Source: Gaiellaceae bacterium (GTDB lineage Bacteria; Actinomycetota; Thermoleophilia; Gaiellales; Gaiellaceae). From it: a DNA stretch of 64,000 bases. Numbering within the stretch: the first letter of the stretch is position 1; each line of letters starts with the position of its first letter. Both the position numbers and the translations under genes were made by a program. The notes beneath the pieces were generated by a model. It saw only the letters and a list, made by a program, of their open reading frames with translations, searched no databases and was not told where the DNA came from. This document shows, piece by piece, positions 1 to 64,000 of this stretch. Location of the stretch: contig DASTQA010000051.1 in assembly GCA_035762005.1 (NCBI GenBank), forward strand, positions 633 through 64,632. The letters are read 5' to 3'.

Positions 1-1302
1 CTCGCCCGGGACGCCCTTGAGCTCGTGCGTGCCGCGGCTCGAGAACATGATCCCCGACCCGGCCACGAGGTCCTTGACCGTCCGCGAGGTCAGCACCTCG
101 CCCGGGCCCGCGGCCGCGGCGATCCGGGCGCAGACGTGGACGGCGACGCCGCCGATGTCCTCGCCTCGCGTCTCCACCTCGCCTGTGTGGACGCCGGCGC
201 GCACCTCGAGCTCGAGCGCGACGACAGCCTCGGCGACCGCCTGGGCGCAGCGAACCGCGCGGGCCGGCCCGTCGAAGACGGCGAGGAAGCCGTCCCCGGT
301 CGCCTTGACCTCGCGCCCCTGGTAGCGCTCCAGGTACCGGCGGACGATCTCGTCGTGGCGGTCGAGCGTCCGCCGCCAGGCTTCGTCGCCGAGCGCCGCC
401 GCAATGTCCGTCGATCCGACGATGTCGGTGAAGAGCACGGTCACGAGCACGCGGTCCGGGACGGCTGCCGCGGGGACGCCGGTGACGAACTCCTCGACGA
501 CGTCGAAGATCGGGTCCGGGTCGGCCCAGATGAGATGGTCGTCCCCGGGCAGCTCGACGTAGCGCGCGCCCGGAATCTGCTCAGCCATCCACCGGGCGCC
601 GCGCACGTCGGCGGCGCGGTCGCCGGTCCGGTGGACGATGAGCGTCGGGACCGCGATCGTCGGGAGCACGGCGCGCACGTCGACGTCGCTGTTCATGCTC
701 GTCAGCGCGGCGGCGGCCGCCGGGCTGGCGCTGGAGCGGAGGAACCGCGCCCACCAGTCGCGGAACTCGGCGTCGCCGGTCACGCTCGGAGCGAGGACCG
801 GGAGGTGGACGACGCCTCCCCAGCCGGCCCTGATCGCCTGGACGCGCTCGTCCCGCTCCTCGCTCGTCGGCGCCCACGGGTAGTCGGGGTGCCTCCGCCT
901 GACCGCGAAGCTCCCGTACATGACGAGCCCCTCCGTGCGCTGCGGGTAGGCGGCCGCGAACAGGGCGCACATCGGCCCGCCCTCCGAGTGGCCGAAGAGC
1001 ACCGCACGCTCCGAGCCGGCCGCGTCCATGACGGCGCGGACGTCGTCCATCCGCTGTTCGAGCGTCGGCAGCCGGTCGACCGGCACGCGGTCGGAGAGGC
1101 CCGTGCCACGCTTGTCGAAGTTGACGACACGGCAGAACGAGCCCAGGCGCTCGAGCGAGCGAGCGACGCGGGGCTGCTCCCAGAGGAGCTCCAGATGGGT
1201 GACCCAACCGTGCACGAACACGAGGTCGCGGGGACCCGAGCCGAAGACCTCGTAGGCGATCTGCGTCCCGTCGCTGTCGGCGTAGCGGACGTCTCGAGCC
1301 AT
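1..1302 (-). CDS. alpha/beta-hydrolase fused to class III adenylate/guanylate cyclase domain (3' end runs off the window)
   Basis: Hand translation of the minus strand from ATG at 1302: MARDVRYADSDGTQIAYEVFGSGPRDLVFVHGW...LFGHSEGG (nucleophile elbow), then VTVLFTDIVGSTD...KATGDGFLAVF...GVHTGEV cyclase motifs. The frame stays open to position 1, so it is absent from the ORF track. Confidence 0.8.
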   Translation of the reverse strand, partial: MARDVRYADSDGTQIAYEVFGSGPRDLVFVHGWVTHLELLWEQPRVARSLERLGSFCRVVNFDKRGTGLSDRVPVDRLPTLEQRMDDVRAVMDAAGSERAVLFGHSEGGPMCALFAAAYPQRTEGLVMYGSFAVRRRHPDYPWAPTSEERDERVQAIRAGWGGVVHLPVLAPSVTGDAEFRDWWARFLRSSASPAAAAALTSMNSDVDVRAVLPTIAVPTLIVHRTGDRAADVRGARWMAEQIPGARYVELPGDDHLIWADPDPIFDVVEEFVTGVPAAAVPDRVLVTVLFTDIVGSTDIAAALGDEAWRRTLDRHDEIVRRYLERYQGREVKATGDGFLAVFDGPARAVRCAQAVAEAVVALELEVRAGVHTGEVETRGEDIGGVAVHVCARIAAAAGPGEVLTSRTVKDLVAGSGIMFSSRGTHELKGVPGE

Positions 1303-1388
1303 GCCTCACCTGAGCGCGGGCAGGAGTCGGCGGACGGCTCTCCCCACGCGAGGCCTATCCTGCCCGGTTTCGCCTCCCGGGGAGCGCC

Positions 1389-1417
1389 TTGACGTCGTCC
1401 GGCGACTTCCCTATGGT
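1389..1417 (+). promoter_or_regulatory. sigma-70-type promoter candidate upstream of gltB
   Basis: TTGACG (1389-1394), 17-nt spacer, TATGGT (1412-1417), about 165 nt upstream of the gltB start. The leader contains a GCGCAG-ccgt-CTGCGC hairpin. Confidence 0.4.
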
Positions 1418-1581
1418 GCGACGCTCGATGAGCCGCGCGACGACGACATCGCTCCTCCTTCTCGTCTTTGCGCGCAGCCGTCTGCGCTAGTCGGCGTCTC
1501 TCCTCACCGCCTCCGCCGGCTAGCTGAATCCCAGAGGCGGGGCCCCCGGGCCGATCTTCGATCCAGAGAGGTGGCCGACAC

Positions 1582-4500
1582 GTGCCCACCGAAGCGACGC
1601 TCCTCCACGACCCAGCCGCCGAGCGCGACGCCTGCGGCATCGGCTTCGTCGCCGAGCCGTCCGGCAGCGCGGCCCGTGCGGTCGTGGACGCGCTGCTCGA
1701 GGGCCTCGCCGGCGTTCGGCACCGCGGAGCGACCGCGTCCGACGGGAAGACCGGCGACGGCGCGGGCCTCCTGCTTCCGCTCCGGCCGCCGCTCGTGCCT
1801 GCGGCGGGGCTCGGGCTGGCGATGGTCTTCCTCCGGGAGGAGGGCGCGAGGACGGCGATCGAGGAGGCGTGCCGCGCCGAGGGGATCGAGCCGGCCGGCT
1901 GGCGGCAGGTTCCGGTCGAGCCGTCCGCGCTCGGCGCGGAGGCGCTCGCGAGCGCCCCGCGCATCGAGCAGCTCGCGCTCGTGCCTCCGCGGGGCGTGAA
2001 GGAGCCCGACCTCGAGCAGCGGGCCTACCGCGCCCGGCGGCGGGCCGAGCGCGCCGGGGGAGCCTACGTCGTCTCCCTCTCCTTCCGCACCGTCACCTAC
2101 AAGGCGCTCTGCGCCGCCGACCACCTGGCCGACTTCTACGCCGACCTGCGCGATCCGGACCTGGCCGTCCCCTTCGGGATCTTCCACCAGCGCTTCTCGA
2201 CGAACACGACCCCGTCCTGGGAGCGGGCGCAGCCCTTCCGGCTCCTGTGCCACAACGGCGAGATCAACGCGATCCAGGGGAACCTCAACTGGATGCGGGC
2301 CCGCGCCGGGAGGCTCGGCTCGGTGGACGACGACCTTCTCCTGCCGGTGCTGGACGAGTCGGGCTCGGACTCCGCCATGCTCGACAACGCCCTCGAGCTC
2401 CTCGTTCGCGGCGGCCGCGACGTCCGCCACGCGGTCGCCATGCTCGTCCCCGAGGCGTGGGCGGGGAACGCCGAGCTCGACGAGGAGGTACGCGACTTCT
2501 ACCGCTACCACGCGACCCTCGTCGAGCCCTGGGACGGCCCGGCCGGGCTCGTCTTCACCGACGGGCGCGTGGTCGGCGCGGCGCTCGACCGCAACGGACT
2601 GCGTCCGCTCCGCTACTCGATCGCCGACGGGGGCCTCGTCGTCTGCGCATCCGAGGCCGGCGCGATCGACCTCGGGCCGGGGGGCCGCGTCCGCCGCGGG
2701 AGGCTCGGCCCGGGGCAGATGCTCGTCGTCGACCCCGCGCTCGGCATCCTCGAGAACGCCGTCGTCAAGCAGACGCTCGCGCGGCGGCGCCCGTACGGGC
2801 GCTGGCTCGCCGAGGGCATCCGCCGGGTCGGGCCGGGCACGCCGGTCGAGGCCCCGGCCGAGGACCTGACCGCCCGTCAGGTCGCCGCCGGGTACACGCG
2901 CGAGGAGCTCGCGGTCGTCCTGCGGCCTTACGCGGCGCACGGTCACGAGCCCATTTCCTCCATGGGCGACGACACCGCCCTCCCGCCGCTGGCCGGGCGA
3001 TCGCGCCCGCTCGCGAGCTACCTCAGGCAGCGCTTCGCCCAGGTCACGAATCCGCCGATCGACCACCTCCGGGAGCGGCGCGCGATGTCGCTTCGCACCC
3101 TCCTCGGCGCCCGCGCGCCGCTCCTCTCGGAGACTCCCGAGGCGGCGCACGTCATCGAGCTCGAGACCTTCTTCCTCTTCCCCTCGGCGCTTGCGGACCT
3201 CCCCCTCACGCCGCTCGACGCCACCTTCGGGGAGGGTGAGAGCCTCGAGTCGGCGTGCGCCCGCCTCGCGGAGGGAGCCGAGGCGTCGGTCGCGGCCGGC
3301 GCCGGACTCCTGCTGGTGACGGACGCCGGCGCAGAGGCCGGACGGGCGCTCATGCCCTCGCTCCTCGCGGTCGGCGCGGTCCACCAGCGGCTGGTCGCCG
3401 CCGGGCTCCGCACCCGGGCGTCCGTCGTGGTGGCGAGCGACGAGCCCCGCGAGACGCACCACTTCGCGTGCCTCCTCGGCTACGGCGCGGACGCGATCTG
3501 TCCCCGCCTCGCGCTCGAGACCCTCGCGGCCCTCGCCGCCGCGGACAAGGTCGGCGGCGACCGCCCCTCCCCCGAGGACGCACAGGCCCGCTTCCGGGAG
3601 GCGGTCGAGGACGGGGTGCTCAAGGTCATGGCGAAGATGGGGATCTCGGAGCTCGCGAGCTATCGCGGCGCGCAGCTCTTCGAGGCCATCGGCCTCGCTC
3701 GCGACGTGGTCGACCGGTGCCTCGCCGGGACGCCGGCGCCGCTCGGCGGCGTCGGCTTCGCCGAGCTCGAGCGGGAGGCCCGGGAGCGCCAGCACGCCGC
3801 CTTCGGCGCCTCGCCCCGGCTCGAGAACCCCGGCTACGTCAAGTACCGCAAGGGCGGAGAGCCGCACGCGACCACGCCCGAGGTCGTCGAGGCGCTGCAC
3901 GAGGTCGGCGCCGCGCACGCGCTCCGGAAGGCGGTCGACGGCGAGGGCTGGCGGCTCTACGAGCGCTTCGCGACGCTCGTCGACGGGCGGGCTGCGCTCG
4001 AGCCGCGCGACCTGCTCGAGCTCGTGCCCGCCGGGCCGAGCGTCCCGCTCGACGAGGTCGAGCCGGTCGAGTCGATCGTCCGCCGCTTCTCCGGCGGGGC
4101 GATGTCCCACGGGGCTCTCTCCGCCGAGGCCCACGAGCTCGTGGCGATCGCGCTCAACCGGCTCGGCGCCCGCGCCAACACGGGCGAGGGCGGCGAGGAT
4201 CCGGCCCGCTACCGGACGGAGCGCAACTCGGCCATCAAGCAGGTCGCCTCCGGGCGCTTCGGCGTCACGCCGGAGTACGCGGCCTTCGCGGAGGAGCTCC
4301 AGATCAAGATCGCCCAGGGCTCGAAGCCCGGCGAGGGCGGACAGCTGCCCGGGCACAAGGTGACGAACGAGATCGCCCGCCTGCGCCACACGCAGCCGGG
4401 AGTCGCCCTCATCTCCCCGCCGCCGCACCACGACATCTACTCGATCGAGGACCTCGCCCAGCTCGTCTTCGACCTGCGCCAGGTGAACCCGGCCGCAGCG

Positions 4501-5934
4501 GTCTCCGTCAAGCTCGTGGCCGAGGCCGGCGTGGGCATCGTCGCGGCCGGCTGCGTGAAGGCGCTCGCGGACGTCGTCCACGTCGCAGGCTGCGACGGGG
4601 GCACGGGCGCGAGCCCGCTCAGCTCGATCAAGAACGCCGGCTCGCCCTGGGAGCTCGGCCTCGCCGAGACCCAGCAGGCGCTCGTCGGGAACGGCCTGCG
4701 CGGCCGCGTGCGCCTGCGGGTGGACGGGGGGCTCAAGACCGGCCGTGACGTCCTCGTCGCGGCGCTCCTCGGCGCGGACGAGGTCAGCTTCGGGACTGCG
4801 CTCCTGCTCGCCGAGGGGTGCCTGATGGTGCGGACATGCCACATGGACACCTGTCCCGTCGGCATCGCGACGCAGCAGGCGGAGCTCCGGGCGAAGTTCG
4901 CGGCGACGCCCGAGATGATCGAGGCCTACCTCCGCTTCGTCGCCGAGGACGTCCGCCGCCACCTTGCGTCTCTCGGCCTGCGCTCCCTCGAGGCGGCGAT
5001 CGGGCGCGTCGAGTGCCTGCGCCAGCGCCGGACGGGCGATCCTCGCACCGACCTTCTCGACCTCGCGCCGCTGCTCGGGCGCGCCGGCGACGGCCCGGCC
5101 TCCTTCGCCGGCGAGCGGATGCCCCGGGCGGCCGGCTCGGAGCTCGGGGCGCGGCTCGCCGAGGACGCCCTCCCCATCCTCGAGGAGGCGCGCCTCGTCG
5201 AGCTCCGCTACCGGGTCGGCAACGGCGACCGGGCCGTCGGCGCGCGCCTGGGCGGGCTCGTCGCGCGCGAGCACGGGTCCGCGGCCCCGCCCGGCAGGGT
5301 CCGGGTCGAGCTCGAGGGCGTCGCGGGCCAGAGCTTCGGCGCCTTCCTCGCCGCCGGCGCGACGCTCGCCCTCGTCGGCGAGGCCAACGACTACGTCGGC
5401 AAGGGCATGAGCGGCGGGCGCATCGTCATCCGGCCCCCCGAGAACGACGCGGGCGACCCGTGCCTCCTCGGCAACACCGCGCTCTACGGAGCCACGGGCG
5501 GCGAGCTCTACTGCGCCGGGCGCGCCGGCGAGCGCTTCGGCGTCCGGAACTCCGGGGCGATGGCCGTCGTCGAGGGCACCGGCGACCACCCGTGCGAGTA
5601 CATGACGAGCGGGACGATCGTGATCCTCGGCGAGCACGGCGGGAACCTCGGCGCCGGCATGACGGGCGGCGAGGTCTTCGTCTACGACCCCGACGAGCGC
5701 CTTCGGCCGCGGCTCAACGACCAGCTCGTCGCCGCCGTCCGGCCCGGCCCGGACGACCTCGTGACCCTGCGCCGGCTCCTCGAGCGGCACCTCCGCCACA
5801 CAGGGTCCGCAAGGGCCGCGGCGCTCCTCGACGGCTGGGACGCTGCGGCCGCGCGCTTCGTGCGCGTCGCTGCGAAGGACGCCGTCGCGAGCCTCCAGAG
5901 CGCCTACGAGGGCACCGTCTCCGGCGCGCCCTGA
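1582..5934 (+). CDS. gltB: glutamate synthase large subunit
   Basis: 1450-aa ORF. It has the N-terminal Ntn amidotransferase Cys (ERDACGIGFV), the FMN/Fe-S central domain and a C-terminal GXGXG beta-helix region (GNTALYGATGGELYCAGRAGERF). Confidence 0.95.
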   Translation: MPTEATLLHDPAAERDACGIGFVAEPSGSAARAVVDALLEGLAGVRHRGATASDGKTGDGAGLLLPLRPPLVPAAGLGLAMVFLREEGARTAIEEACRAEGIEPAGWRQVPVEPSALGAEALASAPRIEQLALVPPRGVKEPDLEQRAYRARRRAERAGGAYVVSLSFRTVTYKALCAADHLADFYADLRDPDLAVPFGIFHQRFSTNTTPSWERAQPFRLLCHNGEINAIQGNLNWMRARAGRLGSVDDDLLLPVLDESGSDSAMLDNALELLVRGGRDVRHAVAMLVPEAWAGNAELDEEVRDFYRYHATLVEPWDGPAGLVFTDGRVVGAALDRNGLRPLRYSIADGGLVVCASEAGAIDLGPGGRVRRGRLGPGQMLVVDPALGILENAVVKQTLARRRPYGRWLAEGIRRVGPGTPVEAPAEDLTARQVAAGYTREELAVVLRPYAAHGHEPISSMGDDTALPPLAGRSRPLASYLRQRFAQVTNPPIDHLRERRAMSLRTLLGARAPLLSETPEAAHVIELETFFLFPSALADLPLTPLDATFGEGESLESACARLAEGAEASVAAGAGLLLVTDAGAEAGRALMPSLLAVGAVHQRLVAAGLRTRASVVVASDEPRETHHFACLLGYGADAICPRLALETLAALAAADKVGGDRPSPEDAQARFREAVEDGVLKVMAKMGISELASYRGAQLFEAIGLARDVVDRCLAGTPAPLGGVGFAELEREARERQHAAFGASPRLENPGYVKYRKGGEPHATTPEVVEALHEVGAAHALRKAVDGEGWRLYERFATLVDGRAALEPRDLLELVPAGPSVPLDEVEPVESIVRRFSGGAMSHGALSAEAHELVAIALNRLGARANTGEGGEDPARYRTERNSAIKQVASGRFGVTPEYAAFAEELQIKIAQGSKPGEGGQLPGHKVTNEIARLRHTQPGVALISPPPHHDIYSIEDLAQLVFDLRQVNPAAAVSVKLVAEAGVGIVAAGCVKALADVVHVAGCDGGTGASPLSSIKNAGSPWELGLAETQQALVGNGLRGRVRLRVDGGLKTGRDVLVAALLGADEVSFGTALLLAEGCLMVRTCHMDTCPVGIATQQAELRAKFAATPEMIEAYLRFVAEDVRRHLASLGLRSLEAAIGRVECLRQRRTGDPRTDLLDLAPLLGRAGDGPASFAGERMPRAAGSELGARLAEDALPILEEARLVELRYRVGNGDRAVGARLGGLVAREHGSAAPPGRVRVELEGVAGQSFGAFLAAGATLALVGEANDYVGKGMSGGRIVIRPPENDAGDPCLLGNTALYGATGGELYCAGRAGERFGVRNSGAMAVVEGTGDHPCEYMTSGTIVILGEHGGNLGAGMTGGEVFVYDPDERLRPRLNDQLVAAVRPGPDDLVTLRRLLERHLRHTGSARAAALLDGWDAAAARFVRVAAKDAVASLQSAYEGTVSGAP

Positions 5935-5967
5935 GCCGGAGCGGGACGGGACGTGCGCCCGGCCGCT

Positions 5968-6750
5968 TCAGGCATCCCGCCGGACGCGGGCCGGTCCCCA
6001 GATGAGGACGTCCTGGCGGGCGGCGAAGTGGAGGAGCGGCGGCGTCCCGGGCAGCTCGACGCCCGCGGGTGCCATCGTGTTCACGGCGATCTCGGCCTCG
6101 GCCGGCTGAAGCGGCCAGGGGGGATGGTGGATCTCGCCGCGGAGCAGCCGGCCCTCGGCGAGCGTGTAGAGGCAGTAGCGCTCGACGAGGAAGTGCTCGA
6201 GCGACCCGTGCTCGGCCTGGACAGGCGCCCCCGTGGCCCCGTAGCGAGCAACGAAGCGGGCCTGCCCGCCCCGGTCGTCGACCCGCGTGCTCTCGTAGGC
6301 GACGGCGCCGTCGGCGCGCACGGTCGACATCTCGGCCCGGTAGTAGGGCAGGTGGTAGTACCACCGCGCCGCGGCGACGGCGAGCGAGCTGGCGGCGTCG
6401 AGCGAGAAGAAGTGGATGCCGGGCTTTCCGCCGGCGGTCACGTACGTTCTCACGTTGAGCTCCGGGAACGTCGAGACGACGGGAAGGGGCGGCAGGGGCG
6501 CCGGCCGGTGCCCGGTGACGACGAAGGGGGTGAGCCCGATCCAGGCGCGCCCGGCGAACGTGTCGAGCGCGAGAGGCCTCGGCACGAGCGGCGCGAGGAC
6601 GGCGGGGTCGAGCGGCCAGTGGGCGAAGAGCAGGGAGCGCCACGTCTGCCCGAGCAGCCAGGGCCGCCGCGGGAGCGGCCAGGGACGATGTGAGCGGTGC
6701 CGAAGCGTCGCCGTCTGGCGAAACGGTTCCGCGATCGCGTCGGGCGGCAT
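5968..6750 (-). CDS. DUF2071 (YqjF-like) family protein
   Basis: C-terminal 260 aa of track ORF 5968..8061, starting MPPDAIAEPF (cat at 6748-6750). Protein-like composition, unlike the Arg/Gly-rich upstream part of that ORF. The family call is from sequence recall (WPLD...ELNVRTYV...FFSLDA). Confidence 0.65.
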   Translation of the reverse strand: MPPDAIAEPFRQTATLRHRSHRPWPLPRRPWLLGQTWRSLLFAHWPLDPAVLAPLVPRPLALDTFAGRAWIGLTPFVVTGHRPAPLPPLPVVSTFPELNVRTYVTAGGKPGIHFFSLDAASSLAVAAARWYYHLPYYRAEMSTVRADGAVAYESTRVDDRGGQARFVARYGATGAPVQAEHGSLEHFLVERYCLYTLAEGRLLRGEIHHPPWPLQPAEAEIAVNTMAPAGVELPGTPPLLHFAARQDVLIWGPARVRRDA

Positions 6751-6788
6751 CGGCCGGACTGTACGCGCGGCGGCGCCCCGCGCCGCCT

Positions 6789-8723
6789 TCAGCGCCAGTC
6801 GACGGCGACGAGCTCGACCGGCTCGTCGAACCCCTTGAGCGCCTCTGCGCGGGGCGTCGAGAGGGGGAGGCGCGTGCCGCCTTCGAGGCTCTCGCGGCTC
6901 GCGAGGATCTCGCCGCCTCCTGCGAGCGCGCCGATCCGGGCCGCCATGTGGACGCCCTCGCCGGCGTAGTCGTGGTCGTCCTTGTGAAAGGCGCCGCCGG
7001 TGTGGACGCCGATGCGCACGTCGGGCGCGAGCGGCTCGTGCTCGTCGAGCGCCCGCTGGATCGCGGCGGCGGCCTCGACCGCCGCCGTCGGCGTGAGGAA
7101 GGCGGCGAAGTAGCCGTCCCCCGTCTGCTTGATGACCTCGCCGCCCGCCTGCTCGATGAGCTCGCGGAGCCTGCGGTCGTGCCAGGTGAGGAGCTTGCGC
7201 CACTTCTGCTCGCCGAGGACCTCGACGAGCTTCGTCGAGTCGACGATGTCGGTGAACATGAAGGTCCGCCGCGTCGAGGACTCGCCGAGGAGCTCGGCGG
7301 CGCGCTGCAGGTCGAGGACCGCGCCCAGGCGCTCGAACGTCGCGCGGGCCGCGAGGATCTCCTCCTTCGCTCCGTCCTCGTCGCCCTCGCCGCGGTAGGC
7401 GAGGCCGAGGAGCATCCGGGCCCGCGCCGTCTCGTACGGAGCACCCACCCGGTCCCACGTCTCGCGGGCGGCGCGTAGCGCGACCGCGGCGCCCTCCCAG
7501 TCGTGCTCGGCGAGGGCGATCTGGCCCTGGGCGATGCGGAGGACTCCCTCGAGGGAGGGCGTCCGGCGCTCGCCCAGGCGATAGCGGTCGGCGATCCGCT
7601 CGAGCTCCTCGGCCGCCTCGCGGGCGCGGCGGATCTCCCCGGCCGCGAGGGCGATCTCGACCTCGGCCGGCAGGCGGCGCGCGCGGCCCAGCGGGTCGAG
7701 CGACTCGCCGGCGAGCGCCCGCTTCAGGGCAGTGGAGGCGGATTCCACCTTCCCCTGGGCCAGCCGCAAGAGGGCGAGGCCGGGCTGCGGGTCGCGCCCG
7801 AGCTCGTTCGCCTTCCGGTACGCCTCCTCGGCGGCGGCGAAGTCGCCGCGCCGGCGCCGGATCTCGCCGATCTCGTAGAACCCGGCCGCGGTCACCCAGC
7901 GGTTGTAGTCGTGGAGCTCCTCGCAGGCCTGCACCGCCTGCTCCTCGGCCTCCGGCCACTCGCCTCGCAGCCGGAGAAGCTCGGCGCGGTGGATGCGGCA
8001 GGCACCCGGGAATCCGGTGATGTCGAGGCGGTCGCACCAGCGGTTCGCCGCCTCCGTCCACTCCACCGCCCGGCCGCAGTCGCCGAGCGCCTGGCAGGAG
8101 TCGATCGTGACGCAGTAGACGATGCCGGTGGCGAGCGGCTGCAGCTCGCCGCTCACGGCGGCGGCCGTCGCCTCGTCGAGCATGGCGAGCCCCTGCTCGA
8201 CCTCCCCCGTCGCCACGAGCACGGTGCCCTCGAACACGAGCGCCAACGCCACGAGGCTGCGGTCGCCGAAGCGCTTCCCGAGCTCGCGCGCGCGGGCCAG
8301 CTCCCTCCTCGCGGTCTCGAAGTCACCCGTGCTGTACCCGGTGAAGCCGCGGGCGAGCGCCAGGTGGCCGTGCTCGACGCTCTCGGCTTCGTCCGCGAGG
8401 AGCCGCTCGGCGCGCGCGACCCAGCCGGCCGAGACCGACATCGACCCCCTGACGAGGTGGTCCATCCCGAGCGTGACGGCCACGAGCGCGGCGCGCAGCG
8501 GCTCTCCCGTCTCCGCGTACGCCGCGTACGCCCGCTCGCGAAGCGCGAGCGCCTTCTCCAGGCGGCCGGTCCACCAGGCGGCCTCGGCGAGGGTCTGGAG
8601 GTCCTCGGCGCCGAGCCGGCCGTCCCCGTCGGCGCTGCCAAGCAGCTCGTAGGCCTCGCGCCAGGCGTGCCGCTGCGCGGCTTCGCGGCCGGCTGCGAGC
8701 GAGTCGTCGGCGACCTGGGTCAC
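6789..8723 (-). CDS. helical/TPR-like repeat protein with C-terminal class III adenylate/guanylate cyclase domain
   Basis: Real part of ORF 6789..9164. About 470 aa of helical repeats, then RTFMFTDIVDSTKL...KQTGDGYFAAF...GVHTGGAF. No ATG in the credible N-terminal region. GTG at 8723 (VTQVADDSL) was chosen and is in frame (1935 nt). Confidence 0.75.
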   Translation of the reverse strand: MTQVADDSLAAGREAAQRHAWREAYELLGSADGDGRLGAEDLQTLAEAAWWTGRLEKALALRERAYAAYAETGEPLRAALVAVTLGMDHLVRGSMSVSAGWVARAERLLADEAESVEHGHLALARGFTGYSTGDFETARRELARARELGKRFGDRSLVALALVFEGTVLVATGEVEQGLAMLDEATAAAVSGELQPLATGIVYCVTIDSCQALGDCGRAVEWTEAANRWCDRLDITGFPGACRIHRAELLRLRGEWPEAEEQAVQACEELHDYNRWVTAAGFYEIGEIRRRRGDFAAAEEAYRKANELGRDPQPGLALLRLAQGKVESASTALKRALAGESLDPLGRARRLPAEVEIALAAGEIRRAREAAEELERIADRYRLGERRTPSLEGVLRIAQGQIALAEHDWEGAAVALRAARETWDRVGAPYETARARMLLGLAYRGEGDEDGAKEEILAARATFERLGAVLDLQRAAELLGESSTRRTFMFTDIVDSTKLVEVLGEQKWRKLLTWHDRRLRELIEQAGGEVIKQTGDGYFAAFLTPTAAVEAAAAIQRALDEHEPLAPDVRIGVHTGGAFHKDDHDYAGEGVHMAARIGALAGGGEILASRESLEGGTRLPLSTPRAEALKGFDEPVELVAVDWR

Positions 8724-8781
8724 GGGTAGCCAATTGTACGCCTGCGCTGTGGAGGCGAAAGCCTCGCCCGTTCCCGCACCC

Positions 8782-9030
8782 CTAGTCCCGGACAAGCGTG
8801 AACGTGTCGACGATTCGCTCGCAGCCCGACTCGGCATCGCGCGCGTCGCTCGTGTCCGCGCCGCACTCGACGTAGTGGAGCGTCCGCCCGTTGTACCCGT
8901 ACACCCAGCGGGTCCGCTGTCGGTCGCCCGCGAAGACGAGCCGCCACTCGTACCCGGGGAGCCCGCCGAGCGAGGCGGGCAGCGGCCCGCGGACGACGTC
9001 GCCGCCGATCTGCGCCCCGAACGCGCGCAC
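8782..9030 (-). CDS. hypothetical protein, possibly the 3' remnant of a frameshifted gene
   Basis: 82-aa GTG-start ORF with non-shadow composition (YEWRLVFAGDRQRTRWVYGYNGRTLHYVECG). Protein-like segments continue upstream in the other two frames (8720..9145 and 6789..9164). Confidence 0.3.
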   Translation of the reverse strand: MRAFGAQIGGDVVRGPLPASLGGLPGYEWRLVFAGDRQRTRWVYGYNGRTLHYVECGADTSDARDAESGCERIVDTFTLVRD

Positions 9031-9213
9031 GTTCCGTCGATCTCCAGCCGGAGCCTCTCGACGTCGGCGCGCGCGTCAGCGACCGGCCGAATCCGATCGA
9101 CGTGACGGAGACGAAGTCCCGGGTCCCCGGGTAGCCGACCGACACGAGCGACCGCGACGACCACCGCCGGGTCCTCGCCGTCCTTGCCTACCTCCGCGGC
9201 TGAGAGCCTGCGC

Positions 9214-10101
9214 TCAGTCGTGGATGCGGACGTTCCCCCCGGCGAGGACGCCGGCGCGGGCGAAGCCGTTGCCGGTCACGATGGCGAAGGTGTCCCGGCC
9301 CGGGCCCGGCTCCCCGAGGTCGTCCACCTCGATGTGGTAGCTCCACTCCGTCCCGTTCACGAGGGCCGTGCCCTCGACGACCGCGTGCGTCGCCGTCCGC
9401 GCGAGCAACGTCGCGTCGAGGCACTTCACCCTCGTCCCGATGACGTGGTCCATGACCGTGCACTGCGCCTCGACGCTCGTTCCGTCGCTCCTGGCGCTGA
9501 GCGCGAAGGTCACGCGGCCGTCGACGAGGTCACCGATGTAGCCCCCGGCGGTCACGTGCCCCGCCGTGCCGAGCCGCTCGGAGGCGAAGCCCTCCTGCAT
9601 CGTCAGGAGCGCGCCGCCCGTGGCCGGCCGGGTCATCTGCACCGACGTGAGCGCCGTGCCCTCGTCCGCGAAGACTCCCGCCGAGGTCGTGAGCGTGGCC
9701 TGGTAGTCGGCCGTGAGCAGCACGTCGTTGAAGGCGACGCCTTCCGTCGTCCCGCAGTCGGCCACGCTGCTCGAGCGGAGCGTCTTCGAGCCCTCGACGT
9801 CCCCGAGCGGCGACTGGATCGTGAACGTCGCCTCGAACGCCGTCACCTCTCCGTCCACGATCGTGTAGCTCCCGCTCTCGACGAACGTCCCGGCGAACGT
9901 GCCGATCGCCGTGCCGGAGACCGTGTAGCTCGCGCTCGAGACGCCCGCCGGGTCGCACGTGAATGTGAACGCGGCCCCGTCGCTCGAGACCCCTCCGAGG
10001 GACTCTCCGTCCAGGGTGGGCGTGGTCTGTGCCCCGGCCATGGCGGGTGCGGCGAGCGCGAGCGCGCCCACGAGGGCGACGAGAAGCGAGCGTCCGAGCA
10101 T
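9214..10101 (-). CDS. secreted hypothetical protein
   Basis: Internal Met of ORF 9214..10263 gives MLGRSLLVALVGALALAAPAMAGAQ (signal peptide) followed by a Thr/Gly/Ser-rich beta-type sequence. No family recognised. Confidence 0.6.
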   Translation of the reverse strand: MLGRSLLVALVGALALAAPAMAGAQTTPTLDGESLGGVSSDGAAFTFTCDPAGVSSASYTVSGTAIGTFAGTFVESGSYTIVDGEVTAFEATFTIQSPLGDVEGSKTLRSSSVADCGTTEGVAFNDVLLTADYQATLTTSAGVFADEGTALTSVQMTRPATGGALLTMQEGFASERLGTAGHVTAGGYIGDLVDGRVTFALSARSDGTSVEAQCTVMDHVIGTRVKCLDATLLARTATHAVVEGTALVNGTEWSYHIEVDDLGEPGPGRDTFAIVTGNGFARAGVLAGGNVRIHD

Positions 10102-10216
10102 GTATTTGACCTCCGGCGAGAAGACGACGACTGTTGTCAACGACTCTATCGCGCCGGGAACGCGCGAGGGGCGGGAACCGTCCCCGCCCCTCAGCGCAGC
10201 TAGCTGCGTCGGTCGT

Positions 10217-12829
10217 CTACTGGTCTGCCCAGTAGGCGCCCGCGCCGACCATCGGCCACTCACGCTCCGGATCCGCCCGGTAGAGCGGGTTCATCGCGAA
10301 GGTCGTGAGCCGGGCCGTGCCGGCGTCGTTCGTGCCGTGGAGGACGAACGGCGAGCCCGGCGCAGTGGCGGACGCCGGGTCGATGAACCAGAGCCCGGCG
10401 AGGAAGAAGTCCGTCTCCGCCAGGCGCGCGTCCACCGAGAGCGAGCCCGGCACCGCCGAGTACCACGACGGCGGATCGACGATCGCCGTGTCGGTGCTCG
10501 GGTAGGCGCCGACGATCGGGCTCGTGGCGCCGCCCTCGTTCGTCCAGCGGACGATGCCGCTCGCGCCCCGCTGTCCGGTCTTCGTGGAGACGGTCAGCCC
10601 GGTGACCTGGCCGCCGTTCACGAGGAAGTTCGCGCCGCCGTTCGTGCCGTAGCCGAGGTAGCCGCCGCCGGCCGCGAAGAACGCCGTCAGCCGTTCTCGC
10701 GCGGTGGGCAGCCCTGCGCTCGGCCAGTTGCCCGAGTTCCAGATCACGTCGTAGTCGACGAGCGGATCCGTCGGCGCCGAGTTGAGCGCCGACGTCGTCA
10801 TGAAGTCGACGGGGAACCCGAGCTCCCGCAGCGACCAGACGTCCTGGTTCACGCCGCCGGTGAGGGCGAGGATCCTCGGGACGCGGTCGATCGGGTCGGT
10901 CTCGCCGGGCAGCGTCGCGGACCGGACGCGGCGGAACGTGATCCCGTTCGCGCGGCCCGCGGCGCCGAGCGTCACCTTCGTGGCCGGGTCGGCCTCGAAG
11001 AGGACGGAGCCGGCTGGGAGCGTGTCGCCCCGCGCCGCCTCGAACGGCTCGAGCGCCATCTCGGCGACGAGGCCGTCGCCGACGACCGCGTTCAGCACGC
11101 GCACCGCCGTCGGCGAGTCGAGCTCGAGGGCGTACGCCTCGGCGGCACCCGACTCGAGGCCGCCGTCCAGCCGTCGCGTCTTGCCGATCTCGCTCGTGAG
11201 CGGGTCGAACGCCGCACCCTCGGGGATCTCCGCGATGTCGGCGCCCCAGAGGTAGCCGTGGCTCCACGCGGCCGGCGGCGCGTAGAGGACGCCGATGCGG
11301 TCGGTGACGTCGACCCCGATGAAGAGGGCCGTGTCGGCGAGGCCGCGATGCGCCTGGTCCATCCAGACCACGTAGGAGCCCCGCTCGAACGTCTGCCCGC
11401 CGAAGCTCGCGTCCTGCTTCAGCTCGTGGACCTCGATGCCGTTTCGGAGCAGCCACGAGACGAGCCGGTTGGCCTCCGCGTCGGAGCGCTGGCCCTCGCC
11501 GAGCGGGATCACGTACGCCGTCGGGAACTCCTTCATCCAGTTGTTGTCCACGTCGAAGGGCGGCGGGCAGCAGTCGGGCCGAGGCTCGTCCTCGACGCCG
11601 CGGCGGTACCGCTCGGCCTCGTCGTAGAGCATCTCGTCGCGGTTGGCGACGACGTACTCGAGGGTCGAGGTCGTCACGATGTACTGCATCTGGAACGAGC
11701 CCAGGCGCCCGAGCGTGTGCGTCGTCGAGCCCGGGAGCCCGCAGTCGAAGTCGGTCTGGTTGCACATCTCGACCGTCGAGCCGTCGAGGCCGACGTGCTG
11801 CGCGTACATCGGCGTGTAGAACGGGCCCCAGTCGTCCCAGCTCTCGGCCACGGCGGGGCCGGGCGGATTGCCGTCCGGGCAGAGCTCGCCCGGATCGGGA
11901 TCGGAGCCGTCGGCGCACCAGTCGTTGATCGGGCGCGTGACGTCGAACCCGACCGCGTTCATGGCCGTCTCGTTGGCGTCGATCCGAGGCTGGTTCCACT
12001 TGAGCCAGAGGTCGTACTCGATGCTCGGGTTGTGCGGCTTCGTCGTCGCCTCGATCAGCGTCGGGGTGACGTAGCCGTGCAGGTCGAGCACCTCGACCGG
12101 CAGCCACTTCTGCATCTGGGCGACGGAGGCGCGGACCTCGGGCTGCGACTGCGTGAGGAAGTCGCGGTTCAGGTCGAAGCCGTTGCCGTTCGCCCGCGTG
12201 CCGGCGGCGCGGCCGTCGGGGTTCTGGATCACGTTGAAGACGAGGATGACGTGGTCGAGGATCGCGTCGATCTGCGGATCGGTGCCGTACGGCGTCGTCG
12301 CGAGCTCCTCGATGAGCTGCATGTTCGACTCGACGCCCTCGTACTCGTTCCCGTGGATGGCGCCCTGGACGTAGACGGGGACCTTGATCTCGTCGCCCCA
12401 CCGGTCGAGGAGCGCCTGGGCGCGTGCCGGGTCCTCGAGCGCGATCCCGCGCCACTGCACCCAGCGGTTGTAGTCGCGCCGCTGCTCCGCCGTGTCGACG
12501 GCGTTGAAGACGACGCCGTACATGTCGCGTCCGAGCGCCGACTGGCCGATGACCTCGACGCTCATGCGGTCGCCGAGCTGCGAGGCCTCGATCTCGTCGA
12601 GCGTGCATCCGATCGCCCAGTACGGGATGTGCGCGAAGCTTCCGGGCGGGTGCGCCGGGTCGGAACCGTCGGGCAGGTTCGCCGCGGCGTCCGGGACCGG
12701 CGTGCCGCACCACGGCGGCGTGAGCTGCGCGCTTGCGTTGCCCGCCACGCCGAGCGACACGACGAGCGCCGCGAGCGCGAGCAGGAGCAACCTTCTGAAT
12801 CGGCCTGCCAAGGGTGAGCACCTCCTCAT
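10217..12829 (-). CDS. secreted M14-family zinc carboxypeptidase with long C-terminal extension
   Basis: Start MRRCSPLAGRFRRLLLLALAALVV (signal peptide). Motifs: GAIHGNEYEG (HxxE zinc site), NPDGRA, NRDF, LDLHGY. Confidence 0.85.
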   Translation of the reverse strand: MRRCSPLAGRFRRLLLLALAALVVSLGVAGNASAQLTPPWCGTPVPDAAANLPDGSDPAHPPGSFAHIPYWAIGCTLDEIEASQLGDRMSVEVIGQSALGRDMYGVVFNAVDTAEQRRDYNRWVQWRGIALEDPARAQALLDRWGDEIKVPVYVQGAIHGNEYEGVESNMQLIEELATTPYGTDPQIDAILDHVILVFNVIQNPDGRAAGTRANGNGFDLNRDFLTQSQPEVRASVAQMQKWLPVEVLDLHGYVTPTLIEATTKPHNPSIEYDLWLKWNQPRIDANETAMNAVGFDVTRPINDWCADGSDPDPGELCPDGNPPGPAVAESWDDWGPFYTPMYAQHVGLDGSTVEMCNQTDFDCGLPGSTTHTLGRLGSFQMQYIVTTSTLEYVVANRDEMLYDEAERYRRGVEDEPRPDCCPPPFDVDNNWMKEFPTAYVIPLGEGQRSDAEANRLVSWLLRNGIEVHELKQDASFGGQTFERGSYVVWMDQAHRGLADTALFIGVDVTDRIGVLYAPPAAWSHGYLWGADIAEIPEGAAFDPLTSEIGKTRRLDGGLESGAAEAYALELDSPTAVRVLNAVVGDGLVAEMALEPFEAARGDTLPAGSVLFEADPATKVTLGAAGRANGITFRRVRSATLPGETDPIDRVPRILALTGGVNQDVWSLRELGFPVDFMTTSALNSAPTDPLVDYDVIWNSGNWPSAGLPTARERLTAFFAAGGGYLGYGTNGGANFLVNGGQVTGLTVSTKTGQRGASGIVRWTNEGGATSPIVGAYPSTDTAIVDPPSWYSAVPGSLSVDARLAETDFFLAGLWFIDPASATAPGSPFVLHGTNDAGTARLTTFAMNPLYRADPEREWPMVGAGAYWADQ

Positions 12830-13161
12830 CGATCTGGTGAAGGGCGAGAGCTCCTTCTCGGAAGCGGCGACGACGCCGGCCTGCGCGAAGCGGCAGCGGG
12901 CGCGACGAGAGGCACGCTCACGAGACCCCGACGCCCGCGCGTCGCGATCGCGACCCGCGCAGACCGGCAAGAAAGAAGGCCCAAAGGCTCAGACTCGTCC
13001 CGACTGCGCGCGGCACCCCTCCGTCGCCGCAAGAACCACCACGCCATTGAAAACCCCGCGCGCGGACAAGTCAAGCGCCATGAAACAGGGAGCTCCCCCG
13101 GCCGTGCGGATCGGCGCCCGTTCGTGCTAGCCTCGACCTCCCCCGGCCCTCGACGGAATCC

Positions 13162-14070
13162 ATGCGCAAGGCACTCCTCCTCCTGCTCCTCGTCGCGCTT
13201 CTCGGCGTCGCGGCCGCCTGCGGGGAAGACGACGAGGACGCCGAGCCCGAAGCCGCTCCGACGGGGGCGACGGACACCGGCGCGGCCGAGGAGCCGGACC
13301 CGTGCGCGACGGAGCAGCTGACGCTCGTGAACGAGGGCCAGCTCACGATCGGCACCGACAACCCGGCCTTCCCGCCCTGGTTCCAGGACGCGGAGGGGGC
13401 TCCCTGGGACCCGACGAGCGAGCCGACGCAGGAGGGGTACGAGGCGGCCGTCGCGTACGCGGTCGCCGAGGAGCTCGGCTTCTCGGACGACGAGGTGCAA
13501 TGGGTCGTCGTCCCCTTCGACCAGGCGTTCCGGCCCGGGCCGAAGGACTTCGACTTCGACATCAACCAGGTCTCCTACCGGCCGAAGCGGGACGAGGCGG
13601 TCGACTTCAGCGACTCCTACTACGACGTCCAGCAGGCGGTCGTGACGCTCGGGAGCTCCGACTACGCGGACGCGGCCTCGCTCGCCGACCTCCAGGGGGC
13701 GAAGCTCGGCGCGCCGGTGGGGACGACGAGCTTCGAGATCATCGAGACCGTCATCCAGCCCGGCGAGGACCCGGCCGTCTTCAACAACCTCAACGACGCG
13801 GTCAGCGCGCTCAAGAACGACCAGGTGGACGGCATCGTCGTCGACCTGCCGACCGCGTTCTTCGTCACGGCAGTCCAGGTGCCCAAGGGGACGATCGTCG
13901 GTCAGGTCGCCGCCGAGAGCCAGGAGTACTTCGGCCTCGTCTTCGAGGAGGGGAACCCGCTCCGCGACTGCGTGAACGAGGCGCTCGCCTCGCTCCGCGA
14001 GGACGGCACGCTCGAGGCGATCGAGCAGGAGTGGCTCGCGGACAAGGCCGACGCCCCGGTGCTCGAGTAG
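13162..14070 (+). CDS. amino-acid ABC transporter substrate-binding lipoprotein (family 3 SBP)
   Basis: MRKALLLLLLVALLGVAAAC lipobox. Body typical of polar amino-acid binding proteins. Directly followed by a permease and an ATPase. Confidence 0.85.
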   Translation: MRKALLLLLLVALLGVAAACGEDDEDAEPEAAPTGATDTGAAEEPDPCATEQLTLVNEGQLTIGTDNPAFPPWFQDAEGAPWDPTSEPTQEGYEAAVAYAVAEELGFSDDEVQWVVVPFDQAFRPGPKDFDFDINQVSYRPKRDEAVDFSDSYYDVQQAVVTLGSSDYADAASLADLQGAKLGAPVGTTSFEIIETVIQPGEDPAVFNNLNDAVSALKNDQVDGIVVDLPTAFFVTAVQVPKGTIVGQVAAESQEYFGLVFEEGNPLRDCVNEALASLREDGTLEAIEQEWLADKADAPVLE

Positions 14071-14077
14071 GTCGCCC

Positions 14078-14893
14078 GTGAGGCCGGCCGGCGGCTCCGG
14101 GGCGCGGAGCACGCTGATCGCCGTCGCGAGCACGGTGGTCTTCGCGGCCGCCGCCGTGCTCCTCGTCACGAACGCGCCCGGCTGGCCGGCGGTCGAGCGC
14201 GCCTTCTTCGCGGGCGACGTGTTCCGCGAGTCGCTCGACGTCATCCCGGAGGCCTTCCTCCTCAACGTGAGGATCTTCCTCATCGCCGAGGTCTTCATCC
14301 TCGTCCTCGCCCTCGTGCTCGCGATCGTGCGAAGCCTGCCCGGCCCGGTCTTCTTCCCCCTCCGCGCCCTCGCGGTCGCCTACACGGACTTCTTCCGGGG
14401 CGTTCCCACGATCCTCGTCATCTACCTGCTCGGCTTCGGCGCCCCGGCGCTCGAGATCTCCGGCGTTCCCCGCGACCCGCTCGTGTGGGGCGTCGTCGCG
14501 CTCGTCCTCGTCTACTCGGCGTACGTCTCGGAGGTGTACCGGGCGGGGATCGACTCCGTGCATCCGAGCCAGGAGGCGGCGGCGCGCTCGCTCGGCCTCT
14601 CGCGCGGGCAGGCCCTGCGGTTCGTCGTCCTGCCGCAGGCGGTCCGCCGGGTCGTCCCGCCCCTCCTGAACGACTTCATCGGCCTCCAGAAGGACACGGC
14701 CCTCGTCGCGCTCCTGGGCCCCGTGGAGGCGTTTCGGCAGTCGCAGATCGAGGTCGCCGCGACCTTCAACTACACCCCGTACCTCGTCACCGCGCTGCTC
14801 TTCGTGCTCCTGACGATCCCGCTCGCCCGCTTCACCGACTGGCTCGTCGCCCGCGACCGGCGGCGCCTGCTCGCCGCCGGGGGCCTCCGGTGA
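14078..14893 (+). CDS. amino-acid ABC transporter permease
   Basis: 271-aa multi-TM ORF with an EAA-like loop (EAARSLGLSRGQALRFVVLPQA). Its stop overlaps the downstream ATPase start (GTGA). Confidence 0.85.
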   Translation: MRPAGGSGARSTLIAVASTVVFAAAAVLLVTNAPGWPAVERAFFAGDVFRESLDVIPEAFLLNVRIFLIAEVFILVLALVLAIVRSLPGPVFFPLRALAVAYTDFFRGVPTILVIYLLGFGAPALEISGVPRDPLVWGVVALVLVYSAYVSEVYRAGIDSVHPSQEAAARSLGLSRGQALRFVVLPQAVRRVVPPLLNDFIGLQKDTALVALLGPVEAFRQSQIEVAATFNYTPYLVTALLFVLLTIPLARFTDWLVARDRRRLLAAGGLR

Positions 14894-15642
14894 CCGACGC
14901 GCCGGCCCTCGTCCTCGAGGGCGTGCACAAGTCCTTCGGCCCGAACGAGGTCCTACGCGGCATCGACCTCGTGCTCGCGCCGCACGAGGTCGTCTGCCTC
15001 ATCGGCGCCTCGGGGTCGGGGAAGTCGACGCTCCTCCGCTGCGTGAACCTCCTCGAGCCGATCGACGCCGGCCGCATCCTCCTCGGCGAGACGGAGATCA
15101 CGGCGTCCGGCGTGAAGATCGACCGCGTGCGCCGCCGCATCGGGATCGTCTTCCAGGCGTTCAACCTCTTCCCGCACATGAGCGTCCTCGGCAACGTCAC
15201 CCTCGCGCCCGTCCGGGCGCTCGGTCTCCCGCGGCGCGAGGCCGAGGCGCAGGCGCTCGAGCTCCTGGATCGCTTCGGCCTGGGCGACAAGCGGGACGAG
15301 TACCCGGACCGCCTCTCGGGCGGGCAGCAGCAGCGGGTCGCGATCGTGCGCGCGCTCGCGATGCGGCCGGAGCTCATGCTCCTCGACGAGGTGACGAGCG
15401 CCCTCGACCCCGAGCTCGTCGCCGAGGTCCTGAACGTCATCCGCGAGCTCGCGGAGTCCGGGATGACGATGCTGATCGCGACGCACGAGATGGCCTTCGC
15501 CCGCGACATCGCCGACCGGGTCTGCTTCCTCGACGCGGGCCTCATCCTCGAGGACGGCGATCCGGAGGAGATCTTCACGGCCCCGCGCGAGCCGAGGACG
15601 CAGCAGTTCCTCCAGCGCATCATCGAGGCCGGGAGGCTGTAG
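14890..15642 (+). CDS. amino-acid ABC transporter ATP-binding protein
   Basis: GTG at 14890 within track ORF 14485..15642. Walker A GASGSGKST, signature LSGGQQQRVAI, Walker B LMLLDE. Confidence 0.9.
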   Translation: MTDAPALVLEGVHKSFGPNEVLRGIDLVLAPHEVVCLIGASGSGKSTLLRCVNLLEPIDAGRILLGETEITASGVKIDRVRRRIGIVFQAFNLFPHMSVLGNVTLAPVRALGLPRREAEAQALELLDRFGLGDKRDEYPDRLSGGQQQRVAIVRALAMRPELMLLDEVTSALDPELVAEVLNVIRELAESGMTMLIATHEMAFARDIADRVCFLDAGLILEDGDPEEIFTAPREPRTQQFLQRIIEAGRL

Positions 15643-15655
15643 CGCCGGCCCCCGG

Positions 15656-17350
15656 CTAGGGGGCGAGCCGGACCCGGAAGCGGAAGAGGCGCCGGTTGTC
15701 GCGCGGCGTCCCGTAGCAGGAGTAGGAGGGCGGCACCGTGTCCCGCCAGCACCTCGTCCGGGTGCTCCCGTTCGAGAGGGCGAGCTCGACGCGCTTCACC
15801 CTCGCCCGCCCGAACTCGACCCGGCGGCCGAGCGTGCCCTCCTTGCGGTAGACGCGGCTCGTCGTCGTGCCGTCCCTGCGGACGACGAGGACGGACGCCC
15901 GGCCGCCGTGCCGCGGCACCGTGAGGCGGAGGCGGAGGTCGCCGCGGCGGGGGGCCGTGGCCCGCGGGACGAACGCGAAGAAGCGCGTGGCCAGGTGCTG
16001 GAGCCGCGTGCGCCGCTCCGGCTTCCACCCTGCCCCCCCGCCGATGCGGAAGACGCGGGAGAGCGGCGGGACCGGATAGCCCGCCGTGTCCCCGTCGGCG
16101 TAGCTCCCGCGCCGGTTCACGACGCCGAAGCGCGCGAAGACGTCCGCGAAGGCGTGCCCGCGCTGACCGAGCTCCCGGCGCAGGGCGCGGAGCGAGTAGT
16201 CGTCCGGCGGCTCGTCGCCCGGCGTGGCGGGATCGGGGTCGTGCGCGTCGACCCGCTCCCAGATCTCCCGCAGGATCGCCGGGTCGCCCGCGACCTTCTC
16301 CTCGAGGAAGCGCCAGAAGATCCAGGCGCCGTACTCGGAGTCTCCGAGCCCGCCCCGGTCGAGCGCGCTCCACGGTCGTGTGAGCGGGCTGTACGAGAGG
16401 AAGTTGACGTTGTCGTCGACCTCGGGGAAGACGGTCTCCTCGATGTTGGCCGCCGTGCCCTCGAGGAGCCAGGAGTCCTCCAGCCAGTCGTAGGCGAACT
16501 GGGAGGCGTGGTGGAACTCGTGCGCCGCCGTGACCTCGAGGAACTCCTGCGGCGAGTGGGCCGTGCCGAACTCGCGGAAGTCCTCGTCGAGCACGCAGTA
16601 CGCGGACACGGCGTAGACGTCGGAGCCGGCGTCCGGGTCGTCGCTCGTGCAGTAGCCGAACACCTGGGCCGAGCCGAGATCCTCGAGGTAGACGTCGAGG
16701 CGGCCGTCGCCGCCGTCGTTCGAGGAGTCGCCGTCGGAGAGAGGTGCGCGGTAGCCCAGGTCGCCGATCTCCCGGGCCCACACGTACTCGAGCGTCGCGA
16801 GCGCGAGGTCGACGAAGTCGGGGATCCCGTTGAAGGGGTCGTCGTCGACCGGGTCCGGGGCCGCGGGGTCCCCGGGCCCGTCCACCCAGTGGAGGCAGAG
16901 CTCGACGCCCGGGACGAGGCTGCAGAGCGGGCTGTTCGCGGACTCGGACGACGTCCAGCCGTTCCCGATCGGCACGCCGCCGCCGTCGGGGCGGGCGAGG
17001 AGGCGCCGGGCGGCCGTCCGGTCGGCGCCCGTGAGCTCGTCCACGCGCAGGGCGAGGTCGCGCAGGAGCATCGTCGCGTCCCGGCGTCCCGCGCGCTCGA
17101 CGTCTCCCCACTCCCGCCGCGCCCGCGCGAGCTGGAAGACGCTGCGGGCCCGCTCGAGCGCATACCCGGCCTCGTCGAGCTCCCCGCGCGCGAGGGCCCG
17201 TCCGAGGTCGTCGTGAGGACTCGGCGCGAGCGGGGGAAGCGGCCGCGGCTCCTCCTCCTGCGCCGACGCGATGGCCGGCACGGCGAGCACGGCGACGGCG
17301 AGGCAGGCCGTCAGGCCGAGCGCTCGCATCGGTGACCCAGCCTGCCGCAT
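15656..17350 (-). CDS. secreted putative zinc metalloprotease (HExxH)
   Basis: Signal peptide MRALGLTACLAVAVLAVPAIASA (alternative start at 17329). HEFHH motif in TAAHEFHHASQ. No closer family assignment. Confidence 0.65.
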   Translation of the reverse strand: MRQAGSPMRALGLTACLAVAVLAVPAIASAQEEEPRPLPPLAPSPHDDLGRALARGELDEAGYALERARSVFQLARARREWGDVERAGRRDATMLLRDLALRVDELTGADRTAARRLLARPDGGGVPIGNGWTSSESANSPLCSLVPGVELCLHWVDGPGDPAAPDPVDDDPFNGIPDFVDLALATLEYVWAREIGDLGYRAPLSDGDSSNDGGDGRLDVYLEDLGSAQVFGYCTSDDPDAGSDVYAVSAYCVLDEDFREFGTAHSPQEFLEVTAAHEFHHASQFAYDWLEDSWLLEGTAANIEETVFPEVDDNVNFLSYSPLTRPWSALDRGGLGDSEYGAWIFWRFLEEKVAGDPAILREIWERVDAHDPDPATPGDEPPDDYSLRALRRELGQRGHAFADVFARFGVVNRRGSYADGDTAGYPVPPLSRVFRIGGGAGWKPERRTRLQHLATRFFAFVPRATAPRRGDLRLRLTVPRHGGRASVLVVRRDGTTTSRVYRKEGTLGRRVEFGRARVKRVELALSNGSTRTRCWRDTVPPSYSCYGTPRDNRRLFRFRVRLAP

Positions 17351-17409
17351 CCGCCGCGCATCACTGTACTCCCGAAGATCGGCACCGGCGGGACCGCTCG
17401 TTAGACTCG

Positions 17410-18126
17410 ATGCCCGTGAGCGTGACGGAGCGCGTCCTCCCCGAGACCCGCACGATCCCGGTCCTCGACCACGGCTTCGTGCGCCTCGACGACGCCATGG
17501 CGAGCGACCTCTCGGTCGTGAACGCCGCCCGCGTGAGCTTCGCGCGGCGGAAGGACGAGATGGACGACTCCGACCGGGGCCTCGTCCGCTTCCTGCTCCG
17601 CGAGCGGCACGGGACGCCCTTCGAGCACAACGCCTTCCGCTTCCACGTCCGGGCGCCGATCTTCGTCGCGCGGGAGTGGTTCCGGCACCGCGTCGGCTCG
17701 TTCAACGAGTTCAGCATGCGCTACGCGAAGGCGACCGACGAGTTCTACGTCCCCGCGGCCGAGGACGTCCGCACGCAGGTCGGGAAGCCCGGTGCGTACT
17801 CCTTCGAGCCGGTGGAGCCGGAGCTCGCCGAGGCGACGCGGGAGGAGATGCGGGCGGTCTACGAGACGGCCTACGCAGCCTACGAGCACCTCGTCGGCCT
17901 CGGTGTCGCGCGCGAGCTCGCCCGGTCGGTGATCCCCGTGGGTGCCTACACCGAGTTCTTCTGGACGGTGAACGCGCGCTCGCTCATGAACTTCGTCTCC
18001 CTGCGCGCCTCGGAGACGGCCCAGCGCGAGATCCGCCGCTACGCCGACGCGTGCGAGCGCTTCCTCGCCGAGGAGATGCCCGTCACGTACCGGGCGTTCG
18101 TCGACGCCGGCCGCACGGCGCCCTAG
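17410..18126 (+). CDS. thyX: flavin-dependent thymidylate synthase
   Basis: Start MPVSVTER at 17410 inside ORF 17332..18126. ThyX signature RHRVGSFNEFSMRY. Confidence 0.9.
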   Translation: MPVSVTERVLPETRTIPVLDHGFVRLDDAMASDLSVVNAARVSFARRKDEMDDSDRGLVRFLLRERHGTPFEHNAFRFHVRAPIFVAREWFRHRVGSFNEFSMRYAKATDEFYVPAAEDVRTQVGKPGAYSFEPVEPELAEATREEMRAVYETAYAAYEHLVGLGVARELARSVIPVGAYTEFFWTVNARSLMNFVSLRASETAQREIRRYADACERFLAEEMPVTYRAFVDAGRTAP

Positions 18127-18158
18127 CGTCCCGCGTCGGCGGGCGCGCGGGCCCGGGG

Positions 18159-18770
18159 CTAGGAGGCCTCGATCTCGGCCTCGAGCAGGGGCGGCGGGTG
18201 CTCCCTCGGGTGACCCGTCGAGATCGCCCAGGCGTCGAAGTCGCGGATCTCGTACGAGACCGTCATGCGGACGGTCGTCTCGCCCGCCCCGACCGAGAAG
18301 TAGCCGCAGGTCGCCTCCCACTCGCCCTCGCGCGCGAGCCAGAGGGCGTAGAACTCGTCGTCCGGGAGCCGGGGCAGGCCCGAGACCTCGAGGACGAGCT
18401 CCATGTTCCCGCTCGCCTCGTCGCCCCGGCCGACGCGGACGACCGCCTCGGCGCCGTCTGCGCCGGCCCGGGGCTCGAAGGCGACCGCCCAGGCCTCCTC
18501 GAAGCCGTCGCCGTCGGTCCAGCGTCCGAGCCCGAAGGAGAGGGCGGCGACGAGGGCCACGAAAGCGAGGGCGACGGCGAGCCGGCGCCTCGCCGGCCGG
18601 CGGGTGGGCGCGAGGGCGACGTGGTCGACCGCCTGCGTGAGCGAGAGCGGGACCTCGTGCGGCGGGGCGGGCACGGCACGGAGAAGCGCGTCCACCTCGC
18701 GCAGGCGCTCGAGCTCCTCCGGCGGGAGGTCGTCGCCGACGAGCTCGCGGAGCTCCGGCGGCTCTCTCAC
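18159..18770 (-). CDS. putative single-pass membrane anti-sigma factor
   Basis: GTG at 18770 overlaps the sigma gene stop (GTGA). One TM segment (LAVALAFVALVAALSFGLG) and an extracytoplasmic C-terminal domain. The call rests on position downstream of the ECF sigma gene. Confidence 0.55.
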   Translation of the reverse strand: MREPPELRELVGDDLPPEELERLREVDALLRAVPAPPHEVPLSLTQAVDHVALAPTRRPARRRLAVALAFVALVAALSFGLGRWTDGDGFEEAWAVAFEPRAGADGAEAVVRVGRGDEASGNMELVLEVSGLPRLPDDEFYALWLAREGEWEATCGYFSVGAGETTVRMTVSYEIRDFDAWAISTGHPREHPPPLLEAEIEAS

Positions 18771-19321
18771 GCTCTCACCTCCTCGAGCAGGCCGGAAAGG
18801 CGCGAGAGGCCCGTGCGCGTTCGCGTCTTCACGGTCCCGAGCGGAACGTCGAGGTAGCTCGCGATCTCGCTCTGGGAGAGGCCGCTCCAGTACGCGAGCT
18901 CGAGCACGACGCGCTCGCGCTCGGGGAGCTGCTCGAGCGCGGCGTGGACGCGCCACGCGAGCCAGGAGCCTTCCGCCTGCTCGGCGGGGCCGGCCTCGTC
19001 GGCCGCCTCCTCCGGCGCCTCGACGACAGGCTCGCGCCGCTGGCGGGCGCGGTCGATGATCGCGTGGCGGGCGATCGCGTAGAGCCAGGCGGAGGCGGAG
19101 CCGCGCTCGGGACGGTAGCTCCGCGCCGAGCGCCAGACGGCCGCGAAGGTCTCCTGCGCCGCCTCCTCCGCGCGGCCGTTGTCGCCGAGCTGCCGGAGCG
19201 CCATCGCGAGCACGGGCCGGGCGAAGCGTCGGTAGAGCTCCGTGAACGCGTCCCGGTCCCCCCCGGCGACGCGTTGGATGAGGTGCGAGTCGCTCTCGGC
19301 GGTCGCCACTGCCGCAGACAT
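18767..19321 (-). CDS. ECF (group 4) sigma-70 family factor
   Basis: 184-aa product from MSAAVATAESDSHLIQRVAGGDRDAFTELY. Region 2 and region 4 HTH present (LSQSEIASYLDVPLGTVKTR). Confidence 0.85.
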   Translation of the reverse strand: MSAAVATAESDSHLIQRVAGGDRDAFTELYRRFARPVLAMALRQLGDNGRAEEAAQETFAAVWRSARSYRPERGSASAWLYAIARHAIIDRARQRREPVVEAPEEAADEAGPAEQAEGSWLAWRVHAALEQLPERERVVLELAYWSGLSQSEIASYLDVPLGTVKTRTRTGLSRLSGLLEEVRA

Positions 19322-19364
19322 ACCGATACCGGATACGAAACTCAAGCCCGAAGCGGTTTCCGCC

Positions 19365-20018
19365 TCAGCGCAGGAGGCGCCCGCCGTCGACGACGAGCGA
19401 CGTGCCGGTGACGAACGGCGCCCGCACGAGGTAGGCGACCGCCTCGGCGACGTCGGCCGGGGAGCCGAGGCGCCCGAGAAGCGTCTCGGCCGCGCGGCGC
19501 TGCTCCTGGCCGGGGAGGACCGCAACCGGCCCGGGCGCGACGCCGCAGACCCGGACGTCGGGGGCGAGCGCCTTCGCGAGGACACGCGTGAGCATCGCCT
19601 GGGCCGCCTTCGCGGCGCAGTGCGGGGCGAACGAGGGCCACGCCTGGTAGGCGGCGACGTCCTCGACGAGGACGAGGAGCCCGAGCGTGGACGCGCGCAG
19701 GTGCGGCGCGGCCGCCTGCGCGAGGAAGAAGCTCCCCTTGGCGGTGGCGCCGAAGGCTGCGTCCCAGTCCTCCTCGAGGACGTCCTCGACGGGGCGGGGG
19801 ACGAAGCCGTCGGAGGCCGCGTGCACGACCAGGTCGAGGCCGCCGAGCTCGGCGACCGTCCGTTCGACGAGCGTCCGCGCGCCTGCGGCCGCGGCGAGAT
19901 CGCCGTCGGCGCGGCCGGCCGCGAGGACACGGAAGCCGTCCGCCTCGAGCCGGGCGGCGACCGCCCGACCGACCCGTCCCGTACCGCCGGTGACGAGAGC
20001 AGCTCGGAGTGGCGCCAT
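19365..20018 (-). CDS. short-chain dehydrogenase/reductase family oxidoreductase
   Basis: MAPLRAALVTGGTGRVG Rossmann motif. YxxxK-like region (APHCAAKAA). Starts at an internal Met of ORF 19365..20087. Confidence 0.75.
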   Translation of the reverse strand: MAPLRAALVTGGTGRVGRAVAARLEADGFRVLAAGRADGDLAAAAGARTLVERTVAELGGLDLVVHAASDGFVPRPVEDVLEEDWDAAFGATAKGSFFLAQAAAPHLRASTLGLLVLVEDVAAYQAWPSFAPHCAAKAAQAMLTRVLAKALAPDVRVCGVAPGPVAVLPGQEQRRAAETLLGRLGSPADVAEAVAYLVRAPFVTGTSLVVDGGRLLR

Positions 20019-20067
20019 CCGGGTAACGATAAGCTGCCGCCCGCGAAACCGAGACGGAAAGGGTGAC

Positions 20068-20688
20068 ATGGCGACCTTGGCGTTCAACCGGGAGGAGATC
20101 GCGGCGCGCGAGCTCAGGCCCGTGCTCCTCGAGATGGACGGGATCTCCCGCGCGTCGGTGGAGGCGCACTACAAGCTCTACGAGGGGTACGTCGCGAAGC
20201 GGAACGAGATCCTCGCCCGGCTCGGCGAGATCGACGTCGCCGCCGCCAACCAGGTCTACTCCGAGGTGCGCGCGCTCAAGGTCGAGCTGTCGTTCGCAAT
20301 CGGCGGCGTCAAGAACCACGAGGTCTACTTCGACCACCTCGGCGGCGGCGGCGGGGCGCCCGACGGCGCCGTCGGAGCGCTCATCGAGCGGGACTTCGGC
20401 AGCGCCGCCGACTGGGCCGCCGACCTGAAGGCGACCGGCATGGCCGGCCGCGGCTGGGCCTGGACCGCCTACGACTGGGACGAGGAGCGCCTCTTCAACT
20501 ACGTCGGCGACGCGCAGAACACGTTCCCGATCTGGAACGCGACGCCGCTCGTCGCGCTCGACGTCTACGAGCACGCCTACTTCCTCGACTACCAGACCGA
20601 CCGCGCCTCCTACATCGACGCGTTCTTCGGCAACCTCGACTGGGGCGTCGTGAACGACTGGGTCGCCCGCTACGGGATCCCGATGTGA
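20068..20688 (+). CDS. Fe/Mn superoxide dismutase family protein (divergent N-terminal motif)
   Basis: ATG at 20068. Candidate metal-ligand columns are present (EAHYK, GGVKNHEVYF, LDVYEHAYFLDY), but the usual HHxKHH reads HYKLYE. Confidence 0.7.
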   Translation: MATLAFNREEIAARELRPVLLEMDGISRASVEAHYKLYEGYVAKRNEILARLGEIDVAAANQVYSEVRALKVELSFAIGGVKNHEVYFDHLGGGGGAPDGAVGALIERDFGSAADWAADLKATGMAGRGWAWTAYDWDEERLFNYVGDAQNTFPIWNATPLVALDVYEHAYFLDYQTDRASYIDAFFGNLDWGVVNDWVARYGIPM

Positions 20689-21320
20689 CGGACGCGCTCC
20701 TGGTCGCCGCCGGCTACGTCCTCGGCAGCATGCCGTGGGGCTACTGGCTCCCCCGCCTGCTCCGGGGCGTGGACGTGAGGACGCTGGGGAGCGGGAACGC
20801 CGGCGCGACGAACGTCTGGCGCACGCTCGGCTTCAAGCTCGGGCTCGTCGTCGCGCTCCTCGACGTCGCGAAGGGGGCGGCCGCCGCGCTCCTCGGCCTC
20901 TGGCTCGGCGGCGACCTCGTCGCCGTGCTCGCCGGCGTCGCCGCCATGGTCGGGCACTGGCGGCCGCTCTTCCTGCGCTTCGCCAAGGGAGGCAAGACGG
21001 TCGCCACGACCGGCGGGGTCGCGCTCGCGCTGGCCGTCCTCCCGGCGCTCGCGGCGGCCGGCACCTGGATCCTCGTCTTCCTGCCGACCCGCTACGCCTC
21101 GGTCGCCTCGCTCGTGGCGGCCGCGTCGCTCCCGCTCTACGCCTTCCTCTTCGGGGCCTCCTGGCCGGTCCTCGCCTTCACCTCGGGCGCCGCCGTCGCC
21201 ATCCTCGTCCTCCATCGGGGGAACATCCGCCGGCTGCTCGCCGGCGAGGAGAACCGGATCGCGCTCCGGCGCCCGCGTGCGGAGCCGACTGGCTCGCCGC
21301 TGCAGTCGAACCGCGCCTGA
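20685..21320 (+). CDS. plsY: glycerol-3-phosphate acyltransferase PlsY
   Basis: GSGNAGATNVWR motif, multi-TM, 211 aa. The GTG start overlaps the upstream stop. Confidence 0.9.
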   Translation: MTDALLVAAGYVLGSMPWGYWLPRLLRGVDVRTLGSGNAGATNVWRTLGFKLGLVVALLDVAKGAAAALLGLWLGGDLVAVLAGVAAMVGHWRPLFLRFAKGGKTVATTGGVALALAVLPALAAAGTWILVFLPTRYASVASLVAAASLPLYAFLFGASWPVLAFTSGAAVAILVLHRGNIRRLLAGEENRIALRRPRAEPTGSPLQSNRA

Positions 21321-21544
21321 CGCAGGAGCTCCTGGCGAGCGCCTCCGCCTGCCGCGCGCGCGCCCGGCGCGTGACGGAACCGTCGCAGCCGCCCCGCCGG
21401 GCCCGCACTACCCCGCCCGCGCGGCCAAGTGACACCGTGTCACGTGGCTCGGGCGCCGCGGAGAGGACGGCCCCGGCTCGCCCGGGGGCGCGCTCCCGCG
21501 GGTTCCGCGGCGGCGCGGGTCGAAGCGCCTGCCGGGCTCTGGGG

Positions 21545-22519
21545 CTAGACGGCCCGGAGCCAGTCGCGGAGATCGGTGTGGCGGGGCGAGTGCCCGCCGT
21601 TCGCGAGCTCGCCGCGCAGCTCGCCCACGGTCCCGAAGCGCTCGGCGAGCACGTCGTGGTTGTGGATCGTCTCGAAGTTGACCTGACGCGCGAGGAGGAA
21701 GTCGTCCTCGCCGAGCTCGGCGTAGGCCTCGAGAGCTGCCTTCACCATGAGCCGGACGGAGTCCTCGACGAACCGTGGCTGGAGATGGGCGTGCTCGACG
21801 ACGAAGAGCTCGTCCGGGCGCTTGAGGAGCTCGTAGATCGGGGAGCTCATCGACGCCTCGACGAGGGCGACGAGGTCCTCGGCGTCGAGGCGGAGGTCGG
21901 TGCCGAGGTAGAGCGTCCCGCGCCCGCGCTGGTTGTGCGTCGCCAGGGGGACGAGCTCGAGGATCCGCTCGACGTCGCCCGCGTCGAAGCCGGCCTCGCC
22001 GAGCCGCTCGGCGGCCCGTCCGCGCACGAGCCCCTGGGCGCAGGGGCAGGCGTTGATCCCGGTCGCCTCGACGCCCACGACCCGGCGGGAGGCCGCCGGC
22101 GACGCCGCCGCGAGGCCGAGGAGGGTGACGAGCTCCTGCGTGCGGAGGCCCGTGACCGGCGTGGAGCGCTCGATCGGGTAGCGCGCGGCGATGCGGACCT
22201 CGGCGCGGAGCGCCCCCTGGCGCTCGACGACGTGGCGGGCCACGTGCTCGGCCAGCCGCTCGACCAGGAGCATCTCGCCGATGACGACCTCGTCGATCGC
22301 CTCCTCGAAGACCTCGGGGAAGCGGGACATGTGGACGCCCTTCTGCGCCGGGTCGACGTCGACGAAGCAGTCGATCTCGGCGGAGACGAGCGCGTCGCGG
22401 CCGGCGTGCTGCATGCGGACCGCCTTCTGGACGCCGGTGACGCCGGCGCGGGAGAGCCCGATGCGAACCTCCGGCGCGGAGGCCTGCAGGTCGGCCGTCG
22501 CGGCTAGTCTCCCGTCCAC
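21545..22519 (-). CDS. folE2: GTP cyclohydrolase FolE2/MptA family
   Basis: 324 aa with KGVHMSRF and INACPCAQ motifs typical of type IB GTP cyclohydrolase. Confidence 0.8.
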   Translation of the reverse strand: MDGRLAATADLQASAPEVRIGLSRAGVTGVQKAVRMQHAGRDALVSAEIDCFVDVDPAQKGVHMSRFPEVFEEAIDEVVIGEMLLVERLAEHVARHVVERQGALRAEVRIAARYPIERSTPVTGLRTQELVTLLGLAAASPAASRRVVGVEATGINACPCAQGLVRGRAAERLGEAGFDAGDVERILELVPLATHNQRGRGTLYLGTDLRLDAEDLVALVEASMSSPIYELLKRPDELFVVEHAHLQPRFVEDSVRLMVKAALEAYAELGEDDFLLARQVNFETIHNHDVLAERFGTVGELRGELANGGHSPRHTDLRDWLRAV

Positions 22520-22545
22520 CCGGCGAAACGTAGCAGCCCGTCGAC

Positions 22546-23133
22546 GTGACCCAGGATCGCGATTTCCCCCAGCTCGTCTCGGTCGCCTGCCACGACCTCT
22601 CGACGCCGCTCGCGACGGTCTACGGCTTCGCCCGCACGCTCGAGCAGCTGGAGCTCGACGGGCCGGCCGCGGGCTACGTCGAGATCATCGAGCAGGCCTC
22701 GGAGCAGATCAAGGAGCTCGTCGAGCAGCTCCGCATCGTCGCGCAGGTCGAGGCCGGCCGCTACGACCCCGTTCTCGTCGAGATGGACTCGCTCGCGCTC
22801 GCGCAGGCAGCCGCCGAGTCGCTCGCCGAGGGACGGGTCACCGCCTCCGGCGAGGGCGACGTCGTGCGGGTCGAGCCCCGGGCGGCCACCCGAGCCGTGG
22901 CCCAGCTCGCCCGCGCCGCCTCGCGACACGGGGGGCACGACACGGTCAGCCTGGACGTGCGGGGAGCGGAGCTCGCCGTCTCGCCGCTCAGCCCCACGGC
23001 CGAGCCGGTCGTGCTCGGGGAGCAGCTGCTCGAGCTTGGCGCCGCGGCGGGGGGCGTCGTCATCCGCGCCCTGGGCGGGTCGCTCGCCGTCGAGGACGGA
23101 CGGCTGCTGATCCGCCTGCCTACCCCATCCTGA
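22546..23133 (+). CDS. soluble HisKA-domain protein with degenerate ATP-binding domain
   Basis: H-box SVACHDLSTPLATVYGF. The C-terminal half has kinase-like length, but no clear N, G1 or G2 boxes were seen by eye. Confidence 0.6.
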   Translation: MTQDRDFPQLVSVACHDLSTPLATVYGFARTLEQLELDGPAAGYVEIIEQASEQIKELVEQLRIVAQVEAGRYDPVLVEMDSLALAQAAAESLAEGRVTASGEGDVVRVEPRAATRAVAQLARAASRHGGHDTVSLDVRGAELAVSPLSPTAEPVVLGEQLLELGAAAGGVVIRALGGSLAVEDGRLLIRLPTPS

Positions 23134-23770
23134 GCGGATCGACGAAGACGTCGTCGATCTGCCACCTCGCGCCCAGGCCGACCGGACTGAACCGGAATGC
23201 GACCGACGCCTTCCCGCCGGAAAGAGCACCGGTCACGTTGAGCAGGGCCAGGCCGGGGAGCGAGGGATGCCAGGTCGAGCCGCCCGTGTGGATTCCCGCC
23301 GGGAGGCGGAGCACCGTGCGGCCGGCCGAGTCGAGCAGGAGGACGTCGACCCGGAGGCTCGAGAGCGCGACGAGGCCCCGGTTCCGCGCGAAGTAGCGGA
23401 CGGTGGGGTCGAGCGTCTCGACGCAGACGGGCGGCGTCGTGGCGCTGCTGCCGCTCGGGAGGTAGAGCGACCGCGAGCCGGGGCCGCCGGCCTTCCAGGG
23501 CTCGTTACCGCTGACGACCTTCGCGCCGCCGCGCAGCGCCCAGCCGGACGTCCCGGGCTCGAAGCCGCCGCCGGGCGCGAGCGTGTAGTGCATGGGGTCG
23601 AGCCAGCGAAGGAACGGCTGCGCGAGCTCGCGCTCGCCGCAGGCGCCGCCCAGCAAGGCCGCCTCGGCCGAACCCGTGACGGCCGCGAACGCCGCCGCCG
23701 TCGCGCCGAGTACCGCAAATCTGATCCGCAGACGCCGCAGTGCCACAGGTCCCTCCGATTGCCGCTTCAT
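23120..23770 (-). CDS. secreted hypothetical protein
   Basis: MKRQSEGPVALRRLRIRFAVLGATAAAFAAVTGSAEA signal peptide, then a 180-aa beta-type domain. This is the C-terminal part of track ORF 23120..25528. Confidence 0.55.
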   Translation of the reverse strand: MKRQSEGPVALRRLRIRFAVLGATAAAFAAVTGSAEAALLGGACGERELAQPFLRWLDPMHYTLAPGGGFEPGTSGWALRGGAKVVSGNEPWKAGGPGSRSLYLPSGSSATTPPVCVETLDPTVRYFARNRGLVALSSLRVDVLLLDSAGRTVLRLPAGIHTGGSTWHPSLPGLALLNVTGALSGGKASVAFRFSPVGLGARWQIDDVFVDPLRMG

Positions 23771-23831
23771 CCGAGTGTGCGCACGGACCCGCGGGCATGC
23801 CATCCCCCCACCGGGTGAGGGTCGCCGCGCG

Positions 23832-23859
23832 TCAAGCCCCCGTCCCGCGGCGCCGATAG
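23832..23859 (+). promoter_or_regulatory. sigma-28-type promoter candidate (TCAA-N16-GCCGATAG) for the HD-GYP gene
   Basis: GCCGATAG at 23852-23859, 10 nt upstream of ATG 23870. The -35 tetramer is weak. Confidence 0.45.
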
Positions 23860-23869
23860 GCGAGGGGAA

Positions 23870-25219
23870 ATGGCCGAATCCGGCGTCGCACTGGCAGGCC
23901 CCGTCTCGGCGCTCGAGCTCGAGGAGGACGGCAACGCGCTCATCGAGGAGCGCCGCGCCCGCGCGCCGCGCCCGCTCGCCGCCCGGGACTCGCTCGTCAC
24001 GAGCGCGAGCGCGGTCGTCTTCCTGGCCGCCGCGCTCCTGTTGCAACTCGCCTTCGAGAGCGCCCGCAGCCCCTCGCCGGAGCTCTACGCGCTCCTCGTC
24101 GTCGCCTACGCGATCGCGTCGAGGGTCGAGTTCGAGATCGGGATCGGCTGGGCGATCTCGACCCAGCTCGTGTTCGTGCCCATGCTCTTCCTCCTTCCGC
24201 CGGGGGCGGTGCCGATCTGCGTCGCCGCCGGCCTTCTCCTCGGCAACGCAGTCGGCTACGTGCGCCGGAAGGAGCACCTCGAGCGGGCGCTCGTCGCCGT
24301 CGCGAGCTCCTGGCACGCGCTCGGCGCGGCGCTCGTCCTCGCGCTCGCCGGCGAGCCGGACCCGACGTGGTCCGCCTGGCCGGTCCTGCTGCTCGCGCTC
24401 TCCGCCCAGCTCGCCTTCGACTTCGCGGGCTCGGCCGCGCGTGCCGGGCTCGTCCTCGGTCTCCGCCCGGGCTCGCAGCTGCGCATGATGGCCTGGGTCT
24501 GGGGCGTCGACGCGGCGCTCTCGCCGCTCGCCTTCCTCATCGCCATGGTCGCCCTCGACGCTCCCGCGGCCCTGCTCGCCGTCGTCCCGCTGCTCGCCCT
24601 GCTCGCGTTCCTCGCGCAGGAGCGCCGCCGCCGCATCGACTACGCGCTCGAACTCGGCCATGCGTACCGCGGCACGGCCTTCCTCCTCGGCGACGTGATC
24701 GAGGCGGACGACGCCTACACGGGCAGTCACAGCCGCGAGGTCGTCGAGCTCGCCCTCGCCGTCGCGGCCGAGCTTCGCCTCGACGCCGCCGCGCAGCGCG
24801 CCGCCGAGCTCACCGCGCTCCTCCACGACGTCGGCAAGATCCGCATCCCCCCGGAGATTCTCTCGAAGCCCGGAAAGCTGACCGACGAGGAGTGGGCGGT
24901 GATGAAGACGCACACGCTCGAGGGCGAGCGGATGCTGGAGCAGGTCGGCGGGCTCCTCGGCCGCGTCGGGCACCTCGTCCGCTCCTGTCACGAGCGCTGG
25001 GACGGGGCGGGCTACCCTGACGGGCTGGCGGGCGAGACGATCCCGCTCGTGGCCCGGATCGTCTGCGCCTGCGACGCCTACAACGCGATGACGACCGACC
25101 GCCCCTACCGGGCGGCACGGTCCTCCGCCGAGGCGCTCGCCGAGCTGGAGCGCTGCGCGGGCACGCACTTCGACCCGGCGGTCGTTGCGGCGCTCGGTGG
25201 CGTTCTCGCCCGCGGCTAG
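23870..25219 (+). CDS. membrane-anchored HD-GYP domain protein (putative c-di-GMP phosphodiesterase)
   Basis: About 270 aa of TM helices, then HSREV...LLHDVGKIRIP...CHERWDGAGYPDGL (HD and GYP motifs). Confidence 0.85.
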   Translation: MAESGVALAGPVSALELEEDGNALIEERRARAPRPLAARDSLVTSASAVVFLAAALLLQLAFESARSPSPELYALLVVAYAIASRVEFEIGIGWAISTQLVFVPMLFLLPPGAVPICVAAGLLLGNAVGYVRRKEHLERALVAVASSWHALGAALVLALAGEPDPTWSAWPVLLLALSAQLAFDFAGSAARAGLVLGLRPGSQLRMMAWVWGVDAALSPLAFLIAMVALDAPAALLAVVPLLALLAFLAQERRRRIDYALELGHAYRGTAFLLGDVIEADDAYTGSHSREVVELALAVAAELRLDAAAQRAAELTALLHDVGKIRIPPEILSKPGKLTDEEWAVMKTHTLEGERMLEQVGGLLGRVGHLVRSCHERWDGAGYPDGLAGETIPLVARIVCACDAYNAMTTDRPYRAARSSAEALAELERCAGTHFDPAVVAALGGVLARG

Positions 25220-26043
25220 CGCAGGAGCCGTGACAGGCGGCGGTCCTTGAGGACGCGCCCACCGGTCTGGCAGTCGGGGCAGTAGTAGATCGTGTGCTCC
25301 TCGAAGTCGACGCGCGCGATCGGCGTGCCGCAGTTGGGGCACGGCTCGCCGAGGCGGTCGTGCACCCGATAGGCCTTCGCGTCCTTCGCACCGGCGAGGC
25401 GCAGCTCGAGGCCCTCGGCGAGCGTCTCCCGGATCGTCGCGGCCAGCCGCTCGACCTCGTCGTCGTCGAGCTCGGTCGAGAGGGCGTAGGGCGAGAGGCG
25501 GGCGCGGTTCAGGATCTCGTTCGACCACGCGCGGCCGATGCCGGCAAGCGCGCGCTGATCCCGGAGGAAGGGATGCAGGCGGCGGCCCTCCGCGCGCAGG
25601 ATCGCGGCGAGCTCCAGGGCGCCGATCCCGCTCGCCTCGGGGCCGAGATGGGCGAGCTCCTCCTCGAGGACGACGGGGCGGTAGACGCCGACCCGGGCGC
25701 GCTTCTTCGGGCCGCCCTCCGTGAGGACGAGCTCGCCGCCGTCGGCGAACGCGAGGCGGAACGCGGGCGTCTTCGGCCCCTTCGCGCCCGGCTCGAGGTG
25801 ACGGATGCGACCGGCGCTCATCAGGTGGACGTGGAGGACGAGCTCGCCGTCGTCCGTCGGGAAGAGCAGGTGCTTGCCCCGCCGCCGGGCGCCGGCGAGC
25901 CGCCGCCCCGCGAGCGCGTCGAGAGGCGGGTCGAACGTCTTCAGCGTCGCGACGTGCGCGGGGCCCGCCCGCTCGACCGGCGAGCGGGAGACCGGTCCGT
26001 CGAGCGCGCGACGGGCCGCCTCGACCTCGGGAAACTCAGGAAT
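25216..26043 (-). CDS. Fpg/Nei family DNA glycosylase/AP lyase, apparent ATT start
   Basis: The frame reads (ATT)PEFPEVEAARRAL at the N-terminus, followed by an H2TH region and the zinc finger CPNCGTPIARVDFEEHTIYYCPDCQ. An in-frame TGA lies 8 codons upstream, with no ATG/GTG/TTG/CTG between it and the catalytic Pro codon. GAGGAGGA lies 4 nt upstream of ATT. The track only lists the internal Met at 25821. Confidence 0.8.
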   Translation of the reverse strand: MPEFPEVEAARRALDGPVSRSPVERAGPAHVATLKTFDPPLDALAGRRLAGARRRGKHLLFPTDDGELVLHVHLMSAGRIRHLEPGAKGPKTPAFRLAFADGGELVLTEGGPKKRARVGVYRPVVLEEELAHLGPEASGIGALELAAILRAEGRRLHPFLRDQRALAGIGRAWSNEILNRARLSPYALSTELDDDEVERLAATIRETLAEGLELRLAGAKDAKAYRVHDRLGEPCPNCGTPIARVDFEEHTIYYCPDCQTGGRVLKDRRLSRLLR

Positions 26044-26054
26044 AGTTCCTCCTC

Positions 26055-26957
26055 GTGGATGCGATCAGCGTAGCCGTACGACGGTGCGATCTCGTCGAGT
26101 CGCGCCACCGCGTCCACGCCGTCCTCGTGCGTGACGACGAGGTCGTGGAGGCATGGGGCGACCCGCATCTCGTCGCCTTCGTCCGCTCCGCGGCGAAGCC
26201 GCTCCAGGCGCTTCCGCTCGTGCCGCTCGGTCTGCCCGCGGAGGAGCTGGCGATCGCCTGTGCTTCCCACGAGGCGCGGCCCGAGCAGCTGGTCGCCGTC
26301 CGCGCCCTCCTCGCGCGCGCCGGCGCGACGAAGGACGACCTCGAGTGCGGCGCCGAGCACGGCTCCCGCCTGCGCCACAATTGCTCGGGCAAGCACGCGG
26401 GCTTCCTCCTCCTCGCGCGCGAGCGCGGCTGGGGCCGCGAGGGCTACCGGCTCGCGGAGCACCCGCTCCAGCAGGAGGTCCGGCGCCTCGTCGCCGAGGC
26501 GGCCGGGCGCGGCGCCGACGAGCTCGCGACCGCGGTCGACGGCTGCGGCGTGCCGACGTTCGCGCTCTCGCTCGCGGAGATGGCGCGCGTCTTCGCCGGT
26601 CTCGCGGCCGGCCGGCCGGCCGGGGCGAAGGCCGTCGTGGCGGCGATGACCTCCCACCCACGCCTCGTCGGCGGCCCGGACGCCGTGGACACGCTCGTGA
26701 TGCAGGCGCTCCCCGGCGCGGTGGCCAAGCGCGGCGCGGAGGGCGTCCTCTGCGTCGGCCTCCCGGACGGCGCCGGCGTGGCGCTCAAGGTCGAGGACGG
26801 CGCGCACCGGGCCGCCTACGCGGCCGCCGGGGCGGTGCTCGGGATCCCGGAGCTGGCCGAGCGGCCGCTGCGGAACAGCCGCGGCGAGACGGTCGGCGCC
26901 GTGACGGCGGAGGCCGGCGGCGAAATCCGTCCTTCCTCTTTTCCACAGGCCTTGTAG
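26055..26957 (+). CDS. asparaginase II (PF06089-like) family protein
   Basis: [10 protein letters not shown] and NCSGKHAGF motifs. GTG start only 11 nt from the divergent fpg start. Confidence 0.75.
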
Positions 26958-27060
26958 AATCCGCGACCGATGTGCCTGTGAGCCGGGGGAGGGGTTCCTC
27001 GCCGGCTCTTTTCGTTCCCCCTGGAAAAACGTTGCACCGGTAACGAGAAAGGCGAGGCTG

Positions 27061-28155
27061 ATGCTCCAGGTCGACATCTCGGTCCCTGACGTCGAGGAAC
27101 TCCAGCGGCTCGTCGCCGACGGGCAGGAGAAGGGGTTCCTCACCTACGACGAGATCGTGACCGGGCTCGAGGACGTGGAGCTCACGAAGGAGCAGGTCGA
27201 GGACTTCTACACGTACCTCATCGACCACGGCATCGAGCTCGTCGAGGGCCTCGAGCACAAGGCGCCGCCGCACGACCAGCCGGCGCTCGCCGAGGAGGAG
27301 AAGGGCCCGAAGCTCGACCTCACCGTGGAGCCGTCGCTCGACTCGCTCCGGCTCTACCTGCGCGAGATCGGCAAGGTGCCGCTCCTCACCGCCGACGAGG
27401 AGGTCTCGCTCGCCAAGCGGATCGAGCGCGGCGACATGAGCGCGAAGACGCAGATGATCGAGGCGAACCTCCGGCTCGTCGTCTCGATCGCGAAGGGCTA
27501 CCTCGGCCGCGGCCTCTCGTTCCTCGACCTGATCCAGGAGGGCTCGCTCGGGCTCATCCGCGCCGTGGAGAAGTTCGACTACCGGAAGGGCTTCAAGTTC
27601 TCGACCTACGCGACGTGGTGGATCCGCCAGGCGGTCACGCGGGCGATCGCCGACAAGGCCCGCACGATCCGGATCCCCGTGCACATGGTCGAGAAGCTGA
27701 ACAAGGTCGTCCACATCGAGCGCCAGCTCGTCCAGCGCCTCGGGCGCGAGCCGCTGCCCGAGGAGATCGCCGAGGAGCTCGAGATGACGACCGAGGAGGT
27801 GCGGGAGATCCTCCGCATGGCGCAGCTCCCGGTCTCGCTCGAAAAGCCGATCGGCGAGGAGGAGGAGTCCGAGCTCGGCGACTTCGTCCAGGACGACTCG
27901 GCCGAGTCCCCCTTCGACTCCGCCTCGCTCAACCTCCGCCGCGAGGACATCGACCGGGCGCTCGACTCGCTCCCCGACCGGGAGCGGAAGGTGATCGAGC
28001 TGCGCTTCGGGCTCAAGGGCGAGCAGCCGCGGACGCTCGAGGAGGTCGGCCGCGCCTTCGGCGTGACCCGGGAGCGGATCCGCCAGATCGAGAACAACAC
28101 GCTCAAGCGGCTCGAGTCCCTGCCCGAGGCGCAGGGCCTCAAGGACTGCGTCTAG
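27061..28155 (+). CDS. rpoD: primary-type RNA polymerase sigma factor
   Basis: Regions 1.2-4 recognisable: [36 protein letters not shown] and [18 protein letters not shown]. Confidence 0.95.
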
Positions 28156-28193
28156 GGGCGGAGTCCCCCCCGGGCGCGGGCGTCGTCCGCCCC
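28155..28193 (+). terminator. GC-rich hairpin after rpoD (no U-tract)
   Basis: GGGGCGGA ... TCCGCCCC inverted repeat immediately after the TAG stop. Confidence 0.3.
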
Positions 28194-28247
28194 CGGAACG
28201 AGGACAGGCACGCTCTCGGCACGGGCCGCGCACAACGCGCGCGGACG

Positions 28248-28286
28248 TCCTCGTGACGCTCGAAGCGGGTGGAGGCACGGGGCGGC
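28248..28286 (+). repeat. 39-nt direct repeat, copy 1
   Basis: TCCTCGTGACGCTCGAAGCGGGTGGAGGCaCGGGGcGGC. A second copy lies exactly 2299 nt downstream and differs at 2 positions. Confidence 0.85.
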
Positions 28287-28319
28287 CGCGGCGTCCAGGC
28301 GGAAGCGCGTCGCGAGCGT

Positions 28320-30416
28320 CTAGGAGCGCGGGCAGGCGCGCGCGTCCGGGCGGTACACGGGCTCGCCGGCGCGCACGCTGACGAAGCGGCCGCCCGCGCT
28401 GCCGGTCGAGGGGGCCGCGAAGGTCGCGCGCCAGACGCCTTCCGCGCACGCGGGGAACGAGACCGCGCGCGGCGCTCCCGGGGCGACGACGACCTCCTCC
28501 TCGACACCGCCGGGAAGCTCGAAGCTCACCGCCACGCGGGGTGAGCCCTCGGGCGCGGTCAGGCGGAAGGAGACGACGCCCGCGAGGCCGTCCGCCGGCG
28601 TGTCCGGCCAGACCCGGATCGTTCCGTGGAGACCGAGCCACCCGTCCGCGTAGCGCCCGTCGGCGTAGAGCGCGAGCCGCTGCGGTCCCCGGGAGCGGAC
28701 GAGGCGGTAGACGGGTGCCGAGGCGACCTCCTCGGAGTCTCGGAAGCGCAGCGTGTCGCTGAAGCCGTCGGCCACGAGCGGCCTCGTCACCGGCTTCCCC
28801 CCGGCGAGGAGCGTGCCGTCCGGGGCGATCGTGAGCCGTGTGGCCGCGAACGCGTCCGGAGGCTGGGCCCCGGGAAGCAGGTAGACGGCCTCGACCGAGC
28901 GGTTCCAGAAGAGGTACTCCGACGCGGTCCCGCGGTCGCTCGTCCTCGTCTGGAGCATGGCCGAGCCCTCCACCCCGGAGCGGTCGACGAACGAGGGCTG
29001 CGGCCCGAGAGTGTCCCGCCGGATCCGCTCGGCGTTCGTCAGCGTGAACGAGACGGCCGCGGCGGACACGGTCGCCGAGACGGCGAGCGCGAGCCCGAGC
29101 GCGACCGGCGTCGCCGTGCCAGGCCGGCGCGTCGTCGCGACGACGACCGCCAGGAGGAGCGTCACGCCGAGAGCGAGGACGAGCGAGGCGAGGCCGACGT
29201 CGCCGAGGAGCTGCTCGAGGCGCGCCATGGCGAAGAGCGTCGGCGCGCTCGTCTTCCCGTCGCCCGCCGCGTAGCCGGAGAGCGGGACGCGGGCGGCCAC
29301 GGCGACGAGGCCGGCGGCGAGGGCGCCGTGCGCGAGCCGGTGGGGCCAGCCGCGGGAGGCGTAGAGGGCGAAGGCGATGCCGACGAGCGGCACGGCGTAG
29401 AAGAAGTAGCGCTCCTGCACCCGGCCCTCGAGCCCGTACGCGGCCGCCTCGAGGACGAGCGCGACCACGATCGCCGCGGCGAGCGCCCCGAAGGCGAGCT
29501 CCTCCCGGGAGCGCGGACGCCGCAGCGCCAGCCAGAGCCCGAGCACGGCACCGGGCGCGAGGACGACCCCCGAGGCGTAGACGAGCATCATCGCGTCCAC
29601 GCCGACCCAGCGGGCCATGGCGACGGAGGCGACGTCGAGGTCGAGGACGCCCTCGTAGAAGCCGAGCGCGCGGCTGGGGCCGACGGCGAGGAGCGCGACG
29701 GCCGGGAGCGCGACGACCCCGACGGCGATCGCCTGCTCCCGCAGCGCGGCGCGCAGCCGCCGCTCCCGGAGGCCGACGGCGACGACGGCGGCGAGGAAGC
29801 AGAGCGGGAGGACGGCGAACTGGACGCGCGCGAACGCGGCGAGACCCGCCAGGGCGAGGAACCCGACCTGGGCTCGCCGGCCCGGTCGGGCGAGAGCGGC
29901 GACGCCCGCGAGCACGGCGGCGAGCGCGAGCGGGTAGGCGATCGGCTCGGCGAGGACGAACCCGCTGTAGAGGACGTCCGGCACGACCAGTGCGAGTGCC
30001 GCGAGGACGAGGGCGAGCCTCGATCCGAGTCCGACGCGGCGGGCGAGGAGGAAGACGGGGACCGCGGCGAGCGACATGAGCAGCGCCCCGAGCGTCTGGA
30101 CGATCCGGAAGGACGTCTCGACGTCGTCGACGAGCCAGGCAGGGGCCGTCAGGATCGGCTGCAGGAGCGCCGGGAAGTCGGCGGAGGCGTCGCGGACGAG
30201 CGGGCGCCCGCCCTCGACGAGCGTGCGGGCCAGCTCGGCGTAGATGTACTCGTCCGGGAAGAAGGTCGGCGTCGCGCGCAGCCAGGCGAGCCCGGCACGG
30301 AGGCCGAAGCTCGCGGCGACGAGGGCGGCGAGGGCCGGTGCGGCGCCGAGGCCGACGCGCGCGAGCACGGCTCGGCGCGCCTGCACCCGTGGCGTCGTGC
30401 GGGCGGCGACGGACAC
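28320..30416 (-). CDS. GT-C fold membrane glycosyltransferase (ArnT/PMT-like) with C-terminal extracytoplasmic domain
   Basis: 698 aa. FFPDEYIY motif in the first loop, about 11 TM helices, about 250-aa soluble C-terminus. Confidence 0.7.
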   Translation of the reverse strand: MSVAARTTPRVQARRAVLARVGLGAAPALAALVAASFGLRAGLAWLRATPTFFPDEYIYAELARTLVEGGRPLVRDASADFPALLQPILTAPAWLVDDVETSFRIVQTLGALLMSLAAVPVFLLARRVGLGSRLALVLAALALVVPDVLYSGFVLAEPIAYPLALAAVLAGVAALARPGRRAQVGFLALAGLAAFARVQFAVLPLCFLAAVVAVGLRERRLRAALREQAIAVGVVALPAVALLAVGPSRALGFYEGVLDLDVASVAMARWVGVDAMMLVYASGVVLAPGAVLGLWLALRRPRSREELAFGALAAAIVVALVLEAAAYGLEGRVQERYFFYAVPLVGIAFALYASRGWPHRLAHGALAAGLVAVAARVPLSGYAAGDGKTSAPTLFAMARLEQLLGDVGLASLVLALGVTLLLAVVVATTRRPGTATPVALGLALAVSATVSAAAVSFTLTNAERIRRDTLGPQPSFVDRSGVEGSAMLQTRTSDRGTASEYLFWNRSVEAVYLLPGAQPPDAFAATRLTIAPDGTLLAGGKPVTRPLVADGFSDTLRFRDSEEVASAPVYRLVRSRGPQRLALYADGRYADGWLGLHGTIRVWPDTPADGLAGVVSFRLTAPEGSPRVAVSFELPGGVEEEVVVAPGAPRAVSFPACAEGVWRATFAAPSTGSAGGRFVSVRAGEPVYRPDARACPRS

Positions 30417-30546
30417 GGTGTCTCTATCGGCGGCCCGCGGGCGAGCGTTAGCGCGAGACGCGTCCGTCCGGAGGCCCCGGCCGGGCCCGGCCGCCGAGGC
30501 CGGCTCTTACGATTCCGTCATGATCCGCGCGCCACGCGCGTGGAGC

Positions 30547-30585
30547 TCCTCGTGACGCTCGAAGCGGGTGGAGGCGCGGGGTGGC
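30547..30585 (+). repeat. 39-nt direct repeat, copy 2
   Basis: TCCTCGTGACGCTCGAAGCGGGTGGAGGCgCGGGGtGGC, in the intergenic region upstream of the GT-C gene. Confidence 0.85.
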
Positions 30586-30611
30586 TCCGGAGCGGACGCT
30601 GTCGGGCGCCG

Positions 30612-30797
30612 CTACTCGGCGGGCTCGACACGATCCTGCTCCTCGACCGCCTGGAAAGCGACGAAGAGCCGGCAGTGCGGGCACTTGAAGCCGCGGTTTC
30701 GCTCCGACTCCCCGCCCAGCATGTCGGCCTGGAACGACTTCCCACAGTGAGGGCAGTCGACCTGGAAGCTCTCGCCGGTCTTCGGAGGAGTCGTCAC
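30612..30797 (-). CDS. small zinc-ribbon protein
   Basis: 61 aa with CPHCGK...CPHCRL (two CxxC pairs) and non-shadow composition. Confidence 0.5.
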   Translation of the reverse strand: MTTPPKTGESFQVDCPHCGKSFQADMLGGESERNRGFKCPHCRLFVAFQAVEEQDRVEPAE

Positions 30798-30816
30798 CCG
30801 CGTCCAAGGTTAGCCT

Positions 30817-32178
30817 GTGGCCGTGAGCCCGCAGCGCCGGATCGCGCTCGTCTCGGTCGCGGCCGCGCTCGTCCTCATCGCCGTCAAGCTCGGCACCGGC
30901 CTCGCCACCGGCAGCCTCGGCCTCCTCTCCGAGGCGGCGCACTCGGGAACCGACCTCGTGGCCGCCCTCCTGACGCTCTTCGCCGTCGGCGTGGCCGGGC
31001 GCCCGGCCGACCCGAACCATCCGTACGGGCACGGGAAGGCGGAGCACCTCGCCGCGCTCGCCGAGGCCTCGATCCTCGTCGTGATCTCGCTCGGCATCGC
31101 GTACGTGGCCATCCGCCGCCTGGCGGAGGGGACGGGCGACGTGGAGGCGACGTGGTACGCGCTGCTCGTCCTCGTCGTCGTCATCGTCATCGACGCGAGC
31201 CGGACGGCGGTGTCGCTGCGTGCCGCCCGCCGGTTCCGCAGCCCGGCGTTCGGCGCGAGCGCGCTCCACTTCGGCAGCGACCTGGCCGGGTCGAGCGCGG
31301 TCCTCGCAGGCCTGCTCGCGGCGCGGGCCGGCTATCCGGAGGGGGACGCCGCGGCCGCGCTCTTCGTCGCCGTCCTCGTCCTCGCCGCCGCCGGGCGACT
31401 CATCGGCCTCAACGTCGACGTCCTCATGGACCGCGCGCCCGACGACGCCTCCGAGGCGGCCAGGCGCGCCATCGAGGCCCTCGGGCCCGGGGTCGTCCTC
31501 CAGCGGCTGCGGATGCGGCGCGCCGCCGGCAGGCACTTCGCCGACGTCGTCATCGGCGTGCCGCCGGACGAGGCCGTGGGACAGGGCCACGCAGCCGCGG
31601 ACGCGGTCGAGGAGGCCGTCGAGCAGGCGGTGCCCGACTCCGACGTCGTCGTCCACGTCGAGCCGGCGGACGCGGAGGCCGGGGCCCGGGAGCGTGCCCT
31701 CGCCGCCGCGCTCCGCGTCCCGGGCGTGCGCGAGGTGCACAACGTCTCCGTGCTGGCGGTCGGGGAGCGGACCGAGATCTCCCTCCACCTGAAGCTGCCC
31801 GGGTCGCTGACGCTCGCCGAGGCCCACGAGGTGGCGACGCACGTCGAGCGGGAGATCGCCGCCGCGGTCCCGGAGGTCGACGACGTGCAGACGCACCTCG
31901 AGCCGCTCGCAGAGCCCGCGAGCGTCCGCTCGATTCCCTCGCGCGACCTCGAGGCGGAATCGGCCGCGGTCCGCCGGATCGTGCGCGAGACGACCGGCGC
32001 GGATCCGCGCCGGCTGCGCTTCCTCGCCACGGAGCGCGGCGTGGTCGCGTTCCTCACGCTCGCGATGGAGCCCGACCGCGCGCTCGCCGAGGCCCACGCG
32101 CGGGCGTCCGAGGTCGAGGAGCGCATCCGGCGCCACCGCCCGGAGATCACCGACGTGATCGTCCACACGGAGCCGTAG
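30817..32178 (+). CDS. cation diffusion facilitator transporter with three tandem C-terminal cytoplasmic domains
   Basis: TM2 HSGTDLVA and TM5 HFGSDLAG metal-site motifs. Three successive segments of about 75 aa each end in VHVEP, THLEP and VHTEP. Confidence 0.85.
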   Translation: MAVSPQRRIALVSVAAALVLIAVKLGTGLATGSLGLLSEAAHSGTDLVAALLTLFAVGVAGRPADPNHPYGHGKAEHLAALAEASILVVISLGIAYVAIRRLAEGTGDVEATWYALLVLVVVIVIDASRTAVSLRAARRFRSPAFGASALHFGSDLAGSSAVLAGLLAARAGYPEGDAAAALFVAVLVLAAAGRLIGLNVDVLMDRAPDDASEAARRAIEALGPGVVLQRLRMRRAAGRHFADVVIGVPPDEAVGQGHAAADAVEEAVEQAVPDSDVVVHVEPADAEAGARERALAAALRVPGVREVHNVSVLAVGERTEISLHLKLPGSLTLAEAHEVATHVEREIAAAVPEVDDVQTHLEPLAEPASVRSIPSRDLEAESAAVRRIVRETTGADPRRLRFLATERGVVAFLTLAMEPDRALAEAHARASEVEERIRRHRPEITDVIVHTEP

Positions 32179-32242
32179 CGGAGGTCGGGAAGCCCCGGTT
32201 GCGGCCCGCGCTCGAGACCCTCGGAGGGCGGGGCGCGGGCAG

Positions 32243-32324
32243 TGGGGGAGGTAGGATTCGAACCTACGAAGGCTGAGCCAACGGGTTTACAGCCCGTCCC
32301 CTTTGGCCACTCGGGAACTCCCCC
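32243..32324 (-). tRNA. tRNA-Tyr: tRNA-Tyr (anticodon GTA), type II long variable arm, CCA not encoded
   Basis: Hand-folded sequence GGGGGAG-TT-CCCGAGTGGCCAAAGGG-G-ACGGG-CTGTAAA-CCCGT-TGGCTCAGCCTTC-GTAGGTTCGAATCCTAC-CTCCCCC-A. Confidence 0.9.
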
Positions 32325-32379
32325 GCGGCGGCAACCAGTGTAGCCGAGCGGGGCGTCCCGCCTCATCACCCGTTCGAGC

Positions 32380-32408
32380 TAAAGCGGCCTCGCAGGCCCG
32401 GCCGATAG
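32380..32408 (+). promoter_or_regulatory. sigma-28-type promoter candidate (TAAA-N17-GCCGATAG) for pilT-1
   Basis: GCCGATAG at 32401-32408, 14 nt upstream of ATG 32423. TAAA at 32380-32383. Confidence 0.5.
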
Positions 32409-32422
32409 CCGGAGTCGGCGTC

Positions 32423-33625
32423 ATGAACCTCGACGAGCTGCTGGCACGCGTCATCGACGCGGGAGGAAGCGACCTTCACCTCAAGGTGTCGTCTCCGGCC
32501 ATGGTCCGCGTGGACGGCGACCTCCACCCGCTCGAGGAGCGCCTCCTCACCGACTCCGACCTCGACACGGTCCTCCTGCTCGTGACCGAGCGCTCCCCCG
32601 CGAAGCGGGAGCAGTTCTACGAGAGCGGCGACCTGGACACGTCCTACCTGGCCGACGGGACCGGCCGCTTCCGCGTGAACGGCTTCCGCCAGCGCGGGTC
32701 GATCTCGTTCGCCTTCCGCTTCGTGCCCAAGGAGATCCCGAGCTTCGAGAAGCTCGGCCTCCCGCCGGGCGTCGGCAAGCTCGCCGAGGAGCACCGCGGG
32801 CTCGTCCTCGTCACCGGCGCGACCGGCTCGGGGAAGTCGACGACGCTCGCGGCGATGGTCAACTCGATCAACCGGCGGCGCAAGCAGCACATCGTCACGA
32901 TCGAGGACCCGATCGAGTTCATCCACGACGACTGGCTCTCGATCGTGAACCAGCGCGAGGTGGGCCTCGACACCGAGTCGTTCAGGCAGGCCCTGCGCCG
33001 TGTGCTGCGGCAGGACCCCGACGTCATCCTCATCGGCGAGCTCCGCGACGAGGAGACCGCCCAGACAGCCCTCCAGGCGGCCGAGTCCGGCCACCTCGTC
33101 TTCTCGACGCTCCACACGCTCGACGCCGCCGAGACGATCGGCCGGCTCGTCGAGTTCTTCCCGCCCCAGAAGCAGCAGATGATCCGCGAGATCATCGCCG
33201 GCGTCCTCCGCGGCGTCGTCAGCCAGCGGCTGCTCCCGCGCAAGGACGGCGGCCGGGTGGCGGCCGTCGAGGTGATGGCCGTGACGGCGCGGATCGCCGA
33301 CCTGATCCGCGAGCCGGAGAAGACGCACGGGATCACGGAGGCGATCGAAGAAGGCGCCTACCACCTCATGCAGAGCTTCTCCCAGCACCTCGTCGAGCTC
33401 GTCGTCGAGGACGTCGTCGACCTCGACGTCGCGGCGGCGGCCGCGACGAACCGGCACGACTTCGAGATCGCGGTCGACCAGGCCCTTCGCCGCAAGCGCG
33501 TCGCCGAGGACGCCCCGTCCGCCGAGGGCGGCTCCCCGGGCGGCGACGGGGACGACGCGGCCGTTCCCTCCGACCACGACGAGCACCCCGTGCCCGGCCT
33601 GCGGCTCGCGTCCTCGGACCGATGA
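32423..33625 (+). CDS. pilT: type IV pilus retraction ATPase PilT (copy 1)
   Basis: MNLDELLARVIDAGGSDLHL, Walker A GATGSGKSTT, EDPIEF, GELRD, AESGHLVFSTLHT. Confidence 0.9.
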   Translation: MNLDELLARVIDAGGSDLHLKVSSPAMVRVDGDLHPLEERLLTDSDLDTVLLLVTERSPAKREQFYESGDLDTSYLADGTGRFRVNGFRQRGSISFAFRFVPKEIPSFEKLGLPPGVGKLAEEHRGLVLVTGATGSGKSTTLAAMVNSINRRRKQHIVTIEDPIEFIHDDWLSIVNQREVGLDTESFRQALRRVLRQDPDVILIGELRDEETAQTALQAAESGHLVFSTLHTLDAAETIGRLVEFFPPQKQQMIREIIAGVLRGVVSQRLLPRKDGGRVAAVEVMAVTARIADLIREPEKTHGITEAIEEGAYHLMQSFSQHLVELVVEDVVDLDVAAAAATNRHDFEIAVDQALRRKRVAEDAPSAEGGSPGGDGDDAAVPSDHDEHPVPGLRLASSDR

Positions 33626-35061
33626 GGCGCGCCCTCCCGGGCATCGTGGCCGTGCTCGTGGCGGCCGTCCTGCCGGCGACCGCCCCGGCCCAGGCCCCGC
33701 TGCCGAGCTTCACGCAGCCGAACGGGCCCGGGTCGATCACCGTGCCGTTCAACCTCTCGACGCCGCCGGACCGCCCGGCCGTCCGCTCGTACGAGCAGCT
33801 GCTCGCCCTCTGGCAGAGCGCAGGTCAGGCGTACGGCGTGCCCTGGCAGGTCCTCGCGGCGATCAACGAGATCGAGTCGAACTTCGGCCAGAACATGGGC
33901 CCCAGCTCGGCGGGGGCGCTCGGCTGGATGCAGTTCATCCCCTCGACCTGGATGCGCTGGGGCACGGACGCGGACGGCGACGGCGTCGCCGACCCGTGGG
34001 ACCCCGAGGACGCGGTCTTCTCGGCCGCGCGGTACCTCGCCGCGGCGGGCGCGCACGAGGACCTCGAGCGAGCGATCTACGCCTACAACCACGCCCAGTG
34101 GTACGTGGACGACGTGCTCGAGCGCGCCGCGCTCTTCGGGGACGACCCGCTCGCGCCCGGCACGGGGCGGCTCGTCTTCGCCGCCTCGGACGTCGAGCGC
34201 AGGCTCCGGGACGCGCGCCGCGACGTGGCGCGCCTCGGGCGCGCCCTGAGGACGCTCGACCGTCGGGCCGCAGGCCTGGGCGAGGCCCGCCTTCCCCTCG
34301 AGCGCCGCGCGGGCGACCCGTCGCTCGGCGAGGCCGAGTTCCGGGAGATCCAGGCACGCCTCGAGCGCGCCGACGCGTTCGAGGCGACCGCGGCCGAGCG
34401 GCGCGCCCGGCTCGACTCCCGGCTCGCCCGGGCCGTCAGTCGCGTCGAGGCGCTCGAGCAGGAGCGGGGCGCCGCCGCGCTCTCCGCGCCGGCCCCGTGG
34501 GCGGGCGGAGTCCCCGAGCCGATCGGCGGCTACGTCTTCCCGGTCGGGGGCGGGCCCGAGGCCGTCTCGGTCGCCCACGTCCACCACGACTACCCCGCGG
34601 CCGACATCGCCGCGCCCGAGGGCTCGCCGCTCTACGCGCTCGCCGACGCGACGGTCGTCGCGACGTTCCCCGAGGACGAGGGCAGGTGCGGAATCGGCCT
34701 GAAGCTGCTCGTCGAGGGCGGCGCCGCGTTCATCTACTGCCACCTCTCGTACCTCGAGCCGCACGTCGTCCCCGGGGCGGCGCTCGCCGCCGGCGCCCCC
34801 GTCGGCCTCGTGGGCTCGACCGGGAACTCGACCGGCCCCCACCTCCACCTCGCCTTCGACCCGGCTCTCGCCTACCCGCAGGAGGAGCCGTGGTTCGAGC
34901 GGTTCGCCGGCACGGCGTTCAGCTGGCAGGACGCGCCCACCCCGGAGCGCCCGCGCGCCGCGCGGCCCCGGCCGGCGCGCGCGACCGCGCCGGCCGCGGT
35001 GCCTCCCGAGCGGGTCTTCCGGGTCGTGCGAACGCGCGTCGTCCGCTTCTCGCGCGGCTAG
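33622..35061 (+). CDS. secreted lytic transglycosylase - coiled coil - M23 (LytM) peptidase fusion
   Basis: Signal peptide. Transglycosylase-like region AAINEIESNFGQN...GWMQFIPSTW. Arg/Ala/Glu-rich linker. M23 motifs HHDYPAADI and GNSTGPHLHL. Its ATG overlaps the pilT-1 stop. Confidence 0.8.
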   Translation: MRRALPGIVAVLVAAVLPATAPAQAPLPSFTQPNGPGSITVPFNLSTPPDRPAVRSYEQLLALWQSAGQAYGVPWQVLAAINEIESNFGQNMGPSSAGALGWMQFIPSTWMRWGTDADGDGVADPWDPEDAVFSAARYLAAAGAHEDLERAIYAYNHAQWYVDDVLERAALFGDDPLAPGTGRLVFAASDVERRLRDARRDVARLGRALRTLDRRAAGLGEARLPLERRAGDPSLGEAEFREIQARLERADAFEATAAERRARLDSRLARAVSRVEALEQERGAAALSAPAPWAGGVPEPIGGYVFPVGGGPEAVSVAHVHHDYPAADIAAPEGSPLYALADATVVATFPEDEGRCGIGLKLLVEGGAAFIYCHLSYLEPHVVPGAALAAGAPVGLVGSTGNSTGPHLHLAFDPALAYPQEEPWFERFAGTAFSWQDAPTPERPRAARPRPARATAPAAVPPERVFRVVRTRVVRFSRG

Positions 35062-35071
35062 GCGGTCGGTC

Positions 35072-35099
35072 TTGACCTTTGCTGCGAGGATGCCGATGG
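35072..35099 (+). promoter_or_regulatory. sigma-28-type promoter candidate (TTGA-N16-GCCGATGG)
   Basis: The box ends 7 nt upstream of ATG 35107, which implies a leaderless or near-leaderless mRNA. Confidence 0.4.
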
Positions 35100-35106
35100 A
35101 AGGGGC

Positions 35107-36012
35107 ATGGCGGCCCGACTGACCATGCTCCTGCCCAGGCTCGCGGCGCTCGTCGTGATCTGGCTGCTCGCGGCCGCGAGCTTCACGTTCGCGGCCGGGG
35201 GCGAGGAGCCCGTCCCGAGCGCCGGCGAGGCTGCTGCCGGACCGGAGAGGCCGGAGGCGCTCGTCGTGCCCGACGTCCGCCGCCAGGCCTACGTCTTCGC
35301 CAAGGGCATCCTCCAGGACGCCGGCTTCGCCTGGCGCGTCGAGGGGCCGGTCGACGGCTACTCCGCGAACACGGTCGCCGTCCAGACCCCCGCGCCGGGC
35401 GCGAAGGTCGTCGACAACGGTGCCCCGACGATCGTCCTCCGCCTCGAGCGGAACGGCGACTACCCCGAGCGCGGCCTGCCCGAGAACCGCTCGCGGGGCG
35501 GGGGCACGCCGGTCGTCCTCCTCCGCGACTGGCTGCGCGCCCATCCGTCGGTCCCCGCCGCCGAGACCGAGGCCATGGAGACCGCTCCCGCCGAGACCGC
35601 GCCCGCGCCGACGACGACCGAGGCGCCGCCCGCGACGACCGAGGCGCCGCCCGCGACGACCGCGGCGGAGCCGCCGCCGGCCCCCGACGACGAGCAGGCC
35701 TACCGCCGCCCCGCCTTCGAGGTCGAGGGGGCTCCGCGCGAGCCGGCCGACGAGATGCCGCTCCCCGAGCGGGCCCGCATGCTCGAGCGCCGGCTGCTCG
35801 GCGCCGGGAAGCCCGGCAGGAGCCTCGTTCGCTTCTGGCTCTACCAGCACTCCTGGATCGTCACCGGCGCCCGCTTCGGGTGGAAGGACGGAGACGACGC
35901 GCTCCGGATCCTCGTCCGCCTCGACGAGCGCCTCGAGCGGCGCTACGGCTTCGGCGGCAAGAGCGCCGTGACCGCGCGCCGCGCGCTCGCGGACGTCCGC
36001 AGGCTGGGCTGA
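35107..36012 (+). CDS. membrane-anchored PASTA-domain protein
   Basis: N-terminal TM/signal sequence. PASTA-like unit VPDVRRQAYVFAKGILQDAGF...VVDNGAPTIVLRL. Pro/Thr/Ala linker with a tandem repeat. Conserved-looking C-terminal domain. Confidence 0.65.
   Translation: MAARLTMLLPRLAALVVIWLLAAASFTFAAGGEEPVPSAGEAAAGPERPEALVVPDVRRQAYVFAKGILQDAGFAWRVEGPVDGYSANTVAVQTPAPGAKVVDNGAPTIVLRLERNGDYPERGLPENRSRGGGTPVVLLRDWLRAHPSVPAAETEAMETAPAETAPAPTTTEAPPATTEAPPATTAAEPPPAPDDEQAYRRPAFEVEGAPREPADEMPLPERARMLERRLLGAGKPGRSLVRFWLYQHSWIVTGARFGWKDGDDALRILVRLDERLERRYGFGGKSAVTARRALADVRRLG
35614..35661 (+). repeat. 21-bp tandem repeat (2.3 copies) inside the PASTA-protein linker
   Basis: ACGACCGAGGCGCCGCCCGCG occurs twice exactly, then partially. 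Encodes TTEAPPATTEAPPATT. Confidence 0.85.
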
Positions 36013-36590
36013 TGGCCGGGCGGCGGCTCGCCGGGGGCCCGAGGGGCGAGGCCGGCTACACGCTGATCGAGCTGCTCGCGGTCCTCGCCATCTTCCTGAC
36101 GATCGCGACGGCGCTGACGACCCTCTTCGTCTCGGGCTCGCGGGCAGAGCTGGACGCGAACCGCCGCTTCGAGGCCCAGCAGAACGCCCGCGTCGCGCTC
36201 GACAGGCTGCGGCGGGAGCTCCACTGCTCGAGCGGGGTCACGAACCTCGACGGGAGCGCGCTCACGCCCGTTCCGGTGGCCGCGATCCGCGTCACGCTGC
36301 CCTCGCACTGCCCGACCGCGAACGGCGCCACGGCCGTCGTCGACTACGAGACGGTCGCCGCGGGCACGGGGCGCTGGAAGCTGACCCGGACCCAGAACGG
36401 GGGCACGGCGATCCCCCTCGCGGACTACGTCGTGCAGGGCACCGTGTTCACGTACACGGCCCAGTCCGCCACCTCGCGCGCGCTCCTCCACGTCGACCTG
36501 CCGGTGAACGTCGACCCGAACGAGGGATGGAAGGCCTGGCGCCTCGTTGACGACATCGTCCTCAGGAACACCCTCCGCCAGGACCCCTAG
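36012..36590 (+). CDS. prepilin-type minor pilin (PilW/FimT-like)
   Basis: ATG at 36012 overlaps the upstream stop. Class III signal GEAG/YTLIELLAVLAIFL with Glu at +5. Confidence 0.8.
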   Translation: MAGRRLAGGPRGEAGYTLIELLAVLAIFLTIATALTTLFVSGSRAELDANRRFEAQQNARVALDRLRRELHCSSGVTNLDGSALTPVPVAAIRVTLPSHCPTANGATAVVDYETVAAGTGRWKLTRTQNGGTAIPLADYVVQGTVFTYTAQSATSRALLHVDLPVNVDPNEGWKAWRLVDDIVLRNTLRQDP

Positions 36591-36608
36591 GCGGAGCGGA
36601 CCGACGAC

Positions 36609-38105
36609 ATGACCTTGCGGCAACTCCTCACACGCCAGGACGGCATGACGCTCATCATGGCGGTGGGCATCCTCGGCATGCTCTCGCTGACGGGCGCGAC
36701 GCTCATCTACTACTCGAGCACGAACGCGCGCAGCGTCGAGTACTCCGTGCGCAACGCGAGCGCCTACGACCTCGCCGAGGCCGGCATCGACGAGATGATG
36801 GCGGTGCTCTCGAAGCCGACGAACAACGCGCTCCTGCCCGACGTCCTGCCGGAGACGACGCACGAGTACGACAGCGGGACGGTCACGTGGTCGGGCACGC
36901 TCGACCAGCTCACGCAGACGTGGTCGCTCACCTCGACGGGGAGGATCGACAACCCGACCGGGACGGCGACGAGCGACGTCACGCGCACGCTGACCGCGAA
37001 GGTGCCGGTGACGCCGACGCTCACCCAGCCGCTCAACAACCCGGCGTGGAACTACATCTACGCGACGAGCACGGGCCAGCCGTGCGACATGACGGTCGCC
37101 CAGAACGTCTCGGGCTCCTCGCGCCTCTACGTCGAGGGCAATCTCTGCCTGGAGAACAACGTCGCGATCACGCAGACGTCGCTCCTCGTCAAGGGCAACC
37201 TCGACCTCGCGAACAACGCGCGCGTCGGCGCCGCGACGAGCATGAGCACCCGCGTCGAGACCTACGTGGGCGGCAGCTGCCGCTACGGCGGCGGCTCGTG
37301 GGCGACCCCGTGCAGCGGGAACCAGGACGCCCGGCGCATCTACTCGAAGATGGGCGCTCCCGACTACACGGTCGGCGTCAACACCTCTGTCCCCGTCATC
37401 GCCGCGCCCTCGGCCGACGTCTCGGCTTGGTACGCGAACTCCATCCCGGGCCCCTCGCTCGATTGCAGCTCGGCCAACGGCGCCCGCAGCGGCACGCCGC
37501 CGACGTGGGACAACGACGGCGTCCGCAACAACAGCGTGCCGCTGTTCGAGCTGACCGCCGCCTCCTCGTACACCTGCCGCGTCGGGCCGGCCAACAACCC
37601 GACGGGCGAGCTCTCGTGGAACGCGGCGACGAAGGTGCTGACCGTGTACGGCACGATGTTCATCGACGGCAGCCTCACGATCACGAACGGGACCCTCAAC
37701 TCCTACAACGGCCAGGCGACGATCTACCTCTCCGGGACGCTCTACCTCGGGAACAACACGAAGCTCTGCGGCGGCGTCTCGGGCTCGAGCTGCGACTTCG
37801 GGGCCTGGAACCCGAACACGGAGATGCTCACGTTCGTGACCGGCGGGAGCGGCGGGCTCGCGGGGACCGACGTGGGGATCCTCGTCGCGAACAACGGCCA
37901 GTTCCAGGGCGGCCTCTTCTCGCAGTACGCGGTCCGCTTCACGAACAACTCGCGCTCGGACGGGCCGATCGTCGGCTCGACGATGATCTTCGACAACAAC
38001 GTCACGAACGACCAGTTCCCGACCATCACGACGGTGCCGGTCGGCATGCCGGGCAACCCGGCCGTCTACGCCCAGCCGAACCCGCCGCAGCTCTACAGCG
38101 GCTAA
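36609..38105 (+). CDS. PilX-N-terminal-like pilus-associated protein with large Asn/Thr/Gly-rich beta-helix-like domain
   Basis: N-terminus QDGMTLIMAVGILGMLSLTGATLIYY. Repeats of the GNLxLxNN type. Visibly lower GC and Asn-rich compared with its neighbours. Confidence 0.7.
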   Translation: MTLRQLLTRQDGMTLIMAVGILGMLSLTGATLIYYSSTNARSVEYSVRNASAYDLAEAGIDEMMAVLSKPTNNALLPDVLPETTHEYDSGTVTWSGTLDQLTQTWSLTSTGRIDNPTGTATSDVTRTLTAKVPVTPTLTQPLNNPAWNYIYATSTGQPCDMTVAQNVSGSSRLYVEGNLCLENNVAITQTSLLVKGNLDLANNARVGAATSMSTRVETYVGGSCRYGGGSWATPCSGNQDARRIYSKMGAPDYTVGVNTSVPVIAAPSADVSAWYANSIPGPSLDCSSANGARSGTPPTWDNDGVRNNSVPLFELTAASSYTCRVGPANNPTGELSWNAATKVLTVYGTMFIDGSLTITNGTLNSYNGQATIYLSGTLYLGNNTKLCGGVSGSSCDFGAWNPNTEMLTFVTGGSGGLAGTDVGILVANNGQFQGGLFSQYAVRFTNNSRSDGPIVGSTMIFDNNVTNDQFPTITTVPVGMPGNPAVYAQPNPPQLYSG

Positions 38106-38130
38106 CGTCCCCGCCCTCCCGCGCCGATAG
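38103..38130 (+). promoter_or_regulatory. sigma-28-type promoter candidate (TAAC-N16-GCCGATAG) for pilD
   Basis: GCCGATAG at 38123-38130, 9 nt upstream of ATG 38140. Confidence 0.45.
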
Positions 38131-38139
38131 CTCGTAAGG

Positions 38140-38892
38140 ATGAACGTCGCCCTGGCCGTCGCCGCGCTCCCGCCCGCGCTCGCGCTCGGGAGCTTCCTGA
38201 ACGTCGTCGCCGCCCGCCTCCCCGAGGGCCGCTCGCTCGTCTCGCCGCCCTCGGCCTGCGGCTCCTGCGGGACGCGCATCTCCTGGCGCGACAACCTCCC
38301 CGTGCTCTCGTACGTGCTCCTGCGCGGACGCTGCCGGCACTGCGGCGTCCGGATCGGCGCGCGCTACGTCGCCGTCGAGCTCGGCACGGCGCTCCTCGTC
38401 GCCGCCTGCTTCCTCCACCTCGGCCTCACGGCGGACGCGTTCGTCGCCTCCGTCTTCGTCTCGGTCCTCGTCGTCCTCTCGGCGATCGACGTCGAGCGGC
38501 GGATCCTGCCGGACGCGATCGTGCTGCCCGCGACGGCGGTCGTCCTCACGGCGCAGCTCGCCCTCCACCCCGGGCAGGCGCTCGAATGGGTGCTGGCCGC
38601 GCTCGGCGCCTCGCTCTTTCTCTTCCTCGCGCTCCTCGCCTACCCCAGGGGCATGGGGATGGGGGACGTGAAGCTCTGCCTCCTGCTGGGGGCGATGCTC
38701 GGCGCCGAGGTTCTCCCCGCGCTCATGGTCGGCATGCTGGCCGCCCTCGTTCCCTCGGCGGTCCTCTTCGTCCGGCACGGCGCCGCGGCGCGGAAGATGT
38801 TCATCCCCTTCGGGCCCTTCCTCGCCTTCGGCGGCGTCGTCGCCCTCTTCGCCGGCGAGGCGCTCCTCGACGCCTACCTCGGCAGCTTCTAG
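38140..38892 (+). CDS. pilD: prepilin peptidase (A24 family)
   Basis: CxxC...CxxC N-terminal region (CGSCGTRI...CRHCG). Catalytic Asp motifs SAIDVERRILPD and GMGDVKL. Confidence 0.9.
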   Translation: MNVALAVAALPPALALGSFLNVVAARLPEGRSLVSPPSACGSCGTRISWRDNLPVLSYVLLRGRCRHCGVRIGARYVAVELGTALLVAACFLHLGLTADAFVASVFVSVLVVLSAIDVERRILPDAIVLPATAVVLTAQLALHPGQALEWVLAALGASLFLFLALLAYPRGMGMGDVKLCLLLGAMLGAEVLPALMVGMLAALVPSAVLFVRHGAAARKMFIPFGPFLAFGGVVALFAGEALLDAYLGSF

Positions 38893-38920
38893 GCCGGCTC
38901 GTCAACCCCCCTCTCAGGGA

Positions 38921-38940
38921 TATCGGCGCCGAGCCGATAA
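38921..38940 (+). promoter_or_regulatory. inverted repeat TATCGGC-N5-GCCGATA containing a sigma-28-type -10 box (GCCGATAA) for pilB
   Basis: GCCGATAA at 38933-38940, 9 nt upstream of GTG 38950. The left arm is the reverse complement, so a box also faces the opposite direction. Confidence 0.45.
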
Positions 38941-38949
38941 CCCGTAAGG

Positions 38950-40797
38950 GTGGAGTTCGACGACCTTCAGCCGCTCCGGCGCGCAGGCGCCGGCGAGGGG
39001 GAGGAGCCCACCGGGCCCTCTCCCGAGTACCCGCAGGGCGCGGGCATCTCGCCGAACCCGGTCACCCAGCTCGTGGCCGACCTGATCGAGGCGACCGGCC
39101 TCGTCGCGCTCGACCGGCTCGCGAGCGCGCGCTCCCGCGCGGGCACCGGATCGCTCGCCGAGGCGATCATGGACGAGCAGCTGAACGCGCCCGGCGTGGA
39201 GCTCGAGGTGCCCGGCCTGCGCCCGGGGGGCGGGCCGACGGCGAGCGACGAGGCGAGGGACCTCGCCGAGCGCCTGCACCTGCCCTACGTCGATCTCTCC
39301 TCGAGCGGCGTCGAGAAGGCGGCCGCCGAGTCGATCCCGATCCACGTCCTCGAGCGCGCGGGCGCCCTCCCCTTCAAGATCGAGGGCGACCGGCTCAAGG
39401 TCGCGGTCGCCGACCCGACGAACGTCCAGGCGATCGACGAGCTCCGACTCGCGACGCGGCGCACGCTCGACGTCCACGTCGCGCCCCGCGAGGACGTCGA
39501 CCTCGAGCTCCGCCGCCTCCAGCGGGCGAGCGAGGCGTGGGAGCGGGCGGCCCTGGTCGAGGAGGAGTTCGACCTCGACGAGGAGGAGGCCGGGGACGAC
39601 CTCGAGGCCGAGGACGGCGTCTCCGACGCGCCGCTCGTGCGCCTCGTCAACTCGATCATCCTCCAGGCCGCCGAGGACGGGGCCAGCGACCTCCACTTCG
39701 ACCCCCAGGACGACGCGCTCGTCGTCCGCCTCCGCGTGGACGGGGTCCTCCACGAGGTGCAGCGGATCCCGAGGCGCCTCGCCGCCGGGGTGACCACGCG
39801 CCTCAAGGTTCTCGCCAAGCTCGACATCGCCGAGCGGCGCAAGCCGCAGGACGGGCGCATCTCCCTGAACGCGAGGGCCGCCGGACGCCTCCTCGACATC
39901 CGCGTCGCGGTGCTGCCGACGGTCGAGGGCGAGGGCGTCGTCATGCGCCTCCTCGACAAGTCGAAGCGCCCGCCGACGCTCTCGGAGCTCGGCCTCTCCG
40001 ACGAGATGCGGGCGGTCTTCGAGGACATCATCCGCAAGCCGACGGGGGCGCTCCTCGTCACCGGGCCGACCGGCTCGGGGAAGTCGACGACGCTCTACGC
40101 CTCGCTCAACGAGATCAACCGGCCGGAGGTCAACGTCATCACGGTCGAGGACCCGGTCGAGTACCGCCTCACCGGCCTCAACCAGGTGCAGGTGAACCCG
40201 CGCGCGGGGCTCACGTTCTCCTCGGCGCTCCGCTCGATCCTCCGCTCCGACCCCGACGTCGTCATGGTCGGCGAGATCCGCGACGCCGAGACGGCGAAGA
40301 TGGCGATCGAGGCCGCCCTCACCGGCCACTTCGTCCTCTCGACGCTCCACACGAACGACGCGCCGAGCGCGCTCACGCGGCTGAACGAGATGGGCGTGGA
40401 GCCGTTCCTCACCGGCTCCGCCGTGACGGCCGTGCTCGCCCAGCGCCTCGCCCGGAAGCTCTGCACGCACTGCTGCGAGATGTACATGGCGACGAGGCAG
40501 GAGATGCTCGAGGCGCGCTTCAGCGCCGAGCAGGCCGCCGCCGCCGACGGCGTCGCGCTCTACCGCAAGCGCGGCTGCCCGCGCTGCAACCAGACGGGCT
40601 ACAAGGGCCGCATCGGCGTCTACCAGCTCATGGTCATGAGCGAGGACCTGGGCCGGCTCGCCTCCCAGCACGCGAGCCGCGAGGAGCTCGAGCGCGCAGC
40701 GCTCGACATGGGCATGAAGACCCTCTGGGACGACGGCCTCGCGAAGGTCACCTCGGGCCTCACCTCGCTCGAGGAGCTGGCCCGGGTCCTCGTCTAG
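38950..40797 (+). CDS. pilB: type IV pilus assembly ATPase PilB (GspE family)
   Basis: N-terminal GSPII-like domain, Walker A GPTGSGKSTT, EDPVEY, GEIRD, tetracysteine CTHCC...CPRCN. Confidence 0.92.
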   Translation: MEFDDLQPLRRAGAGEGEEPTGPSPEYPQGAGISPNPVTQLVADLIEATGLVALDRLASARSRAGTGSLAEAIMDEQLNAPGVELEVPGLRPGGGPTASDEARDLAERLHLPYVDLSSSGVEKAAAESIPIHVLERAGALPFKIEGDRLKVAVADPTNVQAIDELRLATRRTLDVHVAPREDVDLELRRLQRASEAWERAALVEEEFDLDEEEAGDDLEAEDGVSDAPLVRLVNSIILQAAEDGASDLHFDPQDDALVVRLRVDGVLHEVQRIPRRLAAGVTTRLKVLAKLDIAERRKPQDGRISLNARAAGRLLDIRVAVLPTVEGEGVVMRLLDKSKRPPTLSELGLSDEMRAVFEDIIRKPTGALLVTGPTGSGKSTTLYASLNEINRPEVNVITVEDPVEYRLTGLNQVQVNPRAGLTFSSALRSILRSDPDVVMVGEIRDAETAKMAIEAALTGHFVLSTLHTNDAPSALTRLNEMGVEPFLTGSAVTAVLAQRLARKLCTHCCEMYMATRQEMLEARFSAEQAAAADGVALYRKRGCPRCNQTGYKGRIGVYQLMVMSEDLGRLASQHASREELERAALDMGMKTLWDDGLAKVTSGLTSLEELARVLV

Positions 40798-40800
40798 GGC

Positions 40801-41064
40801 CTAGGTGACGTCGCAGCCGAGGTACTCGAGGATCGTGACGGTCTCGCGGATGAAGGTGTCCGCTTCCTCGCGCGTGCCGAAGCGGTAGGGGCCCGGGCGG
40901 AGCGGCTCGACGACGAGGCCGTCGACGGGGTAGACCTCGCACTCCACGAGGTAGCCCGCGTCGTCCTCGACGTAGCGCATGCGCACGAGCTCGCGGCTGT
41001 CCTTGCGCGCCGAGCGGAGGGCGAGCTCCTGCGGCTCGTTCGCCGGCTCTCCGAGCCTGCTCAT
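40801..41064 (-). CDS. hypothetical 87-aa protein
   Basis: MSRLGEPANEPQEL...TILEYLGCDVT. Balanced composition. Its ATG overlaps the upstream gene's stop (ATGA). Confidence 0.5.
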   Translation of the reverse strand: MSRLGEPANEPQELALRSARKDSRELVRMRYVEDDAGYLVECEVYPVDGLVVEPLRPGPYRFGTREEADTFIRETVTILEYLGCDVT

Positions 41065-41939
41065 CGGAGCGCGTTCTGGACGGCCTGCGCGATCGTCTCG
41101 CGGTCCGCGACGCGGTCGAAGCGTGCGACCGGCTTCGGCCCGCGGGTGAAGACCAGGACGGCCGGCGCCTCCTTGACCTCGTGGGCCCCGGCGAGGCCGG
41201 AGACCTCCCGGTTGCGCGCGACGTTCACGGGCAGGAAGCCGGCGTCCACGGAGAGCGCCGCGGCCCGTGCCTCCATGACGAGCGTCCCGTCGAGCCCGGC
41301 GTTGGGCGTGTAGAAGAGTACGACGACCGCCCGCTTGGCGAAGAGCATCCACTCGAGCGCGACCGGCGCGGGCATCGTGCCCTGCGGCTTCCGCCAGGAG
41401 CTCTCGGCGCCGTTCCGCCAGGTGCACTTGCGTGCGCCCAGGCGCCGCACGATCGCGTCGAAGCGGGAATCCTCGGAGACGAGCTCGGACCTGCGCTCGA
41501 GATCGCCGCGCCGCAACGCGGCGAGCCCGCGCCGGAGCGTCCGGTCGCCCTCGGCGAGCTCGGCCCTGGCGGCGAGGACGGCGCGTCGCTCCCCCCGCGG
41601 CCAGCCGGCCGCGACGAAGCCTTCCCGGAGCGTCGACAACGAGCGCCGCAGCCCGACGAGCGCGGTCTCGATGTCCTTCGGCGCCGGGTACTTCGGGAGC
41701 TCGAGCGGGCCCACCTCCGCCTTCAGCGTGGCGCAGAGCGCGTCGACCTGCTCGGCCCAGGCGTCCGCCTCGACGGCGCGGCCGACGGCCGGCGCGGGCT
41801 CCGGGGCCGTGGTCGTCGCGACGGGCGGCGCCGAGCCGGGCTCGGGCGCCTGCCCGAACGCGTAGGCGCCGAAGCCCGCGCCGAGGAGGCCGAGGACGGC
41901 GATGGGGAGGAGCACCCGGAGTCGAGGCTGCTGCCGCAT
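41061..41939 (-). CDS. membrane-anchored hypothetical protein, C-terminus possibly thioredoxin-fold (no CxxC)
   Basis: N-terminal TM (LRVLLPIAVLGLLGAGFGAYAF). C-terminal region AVVVLFYTPNAGLDG...APAVLVFTRG resembles a thioredoxin-like beta-alpha-beta unit. Confidence 0.55.
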   Translation of the reverse strand: MRQQPRLRVLLPIAVLGLLGAGFGAYAFGQAPEPGSAPPVATTTAPEPAPAVGRAVEADAWAEQVDALCATLKAEVGPLELPKYPAPKDIETALVGLRRSLSTLREGFVAAGWPRGERRAVLAARAELAEGDRTLRRGLAALRRGDLERRSELVSEDSRFDAIVRRLGARKCTWRNGAESSWRKPQGTMPAPVALEWMLFAKRAVVVLFYTPNAGLDGTLVMEARAAALSVDAGFLPVNVARNREVSGLAGAHEVKEAPAVLVFTRGPKPVARFDRVADRETIAQAVQNALR

Positions 41940-41949
41940 ACAGGCTTCC

Positions 41950-41977
41950 GTATCGGCACCCGGCGGGCGGTGCTTAA
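41950..41977 (-). promoter_or_regulatory. sigma-28-type promoter candidate (TTAA-N16-GCCGATAC)
   Basis: The minus strand reads GCCGATAC at 41957-41950, 10 nt upstream of ATG 41939. Confidence 0.4.
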
Positions 41978-42004
41978 ATACAGAGGGCGCGGTCTCCCGC
42001 GCCC
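41976..42004 (-). terminator. intrinsic terminator of pilA
   Basis: Minus-strand RNA GGGCGCGG-GAGA-CCGCGCCC followed by UCUGUAUUUAAG, beginning about 25 nt after the pilA stop. Confidence 0.75.
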
Positions 42005-42029
42005 TCCGGCGATTCCGCTCGGGGCCCGA

Positions 42030-42422
42030 CTAGCAGGCGCCCTGCGTGATGTCCGCTGCCGGGCCGGCCTTGTTGTACGTGGCCTGGCCGACGACGCTCT
42101 GGATGCAGTACGACGCGGCGGTCGCGCGGACGACGTTGACGTTCTTGATGCCGGCGTCGTAGGACGCCTTCAGGACGGCGGACGTCAGACCGACGTAGCC
42201 GCTCGCGGTGTGGTCGGCGTAGTACGCCTCCACGCCGGGGATCGCAGCCCGCACGTTCGCCTGGGCCGCCGAGTTCTCCGCGCGAGCGCGGAAGCTCAAG
42301 TACGACGGGATGGCGATCGCGAGCAGGATGCCGATGATGATGATCACGACGAGGAGCTCGATGAGGGTGAAGCCGCCCTCTTTCTCCGAGACCGTGATCC
42401 GCTGCCTGAGCCTCTGAATCAT
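42030..42422 (-). CDS. pilA: type IV major pilin
   Basis: 130 aa. MIQRLRQRITVSEKEGG/FTLIELLVVIIIIGILLAIAIPSYL. C-terminal Cys pair (C105, C130). Strong SD GGAAGGAG upstream. Confidence 0.92.
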   Translation of the reverse strand: MIQRLRQRITVSEKEGGFTLIELLVVIIIIGILLAIAIPSYLSFRARAENSAAQANVRAAIPGVEAYYADHTASGYVGLTSAVLKASYDAGIKNVNVVRATAASYCIQSVVGQATYNKAGPAADITQGAC

Positions 42423-42482
42423 GAGCGGACTCCTTCCATTCGAGCGAGTGACGTACATAGGCGTGCAGTGGCTCACGAGCTG

Positions 42483-42490
42483 GTATCGGC
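42483..42490 (-). promoter_or_regulatory. GCCGATAC box upstream of pilA (-10 only)
   Basis: Minus-strand GCCGATAC lies 60 nt upstream of the pilA ATG, giving a leader with an SD, unlike the other sites. No convincing -35. Confidence 0.35.
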
Positions 42491-42539
42491 TCGGACGAGC
42501 GGCCGGGAATCCCCTCGATTGAGGGATTTTCCGGGCCCC

Positions 42540-42567
42540 TTTAGCGACCGCCGCCCGCTGCCGATAG
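42540..42567 (+). promoter_or_regulatory. sigma-28-type promoter candidate (TTTA-N16-GCCGATAG) for pilT-2/pilMNO
   Basis: GCCGATAG at 42560-42567, 17 nt upstream of ATG 42585. Confidence 0.45.
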
Positions 42568-42584
42568 CTCCGGCGGGGACACCC

Positions 42585-43799
42585 ATGGAACCCACGTCGC
42601 AGCCGACCCCTCAGCCCCTCCCGGAGCCCGCCCCCGCGGCCGAGCCGGGCGCGCCCGCGCCCCAGCCGAAGCGGCCCGCGGGCTCGATCGACGACCTCCT
42701 CGAGCAGGTGGTCGCTCGCGGCGCGTCCGACCTCCACCTGGCCGTGGGCTCCGAGCCCGTCGTCCGCGTGAACGGGCGGCTGCAGCGGCTCGACGAGTTC
42801 ACGCGCCTCGCCCCCGAGGACACCCAGCGGATGCTCTACCGCATCCTCTCGACCGAGCAGCAGAAGCAGTTCGAGATCAAGCGGCAGATCGACATCTCCT
42901 ACTCGATCCCCGGGCTCGCGCGCTTCCGCGTCAACGTCTACTTCCAGCGCGAGAGCCTCGGCGCCGCCTTCCGTCTCATCCCCGCCGAGCTGAAGACGCT
43001 CGAGCAGCTCGGGCTCCCGCCCATCCTCCACGAGTTCACGACGAAGCCGCGCGGGCTCGTGCTCGTCACCGGCCCGACCGGCTCGGGCAAGTCGACGACG
43101 CTCGCCGCGGTCATCGACGAGATCAACCGCACGCGCGACGACCACATCATGACCATCGAGGACCCGATCGAGTTCCTCCACCGCCACAAGCGCTGCATCG
43201 TCAACCAGCGCGAGATCGGCCCCGACGCGACGACGTTCGCCGAGGCCCTCCGCGGCGCGCTCCGCCAGGACCCGGACGTGATCCTCCTCGGCGAGATGCG
43301 CGACCTCGAGACGATCGCGACCGCGCTCACCGCGGCCGAGACCGGGCACCTCGTCTTCGCGACGCTGCACACGCAGGACGCCCCCTCGACGGTCGACCGC
43401 CTGATCGACGTCTTCCCCGCCGCCCAGCAGGAGCAGGTGCGCGTGCAGATCGCGAGCACGCTCCAGGGGATCGTCACCCAGACCCTCCTGCCGACGAGGG
43501 ACGGGCTCGGCCGGGTCGCCGCGCTCGAGGTGCTGCTGCCCGACGACGCGGTCCGGAACCTCATCCGCCAGGCGAAGGTCGAGCAGGTCTACTCGGTCAT
43601 GCAGACCAACACCTCGCGCGGGATGCAGACGCTCGAGCAGGCGCTCCTCGACCTCGTCCGCCTGGGCAAGGTCTCGCTGGAGGTCGCGCTCATGCGCTCG
43701 AGCCGGCCCGACCAGCTCAAGGGCCTCCTCCAGCGGAACGGCCTGCTCGCCCTCGACGAGGACGCCGCCGCCGGCGGCCTCCGCGTGGCGGGGAGGTAG
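42585..43799 (+). CDS. pilT: type IV pilus retraction ATPase PilT (copy 2, Pro-rich N-terminal extension)
   Basis: ATG at 42585 inside track ORF 41181..43799. GPTGSGKSTT, EDPIEF, GEMRD, AETGHLVFATLHT. Confidence 0.9.
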   Translation: MEPTSQPTPQPLPEPAPAAEPGAPAPQPKRPAGSIDDLLEQVVARGASDLHLAVGSEPVVRVNGRLQRLDEFTRLAPEDTQRMLYRILSTEQQKQFEIKRQIDISYSIPGLARFRVNVYFQRESLGAAFRLIPAELKTLEQLGLPPILHEFTTKPRGLVLVTGPTGSGKSTTLAAVIDEINRTRDDHIMTIEDPIEFLHRHKRCIVNQREIGPDATTFAEALRGALRQDPDVILLGEMRDLETIATALTAAETGHLVFATLHTQDAPSTVDRLIDVFPAAQQEQVRVQIASTLQGIVTQTLLPTRDGLGRVAALEVLLPDDAVRNLIRQAKVEQVYSVMQTNTSRGMQTLEQALLDLVRLGKVSLEVALMRSSRPDQLKGLLQRNGLLALDEDAAAGGLRVAGR

Positions 43800-43802
43800 C
43801 CC

Positions 43803-44870
43803 GTGGCCAGGCAGGTCGTCGGCCTCAAGATCGGCGCCTCGGGCCTCACGGCCGCGCGGCTCGCCCTGAACGGCTCCGCCGAGCTCCTCCAGCTCGCCGA
43901 GTCGCCGCTGCCCGAGGGCGTGATCGCGGGCGGCGAGGTGCGCGACGTTGCGCGCCTCGCGGCCGCGCTGAAGGAGTTCTTCAAGCGCCACAAGCTGCCG
44001 AAGCGGAACGTCCGGATCGGCGTCGCGAACAACCGCATCGGCGTCCGCACGGTCGACATCGCCGGCATCGAGGACGAGAAGCAGCTCGCGAACGCCGTGC
44101 GCTTCCGGGCCCAGGAGGCGCTCCCGATCCCGATCGACCAGGCCGTCCTCGACTTCCACGTCCTCTCGGAGGGCACCGGCCCCGACGGGCAGCCCGTCCG
44201 GCGCGTCCTCCTCGTCGTCGCCTACCGCGACCTCGTCGCCGGCTACGCCGAGGCCTGCCGCCTCGCGGGCGTCCGCCTCGCCGGGGTCGACCTGGAGGCC
44301 TTCGCCCTCCTGCGCGCGCTCACCCCCGCCGGCCCCGCGCCCGCGCCCGGGAGCGAGCGGAGCGCGCTCGTCGCCGTCTCCCTCGGCTCCGAGCGCTGCG
44401 TGCTCGCCGTCTCCGACGGCTGGAGCTGCGAGTTCACCCGCATCCTCGACTGGGGCGGGAACGCGCTCACGATCGCCGTCGGCCGGACCCTCGAGGTCGA
44501 GATCGGGGAGGCGGAGCGCGTGAAGGTCGAGCTCGGCCTCCAGGGGGAGACCGTCCCGCCGGGGCTGACGCCCGAGCGGGCGGTCCAGGCGCGCGAGGCG
44601 CTCGCGACGAGCCTCCAGGGCTTCGGGCGCGAGCTCGTGTCCTCGCTCCAGTTCTACCAGGGCCAGCCCGACTCGCTCGGCATCCGCGAGATCGTCATCG
44701 CCGGCGGCACGGCCCGCCTGCCCGGCCTCGCGAGCGAGCTCCAGCGCCTCGTCGGCGTCCCCGTCCGGGTCGGGGACCCGCTCGTCGGGGTCGCCGTCGG
44801 CAAGAAGCTCAAGGGCGAGGCGCCGGACGCCTCGCACGCGGTTCCGATCGGCCTCGGCCTGGCGGTCTAG
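43803..44870 (+). CDS. pilM: type IV pilus assembly protein PilM (actin-like ATPase fold)
   Basis: VVGLKIGASGLTAA...NRIGVRTVDI...EALPIPIDQAVLDF. 355 aa. Precedes pilN and pilO. Confidence 0.85.
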   Translation: MARQVVGLKIGASGLTAARLALNGSAELLQLAESPLPEGVIAGGEVRDVARLAAALKEFFKRHKLPKRNVRIGVANNRIGVRTVDIAGIEDEKQLANAVRFRAQEALPIPIDQAVLDFHVLSEGTGPDGQPVRRVLLVVAYRDLVAGYAEACRLAGVRLAGVDLEAFALLRALTPAGPAPAPGSERSALVAVSLGSERCVLAVSDGWSCEFTRILDWGGNALTIAVGRTLEVEIGEAERVKVELGLQGETVPPGLTPERAVQAREALATSLQGFGRELVSSLQFYQGQPDSLGIREIVIAGGTARLPGLASELQRLVGVPVRVGDPLVGVAVGKKLKGEAPDASHAVPIGLGLAV

Positions 44871-44873
44871 GCC

Positions 44874-45773
44874 ATGGTCGACCTGAACAAGGAGATCAAG
44901 CTCGGCGACCTCTTCCGCCGGCGCGCCAAGGAGCCCGAGCGGCCTGCCGGCGCGACGCCGCAGGAGGAGACGCCGAAGAAGGAGCGCCGGCCGCTCTTCG
45001 CCCGCGGCCGCCGGGAGGCGACCGCCGGCGAGCCGACGCCCGCCAAGGAGGCGAGGCCGAAGAAGGAGCGGCGCCGGCGCGGTGCGGGGAACCCCGCCGT
45101 CGAGCCGAGGCCCGCCGCCGAGCTGCCGTCGATCCCGCTGATGCGCGCGTTCGACCTCCTGCCGAAGGAGCCCGTGCGCGAGAAGGGCGGCCGCGCCGGC
45201 CTCGTCCGGCTGGGGATCGCCCTCCTCGGCATCCTCGTCGTCGGCGGGCTCGGCGGCGCCTACCTCTTCACGAGCTCCGGCGTCTCCTCGAAGCAGTCGG
45301 AGCTGGACGACCTGCGCGCGCAGCTCGCCGAGCTCGAGGTTCCGGCGGAGGCCCCCGCCGCCGGCGAGGCCGCGCTCGCGGGCGAGGGCATGGCGCGGAA
45401 GACCGCGCTCTCGAGCGCGCTCGCGAGCCGGATCGCCTGGGACCGGGTGCTGCGCGAGGTCTCGCTCGTCGTCCCCGAGGGCGTCTGGCTCACCCAGCTC
45501 GCCGGGACGACGCCGAACGGCGGCTCGGCCGGGACGGGCGCCCCCGCGCCGCCCGCCGCGCCGACCGGGTCGACCTCGCCCAACTCGCTCTCGGTGACCG
45601 GCTTCGCGACGAGCCAGGAGAGCGTCGCCGTGCTCCTCTCGCGCCTCGCCGCCATCCCCGAGCTGACGGCGGTGCAGCTCCAGTCGAGCACCCGGAACGA
45701 CGCGGAGTTCGGGCCGGTCTACTCCTTCTCGATCCTGACCGCGGTCGATCCGCTGGGGAGGCCGGCCTCGTGA
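44874..45773 (+). CDS. pilN: PilN-like protein with about 95-aa Lys/Arg/Glu/Pro-rich N-terminal extension
   Basis: TM LVRLGIALLGILVVGGLGGAYLF, coiled coil, C-terminal SLSVTGFATSQESVAVLLSRL typical of PilN. Confidence 0.75.
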   Translation: MVDLNKEIKLGDLFRRRAKEPERPAGATPQEETPKKERRPLFARGRREATAGEPTPAKEARPKKERRRRGAGNPAVEPRPAAELPSIPLMRAFDLLPKEPVREKGGRAGLVRLGIALLGILVVGGLGGAYLFTSSGVSSKQSELDDLRAQLAELEVPAEAPAAGEAALAGEGMARKTALSSALASRIAWDRVLREVSLVVPEGVWLTQLAGTTPNGGSAGTGAPAPPAAPTGSTSPNSLSVTGFATSQESVAVLLSRLAAIPELTAVQLQSSTRNDAEFGPVYSFSILTAVDPLGRPAS

Positions 45774-46417
45774 AGCGCCAGGTGCCGATGTCGCTCGTCG
45801 CCGTGCCGGCGCTCCTCCTCGTGGCCGCGATCGGGTTCTTCCTGCTCGTCAAGCCGCAGATGGACGAGAGCGCCGCGCTCGACGAGCGGATCGCCGAGCT
45901 GCAGGGCAAGGTCGACGTCGCGCTGGCCGCCGAGAGCCGCACCGCGCCCGAGGAGCGGATCGAGGTCGCGGACCTCTTCCGGCTCACGAAGGCGATGCCC
46001 GACTCGACCGACATGGCCGGCATGATCCTCGAGCTGGACGGCGTGGCGGAGTCCGCCGGCGTCGACTTCATCTCGATCACGCCCACGCCCCCGGTGGCCA
46101 GGGGCAGCGGCTTCCAGGCAGTGCCGATCCAGGTCACGTTCGAGGGCAACTACTACGACCTGACGGACTTCCTCTTCCGGCTGCGGAACCTCGTCGTCGT
46201 GCGCGACGGCGAGCTCCAGGCGGGCGGGCGCCTTTTCACGCTCGACGCGCTCGACATCCAGAAGGGGAGCCAGGGGCTGCCCCAGGTGCAGGCCGTGATG
46301 ACGATCAGCGCCTACCGGTTCGACCCGGCCGCGACCGTGCCGGCGACGGCCGCGCCGCCGGCGTCCACGACCGCGACCCCGCCGGCGACGGACCCGGCGA
46401 CGCTCGGAGCGGGCTAG
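45770..46417 (+). CDS. pilO: PilO-like pilus assembly protein
   Basis: GTG overlaps the pilN stop. TM plus coiled coil, and VPIQVTFEGNYYDLTDFLFRLRNL motif. Confidence 0.75.
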   Translation: MKRQVPMSLVAVPALLLVAAIGFFLLVKPQMDESAALDERIAELQGKVDVALAAESRTAPEERIEVADLFRLTKAMPDSTDMAGMILELDGVAESAGVDFISITPTPPVARGSGFQAVPIQVTFEGNYYDLTDFLFRLRNLVVVRDGELQAGGRLFTLDALDIQKGSQGLPQVQAVMTISAYRFDPAATVPATAAPPASTTATPPATDPATLGAG

Positions 46418-46419
46418 CG

Positions 46420-47043
46420 ATGGCAAGGCGAAGCGCAGCCGACATCCAGAAGGCGAAGGAGGCGAAGCAGAAGAAGCTCATCCTCGTCCTGCTGCCCTTC
46501 TTCCTCGTCCTCGCCGCCTGGCAGGGCCCGAAGACCTACAAGTCGCTCTTCGCCCGGCCTGCGCCCGAGGGCGCGACCGCCGTGCAGACGACGACCCCGC
46601 CGACGGCGACGACGCCCGGCGCCGTCACCCCGGCGCCCGGAGCGGCCGCTCCGGCGGCCGCGGGCCTCGTCGACAGCGACCCGCTCCCCGAGGCCGCGAG
46701 CGACCAGCTCATCTCCTTCAGCCGGTTCGCCCCTCGCGACCCGTTCCTGCCCCCGGCCGGGCGAGTGCCGGAGCCGTCGGCCGACGACCCGGCCGCGGCG
46801 CTCTCCTCCGCGCAGATCGAGGTGAACGGTGCCTCCGAGTCCGTGAGCGTGAACGGCACCTTCCCCGCGAGCGACCCGATCTTCCAGCTCGTGTCGGTGA
46901 GCGAGACGCGCGTGGTCGTCACGCTCACGAGCGGCGCCTTCGAGGGCGGCGAGGCGAACGTCCAGATCGCCGTCGGCGAGCGGGTCGACCTGGTCGCCGA
47001 CGACGGCACGAGGTTCACCGTCACTGTCCTCTCCGTCGGCTAG
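46420..47043 (+). CDS. membrane-anchored hypothetical protein, last gene of the pilMNO unit
   Basis: N-terminal TM (LILVLLPFFLVLAAW), Pro/Ala/Thr linker, about 70-aa beta-type C-terminal domain. Occupies the pilP-equivalent position, but no homology is claimed. Confidence 0.55.
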   Translation: MARRSAADIQKAKEAKQKKLILVLLPFFLVLAAWQGPKTYKSLFARPAPEGATAVQTTTPPTATTPGAVTPAPGAAAPAAAGLVDSDPLPEAASDQLISFSRFAPRDPFLPPAGRVPEPSADDPAAALSSAQIEVNGASESVSVNGTFPASDPIFQLVSVSETRVVVTLTSGAFEGGEANVQIAVGERVDLVADDGTRFTVTVLSVG

Positions 47044-47088
47044 GCGCCTGCTCCCGACCCGTCCGAGGGGCCAGTTGGGTTGGCCCGC

Positions 47089-47232
47089 GTGCGCCTGCTC
47101 GTCACCCGCCGCGAGGTCCGCTGCACGGGCCGTCCGACCGCCGTCCCTCCCGGAGTCGACGCGGCCCGTGCTCCTGGAGGACGGCTCCGTGCTCGTCCAC
47201 GCGGACGCGCGCGGCTCCAGGCCGCTGAACGG
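47089..47232 (+). pseudogene. decayed duplicate of the 5' end of nucS
   Basis: About 144 nt align with nucS 47731-47878 at roughly 85-90% identity by eye, with 3 small indels that break the frame (VRLLVTRREVRCTGRPTAV versus MRLIVARCEVRYTGRLTAV). Confidence 0.8.
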
Positions 47233-47277
47233 CGACTCGACGAAGGCCCTCGCGGGCGCAAGGGTGACCCGCCGCTC

Positions 47278-47601
47278 TCACTCCCAGATGAAGAGCTCGC
47301 CGAGGAGCACGAACGCGCAGAAGGCGCCGATCAGGATGGGCAGCGCGAGCAGGAGCCAGCGCTCGCCCTTCAGCAGGGAGGCGATCGCCGCCCCCGCGCC
47401 GCCGATCCCCGCGCCGAGGCCCAGGATCACCGCGGTCGGGACGAGCCACGCGCCCCAATCCGTGTCCCGGACGTCCCACACGCTCAGGAGCGCGACCAGC
47501 CCGATCACGGCGACGGCGACAGCCGAAAGGTCGAGCGCCAGCCTGGCCAGTCGCCCGTGACCCTCGAGGTGCGGTGCAGGCATAACGGTCATCAGGCTCA
47601 C
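47278..47601 (-). CDS. small 3-TM membrane protein
   Basis: 107 aa with three hydrophobic segments. Lies between the nucS fragment and intact nucS. Confidence 0.5.
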   Translation of the reverse strand: MSLMTVMPAPHLEGHGRLARLALDLSAVAVAVIGLVALLSVWDVRDTDWGAWLVPTAVILGLGAGIGGAGAAIASLLKGERWLLLALPILIGAFCAFVLLGELFIWE

Positions 47602-47730
47602 CGTCCTTTCTCCCTCAGCATCGGTCCTCGCGGGACCACCCGCATCCGCGCTTCAACGGACTCGCTGGGGGCGGACTACTGAGCGCGTGACGGTCTGGAC
47701 ACGTCCGAAACGGGCGGTACGGTCGCACGC

Positions 47731-48414
47731 ATGCGCCTCATCGTCGCCCGCTGCGAGGTCCGCTACACGGGCCGTCTGACCGCCGTCCTCCCGGACTCGA
47801 CGCGGCTCGTGCTCCTGAAGGAGGACGGCTCCGTGCTCGTCCACGCGGACGCGGGCGGCTACAAGCCGTTGAACTGGATGACGCCGCCCACGGTCGTCGA
47901 GGAGGACGGGGACCCGCCCGCGCGGATCGTCGTGCGCAAGCGGAGCAGCCGCTCGGAGGACCGCCTCGAGATCGAGATCCGCGAGCTCCTGAGCGACGTC
48001 CGTCACGACATGGGCGAGTCGGCCGCGCTCGAGAAGGACGGCGTCGAGCGCGACCTCCAGGCCGAGCTCGCGGCGCGTCCCGAGGTTCTCGGCGAGGGTC
48101 TCCGTCTCCATACCCGCGAGTGGCGCACCGACATCGGCCCGGTCGATCTCATGTGCAGGGACGCGGACGGCGGCTGGGTCGCCGTCGAGATCAAGCGGGT
48201 GGCGACGATCGAGGCGGTCGAGCAGCTCGCCCGCTACCTCGAGCGGATCAGGCTCGACCCGGCGACTGCCGGCTGCGCCGGCATCCTCGCCGCCCAGCGG
48301 TTCAAGCCGCAGGCGCAGACGCTGGCCGCCTCCCGGGGCCTCCGTTGCGTCGAGGTCGACCTCGAGTCGCTGCGCGGGGTGCGCGAGCCCGAGCTCACCC
48401 TCTTCGTCTCCTGA
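47731..48414 (+). CDS. nucS: mismatch-specific endonuclease NucS (EndoMS)
   Basis: 227 aa. N-terminal half-barrel domain and C-terminal RecB-like nuclease motifs (GPVDLMCRD...VAVEIKR). Confidence 0.9.
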   Translation: MRLIVARCEVRYTGRLTAVLPDSTRLVLLKEDGSVLVHADAGGYKPLNWMTPPTVVEEDGDPPARIVVRKRSSRSEDRLEIEIRELLSDVRHDMGESAALEKDGVERDLQAELAARPEVLGEGLRLHTREWRTDIGPVDLMCRDADGGWVAVEIKRVATIEAVEQLARYLERIRLDPATAGCAGILAAQRFKPQAQTLAASRGLRCVEVDLESLRGVREPELTLFVS

Positions 48415-48806
48415 CGCGCCTGCCGCTCACCCGCGGCGCGCGCCGCCTCGTCTACGCGCTCCTCGCGGTCGGGCTCCTCGCCGCGATCGTCGTCCAGTAC
48501 GCGCGCCACGACGTCGGCTGGTGGCCTCCGGTGGCCTTCGGCCTCGGCCCGGACGTCGCGCTCCTCTTCGGCGCCGGTCGCGGTCTCGAGCGCGGGCAGC
48601 TCCATCCGCGCGCCGTCCCGCTCTACAACGCGCTGCACCGCTTCTGGGGCCCGCTCGCCCTCGCCGTCCTCGCGGTCGCGGCCGGGCTGCCCGCCGCCTG
48701 GCTCGTGGGGGCGCTCGCCTGGGCCGCGCACGTCGCGGTCGACCGCGCGGTCGGCTACGGCCTGCGCACGCGGGACGGCTTCCAGCGTCCCGACCGGTCC
48801 GGCTAG
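48411..48806 (+). CDS. DUF4260-like membrane protein (start uncertain)
   Basis: Credible sequence begins right after the nucS stop (LTRLPLTRGARRLVYALLAVGLL). It contains YNALH and HVAVDRAVGYGLR. The only start-like codons here are CTG, so the start is unresolved. Confidence 0.5.
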   Translation: MTRLPLTRGARRLVYALLAVGLLAAIVVQYARHDVGWWPPVAFGLGPDVALLFGAGRGLERGQLHPRAVPLYNALHRFWGPLALAVLAVAAGLPAAWLVGALAWAAHVAVDRAVGYGLRTRDGFQRPDRSG

Positions 48807-49594
48807 AGGCCGGTCGCCTCGTCGAAGATCGAGGTGACCCGCGCCCACTCCTTGTAGGGCGTCTCGGGCTCGCGGACGACGACGGTGAGCCGCTTCACGG
48901 CTCGCCCCGAGGTCCCGGTCCCGCTCGCCACCTGGCTCCAGGCGATGTACGTGTCGACGCGGTAGCTCTTGCCGTCGGCCCCGGCGGTCGTCTTCGTGGG
49001 CACGAGGCTCGTGCACGGCGAGCCGCCGAAGGAGCAGGAGGCGATCGCGACGCGCTCCGTCAGCGTCACCGTGGCGCCGGCGTTGTGCGTGCCGGGCACC
49101 GTTCCGTCCCCGCCGCGCTCGACGGTCCAGGTCGTCGTCCCCGCGCCGGCGGTGACGATCAGGACCTCGCCCGCGATCGTGATCCGGAACTCGCCGGCGG
49201 CCGGGAAGCCCGTCGCCGAGGCGACGGTGAGGGTCGTGCCGGTCTGGGTCAGGCCGCCGGTCACGCTCGTCGTGACGGCGCCGTCGTTCGCGTAGGCCTC
49301 GTGGGCGGCGTAGACGTCCGGATCCTCGGCGGCGACGAGGGCCGCGACCTCGCCCGCGTCGAGCCCGAGCGTCTCGTACTTCACGGCTCGGAAGCGCTCC
49401 ATCTCCGCATCGGCCAGGGCGCCGGCGGTCGTGATCGTGCTCGCCCGCCGGAGCTGGACGAGCCCCGACTGGAAGAGGGCGAAGACGGCGAGGACGCCGA
49501 TCATCATGATCGTCATCGCGGCGACGAGCTCGACCATGCCGAAGCCCCGCTCGTCGCGGCCGCGCGCGAAGAGAAGTCGGCTCGACGCGGACAC
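48803..49594 (-). CDS. prepilin-type minor pilin (PilV-like)
   Basis: GTG start. Class III signal DERG/FGMVELVAAMTIMMIGVLAV with Glu at +5. 263 aa. Confidence 0.75.
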   Translation of the reverse strand: MSASSRLLFARGRDERGFGMVELVAAMTIMMIGVLAVFALFQSGLVQLRRASTITTAGALADAEMERFRAVKYETLGLDAGEVAALVAAEDPDVYAAHEAYANDGAVTTSVTGGLTQTGTTLTVASATGFPAAGEFRITIAGEVLIVTAGAGTTTWTVERGGDGTVPGTHNAGATVTLTERVAIASCSFGGSPCTSLVPTKTTAGADGKSYRVDTYIAWSQVASGTGTSGRAVKRLTVVVREPETPYKEWARVTSIFDEATGL

Positions 49595-49601
49595 CGCCTC
49601 T

Positions 49602-49629
49602 TCATCGGCACCCCGCCCCGCCGGCTCAA
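49602..49629 (-). promoter_or_regulatory. sigma-28-type promoter candidate (TTGA-N16-GCCGATGA) for the minor pilin
   Basis: The box ends 7 nt upstream of GTG 49594. Its -35 tetramer is the same 4 bp used by the divergent pilC candidate. Confidence 0.4.
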
Positions 49630-49653
49630 GCGGAGGCCGGGGGATGCCGATTC
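49626..49653 (+). promoter_or_regulatory. sigma-28-type promoter candidate (TCAA-N16-GCCGATTC) for pilC
   Basis: GCCGATTC at 49646-49653, 9 nt upstream of ATG 49663. Confidence 0.4.
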
Positions 49654-49662
49654 CGGAGGCGT

Positions 49663-50871
49663 ATGGCGTCGTACGCCTATACGGCCATCAACGCTGCCGG
49701 CCTCGAGTCGACCGGCGAGATCCACGCGCCCGACGCGGGCGCCGCGCGGGAGGCGCTGCGCGTCCGCGGCCTCCTGGCCCTGAACCTGGACGAGCAGGCC
49801 GGAGGCGGGAAGGCGCAGGGCGTCGTCGTCAAGAAGGTCAAGGCGAAGTCGCTGCAGATCTTCTCCCGCCAGTTCGCCACGATGATCGAGGCCGGCCTGA
49901 ACGTCGTCACCGCGCTCGTCATCCTCGAGGAGCAGACGGAGGACAAGAAGCTCGCCGCCGTCATCGCCGAGCTGCGTGCGGACGTCGAGGGGGGCCTGCT
50001 GCTCTCCGAGGCGATGGCGCGCCACCCCCGGGTCTTCTCGCGCCTCTTCGTCGCCATGGTCGAGGCGGGCGAGGCGGCGGGGATCCTCGACGTCGTCCTC
50101 GACCGCGTCGCCTACCAGATCGAGAAGGAGACGAAGATCAAGCGGCGTGTCAGGGGCGCGATGATGTACCCGCTGATGGTGCTGTCGTTCGCGACACTCG
50201 TCCTGATCGGCATGCTCCTCTTCCTCGTCCCGATCTTCGTGGACATCTTCAAGTCGCTCGGCGGCGATCTGCCCCTCCTGACGAAGATCGTCGTCGCCGC
50301 GTCCGACTTCCTGCGCGAGCGCTTCTACATCGTCTTCCCGGCCATGGGCCTCCTCATCTGGGGCTTCTTCCGCCTGAAGAAGACCGAGAAGGGCCGTCGC
50401 GTCTGGGACGCGACCCGCATCCGCGCCCCCATGGGCATCGGCAAGGTGATCGTCAAGATCGGGATGGCGCGGTTCTCGCGCACGCTCTCGACGCTCGTCG
50501 CCGCGGGCGTCGACATCATCCGCTCGCTCGAGATCACCGCGAACACGTCGGGGAACAGCCTCATCGAGGACGCGACGATCGAGGTGAAGGAGCGCGTGAC
50601 CCAGGGCGTCCCCATCGCCGTCCCGCTCGCCGAGGCGGCGATCTTCCCGCCCATGGTCTCGCACATGGTGCGCGTCGGCGAGGAGACGGGGGAGCTCGAG
50701 AAGATGCTCTCGAAGATCGCCGACTTCTACGAGGACGAGGTCGACAGCGCGATCGCGAGCCTGACGTCGATCATCGAGCCGCTCATGATGATCCTCGTCG
50801 GCATCGTCGTCGGGGTGATCATCATCGCGATGTACCTCCCCATGTTCAAGCTCCTGACCCTGATCCAGTAG
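49663..50871 (+). CDS. pilC: type IV pilus platform protein PilC (GspF family)
   Basis: 402 aa. Duplicated GspF domains, three TM regions, typical N-terminus YTAINAAGLESTGEI. Confidence 0.9.
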   Translation: MASYAYTAINAAGLESTGEIHAPDAGAAREALRVRGLLALNLDEQAGGGKAQGVVVKKVKAKSLQIFSRQFATMIEAGLNVVTALVILEEQTEDKKLAAVIAELRADVEGGLLLSEAMARHPRVFSRLFVAMVEAGEAAGILDVVLDRVAYQIEKETKIKRRVRGAMMYPLMVLSFATLVLIGMLLFLVPIFVDIFKSLGGDLPLLTKIVVAASDFLRERFYIVFPAMGLLIWGFFRLKKTEKGRRVWDATRIRAPMGIGKVIVKIGMARFSRTLSTLVAAGVDIIRSLEITANTSGNSLIEDATIEVKERVTQGVPIAVPLAEAAIFPPMVSHMVRVGEETGELEKMLSKIADFYEDEVDSAIASLTSIIEPLMMILVGIVVGVIIIAMYLPMFKLLTLIQ

Positions 50872-51111
50872 GCGGCGGGCGGCCGGCCCCGCGGCGGGCG
50901 GTCGGCGACCGGCGGGGTGGTGGGGCAATGACTGCGCGAGCTCGACCTCTCCCTGCACGAGACCTTTCGAGTTCCCGTCTGCCCACCTGAGCGGGCAGTA
51001 AGGGACGCGGCTATGATCAACGAGCTCGCACGCGCGATGAGGCTCGCGCCTAACCGCCCGCAGGGCTGATGGCCTCTACCCCAGTCGAACGGTCTCGTCC
51101 GGGAGGTAGAG

Positions 51112-52281
51112 GTGAGCGAGCTTGCGATTGCTGTAGTGCTGGCGGGGGCGATCCTGCTTGCCTCGACGATCTCGATCGAGCTCGGCATCTCGGTCGCGCT
51201 CGTGGAGCTGGCCCTGGGGGTCGTGGTCGGGAACGCGTTCGACGTCGGCGTGCCCGCATGGCTGGTCTTCATCGGCTCGTTCGCGGGGATCGTCCTCACG
51301 TTCCTGGCCGGCGCGGAGGTCGACGTCGATCAGTTCCGGCGGGAGTGGCGGGCGAGCCTCGGTATCGGGGTCGTCTCGTTCGCGGCGCCCTTCCTCGTCT
51401 GCACGGCGTTCGCCTACTGGGCGCTGGACTGGTCTGCGGACGCCGCCAAGATCGCGGGCATCGCGCTCTCGACGACGAGCCTCGCGGTCGTCTACTCGGT
51501 GCTGGTCGAGACCGGGCTGAACCAGACCGCGATCGGGCGGCGAATCATGTCGGCCACGTTCGTGACTGACTTCGGCACCGCGGCGGCGCTCTCCATCCTC
51601 TTCGTGACGCCGAGCCTCTGGATCATCGCGTTCGCCGCCGTCTCCGCCTCGCTGATCCTCGGGTTGCCGCGGCTCTCGCCCTGGTTCTTCGGCCGCTACG
51701 GCAACCGGGTGATCGAGCCGGAGATCAAGCTCGTCTTCTTCGCGCTCTTCCTCCTCATGTGGCTCGGCGAGCGGTCGAACTCGCACGCCGTCCTCCCGGC
51801 GTTCGTGCTCGGGCTGGCGCTGAGCTCGCACTACGCGACCCACCGCAAGGAGCAGGAGCGGATGCGAGTCGTCGCCTTCGCGTTCCTCACGCCGCTGTTC
51901 TTCTTCAAGGGCGGGATGAACGTGTCGGCGGCGGCGCTCTGGGCGAACCTCGGCGTGCTGGGCCTCCTGTTCGCGGCCAAGATGGTTCCCAAGCTCGCCG
52001 GCGTCTACCCGCTCGCCCGCCGTTACTGCGCGCCGCACGCCGCCTTCACGACGCTGCTGATGTCGACGGGCCTGACGTTCGGGACGATCAGCTCGCTGTT
52101 CGGCCTCCAGGCCGGGATCGTCGACGAGACGCAGTTCTCGCTCCTCGTCGCCGTCGTCGTCCTCTCCGCGATCGTGCCGACGGTGATCGCGCAGCGCCTG
52201 TTCCAGCCGACCGCCGCCGCGGAGCACGCGCGCGAGCGGGCGCTTGCGGTCGCCGAGCCGGTGCGGGAGGCTGAGCGCTGA
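51112..52281 (+). CDS. cation:proton antiporter (CPA family)
   Basis: 389 aa, about 11 TM helices. N-terminal region typical of Na+/H+ exchanger-type proteins. GTG start. Confidence 0.8.
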   Translation: MSELAIAVVLAGAILLASTISIELGISVALVELALGVVVGNAFDVGVPAWLVFIGSFAGIVLTFLAGAEVDVDQFRREWRASLGIGVVSFAAPFLVCTAFAYWALDWSADAAKIAGIALSTTSLAVVYSVLVETGLNQTAIGRRIMSATFVTDFGTAAALSILFVTPSLWIIAFAAVSASLILGLPRLSPWFFGRYGNRVIEPEIKLVFFALFLLMWLGERSNSHAVLPAFVLGLALSSHYATHRKEQERMRVVAFAFLTPLFFFKGGMNVSAAALWANLGVLGLLFAAKMVPKLAGVYPLARRYCAPHAAFTTLLMSTGLTFGTISSLFGLQAGIVDETQFSLLVAVVVLSAIVPTVIAQRLFQPTAAAEHARERALAVAEPVREAER

Positions 52282-52283
52282 CG

Positions 52284-52706
52284 ATGCCGTTCGAGCGGAT
52301 TCTGGTTGCGATCGACGGCTCCGAGGCCTCTGACCGCGCGTTCGACAAGGCGCTCGAGCTCACCGCCCTCACCGGTGCCACGCTGGCGGCGCTCGCCGTC
52401 GAAGGGCCGCTGCCCGCCTACGCCGCCACCGTCGGCGAGGTCGAGGAGGTCAAGCGCGAGAAGGACGCCTTCTTCAGTCGCCTGCTCACCGCCGCCGAAG
52501 AGAAGGCAGCAGCCTCCGGCGTCGCGCTCGAGACCGAGCTTCGGCCCGGTCACGCCGCCGAGTTGATCGTCCGCGTCGCCGGCGAGTGGCGCGCAGACCT
52601 GATCGTGCTCGGCCACAAGGGCCACTTCCTGCGCGACCACCTGCTCGGATCCACCGCCGACCGCGTCACCGAGCACGCCGACTGTCCTGTCATGATCGTG
52701 CGGTAG
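52284..52706 (+). CDS. universal stress protein
   Basis: 140 aa. ILVAIDGSEAS...LIVLGHKGH...GSTADRVTEHADCPVMIV. Confidence 0.85.
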   Translation: MPFERILVAIDGSEASDRAFDKALELTALTGATLAALAVEGPLPAYAATVGEVEEVKREKDAFFSRLLTAAEEKAAASGVALETELRPGHAAELIVRVAGEWRADLIVLGHKGHFLRDHLLGSTADRVTEHADCPVMIVR

Positions 52707-52803
52707 CCGGCGCCTGTCGCCGCGCCGTGGCCCTGCACCGCCGGGCGAGCCGATCCGGATGCACCACTGGGAGGCGAACCTTGGCCGCCCTGCGGGGTCG
52801 CGG

Positions 52804-54609
52804 CTAGGCGGCCTCGTCCACAGTGAAGCTGAACATCATCCCGCTCTCGTGGTGCTCGGCGATGTGGCAGTGGGCCATCCAGCGGCCGGGGTTCGTGACG
52901 TCGAGGAGGATGTCGACCGTCTCGCCCGTGCGCACGAGGACCGTGTCCTTCCAGACGAGGTTCGGCTCGGGGACGCCGTCGCGGGCGAGGACGAGGAAGC
53001 GGCCCGCCCCGTGCACGTGGAACGGATGGGGCATGGGGTGGTCGGAGTCCAGCTCGTTCACGAGGCGGATCTTCACGCGCTCCCCCACCCGGAGCCGCCA
53101 GTCGATGGCGGCATTCTCCGCGCCCGTCGCCCGGTCGATGAGCTTCCAGCGCATGTTCTCCGCCGTCGTCATGCGGTTCACCTCGACCATGTCGTCCTCC
53201 CACTCGAGCCCTCCCGCCGGCCCGGGCTCGTGGGCCTCGTGCCCGTGCTCGTGGGCCTCGTGCCCGTGCTCGTGGTGGCCGTGGCCGTGCTCCCCGTCGT
53301 GGCCGTGCTCCCCGTGCTCGTGGCCGCCTGCCGCGCCACCGACCACTGCCGCCGGCAGGAGCTTCATGCCGCACCTCGGGCAGCGCCCCGGCTCCTCGCT
53401 GACGACTTCGGGGTGCATGGGGCAGGCGTAGCCCACCGGCGTGGGCGCCGCGCTGGCCAGGAGCTTCATGCCGCACTTCGGGCAGCGCCCGGGCTCCTCG
53501 CTCACGACCTCCGGGTGCATGGGGCAGGCATAGACCACGGGGCCGCCTCCCTCCGGCGCGCCGAGGTCCATCTCGGCGACGAAGGCGAGCGTCTTGTCGG
53601 GGGCCGCGTTGAGGTACGGCTCGAGCCGCCGGCGCTCGGCCGCCAGGTCGTCGTTCGTCCGCAGCGCCTCGAACCGCTCGGCGACCGCCGGCTCCGCCCG
53701 TTCCTCGCCCACGGCGATCGTCGCGAGCCGGTACGAGCGGTCCGGCGTCCGGTGCTCCATCCTCACCTCGCCCGGCTCGGCGAAGAGCGCGTCGACGACG
53801 ACCCGCTCCGACGGCGCCAGCAGGACCTCCTCGACGAACGCCTCGTGCTCGTAGTGGCCGCTGTCGCCGCCCACGAGCTTCATGCGGACGCCGGGGAGGG
53901 TCACGTTGAAGACCCGGGTGTTGGCCGTGTTCGTGAGGTAGAAGCGCACGACCTCGCCTGCGCGGGCCGCGAGCGTGAGATCCGTCTCCCCGGCGACGAG
54001 CATGACGTTGCCGAAGCGGCCCATCGCTGCGTAGGTCGTCTCGGAGCGGCTGAAGGGCGCGATGCGGCCGTCCTCGAGGAGGACGTCGTCGAGCGTGAGC
54101 AGGACCTCGCGGTGGGCCGGCGGCCAGTACCCGGAGTCGGCCGGGACGACGAGGATGTTGCCATAGAGGCCGAGCTCCTGGCCGTAGTCCTCGCGGATGT
54201 GCGGGTGGTACCAGTAGGCGCCGGGGTCGGGCACGTGCACCTGGTACGAGAAGGTCTCGCCCACGGGGATGGGCGCCTGCGTGTCGTGCGTCCCGTCGTA
54301 GCGGTTCTCGAGGCGCAGCCCGTGCCAGTGGACCGTCGCCTCGAGGTCGCCGCGGTTCGTGACTTCGACCGTCACGGTCGCGCCCTCGGGGACCCGCAGC
54401 GTCGGGCCGGGGATCGAGCCGTTGTAGGCGAGCATCCGGACGGTCGCGTCGCCCAGCCGCTTGGCGACGGGGGCGATCTCGAGGCCGTAGGAATCGCCGT
54501 CCGCGAGCTCGACGACCTCCGCCGGAGCCGCCTCCGGCAAGCCCTCGATCTCCGTCGGCATCCGGTCGGCCGGCTCCGCGTGCGCGTCGTGCGCGTGGTG
54601 GTCATGCAT
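52804..54609 (-). CDS. three-domain multicopper oxidase with two inserted heavy-metal-binding modules and His-rich tracts
   Basis: Start MHDHHAHDAH. Copper-site motifs HWHG, WYHPH, HPFHVHG, HCHIAEHHESGM. Between domains 2 and 3 lie 2 copies of YACPMHPEVVSEEPGRCP(K/R)CGMKLL plus GGHEHGEHGHDGEHGHGHHEHGHEAHEHGHEAHE. Confidence 0.85.
   Translation of the reverse strand: MHDHHAHDAHAEPADRMPTEIEGLPEAAPAEVVELADGDSYGLEIAPVAKRLGDATVRMLAYNGSIPGPTLRVPEGATVTVEVTNRGDLEATVHWHGLRLENRYDGTHDTQAPIPVGETFSYQVHVPDPGAYWYHPHIREDYGQELGLYGNILVVPADSGYWPPAHREVLLTLDDVLLEDGRIAPFSRSETTYAAMGRFGNVMLVAGETDLTLAARAGEVVRFYLTNTANTRVFNVTLPGVRMKLVGGDSGHYEHEAFVEEVLLAPSERVVVDALFAEPGEVRMEHRTPDRSYRLATIAVGEERAEPAVAERFEALRTNDDLAAERRRLEPYLNAAPDKTLAFVAEMDLGAPEGGGPVVYACPMHPEVVSEEPGRCPKCGMKLLASAAPTPVGYACPMHPEVVSEEPGRCPRCGMKLLPAAVVGGAAGGHEHGEHGHDGEHGHGHHEHGHEAHEHGHEAHEPGPAGGLEWEDDMVEVNRMTTAENMRWKLIDRATGAENAAIDWRLRVGERVKIRLVNELDSDHPMPHPFHVHGAGRFLVLARDGVPEPNLVWKDTVLVRTGETVDILLDVTNPGRWMAHCHIAEHHESGMMFSFTVDEAA
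53356..53532 (-). repeat. 102-bp tandem duplication within the MCO gene (encodes the two metal-binding modules)
   Basis: Units 53356-53430 and 53458-53532 are near-identical at the DNA level, with a handful of substitutions. Confidence 0.8.
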
Positions 54610-55753
54610 CTCGAGCTCCTTCCCGGGGGGTCGCGGACGCCGGCTCGGCCCGGTCGGCGCGCTGCCGGGAGCGCGCGTCGATCTCCGCGGCAATGTACTC
54701 GGCGTCGTCCTTCACCCAGCCGAGGAGGGCCGAGCCGCGCGTGTGCTGCCACTCGAGGCCGAGGACGTAGAGGCCGGGCACCTCCGTGACCCCGCGCCGC
54801 TGGCGGACGCGGCCGTCGGCGCCCGCGACGGAGGGCTCGATCCACGAGTGGTCGGTGCGGTACCCGGTCGCCCAGACGACGCCGTCGACGTCCAGCTCGG
54901 TCCCGTCGGCGAACGTCACCGTACGGCCGGAGACGGCCGTCACGCGGGGCCGCAGCTCGACCCCGGTGCGGCGGATGCCGCGGGGGCTCGAGCCGATGAG
55001 CGGCGAGCCGCGCGCCTCGAGGCGCCGCCCGAGGCGGGTGTCGATCCCCTTCCGCAGCACGCCCAGCTTCGTGAGCCACCAGAAGAGGTCCTTCCCGAGC
55101 ACCCGCTGCGGGAACGGCGTCTGCCGCGAGCCGATCGCGAGGTGGACGCGGCGCGAGGCGGCGAGCTCCTCGGCGATCTGGAAGCCGGTGTTGCCTCCGC
55201 CCACGACGAGGATCGTCCCCTCCGGGAGATCGTCGGGCCTGCGGTAGCCCGTGCTGTGCATCTGCACGACCTCCGCTGCGAGCCCGCCGGCGAACGGCGG
55301 CACGAACGGCGTCTGGAACGGGCCGGTGGCGACGACGACCTGGTCGGAGGTGACGGCGCGGCCGTCGACCTCGAGACGGAAGCCGTCGTCCGCCGCCGCG
55401 AGGTCGTGCACGGGGCTCTCGAGCTCGACCGGCAGCTCGAACGTCTCCGCGTAGCGCTCGAGGTAGGCGATCACCTCGTCGCGCCCAGGGTAGCCCTCCG
55501 GGTCGCCGGGGAAGGGCAGCCCGGGGAGGCTGTCGTAGCGGCGGGGCGTGAAGAGCGTCAGGGAGTCCCACCGCTCGCGCCAGGCGGCGCCGAGGGAGCT
55601 CGCGAGCTCGAGGATCACGAATCGCCGCCCCTGGCCCGCGAGGAAGTACCCCATCGCCAGCCCCGCCTGGCCGGCCCCGACGACGACGACGTCGTAGCTC
55701 GACTCGGGCGGCGACGTGGACTTGGGGTTCGTGGGCTCGTCCCTCGCGAACAT
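54602..55753 (-). CDS. FAD/NAD(P)-binding flavoprotein (CzcO-like / flavin monooxygenase-like)
   Basis: DVVVVGAGQAGLA and LVVGGGNTGFQIA dinucleotide motifs, plus ATGY. Its stop overlaps the MCO start by 8 nt. Confidence 0.75.
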   Translation of the reverse strand: MFARDEPTNPKSTSPPESSYDVVVVGAGQAGLAMGYFLAGQGRRFVILELASSLGAAWRERWDSLTLFTPRRYDSLPGLPFPGDPEGYPGRDEVIAYLERYAETFELPVELESPVHDLAAADDGFRLEVDGRAVTSDQVVVATGPFQTPFVPPFAGGLAAEVVQMHSTGYRRPDDLPEGTILVVGGGNTGFQIAEELAASRRVHLAIGSRQTPFPQRVLGKDLFWWLTKLGVLRKGIDTRLGRRLEARGSPLIGSSPRGIRRTGVELRPRVTAVSGRTVTFADGTELDVDGVVWATGYRTDHSWIEPSVAGADGRVRQRRGVTEVPGLYVLGLEWQHTRGSALLGWVKDDAEYIAAEIDARSRQRADRAEPASATPREGARDA

Positions 55754-55905
55754 CCGGCTCGACTGGCGCGGCCCGGCAGCTCCGGGCCGGGATCGACAGG
55801 TCGAGCCTAGCCCGATCGCGCCGCGGGCAAACACGGGCGGCGGCGGCTTCCCGTTTGCGCCCGCGCGCGCCGGGACATGCGAAGGGAAAGACGAAGGGAG
55901 CCCTG

Positions 55906-56277
55906 ATGACCCACCACACTGCGGAGCACCAAACGGTGCTCCAGAACGTCGGCGAGGAGATGCGCCGCTGCATCGAGGAGTGCACGACCTGCCACGAGGT
56001 CTGCCTCGCGACCGTCGCGCACTGCCTGGAGGCGGGCGGCGAGCACGCCGAGGCCGCGCACGTCCGGCTGCTCCTCGACTGCGCCCAGATCTGCGCGACG
56101 AGCGCGGACTTCATGCTCCGCGGCTCCGAGCTCCACGGCGAGACCTGCGGCGCCTGCGCCGTCGTCTGCGAGCGCTGTGCAGAGTCCTGCGAGCGCTTCG
56201 CCGACGACGAGGTCATGTCGGCCTGCGCGGACGTGTGCCGCCGCTGCGCCGAGTCGTGCCGGCGCATGGCCGCCTAG
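55906..56277 (+). CDS. Cys-rich four-helix-bundle copper-binding protein (DUF326-like)
   Basis: ATG at 55906 with SD GAAGGGAG. 123 aa with repeated CxxxC/CxxC spacing (CIEECTTCHEVC...CAQIC...CGACAVVCERCAESC...CADVCRRCAESC). Confidence 0.75.
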   Translation: MTHHTAEHQTVLQNVGEEMRRCIEECTTCHEVCLATVAHCLEAGGEHAEAAHVRLLLDCAQICATSADFMLRGSELHGETCGACAVVCERCAESCERFADDEVMSACADVCRRCAESCRRMAA

Positions 56278-56344
56278 CCGGGCGCCGACAAGCGGCGGGG
56301 GGCGGGGCGCAGCCGCTCCGCCTCCCGCTTCGGCCGTCGCCGGC

Positions 56345-57130
56345 TCACGGTCGCGCCTTATACGCCCGCACCGTCGTCCCGTGGGCCCCGTACTTGATCG
56401 CCTTCTCGCGCGTGTCCGGGAACGCCGAGCGCGCGTAGGTGGCGACGAGGTTGCCGGACTCGATTCGATCGAATCCGTGTCTCGCGAGCAGCTCTGCGTA
56501 CTCCGCCTCCAGCAGAGCGCCGGCGATTCAGCCGGTCCACAGGTCGATCTTCCGCCGGCCTTCCTCGCTCACCGGGCGCTGGATCGTCACGTCGGCGACC
56601 TGGATCCGGCCCCCGGGCAGGAGGACCCGCTGGAGCTCGGAGAAGACCGCGTCCTTGTCCGGGACGAGGTCGATGACGCCGTTCGAGATCACGACCTCGA
56701 AGCTCTCGTCCGGGAAGGGCAGCCGTTCCGCCTCGCCCTCGACGAACTCGACGTGTCCGACGCCGAGCGAGGCGGCCGCCGCGCGCGCCTTGGCGAGCAT
56801 CTCGGGCGTCATGTCGATGCCGGTGACCCGGCCGGAGGCGCCGACCATCTGCGCGGCGACGAGCGAGTCGGTCCCGGAGCCGCTTCCGAGGTCGAGGACC
56901 CGCTCGCCGGGCTGCAGGCGCCCGAGCGAGAACGGGTTGGCGACGCCCGCGAAGGACTCGACCGCCCCGTCGGGGACCGAGGCGAGCTCCGGCGGGTAGT
57001 CGAGGTCCTCGGCCCAGGCGCGCCCGGTCGGGAAGATGAAGTCCTTCTCCGGCTCGGCGGAGACGGTCGCGTACGTCTTCCTGATCTCGCGCTTCAGGAG
57101 CCCGACGTCGAGCTCGAGCCCGCTCGTCAT
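56345..57130 (-). CDS. ArsM-like SAM-dependent methyltransferase interrupted by one in-frame TGA (56528-56530): candidate selenoprotein or nonsense pseudogene
   Basis: Track ORF 56528..57130 ends DLWTG-TGA. The same frame continues IAGALLEAEYAELLARHGF... for 60 more codons to TGA at 56345. It aligns colinearly with the in-window ArsM (GDFVGCIAGALSRGEYEAGLEAAGF). SAM motif VLDLGSGSG. Confidence 0.6.
56491..56518 (-). other. SECIS-like hairpin 9 nt downstream of the in-frame UGA
   Basis: Minus-strand RNA UGA-AUCGCCGGC-GCUCUGC-UGGAGGCGGAGUAC-GCAGAGC. Perfect 7-bp stem and 14-nt G-rich loop. The loop starts 16 nt after the UGA. Confidence 0.4.
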
Positions 57131-58884
57131 GCGCCCCGGCCCACGGGGGTGTGCCGTCCGGGGGGAGGCTCGGGCGGCGAGGGCGGCTGCCGCCGGTCCG
57201 CGGCGCGGCCCGGCGACCGTCGCTCGGGCGGGCCCATCCCCGGTCGTCCGGGGGGCTCGGGGAGCTCACGCGCGCCCTCCACCGGGAGGCCGGCCGCCTT
57301 CCAGGCGGCGAACCCGCCCGCCAGGTCGGTCGCGCGACTGCACCCGAGCTCGCGGAGGGCCGCGGCCGCCAGGCTCGAGGAGTAGCCCTCGGCGCAGAAG
57401 ACGACGAGCCGTGCGTCCAGGCCGCCCAGGTGCGGGTTCGCGTAGCCCGAGTCAGGGTCGACGCGCCACTCGAGGACCGAGCGGGGAACGTGGACCGAGC
57501 CCGGCACGACGCCTTCCCGGCGCCGCTCGTCGTGCGAGCGGAGGTCGACGAGGACGGCGCCGTCGGTCATGGCCTCGAAGGCCTCCCGCGGCTCGAGGCG
57601 GGGCGCGATGCGGCCGCGCGCGTCCGCGAGCAGGTCGGCGATGGTGCGGCGCGCGGGGCGGGGGTGGCGGGCCCAGCCCGTCGCGGCGACCCAGAGCCCG
57701 CTCGCGGCCGTGAGGCCGGCGACGACCGCGATGGCGGGGCCGGCTCCCAGCGAGTCCGCGACGACGCCGACGAGGAGCGCTCCCACGACGAACCCGAAGT
57801 CGCGCCAGAACCGGTAGACGCCGACGAGCTGGGCGCGCTCCACCGGCCGGGAGACGTCCGAGACGGCCGCGATGAGCGTCGGGTAGACGAGCGCCGTGCC
57901 GAGCCCGAGGAGCGCCGCCGCCGCGAGGGCCGGGCCGAACGCGCCGCCTCCCGCGACGAGGAGCGCGAGCGCGCCGCCCTGCACGAGCATGCCGGCGACG
58001 ATCGGCGGCTTACGCCCGATGTGGTCCGAGAGCCAGCCCGTGGCGAGCTGGCCCGCTCCCCAGACGGCCGGATAGACGCCGGCGACGGCGCCCACCTCGG
58101 CCACGCTCGCCCCGTTCGCCGCCAGGTAGAGGGGGACGAGGCCCCAGGCGAGGGCGTCGTTCAGGTTGTTGACGAGCCCCGCCTGCGAGCAGGCACGGAG
58201 GACCGGGTCGCGCAGGGTTCCGCGGACGAACGCGAGCGCGAGGCTGCCAGCGGGCGCCGTCCCGTGCGCACGCTGCTCCTCACCGACGTGAGCGCCGGTG
58301 TCGCGGACGAAGAGGAGCGAGACGACGAGGCCGATGAGGGCGACGGCCGCGCCTCCGGCCCAGACAAGCGTCCGCGGCGCGACCGTCGCGGCGAGCGCTC
58401 CCGTGGCGAGCGCCGTGGCGGCGACGCCGAGGTAGCCGGCCGACTCGTTGAGGCCGAGCGCGAGGCCGCGGCGGACGGGACCGACGAGGTCGATCTTCAT
58501 GACGACCGTCATCGACCAGGCGAGCCCCTGGTTCAGTCCGAGGAAGACGTTCGCGACGACGACGACCCACCAGCTCGGTGCAAGTCCGATGAGGAGTGGA
58601 ACCGGCAGCGCGAAGGCCCAGCCGAGGACGAGCAGCCGCTTCCTGCCGACGCGCTCCGCGAGCCCGCCCGCCGCGAGGTTCGCGAGCGCCTTCGCGATGC
58701 CGAACGCGACGACGAACGAGAGGATGGCGCTCTTCGACGCGAGCCCGAACTCCTCTTCCCCGACGAGGGGCAGGACGCTCCGCTCGAGGCCGACCATCGC
58801 GCCGACGAAGGCGTTGAGGGCGACGAGGAGCGCGAACTGGCGGGCGTTCGCCCGCAGCCCGAGGCGCACGGCGGCCACGGTCAC
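57127..58884 (-). CDS. MFS transporter fused to a C-terminal rhodanese domain
   Basis: About 400 aa with 12 TM helices, then LVDLRSHDERR...VVFCAEGYSSS...GGFAAWKAAGLP (rhodanese active-site Cys loop). Its stop overlaps the methyltransferase start (ATGA). Confidence 0.8.
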   Translation of the reverse strand: MTVAAVRLGLRANARQFALLVALNAFVGAMVGLERSVLPLVGEEEFGLASKSAILSFVVAFGIAKALANLAAGGLAERVGRKRLLVLGWAFALPVPLLIGLAPSWWVVVVANVFLGLNQGLAWSMTVVMKIDLVGPVRRGLALGLNESAGYLGVAATALATGALAATVAPRTLVWAGGAAVALIGLVVSLLFVRDTGAHVGEEQRAHGTAPAGSLALAFVRGTLRDPVLRACSQAGLVNNLNDALAWGLVPLYLAANGASVAEVGAVAGVYPAVWGAGQLATGWLSDHIGRKPPIVAGMLVQGGALALLVAGGGAFGPALAAAALLGLGTALVYPTLIAAVSDVSRPVERAQLVGVYRFWRDFGFVVGALLVGVVADSLGAGPAIAVVAGLTAASGLWVAATGWARHPRPARRTIADLLADARGRIAPRLEPREAFEAMTDGAVLVDLRSHDERRREGVVPGSVHVPRSVLEWRVDPDSGYANPHLGGLDARLVVFCAEGYSSSLAAAALRELGCSRATDLAGGFAAWKAAGLPVEGARELPEPPGRPGMGPPERRSPGRAADRRQPPSPPEPPPGRHTPVGRGA

Positions 58885-59636
58885 GGCCGTGCCGGGGTGA
58901 GGCCGCCCCGGTTGGCGGCGACGATCGCCGCCTGGTCGGGAGGCGCCGGGGGGACGCCGACGAGGAGCGCGCGCGCGAAGCTCTCCTCGTCCTCGTGGCC
59001 GAGCGCCGGGTTGTGGCGGCGCTCGAAGCCGATCGAGGAGAACGGGTTCGCCGACAGCCCCCGGCCGCAGACGGAGCCGCCGAAGTGGCTCGGGTAGACG
59101 AGGACGTGATCCGGGAGCTCGAGCAGCCGGCCGAGGGAGCGAGAGAGGCGGCGGGCGAGCGGCGCGGCGTCGCCGTCTGCATGGAGGTCGGGACGGCCGA
59201 CGTCTCCGACGAGCAGCGAGTCGCCGGTGAAAACGAGCCAGGGCTCGTCCGTCCCGCGCCGGCGGTCGGAGACGACGTACGCATGGTGAGCGGGCGCGTG
59301 GCCGGGTGTGGCGAGCGCGCGCACGACGGTGTTGCCGAGCTCGACGACCTCGCCGTCGGCGAGGGGCTCGTGGGCGAACCGGACGCCGGCGTCCGCCGGG
59401 AGGTACGCGGTCGCTCCGGTCGCGTCGACGAGCCCGGGGAGCCCGGAGACGTGGTCTGCCTGGACGTGCGTCTCGAAGACGGCGACGATCCGACCGCCGG
59501 CCCGCTCGGCCGCCTCGAGGTAGCGCTCGACGAGCTCGGCGTGCGGGTCGACGACCGCGAGCGACGCCCGGGAGAGGCAGCCGAAGAGGAAGCTCGCGCA
59601 GGCAGTCTTCTCGTAGAGGAACGGGCGCAGGAGCAT
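58881..59636 (-). CDS. MBL-fold metallo-hydrolase (persulfide-dioxygenase-like)
   Basis: THVQADHVSG (HxHxDH motif), ATPGHAPAH, FTGDSLLVGDVGRPDL. Its stop overlaps the downstream MFS-rhodanese start. Confidence 0.8.
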   Translation of the reverse strand: MLLRPFLYEKTACASFLFGCLSRASLAVVDPHAELVERYLEAAERAGGRIVAVFETHVQADHVSGLPGLVDATGATAYLPADAGVRFAHEPLADGEVVELGNTVVRALATPGHAPAHHAYVVSDRRRGTDEPWLVFTGDSLLVGDVGRPDLHADGDAAPLARRLSRSLGRLLELPDHVLVYPSHFGGSVCGRGLSANPFSSIGFERRHNPALGHEDEESFARALLVGVPPAPPDQAAIVAANRGGLTPARP

Positions 59637-59693
59637 CCGGCTCTCCCGTGGAGGCTACGGTGTACGATCGTATCGTGCTAGACGAAGTTCCGA

Positions 59694-60656
59694 ATGGCTG
59701 CTATCGCCGTGGCCGATAGCTCACTCTCGCTCCTCTGGGACTGGAATCGCCTGCGGCTCCTCGTCGAGCTCGGCCGCCGGGGCAGCGTCTCCGCGGCCGC
59801 GCGGGCGGTCGGGATCGGCCAGCCGAGCGCGAGCGAGCACCTGCGGCTCCTCGAGGCCGCGGCCGGGCAGCGCCTCCTCGAGCGAAACGGCCGTGGAAGC
59901 CGCTTGACCGAGGCCGGCCGGATCCTCGCGGCGCACGCGAGCCAGGCGCTCGCGACGCTCGCCGCCGGCGAAGAGGAGCTGCATGCCCTCGCCGGGCTCG
60001 AGTCCGGGACGGTTCACATCGGCGCCTCGACGACGCCCGGCGTCTACCTGCTGCCGGACACGCTCGGCTGCTTCCGGCGCGACCACCCGAACGTCACGGT
60101 CGAGGTCGAGATCGCCTCCACCGGCGAGATCGTCGAGCGGCTGCTGGCCGGAGGGATCCAGCTCGCCCTCGTCGGCGAGACCGCCGCGGACGGGCGCCTC
60201 GAGCTCGAGCCGTTCCTCTCCGACGAGATCGTCGGGATCGCCAGGCCCGGCCTGCTGGAGCTCCGCGACGGGAGCGCGAGCCCAGAGGCGCTCGCGACGC
60301 AGACGCTCCTCGTGCGCGAGGCGCGCTCGAGCACGCGTCAGGTCGCGGAGCGCGCGCTGCGCGCGGCGGGCGTCGAGCCGCAGAGGCGCTGGGAGCTCGA
60401 CTCGAGCGAGGCGATCAAGCGGGCGGTCCGCGAGGGCCTGGGCGTCGCCTTCCTCTCCCGCTACGCCGTCGCCGAGGAGGTCGAGCGCGGCGAGCTCGAG
60501 ACCTTCCGCCTCGCCGGCGGGCCGAGCATCGAGCGCCGCCTCCTCGTCGCCCGTCGTGCCGGCCGTCCGCAGAGCCCGAGCGAGCGCGGGTTCGTGGCGA
60601 CGCTGACGCGCTGCTGTGCGAAGAGCGCCGACTACGCCGCCGCCTGCGTCGCGTGA
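59694..60656 (+). CDS. LysR family transcriptional regulator
   Basis: N-terminal wHTH (GSVSAAARAVGIGQPSASEHLRLLE) and a LysR substrate-binding domain. Divergent from the MBL operon. Confidence 0.85.
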   Translation: MAAIAVADSSLSLLWDWNRLRLLVELGRRGSVSAAARAVGIGQPSASEHLRLLEAAAGQRLLERNGRGSRLTEAGRILAAHASQALATLAAGEEELHALAGLESGTVHIGASTTPGVYLLPDTLGCFRRDHPNVTVEVEIASTGEIVERLLAGGIQLALVGETAADGRLELEPFLSDEIVGIARPGLLELRDGSASPEALATQTLLVREARSSTRQVAERALRAAGVEPQRRWELDSSEAIKRAVREGLGVAFLSRYAVAEEVERGELETFRLAGGPSIERRLLVARRAGRPQSPSERGFVATLTRCCAKSADYAAACVA

Positions 60657-60657
60657 C

Positions 60658-61352
60658 GTGACGCCGGTCCTCGACCCGGAGGGCGCGCATCTCGCCTCGC
60701 TGCGGCGACTGGCTCGCTTCGAGGGCGCCTCCGTGCTCGAGGTCGGCTGCGGCGACGGCCGGCTGACGGGGGGCATCGCCGAGGAGGCGGCGTCCGTCCT
60801 CGCCTTCGACCCCGACGGCGACGCGGTCGCGGCGGCCCGGGCGGGGCTGCGGGCTGAGCTCGCCGGGCGCGTGACCTTCCGTGTCGGCGCCGCGTCGGAG
60901 ATCGAGATCCCGCGCTCGGAGTTCGACTTCGTCGTCTTCTCCTGGTCGCTCTGATGAATGGCGCCCGAGGACGTCGTGCACGTCCTGCGCCGCTCCAGGG
61001 AGGCGCTCGTCCCCGCGGGGACGATCCTCGACCTGCAGGTGATCGGCCCGACCCGGTCGTCGAGGCCGACGGCGGCGTCCTCTGCGAGATCGACGGCGCC
61101 CCGCTCTTCGCCACCGCCGACTCGGCGGTCGCAGCCGTCGACGCGCTCGTGGCGGAGGGGCTCCTCGTCGAGGAGGCCGTCAACGACCACGACGTGCGCA
61201 AGCACTACTCGTCCGGTCCCGAGCTCGTCCGCGACCTCGCCCCCAAGGCGCGGAGCCTCCCCGCCGAGGCGATCCCCCTCCTCGAGTCCCTCGAGCGCGA
61301 GTGCGTCGTGCGGGAGCGCTGCCGCCTGCGGCGGCTGCGGCGCGTCGGCTAG
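60658..61352 (+). pseudogene. class I SAM-methyltransferase, disrupted (tandem in-frame TGA TGA plus a frameshift)
   Basis: VLEVGCGDGRL...FDFVVFSWSL-TGA-TGA-MAPEDVVHVLRRSREALVPAGTILDL in one frame. Credible sequence then continues in another frame (DPVVEADGGVLCEIDGAPLF...), switching near 61040-61050. Confidence 0.6.
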
Positions 61353-61636
61353 CCGCTGTTCGGGTCGACGACCTCGGCGGTGTCGCCGTCGGGGTCGCCG
61401 GCAAGGCCGCCGTCCTCCACCCGCCGGAACTCGTCGACGTGCGCGCGCGAGGGCGCGACGAGGAAGGTGACGTGCCGGCGGGGCGTCGCCGACGGGTCCG
61501 CCGTCGCGGCCGTGAGCGAGAAGCCGCCCCTACTGCCGGAGCGGTCCCCGGCGCGCGTCCGCCCGCGCCGAGCGAGGGCAGCACCGTCGCCCAGGGAGCG
61601 ACCACGCCTGGGTTGCTCACATCGACATCTATCGTT

Positions 61637-61993
61637 ATGATGCTCGTCGATATGAACACCCTCGACCCCGTTGCCTGCTGCCGGCCGCTCGCGGCGCCCT
61701 CGCTCACGGACTCCGAGGCCGAGGCGACCGCGGCGCTCTTCAAGGCGCTCGGCGACCCGGCCCGGGTCCGGATCCTGAACCTGCTCGCGACGAGCGAGGA
61801 GCCCGTCTGCGCGTGCGAGTTCATCCCCGCCCTCGGCCTCTCGCAGGCGACGGTCAGCCACCACCTGAAGAGGCTGACCGACGCCGGGCTGCTCGAGCGC
61901 GAGCAGCGCGGGAAGTGGGCCTTCTTCTCCATCGACCCGGAGGCCTCGGCGCGGCTCGCCGACCTCGTCCAGATCCCGGAGGTTTCACGATGA
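61637..61993 (+). CDS. arsR: ArsR/SmtB family metalloregulator
   Basis: LFKALGDPARVRILNLL...CACEF...LSQATVSHHLKRL. Alternative starts at 61640 and 61652. Confidence 0.85.
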   Translation: MMLVDMNTLDPVACCRPLAAPSLTDSEAEATAALFKALGDPARVRILNLLATSEEPVCACEFIPALGLSQATVSHHLKRLTDAGLLEREQRGKWAFFSIDPEASARLADLVQIPEVSR

Positions 61994-62811
61994 GCACCGA
62001 CACTGCCGACACCCTGCGCGAGGCTGTCCGCCGCCGCTACGCCGAGGCCGCCCAGGAGGTCGCCCAGGGCACGGGCGTCGGCTGCGGCAGCGGGTCCTGC
62101 TGCGCCGAGAGCGCGAGCGCCGACTTCGGCGAGTCCCTCTACTCGAGCGAGCAGCGGGGCGAGCTCCCCGACCCCGCCGCGCTGGCGAGCCTCGGCTGCG
62201 GCAACCCGACCGCGGTCGCCGACCTCCACGAGGGCGAGGTGGTGCTCGACCTCGGCTCCGGCGGAGGCATCGACGTCATCCTCTCCGCCCGCCGGGTGGG
62301 GCCGACCGGGACCGTGTACGGGCTCGACATGACCGACGAGATGCTCGCCCTCGCCCGCCGGAACGCGCAGGAGGCCGGCGTGACGAACGTCCACTTCCTC
62401 AAGGGCGTGATCGAGGCAGTGCCGCTGCCGGCGGACGCGGTGGACGTCGTCATCTCGAACTGCGTCGTCAACCTCTCGGTCGACAAGGCGGCCGTGCTCG
62501 CGGAGGTCGCGCGGGTGCTGAGGCCGGGCGGGCGGCTCGGGATCAGCGACGTCGTCGCCGAGGACCGGCTCTCGCCCGCGGAGCGGGCCGAGCGCGGCGA
62601 CTTCGTCGGCTGCATCGCCGGCGCTCTCTCGCGGGGCGAGTACGAGGCCGGCCTCGAGGCGGCGGGCTTCGAGGACGTCTCCGTCGAGTTCACGCACGAG
62701 GTCGCCGACGGCATGCACGGGGCGGTCGTCAGCGGGCGGAAGGCCGCCGCGGCGGCCGGTGCGGCGCCGCGCGCGCTGCCGCTCGCCCGGCCCGGCGTCG
62801 GCTGCTGCTGA
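61990..62811 (+). CDS. arsM: arsenite S-adenosylmethionine methyltransferase
   Basis: ATG overlaps the arsR stop. Conserved Cys sites GSGSCC, LGCGNP and VGCIAGAL. SAM motif VLDLGSGGG. Confidence 0.85.
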   Translation: MSTDTADTLREAVRRRYAEAAQEVAQGTGVGCGSGSCCAESASADFGESLYSSEQRGELPDPAALASLGCGNPTAVADLHEGEVVLDLGSGGGIDVILSARRVGPTGTVYGLDMTDEMLALARRNAQEAGVTNVHFLKGVIEAVPLPADAVDVVISNCVVNLSVDKAAVLAEVARVLRPGGRLGISDVVAEDRLSPAERAERGDFVGCIAGALSRGEYEAGLEAAGFEDVSVEFTHEVADGMHGAVVSGRKAAAAAGAAPRALPLARPGVGCC

Positions 62812-62880
62812 GCCCTCGGCGGCTCACGCCGTCCGGCGCGGTGTCGTAGGCTGGAGGACACTCCCGAGGAAAGGACGGGC

Positions 62881-63321
62881 ATGGCCGAGGAGATCCCGAT
62901 CGCAGGAGCCGGGTCGACGGCGAAGGTCCGCAACATCGTCGGGGTCGCCGTCCTCACGGTCGTCACCCTCGGCATCTACCTCGTCTTCTGGTGGTACTTC
63001 ATCAACCGGGAGCTCGCCGACTACGGGCGCGCGCAGGGCACCGACGAGCTCGGCGACAGCCCGGCCACCTCCACCCTCGCGCTCTTCCCGGGCGCCCTCT
63101 TGATCGTCCCGGCGATCTGGACGACCGTGACGACGTTCAAGCGCGTCCAGGCCGCCCAGCGCCTCACGGGCGAGACGCCGCTCAACGGGTGGATCGGGCT
63201 CGTCCTCTACGTCGTCCTCTCGCCGGCGATGTACGCCTACATGCAGAGCGGGCTCAACGGGGTGTGGAAGGCACAGGCCGCGCCCGGCGGCTCGGAGCCC
63301 GCGGCGGCGCAGGCCGTGTGA
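62881..63321 (+). CDS. DUF4234-like membrane protein
   Basis: 146 aa. LTVVTLGIYLVFWWYFINRELADYG motif region. 3-4 TM helices. Confidence 0.6.
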   Translation: MAEEIPIAGAGSTAKVRNIVGVAVLTVVTLGIYLVFWWYFINRELADYGRAQGTDELGDSPATSTLALFPGALLIVPAIWTTVTTFKRVQAAQRLTGETPLNGWIGLVLYVVLSPAMYAYMQSGLNGVWKAQAAPGGSEPAAAQAV

Positions 63322-63698
63322 AGGGCGTCGGCCTCCGGCTGGCGCTCGCGCTCGGTGCGACCGCGGCAGCGCTCGCCATCGCCGCAGCCTTGCTCGACGG
63401 GTTCACCGTCACCGGCCTCTCGTTCGTGGTCGCCGTCGTCGTCTTCAGCGCCGTCGGGCTCGTCACCGAGCCGCTCGTCTCCACGCTGCTCGAGCGGCAC
63501 GCGCGGGCAGTGGCGGGCCTCGCCTCCCTGGCCGTGACCTTCGTGACGCTGCTCGTCACCGACCTCGTCTCGGACGGGATCGAGGTCGAGGGCGCCCTCG
63601 CCTGGATCCTCGGAACCGTCGTCGTCTGGCTGGCCCTGCTCGCCTTCCAAGCCGTCTCGGGCGTCTACCTGAGACGGCGGCTCGGCGCGGAGCGCTAG
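63318..63698 (+). CDS. small 4-TM membrane protein (phage-holin-4-like family)
   Basis: The GTG start overlaps the upstream stop (GTGTGA). 126 aa with four hydrophobic helices. Confidence 0.5.
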   Translation: MKGVGLRLALALGATAAALAIAAALLDGFTVTGLSFVVAVVVFSAVGLVTEPLVSTLLERHARAVAGLASLAVTFVTLLVTDLVSDGIEVEGALAWILGTVVVWLALLAFQAVSGVYLRRRLGAER

Positions 63699-64000
63699 AC
63701 CTCCGTCCGCTCCTCGCGGCGGACTGCCGAGTCGAGGACCTCCCGGACCTCCGAGGGCGCCCGGAGCGCCTTGAATTCCAGCGCGCCGCCCTCCGAGCCG
63801 GCCGTGTCGATCTCGAGCGTGCCGACGCCGAAGAGGCGGTCGAAGACGGATTGCCGGAGCAGGAGGTCCTGGACGCGCTCGAGACGGGCCGTCTGCTCGT
63901 TCACGGTGATGAGGCCGTGCCGGACGAAGACCCGGCGGTCGGTGATCGTGTACTTCCAGCGGATCGTCTCGAGGAGCCCCCAGGCGACCGTGACCGCCGC
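63695..64000 (-). CDS. bacterial PH-domain (bPH_2/YdbT-like) protein, 5' end outside the window
   Basis: The frame is open to the window edge: ...WKYTITDRRVFVRHGLITVNEQTARLERVQDLLLRQSVFDRLFGVGTLEIDTAG. Confidence 0.7.
   Translation of the reverse strand, partial: AAVTVAWGLLETIRWKYTITDRRVFVRHGLITVNEQTARLERVQDLLLRQSVFDRLFGVGTLEIDTAGSEGGALEFKALRAPSEVREVLDSAVRREERTEV

Follow-up and report, generated by a model that had tools for sequence, protein, structure and literature searches.

Conserved sigma-28/WhiG-type promoters close to the start codons of a Gaiellaceae type IV pilus cluster

In the 73% G+C genome of a soil actinobacterium of the Gaiellaceae (Thermoleophilia, Actinomycetota), almost every transcription unit of a type IV pilus cluster carries a promoter of the sigma-28/WhiG type near its start codon, and this arrangement is kept in 80 relatives. 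At least nine such promoters lie within the 17-kb cluster of the window, by which we mean the whole 64,000-nucleotide stretch that was analysed (Table 1). What can be read directly from the DNA is the motif together with its statistics, conservation, placement relative to genes and agreement with a published consensus. The GCCGATA boxes most likely mark a type IV pilus regulon under a WhiG-family sigma, with mostly leaderless transcripts.

Frequency and placement of the GCCGATA box

A preliminary description had listed eleven boxes by eye and had judged GCCGATA to be commoner than chance and concentrated at gene 5' ends. All eleven coordinates and start-codon distances proved correct, including that of the box before the HD-GYP gene, while two further boxes, at 30431(-), which comes with a good -35, and at 38927(-), had been missed. 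Exact GCCGATA occurs 10 times on the two strands of the window, against 3.71 ± 1.93 in dinucleotide shuffles (0 of 100 reached 10), and 7 of the 10 copies lie 7–17 nt 5' of a same-strand start codon. Three boxes of the cluster differ at the seventh -10 base (GCCGATG twice, GCCGATT once). Across a comparison set of 80 Gaiellaceae/Thermoleophilia pilus loci (1.35 Mb) we counted 399 copies: 250 fall in the 60 nt before a gene start on the same strand, and just 27 are intragenic.

The matrix scan that had been proposed, with a position weight matrix (PWM) built from relatives only and then applied to the window, returned 10 matches above 12 bits where 1.4 were expected (maximum 4); an eleventh, 30431(-), scored 12.0. 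In the relatives the promoter usually stands 5' of pilB, pilD, pilT1, pilT2, pilC, pilA, minor pilins and two conserved unknowns, and of the 466 PWM sites followed by an ORF, 446 stand before homologues of genes that belong to the pilus cluster of the window or flank it (pilB 73, the unknown gene at 41061 55, pilT2 53, pilD 52, minor pilin 44, PASTA 39, pilC 39, pilM 34 and pilT1 31).

That base composition, gene-start codon usage or a dispersed repeat produced this pattern can be given almost no credence. The 6-mer GCCGAT is indeed frequent in genes (89 copies against 65 expected) and two exact heptamers look like chance, but that account is already refuted by a permutation control, in which GCCGATA came first among 630 heptamer permutations with a gene-upstream count of 250 against a median of 4, and by the conservation of both promoter elements and their spacing while spacers and flanks drift between sites and species.

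One or two chance copies of GCCGATA fit the window, since about 3.7 are expected. The box at 59712 does lie inside the LysR ORF, as had been reported, but it is probably fortuitous: it has no -35 element, and no start codon that could be used follows it at the spacing of a leaderless gene. The 38927(-) box is probably also a chance copy; it is unconserved in relatives, with GTCGGC at this place in the closest one (L001).

Table 1 Promoters, transcription units and related features of the window. Gene identities are confirmed by Pfam, and some proteins were also compared with NCBIfam; scores are PWM bits.
Feature	Position	Strand	Details
MXAN_6640-family HExxH metalloprotease gene	15656–17350	-	NCBIfam NF045524
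Weaker candidate site	17376–17404	-	tCTAACg-N15-tGCCGATCT; 13.7; 25 nt 5' of ATG 17350
HD-GYP promoter	23831–23859	+	-35 gTCAAG 23831–23836; -10 GCCGATAG 23852–23859; ATG 23870, 10 nt on; 17.4
HD-GYP (HD_5) c-di-GMP phosphodiesterase-type gene	23870–25219	+	Pfam HD_5 2.7e-37; NCBIfam c-di-GMP phosphodiesterase family match below family cut-off
Polytopic membrane protein, 698 aa	28320–30416	-	About 10 hydrophobic segments; no Pfam/NCBIfam family match
Membrane-protein gene promoter	30424–30452	-	-35 CTAACG 30452–30447; -10 GCCGATAG 30431–30424; GTG 30416, 7 nt on; 12.0; homologues in relatives have 10 PWM sites upstream; exact box, 7 nt from start, in 5
pilT1 promoter	32379–32408	+	-35 CTAAAG 32379–32384; spacer longer by one nt; -10 GCCGATAG 32401–32408; ATG 14 nt on; conserved in 18 relatives at 11–15 nt
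pilT1 + SLT/M23 lytic enzyme	32423–35061	+	32423–33625 and 33622–35061 (stop and start overlap); Pfam T2SSE, SLT_2, Peptidase_M23
PASTA/minor-pilin unit promoter	35071–35099	+	-35 CTTGAC; -10 GCCGATGG at 35092; ATG 7 nt on; 20.1; 39 orthologous sites in relatives
PASTA protein, minor pilin, DUF7305 protein	35107–38105	+	35107–36012, 36012–36590, 36609–38105; Pfam PASTA, N_methyl; DUF7305 match below Pfam cut-off
pilD promoter	38102–38130	+	-35 CTAACG; -10 GCCGATAG at 38123; ATG 9 nt on; 16.4; in 52 relatives, mostly 7–10 nt from start
pilD prepilin peptidase	38140–38892	+	Pfam A24_N_bact, Peptidase_A24
pilB promoter	38913–38940	+	-35 CTCAGG; 15-nt spacer; -10 GCCGATAA at 38933; GTG 9 nt on; aligned across window and 70 relatives
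Back-to-back box	38920–38927	-	GCCGATAT; abuts pilB box, points into pilD 3' end
pilB assembly ATPase	38950–40797	+	Pfam T2SSE 1.3e-131, MshEN
Two unknowns	40801–41939	-	292-aa protein 41061–41939, N-terminal hydrophobic segment; 87-aa protein 40801–41064; neither with a Pfam or NCBIfam match
Promoter of conserved unknown gene 41061–41939	41950–41978	-	-35 TTTAAG; -10 GCCGATAC at 41957; ATG 41939, 10 nt on; 22.3; box in 59 relatives, mode 7 nt
pilA major prepilin	42030–42422	-	Pfam N_methyl; sequence MIQRLRQRITVSEKEGG/FTLIE
pilA -10 box	42483–42490	-	GCCGATAC; 60-nt gap to ATG 42422; no -35 at canonical place
Inverted repeat	42510–42526		TCCCCTCGATTGAGGGA; between pilA and pilT2 boxes; conserved in relatives
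pilT2/pilMNO promoter	42539–42567	+	-35 CTTTAG; -10 tGCCGATAG at 42560; ATG 17 nt on; 25.6, top score of window; counterpart in 49–53 relatives
pilT2, pilM, pilN, pilO, unknown	42585–47043	+	42585–43799, 43803–44870, 44874–45773, 45770–46417, 46420–47043; Pfam T2SSE, PilM_2, PilN, PilO
Minor pilin, 263 aa	48803–49594	-	Pfam N_methyl; GTG 7 nt 3' of box 49609
Bidirectional promoter	49602–49653		Minor-pilin -10 GCCGATGA 49609–49602 (-); pilC -10 GCCGATTC 49646–49653 (+); 24.2 and 20.3
pilC platform protein	49663–50871	+	Pfam T2SSF 8e-61; ATG 9 nt 3' of box 49646
LysR-ORF box	59712–59719	+	GCCGATAG; inside ORF 5' end; not among PWM matches above 8 bits

A conserved -35 element and the sigma factor predicted to read it

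The -35 match had been described as weak; instead, when 363 unique non-coding sites were anchored on the GCCGATA box alone, a conserved hexamer CT(C/T)AAG emerged at -21 to -16 relative to the box. From -20 to -16 the sites hold T (81%), C/T (79%), A (61%), A (62%) and G (77%), and T stands at -1 in 57%. The resulting Gaiellaceae code, cT(C/T)AAG-N15-tGCCGATA(g/c), from which the spacers at pilT1 and pilB each differ by one nt, yields T(C/T)AA-N16-GCCGATA, in agreement with the published WhiG2/FliA consensus T(A/C)AA-N16-GCCGATAA in both sequence and spacing. The earlier reading as sigma-28-type promoters is supported by a -10 and a -35 at the right spacing and orientation, with a 7–10 nt gap to the gene, conserved in the 80 loci.

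We consider it highly probable that the boxes are -10 elements for an alternative sigma factor of the FliA/SigD/WhiG (sigma-28) family. The most likely candidate is an orthologue of WhiG whose gene would lie in another part of the genome. GCCGATA would be contacted by region 2 of this sigma, and the hexamer 5' of it by region 4. With at least nine promoters in 17 kb, one sigma would switch on each unit of the cluster separately. The same promoter type outside the cluster would drive the genes for the HD-GYP c-di-GMP phosphodiesterase and the large membrane protein, and any c-di-GMP control would presumably act through an RsiG-type anti-sigma.

No sigma-28-family gene and no ORF with an RsiG motif was found in the window, as already noted for the sigma gene, or, among the 80 relatives, up to 10 kb from pilB. 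The window does encode an RpoD (27061–28155) and an ECF sigma/RskA pair (18159–19309; ECF sigma 18767–19309), and the whiG homologues retrieved by protein searches came from Streptomyces, Rubrobacter-like and soil contigs, none assignable to Gaiellaceae. These observations speak for a reader outside the sigma-28 family, whether another group-3 sigma, a convergent ECF or the RpoD-type protein encoded just upstream, acting on a real promoter class. We regard such a reader as unlikely. ECF promoters follow GGAAC...CGTT, SigB/F promoters GTTT...GGGTAT and sigma-A promoters TTGACA...TANNNT; the motif resembles none of these but agrees with the sigma-28 consensus in -10, -35 and spacing, and TANNNT is the element used by other leaderless genes of the same loci. 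Moreover, WhiG is reported to be broadly distributed in Actinomycetota, and WhiG together with a single-motif RsiG occurs in three other Thermoleophilia.

A predicted leaderless layout, the pilA dyad and a shared hexamer

Box-to-start distances in the relatives are most often 7, 9, 8 and 10 nt. In these loci GCCGAT peaks at -18 to -15 from start codons and TANNNT at -13/-12 for other genes, and the leaderless reading of the preliminary description gains support because the box occupies the start-codon-relative position that the TANNNT -10 has in other leaderless genes. Judged by this spacing, most pilus-unit mRNAs should be leaderless: the start codon 7–10 nt past the box in most units would coincide with the expected transcription start. 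The pilT1 and pilT2 mRNAs would have very short leaders.

pilA differs. It was correctly described as having no convincing -35, and the expected place is occupied by the inverted repeat, whose pattern TCCCC-N7-GGGGA occurs in the loci 23 times in intergenic DNA and not once within a gene. A second regulator, acting as a dimer, may bind the repeat. The 60-nt gap holds a conserved TGAGCCACYGCACGCC and a Shine-Dalgarno sequence, GGAAGGAG, and in relatives the exact box precedes pilA homologues at 37 sites, with a median distance of 41 nt and 50 nt as the most frequent value. Since a dyad replaces the -35 and there is a leader, of about 50 nt, with a strong ribosome-binding site, we infer that pilA depends on an additional factor and that its mRNA is translated in the conventional way.

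The conserved dyad suggests that regulators bind these intergenic regions, and box and hexamer might themselves be operator half-sites for a DNA-binding protein, with the real promoters elsewhere. We think this quite improbable, as the two elements are asymmetric, strictly oriented toward the gene and 15–16 nt apart, as in promoters. Start codons 7–10 nt on force the box into the -10 position and leave no space for another promoter; no sigma-70-type promoter was matched in 32200–51000.

Two sigma-28-type promoters, those of the minor pilin and pilC, diverge from a single common -35 hexamer, CTCAAG at 49625–49630 (CTTGAG when read on the minus strand). In 37 relatives the arrangement ATCGGCA-N15-CTCAAG-N15-TGCCGAT is retained while the spacer sequences vary. 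Warman and colleagues reportedly described in 2021 bidirectional bacterial promoters that arise from sequence symmetry and have symmetric -10 elements in common. Here too, one short, nearly palindromic element serves two divergent promoters, but it is a sigma-28-type -35 hexamer and the -10 boxes are 37 bp apart.

Relation to known sigma-28-controlled systems

Like FliA/SigD flagellar class-3 promoters (TAAA-N15-GCCGATAA), the Gaiellaceae promoters have a bipartite code with an invariant CGA core in the -10; unlike them, they precede pilus rather than flagellin or chemotaxis genes, and most start codons lie at the predicted transcription start. A pilus regulon of this kind was at first called unusual wiring, a view overtaken by work on Rubrobacter, Actinoplanes and a 2026 survey (PMC8325347, PMC12871210).

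Rubrobacter, of the sister class Rubrobacteria, is likewise a non-flagellated, unicellular, deep-branching actinobacterium, and its WhiG governs both pili and enzymes of c-di-GMP turnover (Schumacher et al., PNAS 2021, PMC8325347). R. radiotolerans and R. xylanophilus possess an (RsiG)2-(c-di-GMP)2-WhiG switch, and flagellar-type promoters (TAAA / GCCGATAA) lie in the pilus cluster and before c-di-GMP turnover genes, as in our window; of 12 WhiG-type promoters with start-site support, 3 belong to the pilus cluster and 5 precede c-di-GMP enzyme genes. There, start sites were mapped, sigma and anti-sigma genes identified and the complex characterised; the Gaiellaceae regulon is a prediction from sequence. 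The -35 is TAAA rather than CT(C/T)AAG, the cluster has 3 promoters (R. radiotolerans) or 2 (R. xylanophilus) against at least nine, and the text consulted describes neither a common -35 pair nor leaderless-type spacing.

In Actinoplanes missouriensis, the flagellar and type IV pilus genes of zoospores are transcribed by FliA-family sigmas (Kimura 2019; Hashiguchi 2020; as cited in PMC8325347, PMC13083903 and PMC12871210). Sigma-28-family transcription of a pil cluster is a shared trait, and the reported -35, CTCA-N16-17, overlaps the Gaiellaceae CTCAAG, but the reported -10 is GCCGAACT and the organism is flagellated and sporulating, with several FliA paralogues and without RsiG. Our window, as first described, has no visible flagellar genes.

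By the same kind of inference and with the same consensus, Denis et al. 2026 (PMC12871210 / PMC13595943) predicted that WhiG governs type IV pili in families across the Actinomycetota, naming Cellulomonadaceae, Cryptosporangiaceae, Sanguibacteraceae, Rubrobacteraceae and Jonesiaceae. Genes for pili and for c-di-GMP enzymes recur among the predicted targets; Gaiellaceae and Thermoleophilia are absent from the text. Sigma-28-driven pili are already published for Rubrobacter and Actinoplanes and the wiring itself is not new; the Gaiellaceae are most likely an additional member of the WhiG/FliA-controlled pilus systems.

Boxes at gene starts in the window and in related pilus loci

Exact GCCGATA occurs ten times on the two strands of the window, against 3.71 ± 1.93 copies expected from dinucleotide-preserving shuffles, none of 100 of which reached ten. 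Seven of the ten copies lie 7–17 nt upstream of a same-strand start codon and an eighth, at pilA, lies 60 nt upstream, which bears out the clustering at gene 5′ ends claimed in the preliminary description. All of the boxes listed there by eye were found exactly where they had been placed and at the start-codon distances given for them, but two exact copies, 30431(−) and 38927(−), had been overlooked. The first stands 7 nt before the GTG of the gene for membrane protein 28320 and has a good upstream hexamer. The second is directed into the 3′ end of pilD; an antisense promoter there was rejected, as the copy is unconserved and the closest relative has GTCGGC at that place. The box in the LysR ORF was likewise rejected as a promoter, lying inside the ORF with neither a hexamer nor a start codon at leaderless distance. 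These last two boxes are probably chance copies, a number compatible with the chance expectation of about 3.7. The box observation as such is confirmed, far beyond chance.

The window has a G+C content of 73.4% and holds a complete type IV pilus cluster, the parts and neighbours of which are listed in the table. The 698-residue product of gene 28320–30416, with about ten hydrophobic segments and a large C-terminal domain, gave no family match. A WhiG-type promoter stands before its gene, and in relatives, too, promoter sites lie upstream of the homologue. One may speculate that the protein is a membrane enzyme connected with the pilus.

Features of the window, with matrix scores of the promoters and boxes
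Feature	Position (strand)	Annotation	Matrix score (bits)	Remarks
Adenylate/guanylate-cyclase-domain gene	1–1302 (−)			within 30 kb upstream of pilus cluster
Adenylate/guanylate-cyclase-domain gene	6789–8723 (−)			within 30 kb upstream of pilus cluster
Metalloprotease gene with upstream site	15656–17404 (−)	MXAN_6640 family, HExxH	13.7	weaker WhiG-like site, 25 nt upstream of ATG
ECF sigma and RskA-type anti-sigma	18159–19309 (−)			within 30 kb upstream of pilus cluster
HD-GYP gene	23870–25219		17.4	ATG 10 nt downstream of promoter
RpoD gene	27061–28155 (+)	above RpoD C-terminal cut-off		within 30 kb upstream of pilus cluster
Membrane protein 28320	28320–30416 (−)
tRNA-Tyr (GTA)	32242–32324 (−)			directly upstream of pilT1 promoter; left edge of pilus cluster
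Type IV pilus cluster	32.4–50.9 kb	Pfam
pilT1, SLT/M23 lytic enzyme	in cluster	Pfam
PASTA-domain protein, minor pilin, large protein	in cluster	Pfam; DUF7305 match below cut-off	20.1	score of PASTA-unit promoter
pilD, pilB	in cluster	Pfam	16.4	score of pilD promoter, eighth in window
Overlooked box	38927 (−)		19.2
Two unknowns	40801–41064, 41061–41939 (−)		22.3	in cluster; score of promoter of 41061–41939
pilA	in cluster	Pfam
pilA leader	42423–42482 (−)			about 50 nt
Dyad	42510–42526			between pilA and pilT2 boxes
pilT2, pilM, pilN, pilO	in cluster	Pfam	25.6	score of pilT2 promoter, top of window
nucS	in cluster
Minor pilin	in cluster (−)	Pfam	20.3
Shared hexamer CTCAAG	49625–49630			within 49602–49653
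pilC	in cluster	Pfam	24.2
Fluoride riboswitch	51024–51085 (+)	Rfam RF01734, 39.6 bits		just past pilC; upstream of exchanger gene
Na+/H+-exchanger-family gene	51112–52281

Relatives of PilB in a collection of species-representative genomes all came from Gaiellaceae, Gaiellales or Thermoleophilia metagenome-assembled genomes, the best being 92% identical; the presence of nucS is likewise in keeping with Actinomycetota. From these genomes, 80 loci of about 20 kb each around pilB (1.35 Mb in total) were compared. They contain 399 copies of GCCGATA, of which 250 precede a gene start on the same strand by no more than 60 nt, 122 are elsewhere between genes and only 27 fall within genes, though 78% of the DNA (loci and window) is coding. 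Equal frequency inside genes, which the preliminary description had named as fatal to its proposal, is not what the loci contain. By count upstream of genes, GCCGATA ranked first among 630 heptamer permutations, the median of which was 4.

Promoter structure and class

The preliminary description had also called the −35 match weak. Once the window sites are aligned on the box this does not hold: hexamers appear at −21 to −16 (CTAAAG, CTTGAC, CTAACG, TTTAAG, CTTTAG, CTTGAG, CTCAAG, GTCAAG and CTAACG), with that of pilB (CTCAGG) one nucleotide closer to the box and that of pilT1 (CTAAAG) one further away, and T(C/T)AA at −20 to −17, with a 16-nt spacer, is found in 9 of the 11 sites first listed. 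Only the pilA and LysR boxes have no hexamer at the canonical place. GCCGAT is invariant, or almost so, at all listed sites and fits a GCCGATAA-like −10 element with an invariant central CGA.

The same element emerged from 363 unique non-coding GCCGATA sites in relatives that were anchored solely on the heptamer. Positions −21 to −16 were C (62%), T (81%), C or T (79%), A (61%), A (62%) and G (77%), T stood at −1 in 57% of sites, and the spacer between hexamer and box carried no information. Iterative refinement gave the matrix cT(C/T)AAG-N15-tGCCGAT(a), in which the seventh base of the box is A at 64% of sites. A scan of the window with this matrix yielded 10 matches above 12 bits, against 1.4 expected (maximum 4). 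Among the relatives, 466 matches have an ORF downstream, and in 446 of these cases the ORF is homologous to a gene of the window's pilus cluster or its flanks: pilB (73), the gene at 41061–41939 (55), pilT2 (53), pilD (52), minor pilin (44), PASTA (39), pilC (39), pilM (34), pilT1 (31), membrane protein 28320 (10) and pilA (10). In an alignment of pilB promoters across the family, box, hexamer and spacing are kept and the other positions drift.

The distance from the end of the 8-nt box to the start codon in relatives is most commonly 7, 9, 8 or 10 nt (86, 46, 33 and 28 cases). Relative to start codons, the GCCGAT peak in the loci lies at −18 to −15, and TANNNT, the housekeeping −10 element of leaderless actinobacterial genes, forms a smaller peak at −13/−12 at other genes of the loci. 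These peaks argue that the box is the −10 element of a transcript that would begin at or beside the start codon. Leaderless spacing (7–10 nt) was found at eight window genes, six in the cluster together with the HD-GYP gene and gene 28320–30416; at pilT1 (14 nt) and pilT2 (17 nt) the leaders would be very short. A simple sigma-70 scan of 32200–51000 found no TTGACA/TATAAT-type promoter. At pilB of more distant loci (L042–L080) a conserved CTCGWWCGAGGGAT stands between the box and the ATG, an arrangement with a short leader and a GAGGG ribosome-binding site that is not leaderless.

The derived T(C/T)AA-N16-GCCGATA fits the actinobacterial WhiG2 consensus T(A/C)AA-N16-GCCGATAA, and the −35 element reported for Actinoplanes FliA, CTCA-N16-17, overlaps the CTCA start of the Gaiellaceae hexamer. 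We take the motif to be unlike ECF, SigB/F-type or housekeeping promoters. Sequence and comparative evidence together give good support to the original interpretation, and we regard it as highly probable that these are sigma-28/WhiG-type promoters, mostly leaderless. The family-specific model cT(C/T)AAG-N15-tGCCGATA is usable for start-codon and operon annotation and for regulon prediction in Gaiellales metagenome-assembled genomes, and it flags the conserved unknowns 41061–41939, 40801–41064 and 28320–30416 as likely pilus-associated.

A shared hexamer and the pilA region

The promoters of the minor pilin and pilC diverge from one hexamer. It lies at −21 to −16 relative to each of the two boxes, and its opposite strand has the sequence CTTGAG. 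In 37 relatives the frame ATCGGCA-N15-CTCAAG-N15-TGCCGAT is retained exactly, and the spacers are not conserved. In the examples inspected, the hexamer in its consensus orientation faces the box with the variants GCCGATTC and GCCGATAC, matching that of pilC in the window. Divergent box pairs at 42, 60 and 81 bp were set aside as coding-sequence coincidences in pilC and pilM. The minor-pilin/pilC pair may conceivably be a true bidirectional sigma-28-type promoter in which both polymerases contact the same 6 bp via sigma region 4, a reading that we put forward tentatively and consider rather unlikely. If it were true, occupancy would be mutually exclusive, since both polymerases would need the same 6 bp, and the transcript ratio would be set by the asymmetry of the hexamer, with the consensus toward pilC and CTTGAG toward the minor pilin.

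At pilA, the exact −10 box is kept at 37 sites in relatives without a −35 element. In place of the latter stands a conserved dyad, TCCCCTCG-WW-CGRGGGA. All 23 copies of TCCCC-N7-GGGGA in the loci lie outside genes, and a related ATCCCC-N6-GGGGAT overlaps the pilB −35 element in close relatives (L002–L026). On the simplest reading, a second, dimeric regulator would have its operator in the TCCCC-N7-GGGGA dyad. Within the pilA leader a block, TGAGCCACYGCACGCC, is conserved in many relatives, and a strong Shine-Dalgarno sequence follows it; a riboswitch in this leader was rejected, as Rfam gave no match.

The proposed sigma factor and the probable place of Gaiellaceae among WhiG regulons

As had been noted at the outset, the window encodes no sigma-28 factor, only RpoD and an ECF sigma. 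No sigma-28 homologue was found in the 64-kb window or in the 80 loci, where tblastn with E. coli FliA recovered only the RpoD of the window, and a regular-expression search of the same DNA found no ORF with the RsiG motif E(X)3S(X)2R(X)3Q(X)3D. Wider searches for WhiG gave a similar outcome. The S. venezuelae sequence (recovered from PDB 6PFV alignments) matched only Streptomyces; a search of the representative collection returned 150 WhiG-like proteins, none attributable to Gaiellaceae; a Rubrobacter WhiG region-4 fragment (PDB 7LQ4) matched only short, broken ORFs; and a profile of reconstructed whiG genes gave matches, including Rubrobacter-labelled proteins, of which again none was attributable to Gaiellaceae.

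In DNA of deep-branching soil actinobacteria (L085, L086 and L090–L094), whiG homologues stand in the fixed order comM-dprA-whiG-rpsB-tsf-pyrH-frr-uppS-cdsA-dxr. The segment comM-dprA-whiG-rpsB-tsf-pyrH-frr is the neighbourhood of whiG in Streptomyces too. None of the soil homologues in the comM-dprA-whiG-rpsB-tsf context was attributable to Gaiellaceae, and counterparts of the genes adjoining whiG were not found in the Gaiellaceae DNA compared. The whiG loci contain no strong copy of the motif and so give no sign of autoregulation. On three Illumina desert-soil contigs (L087 3697–4483, L088 715–1501 and L089 4–657) the whiG homologues are broken at the same place (between ..ELGLD and IGEYHDFLDQY..), with two frameshifts and one in-frame stop; selection bias is likely here, because these contigs were fetched for their short region-4-only ORFs.

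The preliminary description regarded a pilus regulon under such a sigma factor as unusual wiring. That view no longer stands, as sigma-28-driven pili have been published for Rubrobacter and Actinoplanes and predicted for five families. Rubrobacter radiotolerans was searched with TAAA/GCCGATAA, and 12 promoters were backed by start-site mapping, 3 of them in the pilus cluster and 5 before c-di-GMP enzyme genes; the picture in R. xylanophilus was similar, Actinoplanes pilus genes are transcribed under WhiG-like sigmas, and WhiG with a single-motif RsiG occurs in three Thermoleophilia, namely Thermoleophilum, Patulibacter and Conexibacter (Schumacher et al., PNAS 2021, PMC8325347). WhiG sites have since been predicted in pilus clusters of five families (Denis et al. 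2026, PMC12871210 / PMC13595943), in a text that names neither Gaiellaceae nor Thermoleophilia. Gaiella and its sigma factors receive no mention in the two WhiG papers, and the Gaiella occulta genome paper mentions no sigma factors. The pilus wiring itself is therefore not new, and the main claim will not surprise specialists aware of the 2021 and 2026 papers; Gaiellaceae is a new family added to a known kind of regulon. The inclusion of c-di-GMP turnover genes in the Rubrobacter regulon is paralleled by the HD-GYP gene, which lies under the same promoter type in the window. The shared −35 element and the pilA arrangement are two features beyond the published cases, as far as those accounts describe them.

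We propose that a WhiG-family sigma would bind the CT(C/T)AAG hexamer and the tGCCGATA box, with transcription starting about 7 nt downstream of the box. At pilD, pilB, pilC, both unknown-gene units, the PASTA unit and the minor pilin the start point would coincide with the start codon, giving leaderless mRNAs, and pilT1 and pilT2 mRNAs would have leaders of a few nucleotides. Since at least nine units in 17 kb are each provided with a promoter of their own, the availability of one sigma would switch the whole pilus machine. By analogy with Rubrobacter, c-di-GMP, acting through RsiG, might determine that availability, and the HD-GYP enzyme might provide feedback.

Were the bidirectional reading of the minor-pilin/pilC pair true, it would form, together with a whole leaderless pilus regulon in which each unit is wired separately, an architecture not described for sigma-28, and would lend support to the idea that the WhiG switch originally controlled pili in the Rubrobacteria–Thermoleophilia lineage. 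The regulon itself extends the range of deep-branching actinobacteria without flagella that reuse a flagellar-type sigma to drive type IV pili and c-di-GMP enzymes. The lineage newly added, Gaiellaceae, is almost uncultured, and its addition lends further weight to the idea that, in this part of the phylum, the older of WhiG's roles is control of pili and not sporulation.

Follow-up and report, generated by a model that had tools for sequence, protein, structure and literature searches.

A predicted type IVa pilus machine of Gaiellaceae, divided into short units behind WhiG-type promoter motifs

Type IV pili of monoderm bacteria

Control of type IV pili and of c-di-GMP enzymes by WhiG has already been published for Rubrobacter and Actinoplanes (PMC8325347; bioRxiv 10.64898/2026.01.14.699351). 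In Rubrobacter radiotolerans, a basal, unicellular and non-flagellated actinobacterium, a type IV pilus cluster is governed by the switch (RsiG)2-(c-di-GMP)2-WhiG (PMC8325347; Schumacher et al. 2021, PNAS). Type IV pili for adhesion were seen experimentally on zoospores of Actinoplanes missouriensis (Kimura et al. 2019, J Bacteriol 201:e00746-18, as related in PMC8325347 and in a 2026 bioRxiv preprint). In Clostridia and Streptococcus sanguinis, type IVa pili comprise PilB, PilC, PilD, PilM, PilN, PilO, PilT and several pilins, without a secretin or PilP and with all genes clustered (Pelicic 2019, PMC6916266); PilO is enlarged in Firmicutes, and its extension was speculated to deal with the cell wall (PMC6916266). 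In S. sanguinis, the peptidoglycan hydrolase LytF is co-expressed with the Com pilus and assists its extrusion, and LytF was proposed to give the fibre passage through the wall (PMC13192262).

The Gaiellaceae locus

The window, the whole stretch of 64,000 nucleotides analysed, comes from an uncultured soil member of the Gaiellaceae (Thermoleophilia, Actinomycetota) with a 96.5% complete genome. The genes for a retractable type IV pilus at positions 32423-50871 form a complete and intact set, with every named component in frame at a GC3 of 0.93-0.99. The core parts all match their own families in Pfam and NCBIfam profile searches, and the components listed in the original prediction (PilT-1, hydrolase, PASTA protein, pilins, PilD, PilB, PilA, PilT-2, PilM/N/O and PilC) were borne out. 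The genes are as follows.

32423..33625, plus strand: pilT1, PilT-family retraction ATPase paralogue (TIGR01420 429.7 bits, cut-off 319.1)
33622..35061, plus strand: secreted SLT lytic transglycosylase with M23 endopeptidase (SLT_2 1e-19, SLT 1.1e-12, Peptidase_M23 5.4e-14)
35107..36012, plus strand: membrane-anchored PASTA protein, 301 aa (Pfam PASTA 25.9 bits, cut-off 23.2)
36012..36590, plus strand: minW, minor pilin with prepilin motif G/YTLIELL (Pfam N_methyl 7.1e-6; TIGR02532)
36609..38105, plus strand: 498-aa PilX_N-type protein (DUF7305 2e-4, the sole match of the window copy)
38140..38892, plus strand: pilD, prepilin peptidase/N-methyltransferase (Pfam A24_N_bact 8.9e-31, Peptidase_A24 1e-14)
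38950..40797, plus strand: pilB, extension ATPase with N-terminal MshEN/GSPII_E_N (Pfam T2SSE 1.3e-131, MshEN 1.6e-19)
40801..41064, minus strand: 87-aa cytoplasmic protein, conserved, downstream of pilA
41061..41939, minus strand: 292-aa protein with N-terminal membrane anchor
42030..42422, minus strand: pilA, major pilin (Pfam N_methyl 6.6e-8; N-terminal matches to NF041775 and TIGR01710)
42585..43799, plus strand: pilT2, canonical PilT retraction ATPase (TIGR01420 484.1 bits)
43803-44870, plus strand: pilM (Pfam PilM_2 6.4e-31; TIGR01175 144.7 bits, cut-off 133)
44874-45773, plus strand: pilN (Pfam PilN 1.1e-11)
45770-46417, plus strand: pilO (Pfam PilO 2.6e-9)
46420..47043, plus strand: 207-aa protein after PilO, with 40 orthologues
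47086-47232: degenerate duplicate of the 5' end of nucS, 91% identical to it, with indels
47278-47601, minus strand: small membrane gene of 107 aa
47731-48414: nucS (Pfam NucS_N, NucS_C)
48426-48806: DUF4260 gene (Pfam DUF4260)
48803..49594, minus strand: minV, PilV-like minor pilin with G/FGMVELV (Pfam N_methyl 6.5e-5)
49663..50871, plus strand: pilC, inner-membrane platform protein (T2SSF, two domains, 8e-61; NF052607 393.7 bits)

Neither Secretin PF00263 nor Omp85/BamA PF01103 gave a profile match anywhere in the 96.5%-complete genome, in agreement with the secretin-less monoderm system that had been predicted; the host is read as a monoderm and the locus as a secretin-less, PilT-bearing type IVa pilus. 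Assignment of the locus as Tad, Com or T2SS was rejected on the relatives of PilB and PilT, the presence of PilM/N/O and two PilT, and the absent secretin. The claim that no Tad system is involved stands for the pilus locus but not for the genome, which has two Tad-type loci on other contigs (C10 and C68).

Like the Rubrobacter cluster, that of Gaiellaceae is free of a secretin and has internal promoters of the TAAA/GCCGATAA type, and in both, promoters of this type also precede DGC/PDE genes, one of which is cluster-linked; in the window this is the HD-GYP gene at 23870-25219. However, Rubrobacter has three reported promoters and three units (PMC8325347) against nine motifs here, the gene order is split in Gaiellaceae, and the Gaiellaceae assembly has no RsiG anti-sigma signature, which makes a c-di-GMP link to WhiG conjectural in this genome. 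With A. missouriensis, the likeness of the predicted Gaiellaceae pilus is to a type IV pilus of a high-GC Gram-positive that is transcribed there by sigma factors of the FliA/WhiG family; A. missouriensis differs in growing as filaments, in forming sporangia and in having flagella and several paralogues of FliA, against a lone WhiG-type sigma and a lack of flagellar export genes in Gaiellaceae. The component set, the clustering and the lack of secretin and PilP are shared with Clostridia and S. sanguinis, which belong to another phylum.

The system is not rare in Actinomycetota, since PilT is above cut-off in 298 of 401 sampled species; its earlier description as sparse in high-GC Gram-positives is right for experimental work but not by genome count. 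About 48 Gaiellaceae loci of at least 20 kb (PilB identity 66-92%) agree in gene content and in gene order. In 18 loci of other Actinomycetota, compact pilB-pilT-pilC-pilA-pilD-pilMNO clusters encode orthologous PilB, PilT2, PilC, PilA, PilD and PilMNO at 40-64% identity; in Gaiellaceae, by contrast, pilC closes the locus, pilA is encoded on the other strand and pilD-pilB come after the minor pilins, and PilT1 and accessory genes have been added.

Motors and pilins

Among solved structures, PilT1 and PilT2 come closest to PilT of Thermus and Geobacter rather than to PilU, GspE or ComGA. PilT1 (339 bits with Thermus PilT 5fl3) bears an acidic C-terminal extension of ~50 aa and forms its own Gaiellaceae clade (support 100/99), whereas PilT2 (411 bits with Geobacter PilT 5zfq), in which the motif AVRNLIRQ resembles AIRNLIRE, joins the PilT located between pilB and pilC of other Actinomycetota (support 100/100). 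PilB likewise groups with that of other Actinomycetota. It stays under both equivalog cut-offs, scoring 576.9 bits on the PilB model TIGR02538 (cut-off 676) and 570.5 on the GspE model; its nearest solved relatives are PilB of Geobacter and Myxococcus, with 451 bits for Geobacter PilB against 402 for Vibrio GspE. The pilM-pilN-pilO genes of the alignment subcomplex are packed tightly downstream of pilT2.

PilA has a leader of ~17 aa, the motif G/FTLIELL and two C-terminal Cys, and its gene occurs in 1-5 tandem copies in relatives. PilA and the two minor pilins are the only canonical prepilins of the genome, and all three lie within the locus. The name PilW-like, given before to the pilin at 36012-36590, found no specific support, as the prepilin motif alone matches, apart from weak N-terminal ComGE/ComGF-like matches; the PilV-like pilin matches TIGR02523 at E = 1e-6, under the cut-off. 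The 498-aa protein, whose body is rich in Cys and in Asn/Thr/Gly, is without Glu5 and has no sequence relative in the PDB. Of 25 orthologues, 13 match PilX_N and 8 match DUF7305, and the protein is a candidate tip or priming subunit. Minor-pilin-like genes number three or four only, below the number in model T4aP systems.

Promoter motifs

Nine sigma-28/WhiG-type motifs (T-A-rich -35, N15-17, GCCGAT[A/G/T]) occur in the locus. They are conserved upstream of the same genes in as many as 80 Gaiellaceae loci and nearly absent upstream of internal genes.

32380..32407, plus strand: pilT1, TAAAG-N17-GCCGATA, -10 ending 15 nt before the ATG; GCCGAT[AG] in 29/45 loci
35072..35098, plus strand: PASTA gene, TTGAC-N15-GCCGATG; same TTGAC...GCCGATG layout in related loci
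38103..38129, plus strand: pilD, TAAC-N16-GCCGATA, -35 overlapping the stop codon of the preceding gene; box in 56/72 loci
38933..38939, plus strand: pilB, -10 box GCCGATA 10 nt before the start, weak -35; box in 75/78 loci
41977-41951, minus strand: 292-aa gene, TTAAG-N15-GCCGATA; box in 22/22 orthologous loci
42490-42484, minus strand: pilA, box GCCGATA, then a 61-nt leader with Shine-Dalgarno; box in 51/94 copies
42540..42566, plus strand: pilT2, TTTAG-N15-GCCGATA; box in 54/56 loci
49629-49603, minus strand: minV, WhiG-type motif; box in 25/25 orthologous loci
49626..49652, plus strand: pilC, TCAAG-N15-GCCGATT; strict pattern TCAAG-N15-GCCGATA in 18/39 loci

The pilC and minV motifs are divergent and share the central TCAA/TTGA. 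The window holds 10 copies of GCCGATA where 3.7 would be expected; none of 100 shuffles reached 10, and seven of the ten copies lie inside the pilus locus. Before internal genes the box is found at pilM in 0/54, pilN in 0/23, pilO in 2/56, minW in 1/62 and the 87-aa gene in 2/68; ahead of the pilC and PASTA orthologues the strict box reaches only 46% and 31%, and the pilB and pilA promoters have no clear -35. Most motifs stand 8-18 nt ahead of the start codon, which makes leaderless or almost leaderless mRNAs probable. These patterns support the view that each of nine short units follows a sigma-28/WhiG-type promoter; at least nine units had been proposed, a count that agrees with the conserved motifs but not with the strand changes, which by themselves give seven co-directional blocks.

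The genome has a single FliA/WhiG-family sigma factor (293 bits, cut-off 190). Of 41 Gaiellaceae genomes, 32 encode such a factor, and none of the 41 carries the flagellar export gene FlhA. The same motif lies upstream of three HD_5 (HD-GYP) genes, including the cluster-linked one, and of one HAMP-GGDEF gene.

Accessory genes

Specialised lytic transglycosylases are used by other envelope-spanning machines. The SLT-M23 gene, whose first 4 nt lie within the end of pilT1, follows pilT1 in most Gaiellaceae loci of at least 20 kb and is missing from the 18 pilus loci of other Actinomycetota families; nor were the PASTA, 87-aa, 292-aa and 207-aa genes found beside pilT in those loci, which do not include Rubrobacter. 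These five genes and the split gene order appear to be the family-specific features. Whereas LytF is CHAP-type, belongs to the competence regulon and is encoded outside the pilus operon (PMC13192262), the two-activity Gaiellaceae protein, likewise a hydrolase accompanying a monoderm type IV filament, is predicted from a gene that overlaps the pilT1 stop codon; and in contrast to the enlarged Firmicutes PilO, that of Gaiellaceae is short (215 aa) beside separate SLT-M23, PASTA and 207-aa genes. The PASTA protein, conserved in gene position throughout the family, presumably binds peptidoglycan.

The 207-aa gene occupies the slot of pilP in diderm loci. Its product has an N-terminal TM helix, a Pro/Thr/Ala linker, a conserved SF.RF..DPF and a C-terminal beta domain of ~75 aa (AF2 pLDDT 90-97), with no PDB fold match at E<=0.001 and neither PilP nor another Pfam family in 26 orthologues. 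The 87-aa protein recurs in 67 related loci and has GPY.F and LGC as invariant motifs; AF2 models it as four strands then a helix (pLDDT 87), with no significant fold match and no Pfam family. Fold and Pfam searches thus detected no relatives of known function for either. Of the genes once taken as interruptions, nucS is one indeed, being found, like the 107-aa ORF, in 0 of 80 related loci; the DUF4260 gene recurs in at least four of the 80, and the 87-aa and 292-aa genes are conserved members of the locus.

Alternative readings and proposed mechanism

Transformation in Thermus and Neisseria is mediated by PilT-dependent T4aP, and the machine could be mainly a competence filament, which binds DNA, retracts and passes it to ComEC rather than serving motility or adhesion. 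ComEC is encoded in the genome and the minor pilin at 36012 has its ComGE/ComGF-like matches, but ComEC is near-universal (10 of 14 control genomes), the ComGA, ComGB and ComGC equivalogs all fall under their cut-offs, and PilM/N/O with two PilT are foreign to the ComM type, as the original prediction had argued against a competence pseudopilus. We consider this reading unlikely; it poses a functional question compatible with a T4aP locus. Very improbable is a T2SS-like pseudopilus that exports proteins, such as the SLT-M23 hydrolase, without a surface pilus: the near-equal PilB scores and the 367 bits of PilC against the GspF model speak for it, yet secretin, GspL, GspM and GspC are all absent, two PilT-family ATPases stand with PilM_2, PilN and PilO, solved PilB structures beat GspE by about 50 bits, and the hydrolase carries its own Sec-type signal peptide, as judged from sequence.

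The GCCGAT motifs might instead be another conserved signal, for example a repressor site, in about five strand-defined operons with housekeeping promoters. The poor -35 at several sites (pilB, pilA) would fit, and at 74% GC a scan for the sigma-70 consensus is of no help. This is quite improbable, as the bipartite motif agrees in sequence and spacing with the published flagellar/WhiG consensus (TAAA ... GCCGATAA), stands at promoter-like distances before first genes only, and keeps its boxes fixed across the family while spacers diverge; moreover, the family lacks flagella yet conserves a WhiG orthologue, and start-site mapping in Rubrobacter confirmed 12 of 20 such predicted sites (PMC8325347).

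That the locus encodes the one type IVa pilus machine of a monoderm member of the Gaiellaceae, WhiG-type units and the following mechanism included, is the best explanation as a whole and a highly probable one. By family knowledge, PilD would cleave and methylate PilA and both canonical minor pilins, and probably also the 498-aa protein of PilX_N type; PilB, seated on PilC and kept in place by PilM-PilN-PilO, would polymerise PilA, and depolymerisation by the two old PilT paralogues would make the fibre retractile, for use in adhesion, twitching or DNA uptake. Outer-membrane parts would not be needed in a monoderm envelope, and the pilT1-coupled SLT-M23 protein, the PASTA protein and the 207-aa protein most likely open and organise the passage through peptidoglycan, as suggested by their conserved linkage. 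A single FliA/WhiG-family sigma would read all nine units, and in the flagellum-less Gaiellaceae it also appears to drive HD-GYP/GGDEF genes of c-di-GMP turnover, as in Rubrobacter. As a machine it is ordinary and frequent across the phylum, but the Gaiellaceae have reordered its genes and added cell-wall-cutting ones of their own.

Composition and class of the pilus machine

The window has a G+C content of 74%, so that raw lists of open reading frames are crowded with shadow frames, and genes were picked by third-position GC (0.93-0.99). All components named in the original prediction lie at their predicted places in the locus, most of them with a Pfam or NCBIfam assignment.

Genes of the locus, with Pfam/NCBIfam assignments where obtained (Pfam for NucS and DUF4260)
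32423-33625, plus: pilT1, PilT-family ATPase
33622-35061, plus: SLT + M23 protein
35107-36012, plus: PASTA protein
36012-36590, plus: N_methyl minor pilin
36609-38105, plus: 498-aa protein
38140-38892, plus: pilD, prepilin peptidase
38950-40797, plus: pilB, extension ATPase
40801-41064, minus: 87-aa protein
41061-41939, minus: 292-aa protein
42030-42422, minus: pilA
42585-43799, plus: pilT2, PilT-family ATPase
43803-46417, plus: pilM, pilN and pilO
46420-47043, plus: 207-aa protein
47731-48414, plus: nucS
48426-48806: DUF4260 gene
48803-49594, minus: PilV-like pilin
49663-50871, plus: pilC

PilB provides the extension ATPase of a type IVa pilus (T4aP), with T2SSE at 1.3e-131 together with MshEN (Pfam). 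Its top NCBIfam model is PilB TIGR02538 at 577 bits, below the equivalog cut-off of 676, and its nearest solved relatives are Geobacter PilB (451 bits), followed by Myxococcus PilB, Thermus PilF and Vibrio GspE (402 bits). The PilT-family retraction ATPase is present in two copies, PilT1 and PilT2, which score 430 and 484 bits against TIGR01420 (cut-off 319); the nearest solved relative is Thermus PilT for PilT1 (339 bits) and Geobacter PilT for PilT2 (411 bits), with PilU scoring lower for both. PilC matches T2SSF at 8e-61 and carries both PF00482 domains in a single 402-aa reading frame. The alignment subcomplex is represented by PilM_2 (6.4e-31), PilN (1.1e-11) and PilO (2.6e-9) in Pfam, with TIGR01175 above cut-off, and the Pfam domains of the prepilin peptidase PilD are present. 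Three genes of the locus combine the class III motif G|[FY]..[IV]E with N_methyl matches, and these are the only canonical prepilins found when the whole genome was scanned for the class III signal motif.

The minor components bear their earlier names less securely. No specific support was obtained for calling the minor pilin at 36012 PilW-like, and the PilV-like gene does encode a second minor pilin but its likeness to PilV is weak. The 498-aa protein, predicted to be PilX-like, shows only a weak DUF7305 match in the window copy, while PilX_N is matched by 13 of 25 orthologues. A Thermus ComZ-like or PilY1-like tip was also considered for this protein but was not supported, as a profile search of the PDB gave only chance matches to ice-binding beta-helices.

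Related machines were weighed against the same set of genes. A type II secretion system is disfavored, since the secretin is absent, PilB and PilC fall below the GspE and GspF cut-offs (570.5 bits against 630, and 367 against 424, NCBIfam) and PilT is present. A competence pseudopilus is likewise disfavored, as predicted, since all ComG equivalogs remain below cut-off among the locus proteins (NCBIfam: ComGA 247 bits against 300, ComGB 139 against 240, ComGC 37.7 against 75) and both PilT and PilMNO are encoded. The statement that this is not a Tad system holds for the locus in the window, which has no CpaF/TadA, no split TadB plus TadC and no Flp pilin, but not for the genome, in which two Tad-type (type IVc) loci lie on contigs C10 and C68. 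The complement of this organism is therefore one T4aP and two Tad systems.

Tad-type (type IVc) loci elsewhere in the genome (G000)
G000:C10:1203-3405: CpaF-like ATPase, then two single-domain T2SSF (TadB/TadC-like) genes
G000:C68:44790-48182: CpaF-like ATPase, then two single-domain T2SSF (TadB/TadC-like) genes

The ATPases were compared in a maximum-likelihood tree with 67 members, all from Actinomycetota; the set drew on the window, eight Gaiellaceae loci, 18 loci from other families of the phylum and the genome's own Tad systems. Three well-supported groups were resolved, namely PilB, PilT2 (100/100) and PilT1 (100/99), with the genome's own Tad ATPases as a distant outgroup. PilT1 is an old paralogue and not a recent copy of PilT2. 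Outside any pilus locus, the stretch G000:C82:13285-13551 shares 37% identity with residues 100-188 of PilB, its MshEN/GSPII_E_N region, and may be a stand-alone domain of the kind that binds c-di-GMP in MshE.

Envelope and absent components

The source assembly comprises 2.92 Mb in 95 contigs, of which contig C51 holds the window, and is 96.5% complete. The predicted absence of PilQ extends to this whole genome, in which neither Secretin PF00263 nor Omp85/BamA PF01103 gave any match; each of the two models matches six or seven diderm control genomes. PilP was also correctly predicted to be missing, as no PilP-like family could be detected, including in the 207-aa protein that follows PilO and its 26 orthologues. 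The absence of PilQ and PilP is expected because this is the monoderm form of the machine, Omp85 being absent too. The main reading of the original prediction, a secretin-less T4aP of a monoderm that is neither a Tad system nor a competence pseudopilus, is supported, with four corrections concerning its frequency, the Tad systems, the "hypothetical" genes and nucS.

Layout of the locus in Gaiellaceae and other families

A sequence search of species-representative genomes found 429 relatives of PilB, and the best 80 (66-92% identity) were taken for related loci; these 80 are MAGs labelled Gaiellaceae, Gaiellales, Thermoleophilia or unclassified Actinomycetota. Among them, gene order is kept in about 48 Gaiellaceae loci of at least 20 kb. 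A first block runs pilT1 - SLT/M23 - PASTA - minor pilin - 498-aa - pilD - pilB, the opposite strand carries pilA in one to five copies, the optional 292-aa gene and the 87-aa gene, and a last block runs pilT2 - pilM - pilN - pilO - 207-aa gene, an optional PilV-like pilin and pilC. The two "hypothetical" genes at 40801-41939, formerly regarded as interruptions, are both members of the locus; the 87-aa gene occurs in 67 related loci with invariant GPY.F and LGC motifs.

Five loci depart from this order by block inversion: in L031, L033, L036, L037 and L038 the blocks pilT1 to 498-aa and pilA to pilC are inverted relative to pilD-pilB, and the breakpoints therefore coincide with the promoter-defined units. 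The pilA copies range from the single one of the window to five in tandem among Gaiellaceae, variation in copy number being listed for L042-L047, L051, L052, L055, L061, L068, L069 and L080.

In 18 pilus loci from Actinomycetota families outside Gaiellaceae, some of them also Thermoleophilia, the order is a compact pilB-pilT-pilC-pilA-pilD-pilMNO, and none of the SLT-M23, PASTA, 87-aa and 207-aa genes was found within 10 kb. Both the split layout and the accessory genes thus characterise Gaiellaceae as a family.

The nucS gene was rightly seen as an interruption of the locus, and its insertion is lineage-specific: nucS and a 107-aa membrane ORF occur in 0 of the 80 related loci (best 80 of 429), but DUF4260, named with it as an interruption, recurs in a few. 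Upstream of the intact nucS, at a distance of 640 bp, its 5' end is found again as a decayed copy (47086-47232 against 47731-47878), which covers the first ~145 bp at 91% identity with 1-nt and 3-nt indels that break the frame. The sole content between the two copies is the 107-aa ORF (47278-47601, other strand). Such a frame-broken copy flanking a small ORF suggests that this lineage underwent a local rearrangement.

Promoter motifs and predicted transcription units

The original prediction of at least nine transcription units requires qualification, since strand switches divide the locus into seven blocks, of which five hold pilus genes, and nine are reached only by promoter motifs. The window contains the heptamer GCCGATA 10 times, where 3.7 would be expected; this number was reached in 0 of 100 shuffles, and seven of the ten lie inside the locus. 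A bipartite motif, T[TCA][AGT]A[GC]-N15-17-GCCGAT[A/G/T], with the -10 variants GCCGATG and GCCGATT included, precedes nine genes (pilT1, PASTA, pilD, pilB, 292-aa, pilA, pilT2, PilV-like pilin and pilC) and so defines nine predicted units. The end of the -10 box lies 8-18 nt from the start codon in eight units, the exception being pilA, with a 61-nt leader containing a Shine-Dalgarno sequence.

Occurrence of the strict box GCCGAT[AG] before genes of related loci
pilB: 75/78 loci
pilT2: 54/56 loci
292-aa gene: 22/22 loci
PilV-like pilin: 25/25 loci
pilD: 56/72 loci
pilT1: 29/45 loci
pilA copies: 51/94
pilC: 18/39 loci
PASTA: 16/52 loci
pilM: 0/54 loci
pilN: 0/23 loci
pilO: 2/56 loci
minor pilin at 36012: 1/62 loci
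87-aa gene: 2/68 loci

Across related loci the boxes are fixed and the spacers diverge. This sequence comparison supports a role of the GCCGAT motifs as promoters, which is comparative support and not proof of transcription. In the pilD-pilB gap, the pilB -10 box GCCGATA (plus, 38933) faces a minus-strand GCCGATA at 38927-38921 within an imperfect palindrome, ATATCGGCgccgaGCCGATA (window 38915-38940); the minus-strand box is directed into pilD and has no gene to serve.

WhiG sigma factor and c-di-GMP genes

The motif corresponds to the flagellar/WhiG consensus, -35 TAAA and -10 GCCGATAA, with correct spacing. One FliA/WhiG-family sigma factor scores above cut-off in the genome (G000:C73:13375-14055, TIGR02479 at 293 bits against 190), its gene being surrounded by unrelated genes, and no FlhA was found in the genome. 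Of 41 Gaiellaceae genomes, 32 encode the FliA/WhiG sigma factor and none encodes FlhA.

Over the whole genome, the motif was counted 25 times at no more than 100 nt from the start of a good ORF, six of these sites belonging to the locus; it is also found before three HD-GYP-type (HD_5) genes, one HAMP-GGDEF gene and one sigma-70 gene. In the window interval 23832-25219, 8 kb from the locus, an HD-GYP-type (HD_5) membrane protein gene (23870-25219) has TCAAG-N15-GCCGATA in front, and the other motif-bearing genes of these types are HD_5 on C18 and C1 and HAMP-GGDEF on C75. At 26905-28155, 4 kb before the pilus locus on its upstream side, a sigma-70 gene is preserved at full length, covering regions 1.1 to 4; it probably encodes a principal or principal-like sigma factor.

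Start-site mapping in Rubrobacter radiotolerans placed WhiG-type promoters in a type IV pilus cluster and before DGC/PDE genes (Schumacher 2021, PMC8325347), and the motif before the HD_5 and HAMP-GGDEF genes of the present genome parallels these targets. Zoospore pili of Actinoplanes are transcribed by FliA-type sigma factors, according to work cited in a passage of PMC8325347. Furthermore, a 2026 preprint (10.64898/2026.01.14.699351) predicted that WhiG controls type IV pili in further families as well; its text mentions neither "Gaiella" nor "Thermoleophilia". The locus is an ordinary monoderm T4aP, and its probable sigma-factor control is of a kind described before. As for the anti-sigma factor RsiG, its exact motif E(X)3S(X)2R(X)3Q(X)3D was absent from all frames of the 96.5%-complete assembly in a motif search, and a relaxed form gave six matches, all in non-coding frames.

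Accessory genes and a proposed model for wall crossing

As seen in its sequence and domains, the SLT-M23 protein carries a Sec signal together with the E-S motif of transglycosylases and the M23 motifs H..D / HxH, and the start of its gene overlaps with the stop of pilT1. In Streptococcus sanguinis, another hydrolase, LytF, promotes the extrusion of a Com pilus (PMC13192262), so that by analogy a wall-opening role for the candidate SLT-M23 is plausible.

In the 207-aa protein, a TM helix and a disordered linker precede a C-terminal beta domain that AF2 models with confidence. Homology of this protein with PilP is not supported, as neither it nor its 26 orthologues matched any Pfam family even at E <= 1. 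A profile search of the PDB gave no meaningful match, and Foldseek none at E <= 0.001 with a query that included the helix and disordered linker, which weakens the fold test. The 87-aa protein has no PDB sequence match, and its confident AF2 model shows only insignificant WGR/PUR-like resemblances (E > 0.6).

Upstream, a 698-aa polytopic membrane protein is encoded at 28320-30416 (minus) with TAAC-N15-GCCGATA in front (box 30431-30425), and in the more distant Gaiellaceae loci L056, L065, L067, L074 and L075 its relatives are part of the pilus locus itself, placed between pilB and pilA. Its topology and an early "PDEY" loop gave the idea of a GT-C glycosyltransferase possibly acting on pilin, for which no Pfam support was obtained (DUF2079 at E = 0.4). 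It is separated from pilT1 by a cation-diffusion-facilitator gene (30817-32178), in which three ZT_dimer stretches are matched instead of the usual one.

Based on the accessory genes, a model is proposed for how the pilus might cross the wall. A secreted two-activity SLT-M23 hydrolase would be translationally coupled to the PilT1 paralogue, the PASTA-domain protein would serve as peptidoglycan anchor, and the 207-aa TM-anchored beta-domain protein would occupy the position of PilP in diderms. Together, the three would cut a channel across the thick peptidoglycan and line it, a module doing the job that PilP/PilQ do for the outer layers of diderms, with PilT1 as its specialised partner. The complete set would be the principal regulon of a WhiG sigma factor whose flagella and RsiG have both been lost. 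Taken as a whole, this model is speculative and rather unlikely.

Significance

The original prediction held that retractile T4aP are only sparsely described in high-GC Gram-positives, but the system is common in the phylum: among Actinomycetota species drawn evenly, PilT scored above cut-off in 298 of 401, and by genus in 208 of 249, being missing from the large-genome families. T4aP had already been seen in actinobacterial genomes (Denise 2019, PMC6668835), while the pili studied in Actinobacteria were all Tad-type and the passage of monoderm pili through the wall is treated only as speculation (Pelicic 2019, PMC6916266). A full-text literature search for Gaiella together with type IV pili returned nothing relevant. 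Given the published precedents and the frequency of PilT in the phylum, the locus adds an example from a family that had not been studied and does not represent a new kind.

The remaining interest is modest and lies in the family-specific rearrangement and the candidate wall-crossing accessories. Judged by its promoter motifs, the locus is a further clean case in which a flagellar-type sigma factor has been recruited for pili and c-di-GMP enzymes in a family without flagella; the gain is in breadth and not in principle, because the principle has been published. The pilT1-coupled SLT-M23, the PASTA and the 207-aa proteins provide family-conserved candidates for wall crossing by a monoderm pilus. 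Gaiellaceae are abundant, almost uncultured actinobacteria of soil and subsurface, and the group is reportedly non-motile according to the description of Gaiella occulta. In conclusion, an intact retractile pilus conserved in Gaiellaceae implies surface motility, adhesion or DNA uptake.

Follow-up and report, generated by a model that had tools for sequence, protein, structure and literature searches.

A probable selenocysteine codon in a cysteine-free ArsM-like methyltransferase gene of a Gaiellaceae bacterium

Described relatives and the gene at this locus

Selenoproteins of arsenite methyltransferase type have been described before. One with a UxxG site is catalogued as experimentally verified, with credit to Fomenko et al. 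2007 (Science 315:387; Table 1, PMC13188914), and Peng et al. 2016 (PMC5029168) count 39 organisms with the arsenite S-adenosylmethyltransferase selenoprotein family. Because ArsM-type selenoproteins with exactly this Sec site have been known since 2007, our main finding extends a known kind. Further, Haft and Tolstoy in 2025 reportedly described families of double selenoproteins, namely NF041537 (ArsM/AhpD), NF047649 (methyltransferase/UXPK-star) and NF041536 (ArsM/DUF2284). Canonical ArsM holds As(III) by two ligands, Cys174 and Cys224, and its full cycle calls for Cys72 (and Cys44) besides.

The gene presented here lies in a 64-kb stretch of DNA from a Gaiellaceae soil actinobacterium, called the window below. 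Its annotated minus-strand ORF (57130..56528) starts with ATG, encodes 200 amino acids and ends with TGA 56530-56528. The same frame, as an earlier note on this DNA had claimed and as the sequence and its ORFs confirm, stays open for 60 codons past this TGA (IAGALLEAEY...RAYKARP), up to TGA 56347-56345. The conceptual peptide across residue 201 reads IDLWTG-U-IAGALLEAEYAELLAR. We propose that TGA 56530-56528 is very probably a selenocysteine codon and that the gene product is a 261-residue SAM-dependent methyltransferase of the ArsM/AS3MT lineage, which this bacterium most likely makes as a full-length selenium-containing enzyme. Such a reading had been raised earlier as one possibility; it is now supported by the conserved TGA, the coding frame downstream, a covarying hairpin and the catalogued UxxG relatives.

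56345..57130, minus strand: ArsM-like SAM methyltransferase of 261 residues (ATG 57130-57128; proposed Sec codon at residue 201; final stop TGA 56347-56345)
56528..56530, minus strand: in-frame UGA, proposed to be read as Sec201, in the motif D-L-W-T-G-U-I-A-G

The best PDB matches of the protein are ArsM structures (E = 1e-31 to 5evj, Chlamydomonas ArsM), and its class-I SAM-binding domain is recognized by Pfam as Methyltransf_31 (109 bits), Methyltransf_25 and Methyltransf_11. Alignment to the solved structures places the TGA on the As(III)-binding Cys224 of CmArsM, in agreement with the earlier claim that the TGA replaces such a cysteine. The homology of the extension to the ArsM C-terminus was likewise confirmed by MAFFT alignment with the bona fide ArsM of the window (61990-62811), in which Cys occupies the TGA column as well as both remaining cysteine columns of ArsM.

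With the catalogued UxxG selenoproteins the protein shares the ArsM/AS3MT lineage, the U-x-x-G site (here U-I-A-G) with Sec at the Cys224 column, and a presumed UGA-encoded Sec with a hairpin directly downstream. The clade differs from them in scoring below the NF008823 cutoff and in belonging to a persulfide-dioxygenase/rhodanese operon of Gaiellales and other soil lineages; its Val/Thr and Gly at Cys72/Cys174 may be a further difference. Of all curated models, those of the three double-selenoprotein families score highest on the methyltransferase domain, and they have the same UxxG Sec site (PMC13188914). The scores nevertheless stay far below the cutoffs: NF041537 gives 236 bits (cutoff 510), NF047649 222 (460) and NF041536 216 (575), and the clade has neither a second domain nor a second Sec. 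We considered whether the C-terminus might hide a Sec of UXPK-star type and rejected this, since the family ends at residues ~255-265 with variable stops (TGA, TAG or TAA) and has neither a second in-frame TGA motif nor a conserved tail of U-x-P-K type. Among the ArsM and selenoprotein models of NCBIfam there is none whose curated cutoff the protein reaches. An AlphaFold2 model of a full-length relative (P0003, from an alignment of 8 sequences) was discarded for its mean pLDDT of 41 and pTM of 0.34.

Conservation of the codon and of the downstream hairpin

The column of Sec201 carries TGA in 75 of 77 orthologous loci, which represent separate species down to ~47% identity, and TGC (Cys) in the remaining two (L076 and L079); in the protein alignment of 77 members it reads U 74, C 2 and R 1. 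Taxa among these loci include Gaiellales, Thermoleophilia, Acidimicrobiia, Acidobacteriota, Chloroflexota, Dormibacterota, Eisenbacteria and Proteobacteria; one locus (L013) is on the complete Gaiellaceae chromosome OY969104.1. Of the 120 database relatives that match best (80-86% identity, each from a distinct cluster), 107 are called at exactly 200 amino acids, hence a stop at the same codon in those relatives. Two full-length relatives have another residue at the Sec column, Arg in P0003 and Leu in P0004. We rejected these as an alternative family state: the Arg codon of P0003 (AGA) is one T>A change away from TGA, and its SECIS is intact.

The earlier note had allowed that all orthologues might prove truncated or decayed. 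In the 52 codons downstream of TGA we found no frame-0 stop in any of the 47 close loci, and diversity at codon positions 1/2/3 is 0.148/0.160/0.396 downstream of the TGA and 0.134/0.076/0.396 upstream of it. Judged by this pattern, the downstream frame is under coding (purifying) selection. More than 100 database clusters, including the NCBI entry for the window gene, end at 200 amino acids under no other name than "methyltransferase domain-containing protein". Public records of a widespread soil lineage thus lack the catalytic residue together with the final quarter of the fold.

Directly 3´ of the codon lies a candidate SECIS element, and next to it a competing arm.

56500..56518, minus strand: putative bacterial-type SECIS hairpin, conserved and covarying, 7 bp
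56518-56512, minus strand: 5´ arm (GCUCUGC)
56511-56507, minus strand: 5-nt loop (UGGAG)
56506-56500, minus strand: 3´ arm (GCGGAGU)
56491..56497, minus strand: alternative 3´ arm (GCAGAGC) of a 14-nt-loop hairpin, a competitor for the above 5´ arm that is confined to this genome

The 5-nt-loop stem is paired in 97.8% of cells as against 86.1% in shuffles, and none of 500 shuffles reaches the observed value. Cells changed on both sides number 44 versus 9.5 in shuffles, three pairs covary, and slid registers are paired at 24-49%. Where the codon is TGC the hairpin is lost, with 3 of 7 pairs remaining in each of L076 and L079.

The hairpin proposed in the earlier note (GCUCUGC/GCAGAGC, 56518-56491) does exist and its 5´ arm is correct, but the 3´ arm is not: the 14-nt-loop pairing is found in 56.3% of orthologue cells, and shuffles do as well or better. 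In the window this version has the greater predicted stability (-11.4 kcal/mol versus -9.5 kcal/mol for the 5-nt-loop hairpin, whose stem here includes one U.G wobble). The 14-nt-loop version is also the MFE fold predicted for the local RNA and dominates the predicted ensemble, but this fold does not surpass what shuffling gives (z = -0.26): of 200 shuffled sequences, 80 fold equally well. Considering the comparative evidence, the putative SECIS is the short 5-nt-loop hairpin rather than the 14-nt-loop one. The proposed spacing stands in both versions, as the stem starts 9 nt and the loop 16 nt after the UGA.

At gathering thresholds Rfam matched no SECIS family. Position and size of the hairpin match, we presume, bacterial SECIS elements (fdhF, bSECISearch). 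As in the E. coli fdhF type, the stem-loop is within the coding sequence just 3´ of UGA, has a small apical loop with G/U (UGGAN or CGUGY in the clade) and keeps its structure by compensatory changes while the encoded peptide varies. The hairpin sequence of the clade is, however, unrelated to that of fdhF. On the model of E. coli fdhF, SelB-GTP carrying Sec-tRNA(Sec) would bind the apical loop once UGA enters the ribosomal A site, and Sec would be inserted instead of termination.

Missing cysteines, operon context and possible substrates

With canonical ArsM (CmArsM 4fr0/4fs8/5eg5; Chlamydomonas 5evj) the clade has in common the fold family, the SAM motif D-L-G-S-G-S-G and, presumably, a chalcogen nucleophile at the Cys224 site. 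It lacks the remaining cysteines. The Cys72 equivalent is Val or Thr and the Cys174 equivalent Gly in 77 of 77 members (V in AGVANP and G in ISNGVIDL of the window protein), and there is no equivalent of the N-terminal Cys44. The statement that U would be the only thiol or selenol of the ArsM set was thus right and holds family-wide; the window protein has no cysteine at all. It is also only 261 amino acids long, without the ArsM C-terminal domain.

The gene is accompanied by the following neighbours:

57127..58884, minus strand: MFS transporter with C-terminal rhodanese (MFS_1 + Rhodanese); its stop overlaps the methyltransferase start (ATGA, 4 nt)
58881..59636, minus strand: MBL-fold protein of persulfide-dioxygenase type, first gene of the operon (3tp9, E = 8e-51)
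59694..60656, plus strand: divergent LysR-type regulator (best NCBIfam hit NF040786, "selenium metabolism-associated LysR", 187.5 bits, cutoff 250)

The 4-nt overlap suggests that the MFS-rhodanese and methyltransferase genes are in one operon, of which the methyltransferase gene is the last. The MBL-fold protein also matches 3r2u, BpPRF (5ve3-5) and ETHE1 (4chl and 2gcu). An MFS homologue adjoins the methyltransferase in 29 loci, the MBL protein is near it in 33, and a LysR gene takes the same divergent position in 13. Across phyla the methyltransferase is linked to DsrE-like and ArsR-rhodanese genes.

In an alternative reading, the protein would be a canonical arsenite methyltransferase, with Sec in place of Cys224, that methylates As(III) like ArsM. 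Its homology to ArsM would fit, as would the presence, at less than 6 kb in the window, of an ArsO-like monooxygenase and of a bona fide pair of ArsR and ArsM, and a second ArsM paralogue within 3 kb in seven loci (L009, L023, L029, L037, L071, L076 and L079). We regard it as unlikely in view of the complete absence of Cys72 and Cys174 equivalents, of an NF008823 score of 215.2 bits against a cutoff of 263 (the true ArsM of the window scores 292.8), and of conserved cross-phylum neighbours that are persulfide-dioxygenase, rhodanese and DsrE genes and not ars genes.

On the same grounds, i.e. absent ArsM cysteines, failed NCBIfam cutoffs and a persulfide-dioxygenase/rhodanese/DsrE operon, it is improbable that the presumed Sec methyltransferase acts on As(III) held as in canonical ArsM. 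The neighbourhood and the missing cysteines lead us to a different scheme. A single selenolate would anchor a soft substrate through one Se-X bond beside the methyl group of SAM, and the Se-bound atom X would then be methylated. X may well belong to a reactive species of sulfur or selenium (sulfide, persulfide, selenide) whose methylated product is volatile or exportable, for which we see a little short of an even chance. Something else altogether is possible at a clearly lower level, and an arsenical in need of only one ligand, e.g. DMAs(III), is lower still.

There is a functional analogy, and no more than that, with MddH, MddM1 and MddM2, the H2S/methanethiol S-methyltransferases that detoxify reactive sulfur species, including in Actinomycetota (PMC11445057, PMC12904073). 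These are small cytoplasmic class-I SAM methyltransferases too, and MddH also adjoins multicopper oxidase and metal-resistance genes, as in the window. They differ in belonging to the UbiE/UbiG families rather than to ArsM, and in having no Sec. The sequences would define a clade of ArsM type that has a selenolate for its sole nucleophile and is consistently linked to persulfide-handling genes. This points to a possible route by which sulfur, selenium or arsenic species are methylated in soils with the help of selenium.

Decoding of the UGA and the adjacent methyltransferase

If the selenocysteine reading is right, the gene implies Sec use in Gaiellaceae. No selA, selB, selD or tRNA-Sec gene was found in the 64-kb window, which is a part of the genome, nor any Sec machinery in ~1.2 Mb of flanks from related genomes. 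ARAGORN detected no tRNA-Sec in the window or in 60 related loci, and tblastn with E. coli SelD and SelB queries against the window and all loci returned a single GTPase-domain match, in L083. Scanning all flanks for FdhA (U-H), SelD (U-x-x-K), UxxC and CxxU sites yielded wrong-frame noise only. Our literature search returned nothing relevant linking Gaiella and selenocysteine, and the BSepDB and deep-Sep papers make no mention of this methyltransferase family or taxon.

Two further readings take these observations up. Firstly, UGA might be read through independently of SelB and without selenium, either by a near-cognate tRNA (as Trp, Cys or Arg) under stimulation by the hairpin, or through reassignment of UGA in the lineage. 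A hairpin alone is silent on which tRNA decodes the codon, and Sec machinery is, for this genome, presumed. We nevertheless consider this very improbable. TGA terminates many ordinary ORFs of the window, which speaks against a global reassignment; homologues specifically have Cys as the counterpart at this column; ArsM-type proteins have their catalogued Sec at the same UxxG site; and the hairpin would fit bacterial SECIS elements in position and size.

Secondly, the codon might be a genuine conserved stop, leaving a truncated methyltransferase of 200 residues and 60 downstream codons that are either not translated or translated on their own. The 200-residue product is indeed what every gene caller and NCBI annotate, and the lack of Sec machinery in the window would agree with it. 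Even so, the probability is slighter still: the downstream codons show the same third-position periodicity in the same frame and no frame-0 stops, two orthologues encode Cys and read straight through, and the tail, which has no conserved start codon of its own, continues the alignment to the ArsM fold past Cys224.

As to a recent nonsense mutation of a Cys codon in a decaying gene, which the earlier note held equally likely, one nucleotide is indeed deleted in a neighbouring methyltransferase gene of the window, and single metagenome contigs do show point variants at the codon (e.g. AGA in P0003), but TGA in 75 of 77 independent species loci, a downstream frame that all 47 of 47 close loci keep intact by purifying selection, and a covarying hairpin kept just 3´ of the codon effectively exclude it.

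The selenocysteine reading may extend to that neighbour, which we call MT2.

60658..61352, plus strand: MT2 methyltransferase gene, with in-frame UGA-UGA at 60952-60957 and a hairpin at 60968-60986

MT2 had been described as clearly decayed. The window copy does have the 1-nt deletion, near 61044, but the in-frame stops are not decay, because they form a conserved UGA-UGA/UGY dyad aligned with Cys-Cys. UGA followed by UGA, UGC or UGU occurs in 11 species loci, the window counted, and full-length homologues read SWSLCC at this place. When the window was scanned for further TGAs flanked in frame by coding signal, no second case was convincing; the dyad is undetectable in such a scan because the codon after the first UGA is also a stop. 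Judging from these alignments, MT2 is probably a second, uncurated selenoprotein, and it may represent a further uncurated selenoprotein family.

A more far-reaching and distinctly tentative idea combines the two genes. The Cys-free, Sec-only ArsM-like clade and MT2 would constitute an undescribed selenium-dependent module in the persulfide-dioxygenase/rhodanese/DsrE operon of Gaiellales, which are abundant soil Actinomycetota, and of several other phyla, methylating reactive S/Se species or late arsenic intermediates via one Se-X bond rather than canonically chelated As(III), with MT2 as a new selenoprotein family in which two adjacent UGAs are decoded with one SECIS. The MT2 hairpin itself is 98.7% paired, and its slid registers are paired at 27-48%.

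The in-frame TGA and the frame behind it

Comparison of related loci indicates that TGA 56530-56528 is very probably a real selenocysteine (Sec, U) codon with a real SECIS. The earlier note had described an ORF halted by this codon and an open frame beyond it, and both were found again by analysis of the sequence and its ORFs:

57130 (ATG) to 56530-56528 (TGA), minus strand: ArsM-like methyltransferase ORF, 5' part, 200 codons
from there to 56347-56345 (TGA), minus strand: methyltransferase frame after TGA, 60 further codons, IAGALLEAEYAELLARHGFDRIESGNLVATYARSAFPDTREKAIKYGAHGTTVRAYKARP

The methyltransferase start and the stop codon of the gene before it overlap as ATGA. When the 261-residue conceptual translation was used as query in a protein search, the source gene itself was recovered (P0001, 100% identity, NCBI title 'MAG TPA: methyltransferase domain-containing protein [Gaiellaceae bacterium]'). 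Because 107 of the best 120 clusters (80-86% identity) are exactly 200 aa long, the same stopping codon must be present in independent assemblies. One genome per species was then scanned, yielding 80 orthologous loci, 77 of which cover the TGA column; 75 of these carry TGA and two carry TGC (L076, Nitriliruptoraceae; L079, Limnocylindrales). TGA forms occur in Gaiellales, Thermoleophilia, Acidimicrobiia, Acidobacteriota, Chloroflexota, Dormibacterota, Eisenbacteria and Proteobacteria, and persist down to ~47% protein identity. Such distribution marks TGA as ancient, not recent.

Diversity at codon positions 1/2/3 among 47 close orthologues is 0.148/0.160/0.396 in the 52 codons after TGA and 0.134/0.076/0.396 in the 50 codons before it. 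No close orthologue has a downstream stop in frame 0, while the other two frames contain stops in 25 and 10 loci. The tail must thus be translated in the methyltransferase frame, which excludes a recent nonsense mutation as well as a conserved true stop. With TGA in 75/77 loci and the downstream frame under coding constraint, the pseudogene considered in the earlier note can be dismissed. Since TGA terminates many ordinary ORFs within the window, UGA is not reassigned genome-wide.

A few single metagenome contigs carry Arg or Leu at this column. In the full-length relative P0003, Arg is encoded by AGA (L084, 940-942), which differs from TGA by one T>A substitution and is followed by a perfect hairpin; it probably arose very recently or by error. 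P0004 has Leu where its relatives have TGA. In MAG MFD10007.bin.3.89, two contigs (L016 and L017) each harbor a TGA-containing copy; there may be two paralogues in some genomes, or the bin may be mixed.

A conserved hairpin downstream of UGA

For the 75 TGA-bearing loci, an alignment was made of 48 nt surrounding the codon. Columns 16-22 pair with columns 28-34 across a loop of 5 nt, which corresponds in the window to:

56518-56512 (5' arm), 56511-56507 (loop), 56506-56500 (3' arm), minus strand: conserved hairpin of the 75-locus alignment

The stem begins 9 nt past UGA and the apical loop reads UGGAN or CGUGY. Standard pairs fill 97.8% of hairpin cells compared with 86.1% in shuffles (0/500 shuffles match the observed value), both sides are changed in 44 cells compared with 9.5 in shuffles, and three pairs covary (CG/GC, UA/CG/GC and GC/CG). 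Slid registers are each only 24-49% paired. In several compensations one arm changes synonymously and the other alters the amino acid, for example GCU>GCG (Ala) together with GAG>GCG (Glu>Ala), and selection thus acts on RNA. The TGC orthologues L076 and L079 keep merely 3/7 stem pairs.

The SECIS candidate of the earlier note was a different hairpin, GCUCUGC/GCAGAGC with a 14-nt loop. It does exist, competes for the same 5' arm and gives the local RNA its MFE fold, with predicted stability (-11.4 kcal/mol) exceeding that of the window copy of the conserved stem (-9.5 kcal/mol, one U.G wobble), but its pairing is not conserved: with the 3' arm at 56497-56491, 56.3% of cells are paired and shuffles do equally well or better. 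We therefore rejected it in favor of the 5-nt-loop hairpin. Local fold energy is ordinary for G+C-rich sequence (z = -0.26).

Neither selA, selB nor selD lies within the 64-kb window, whose only tRNA is Tyr, and ~1.2 Mb of flanking sequence in related genomes likewise yielded no Sec machinery.

Active site, operon and likely role

In NCBIfam the methyltransferase scores best against three curated families of selenoproteins, NF041537 (ArsM/AhpD, 236 bits), NF047649 (methyltransferase/UXPK-star, 222) and NF041536 (ArsM/DUF2284, 216), followed by generic ArsM model NF008823 (215 bits); none of these four cutoffs is reached. The best PDB matches are ArsM structures (5evj, E = 1e-31; CmArsM 4fr0 and 5eg5). 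In CmArsM numbering U aligns with Cys224, Gly150 with Cys174 and Val63 with Cys72, so that TGA indeed replaces an As(III)-binding cysteine, as had been presumed from the sequence. The other ArsM cysteines are missing, again as anticipated: among 77 family members the Cys72 column holds V in 72 and T in 5, the Cys174 column G in 77/77, and the Cys224 column U in 74, C in 2 and the AGA variant in 1. The window protein contains no cysteine at all. A distant subclade (15/77 members; L055, L060, L063-L067, L070-L073, L078, L080, L081, L083) from Acidimicrobiia, Chloroflexota, Proteobacteria and others reads U-I-A-G-[AG]-L-P-C-A-G-W, with one Cys seven residues past U, a possible selenenylsulfide partner; the Gaiellales clade is without it. 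A second Sec at the C-terminus was rejected because the terminal stop varies among TGA, TAG and TAA.

The methyltransferase is the third and last of three overlapping genes, in this setting:

first operon gene: MBL-fold protein; nearest structures are persulfide dioxygenases and rhodanese fusions (3tp9, E = 8e-51; 3r2u; BpPRF; ETHE1)
second operon gene: MFS transporter with C-terminal rhodanese domain
59694-60656, plus strand: LysR regulator, divergent from the operon; best match NF040786 'selenium metabolism-associated LysR' (187.5 bits, cutoff 250)
61640-62811, plus strand: ArsR-ArsM (bona fide ArsM), arsenic genes
54602-55834, minus strand: ArsO-like flavin monooxygenase, arsenic gene
52807-54711, minus strand: multicopper oxidase with HMBD repeats
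55855-56277, plus strand: Csp1-like Cys-rich four-helix-bundle protein

The selenoprotein operon is located within a metal/metalloid stress island (52807-56277 and 61640-62811). At most 7 kb from the methyltransferase, related loci contain MBL (33 loci), MFS (29), DsrE-like (24), ArsR-rhodanese regulator (21), LysR (13, in the same divergent position) and second methyltransferase genes (13), and loci of distant phyla share this neighbourhood. A second ArsM paralogue is nearby in only seven. As known from ArsM biochemistry, canonical As(III) binding requires Cys174 plus Cys224. Because Cys174 is also required, we suggest that the selenolate would hold the substrate by one Se-X bond for SAM-dependent methylation. 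The substrate would most likely be a reactive sulfur or selenium species; a mono-ligating arsenical would come second.

The recoding is of the standard type, and catalogues already include the Sec site. A 2026 review of prokaryotic selenoproteomes (PMC13188914) has the entry 'Arsenite methyltransferase, NF008823, UxxG' in its list of selenoproteins with experimental verification, citing Fomenko et al. 2007, and assigns the UxxG motif to the three double-Sec families that Haft & Tolstoy 2025 described. ArsM selenoprotein was mentioned by Zhang & Gladyshev 2008 and counted in 39 organisms by Peng et al. 2016 (PMC5029168). U-I-A-G of the window fits UxxG, and this kind of selenoprotein is therefore known. 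The single-domain, single-Sec clade without other cysteines is outside every curated model, and public annotation truncates it. Worth following are the Sec-only active site, linkage to a persulfide operon, wide occurrence among soil lineages, and the U-U gene nearby.

The second methyltransferase and other features

60658-61352, plus strand: second methyltransferase gene (MT2), class-I methyltransferase; TGA-TGA at 60952-60957, hairpin at 60968-60986

MT2 was formerly regarded as decayed. Its in-frame stops, read as FSWSL-TGA-TGA-MAPEDVVHVL, are instead a conserved dyad aligned with Cys-Cys: full-length database homologues have SWSLCC there, and the family motif is FSWSL-U-U/C-V.PEDVV. Among 11 species loci (the window, L001 at 10786-11478, L004, L007, L010, L012, L024, L026, L027, L028 and L038), seven have TGA then TGA and four TGA then TGC/TGT. 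The window copy also differs by a 1-nt deletion: one C is missing near ~61044 (GATCCGG, compared with four orthologues), shifting the frame after ...LDLQVIGP, whether through faulty assembly or through genuine inactivation of the gene. The hairpin AGGACGU-CGUGC-ACGUCCU is 98.7% paired (27-48% in slid registers), with double compensatory changes in one sequence only, L012. No curated NCBIfam model covers the gene; CpaM comes first at 58 bits, and for the MduS selenoprotein model the score is 38 (cutoff 380). Judging from these alignments, MT2 looks like a second selenoprotein with adjacent Sec codons and may represent a new selenoprotein family. P0123 has SWSLRC at the dyad; Arg or Leu at Sec codons in P0003, P0004 and P0123 probably reflects recent variation or faulty sequencing.

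Elsewhere in the window, a fluoride riboswitch (51024-51085, plus strand; Rfam RF01734, 39.6 bits) lies directly 5' of a Na+/H+-exchanger-family gene (51070-52281, plus strand), which is followed by a universal stress protein gene (52275-52706). Three large high-GC3 ORFs without Pfam match (36591-38105 and 35062-36012, plus strand; 28323-30506, minus strand) adjoin a type IV pilus cluster of PilB-like ATPases, PilC, PilM, PilN and prepilin peptidase.
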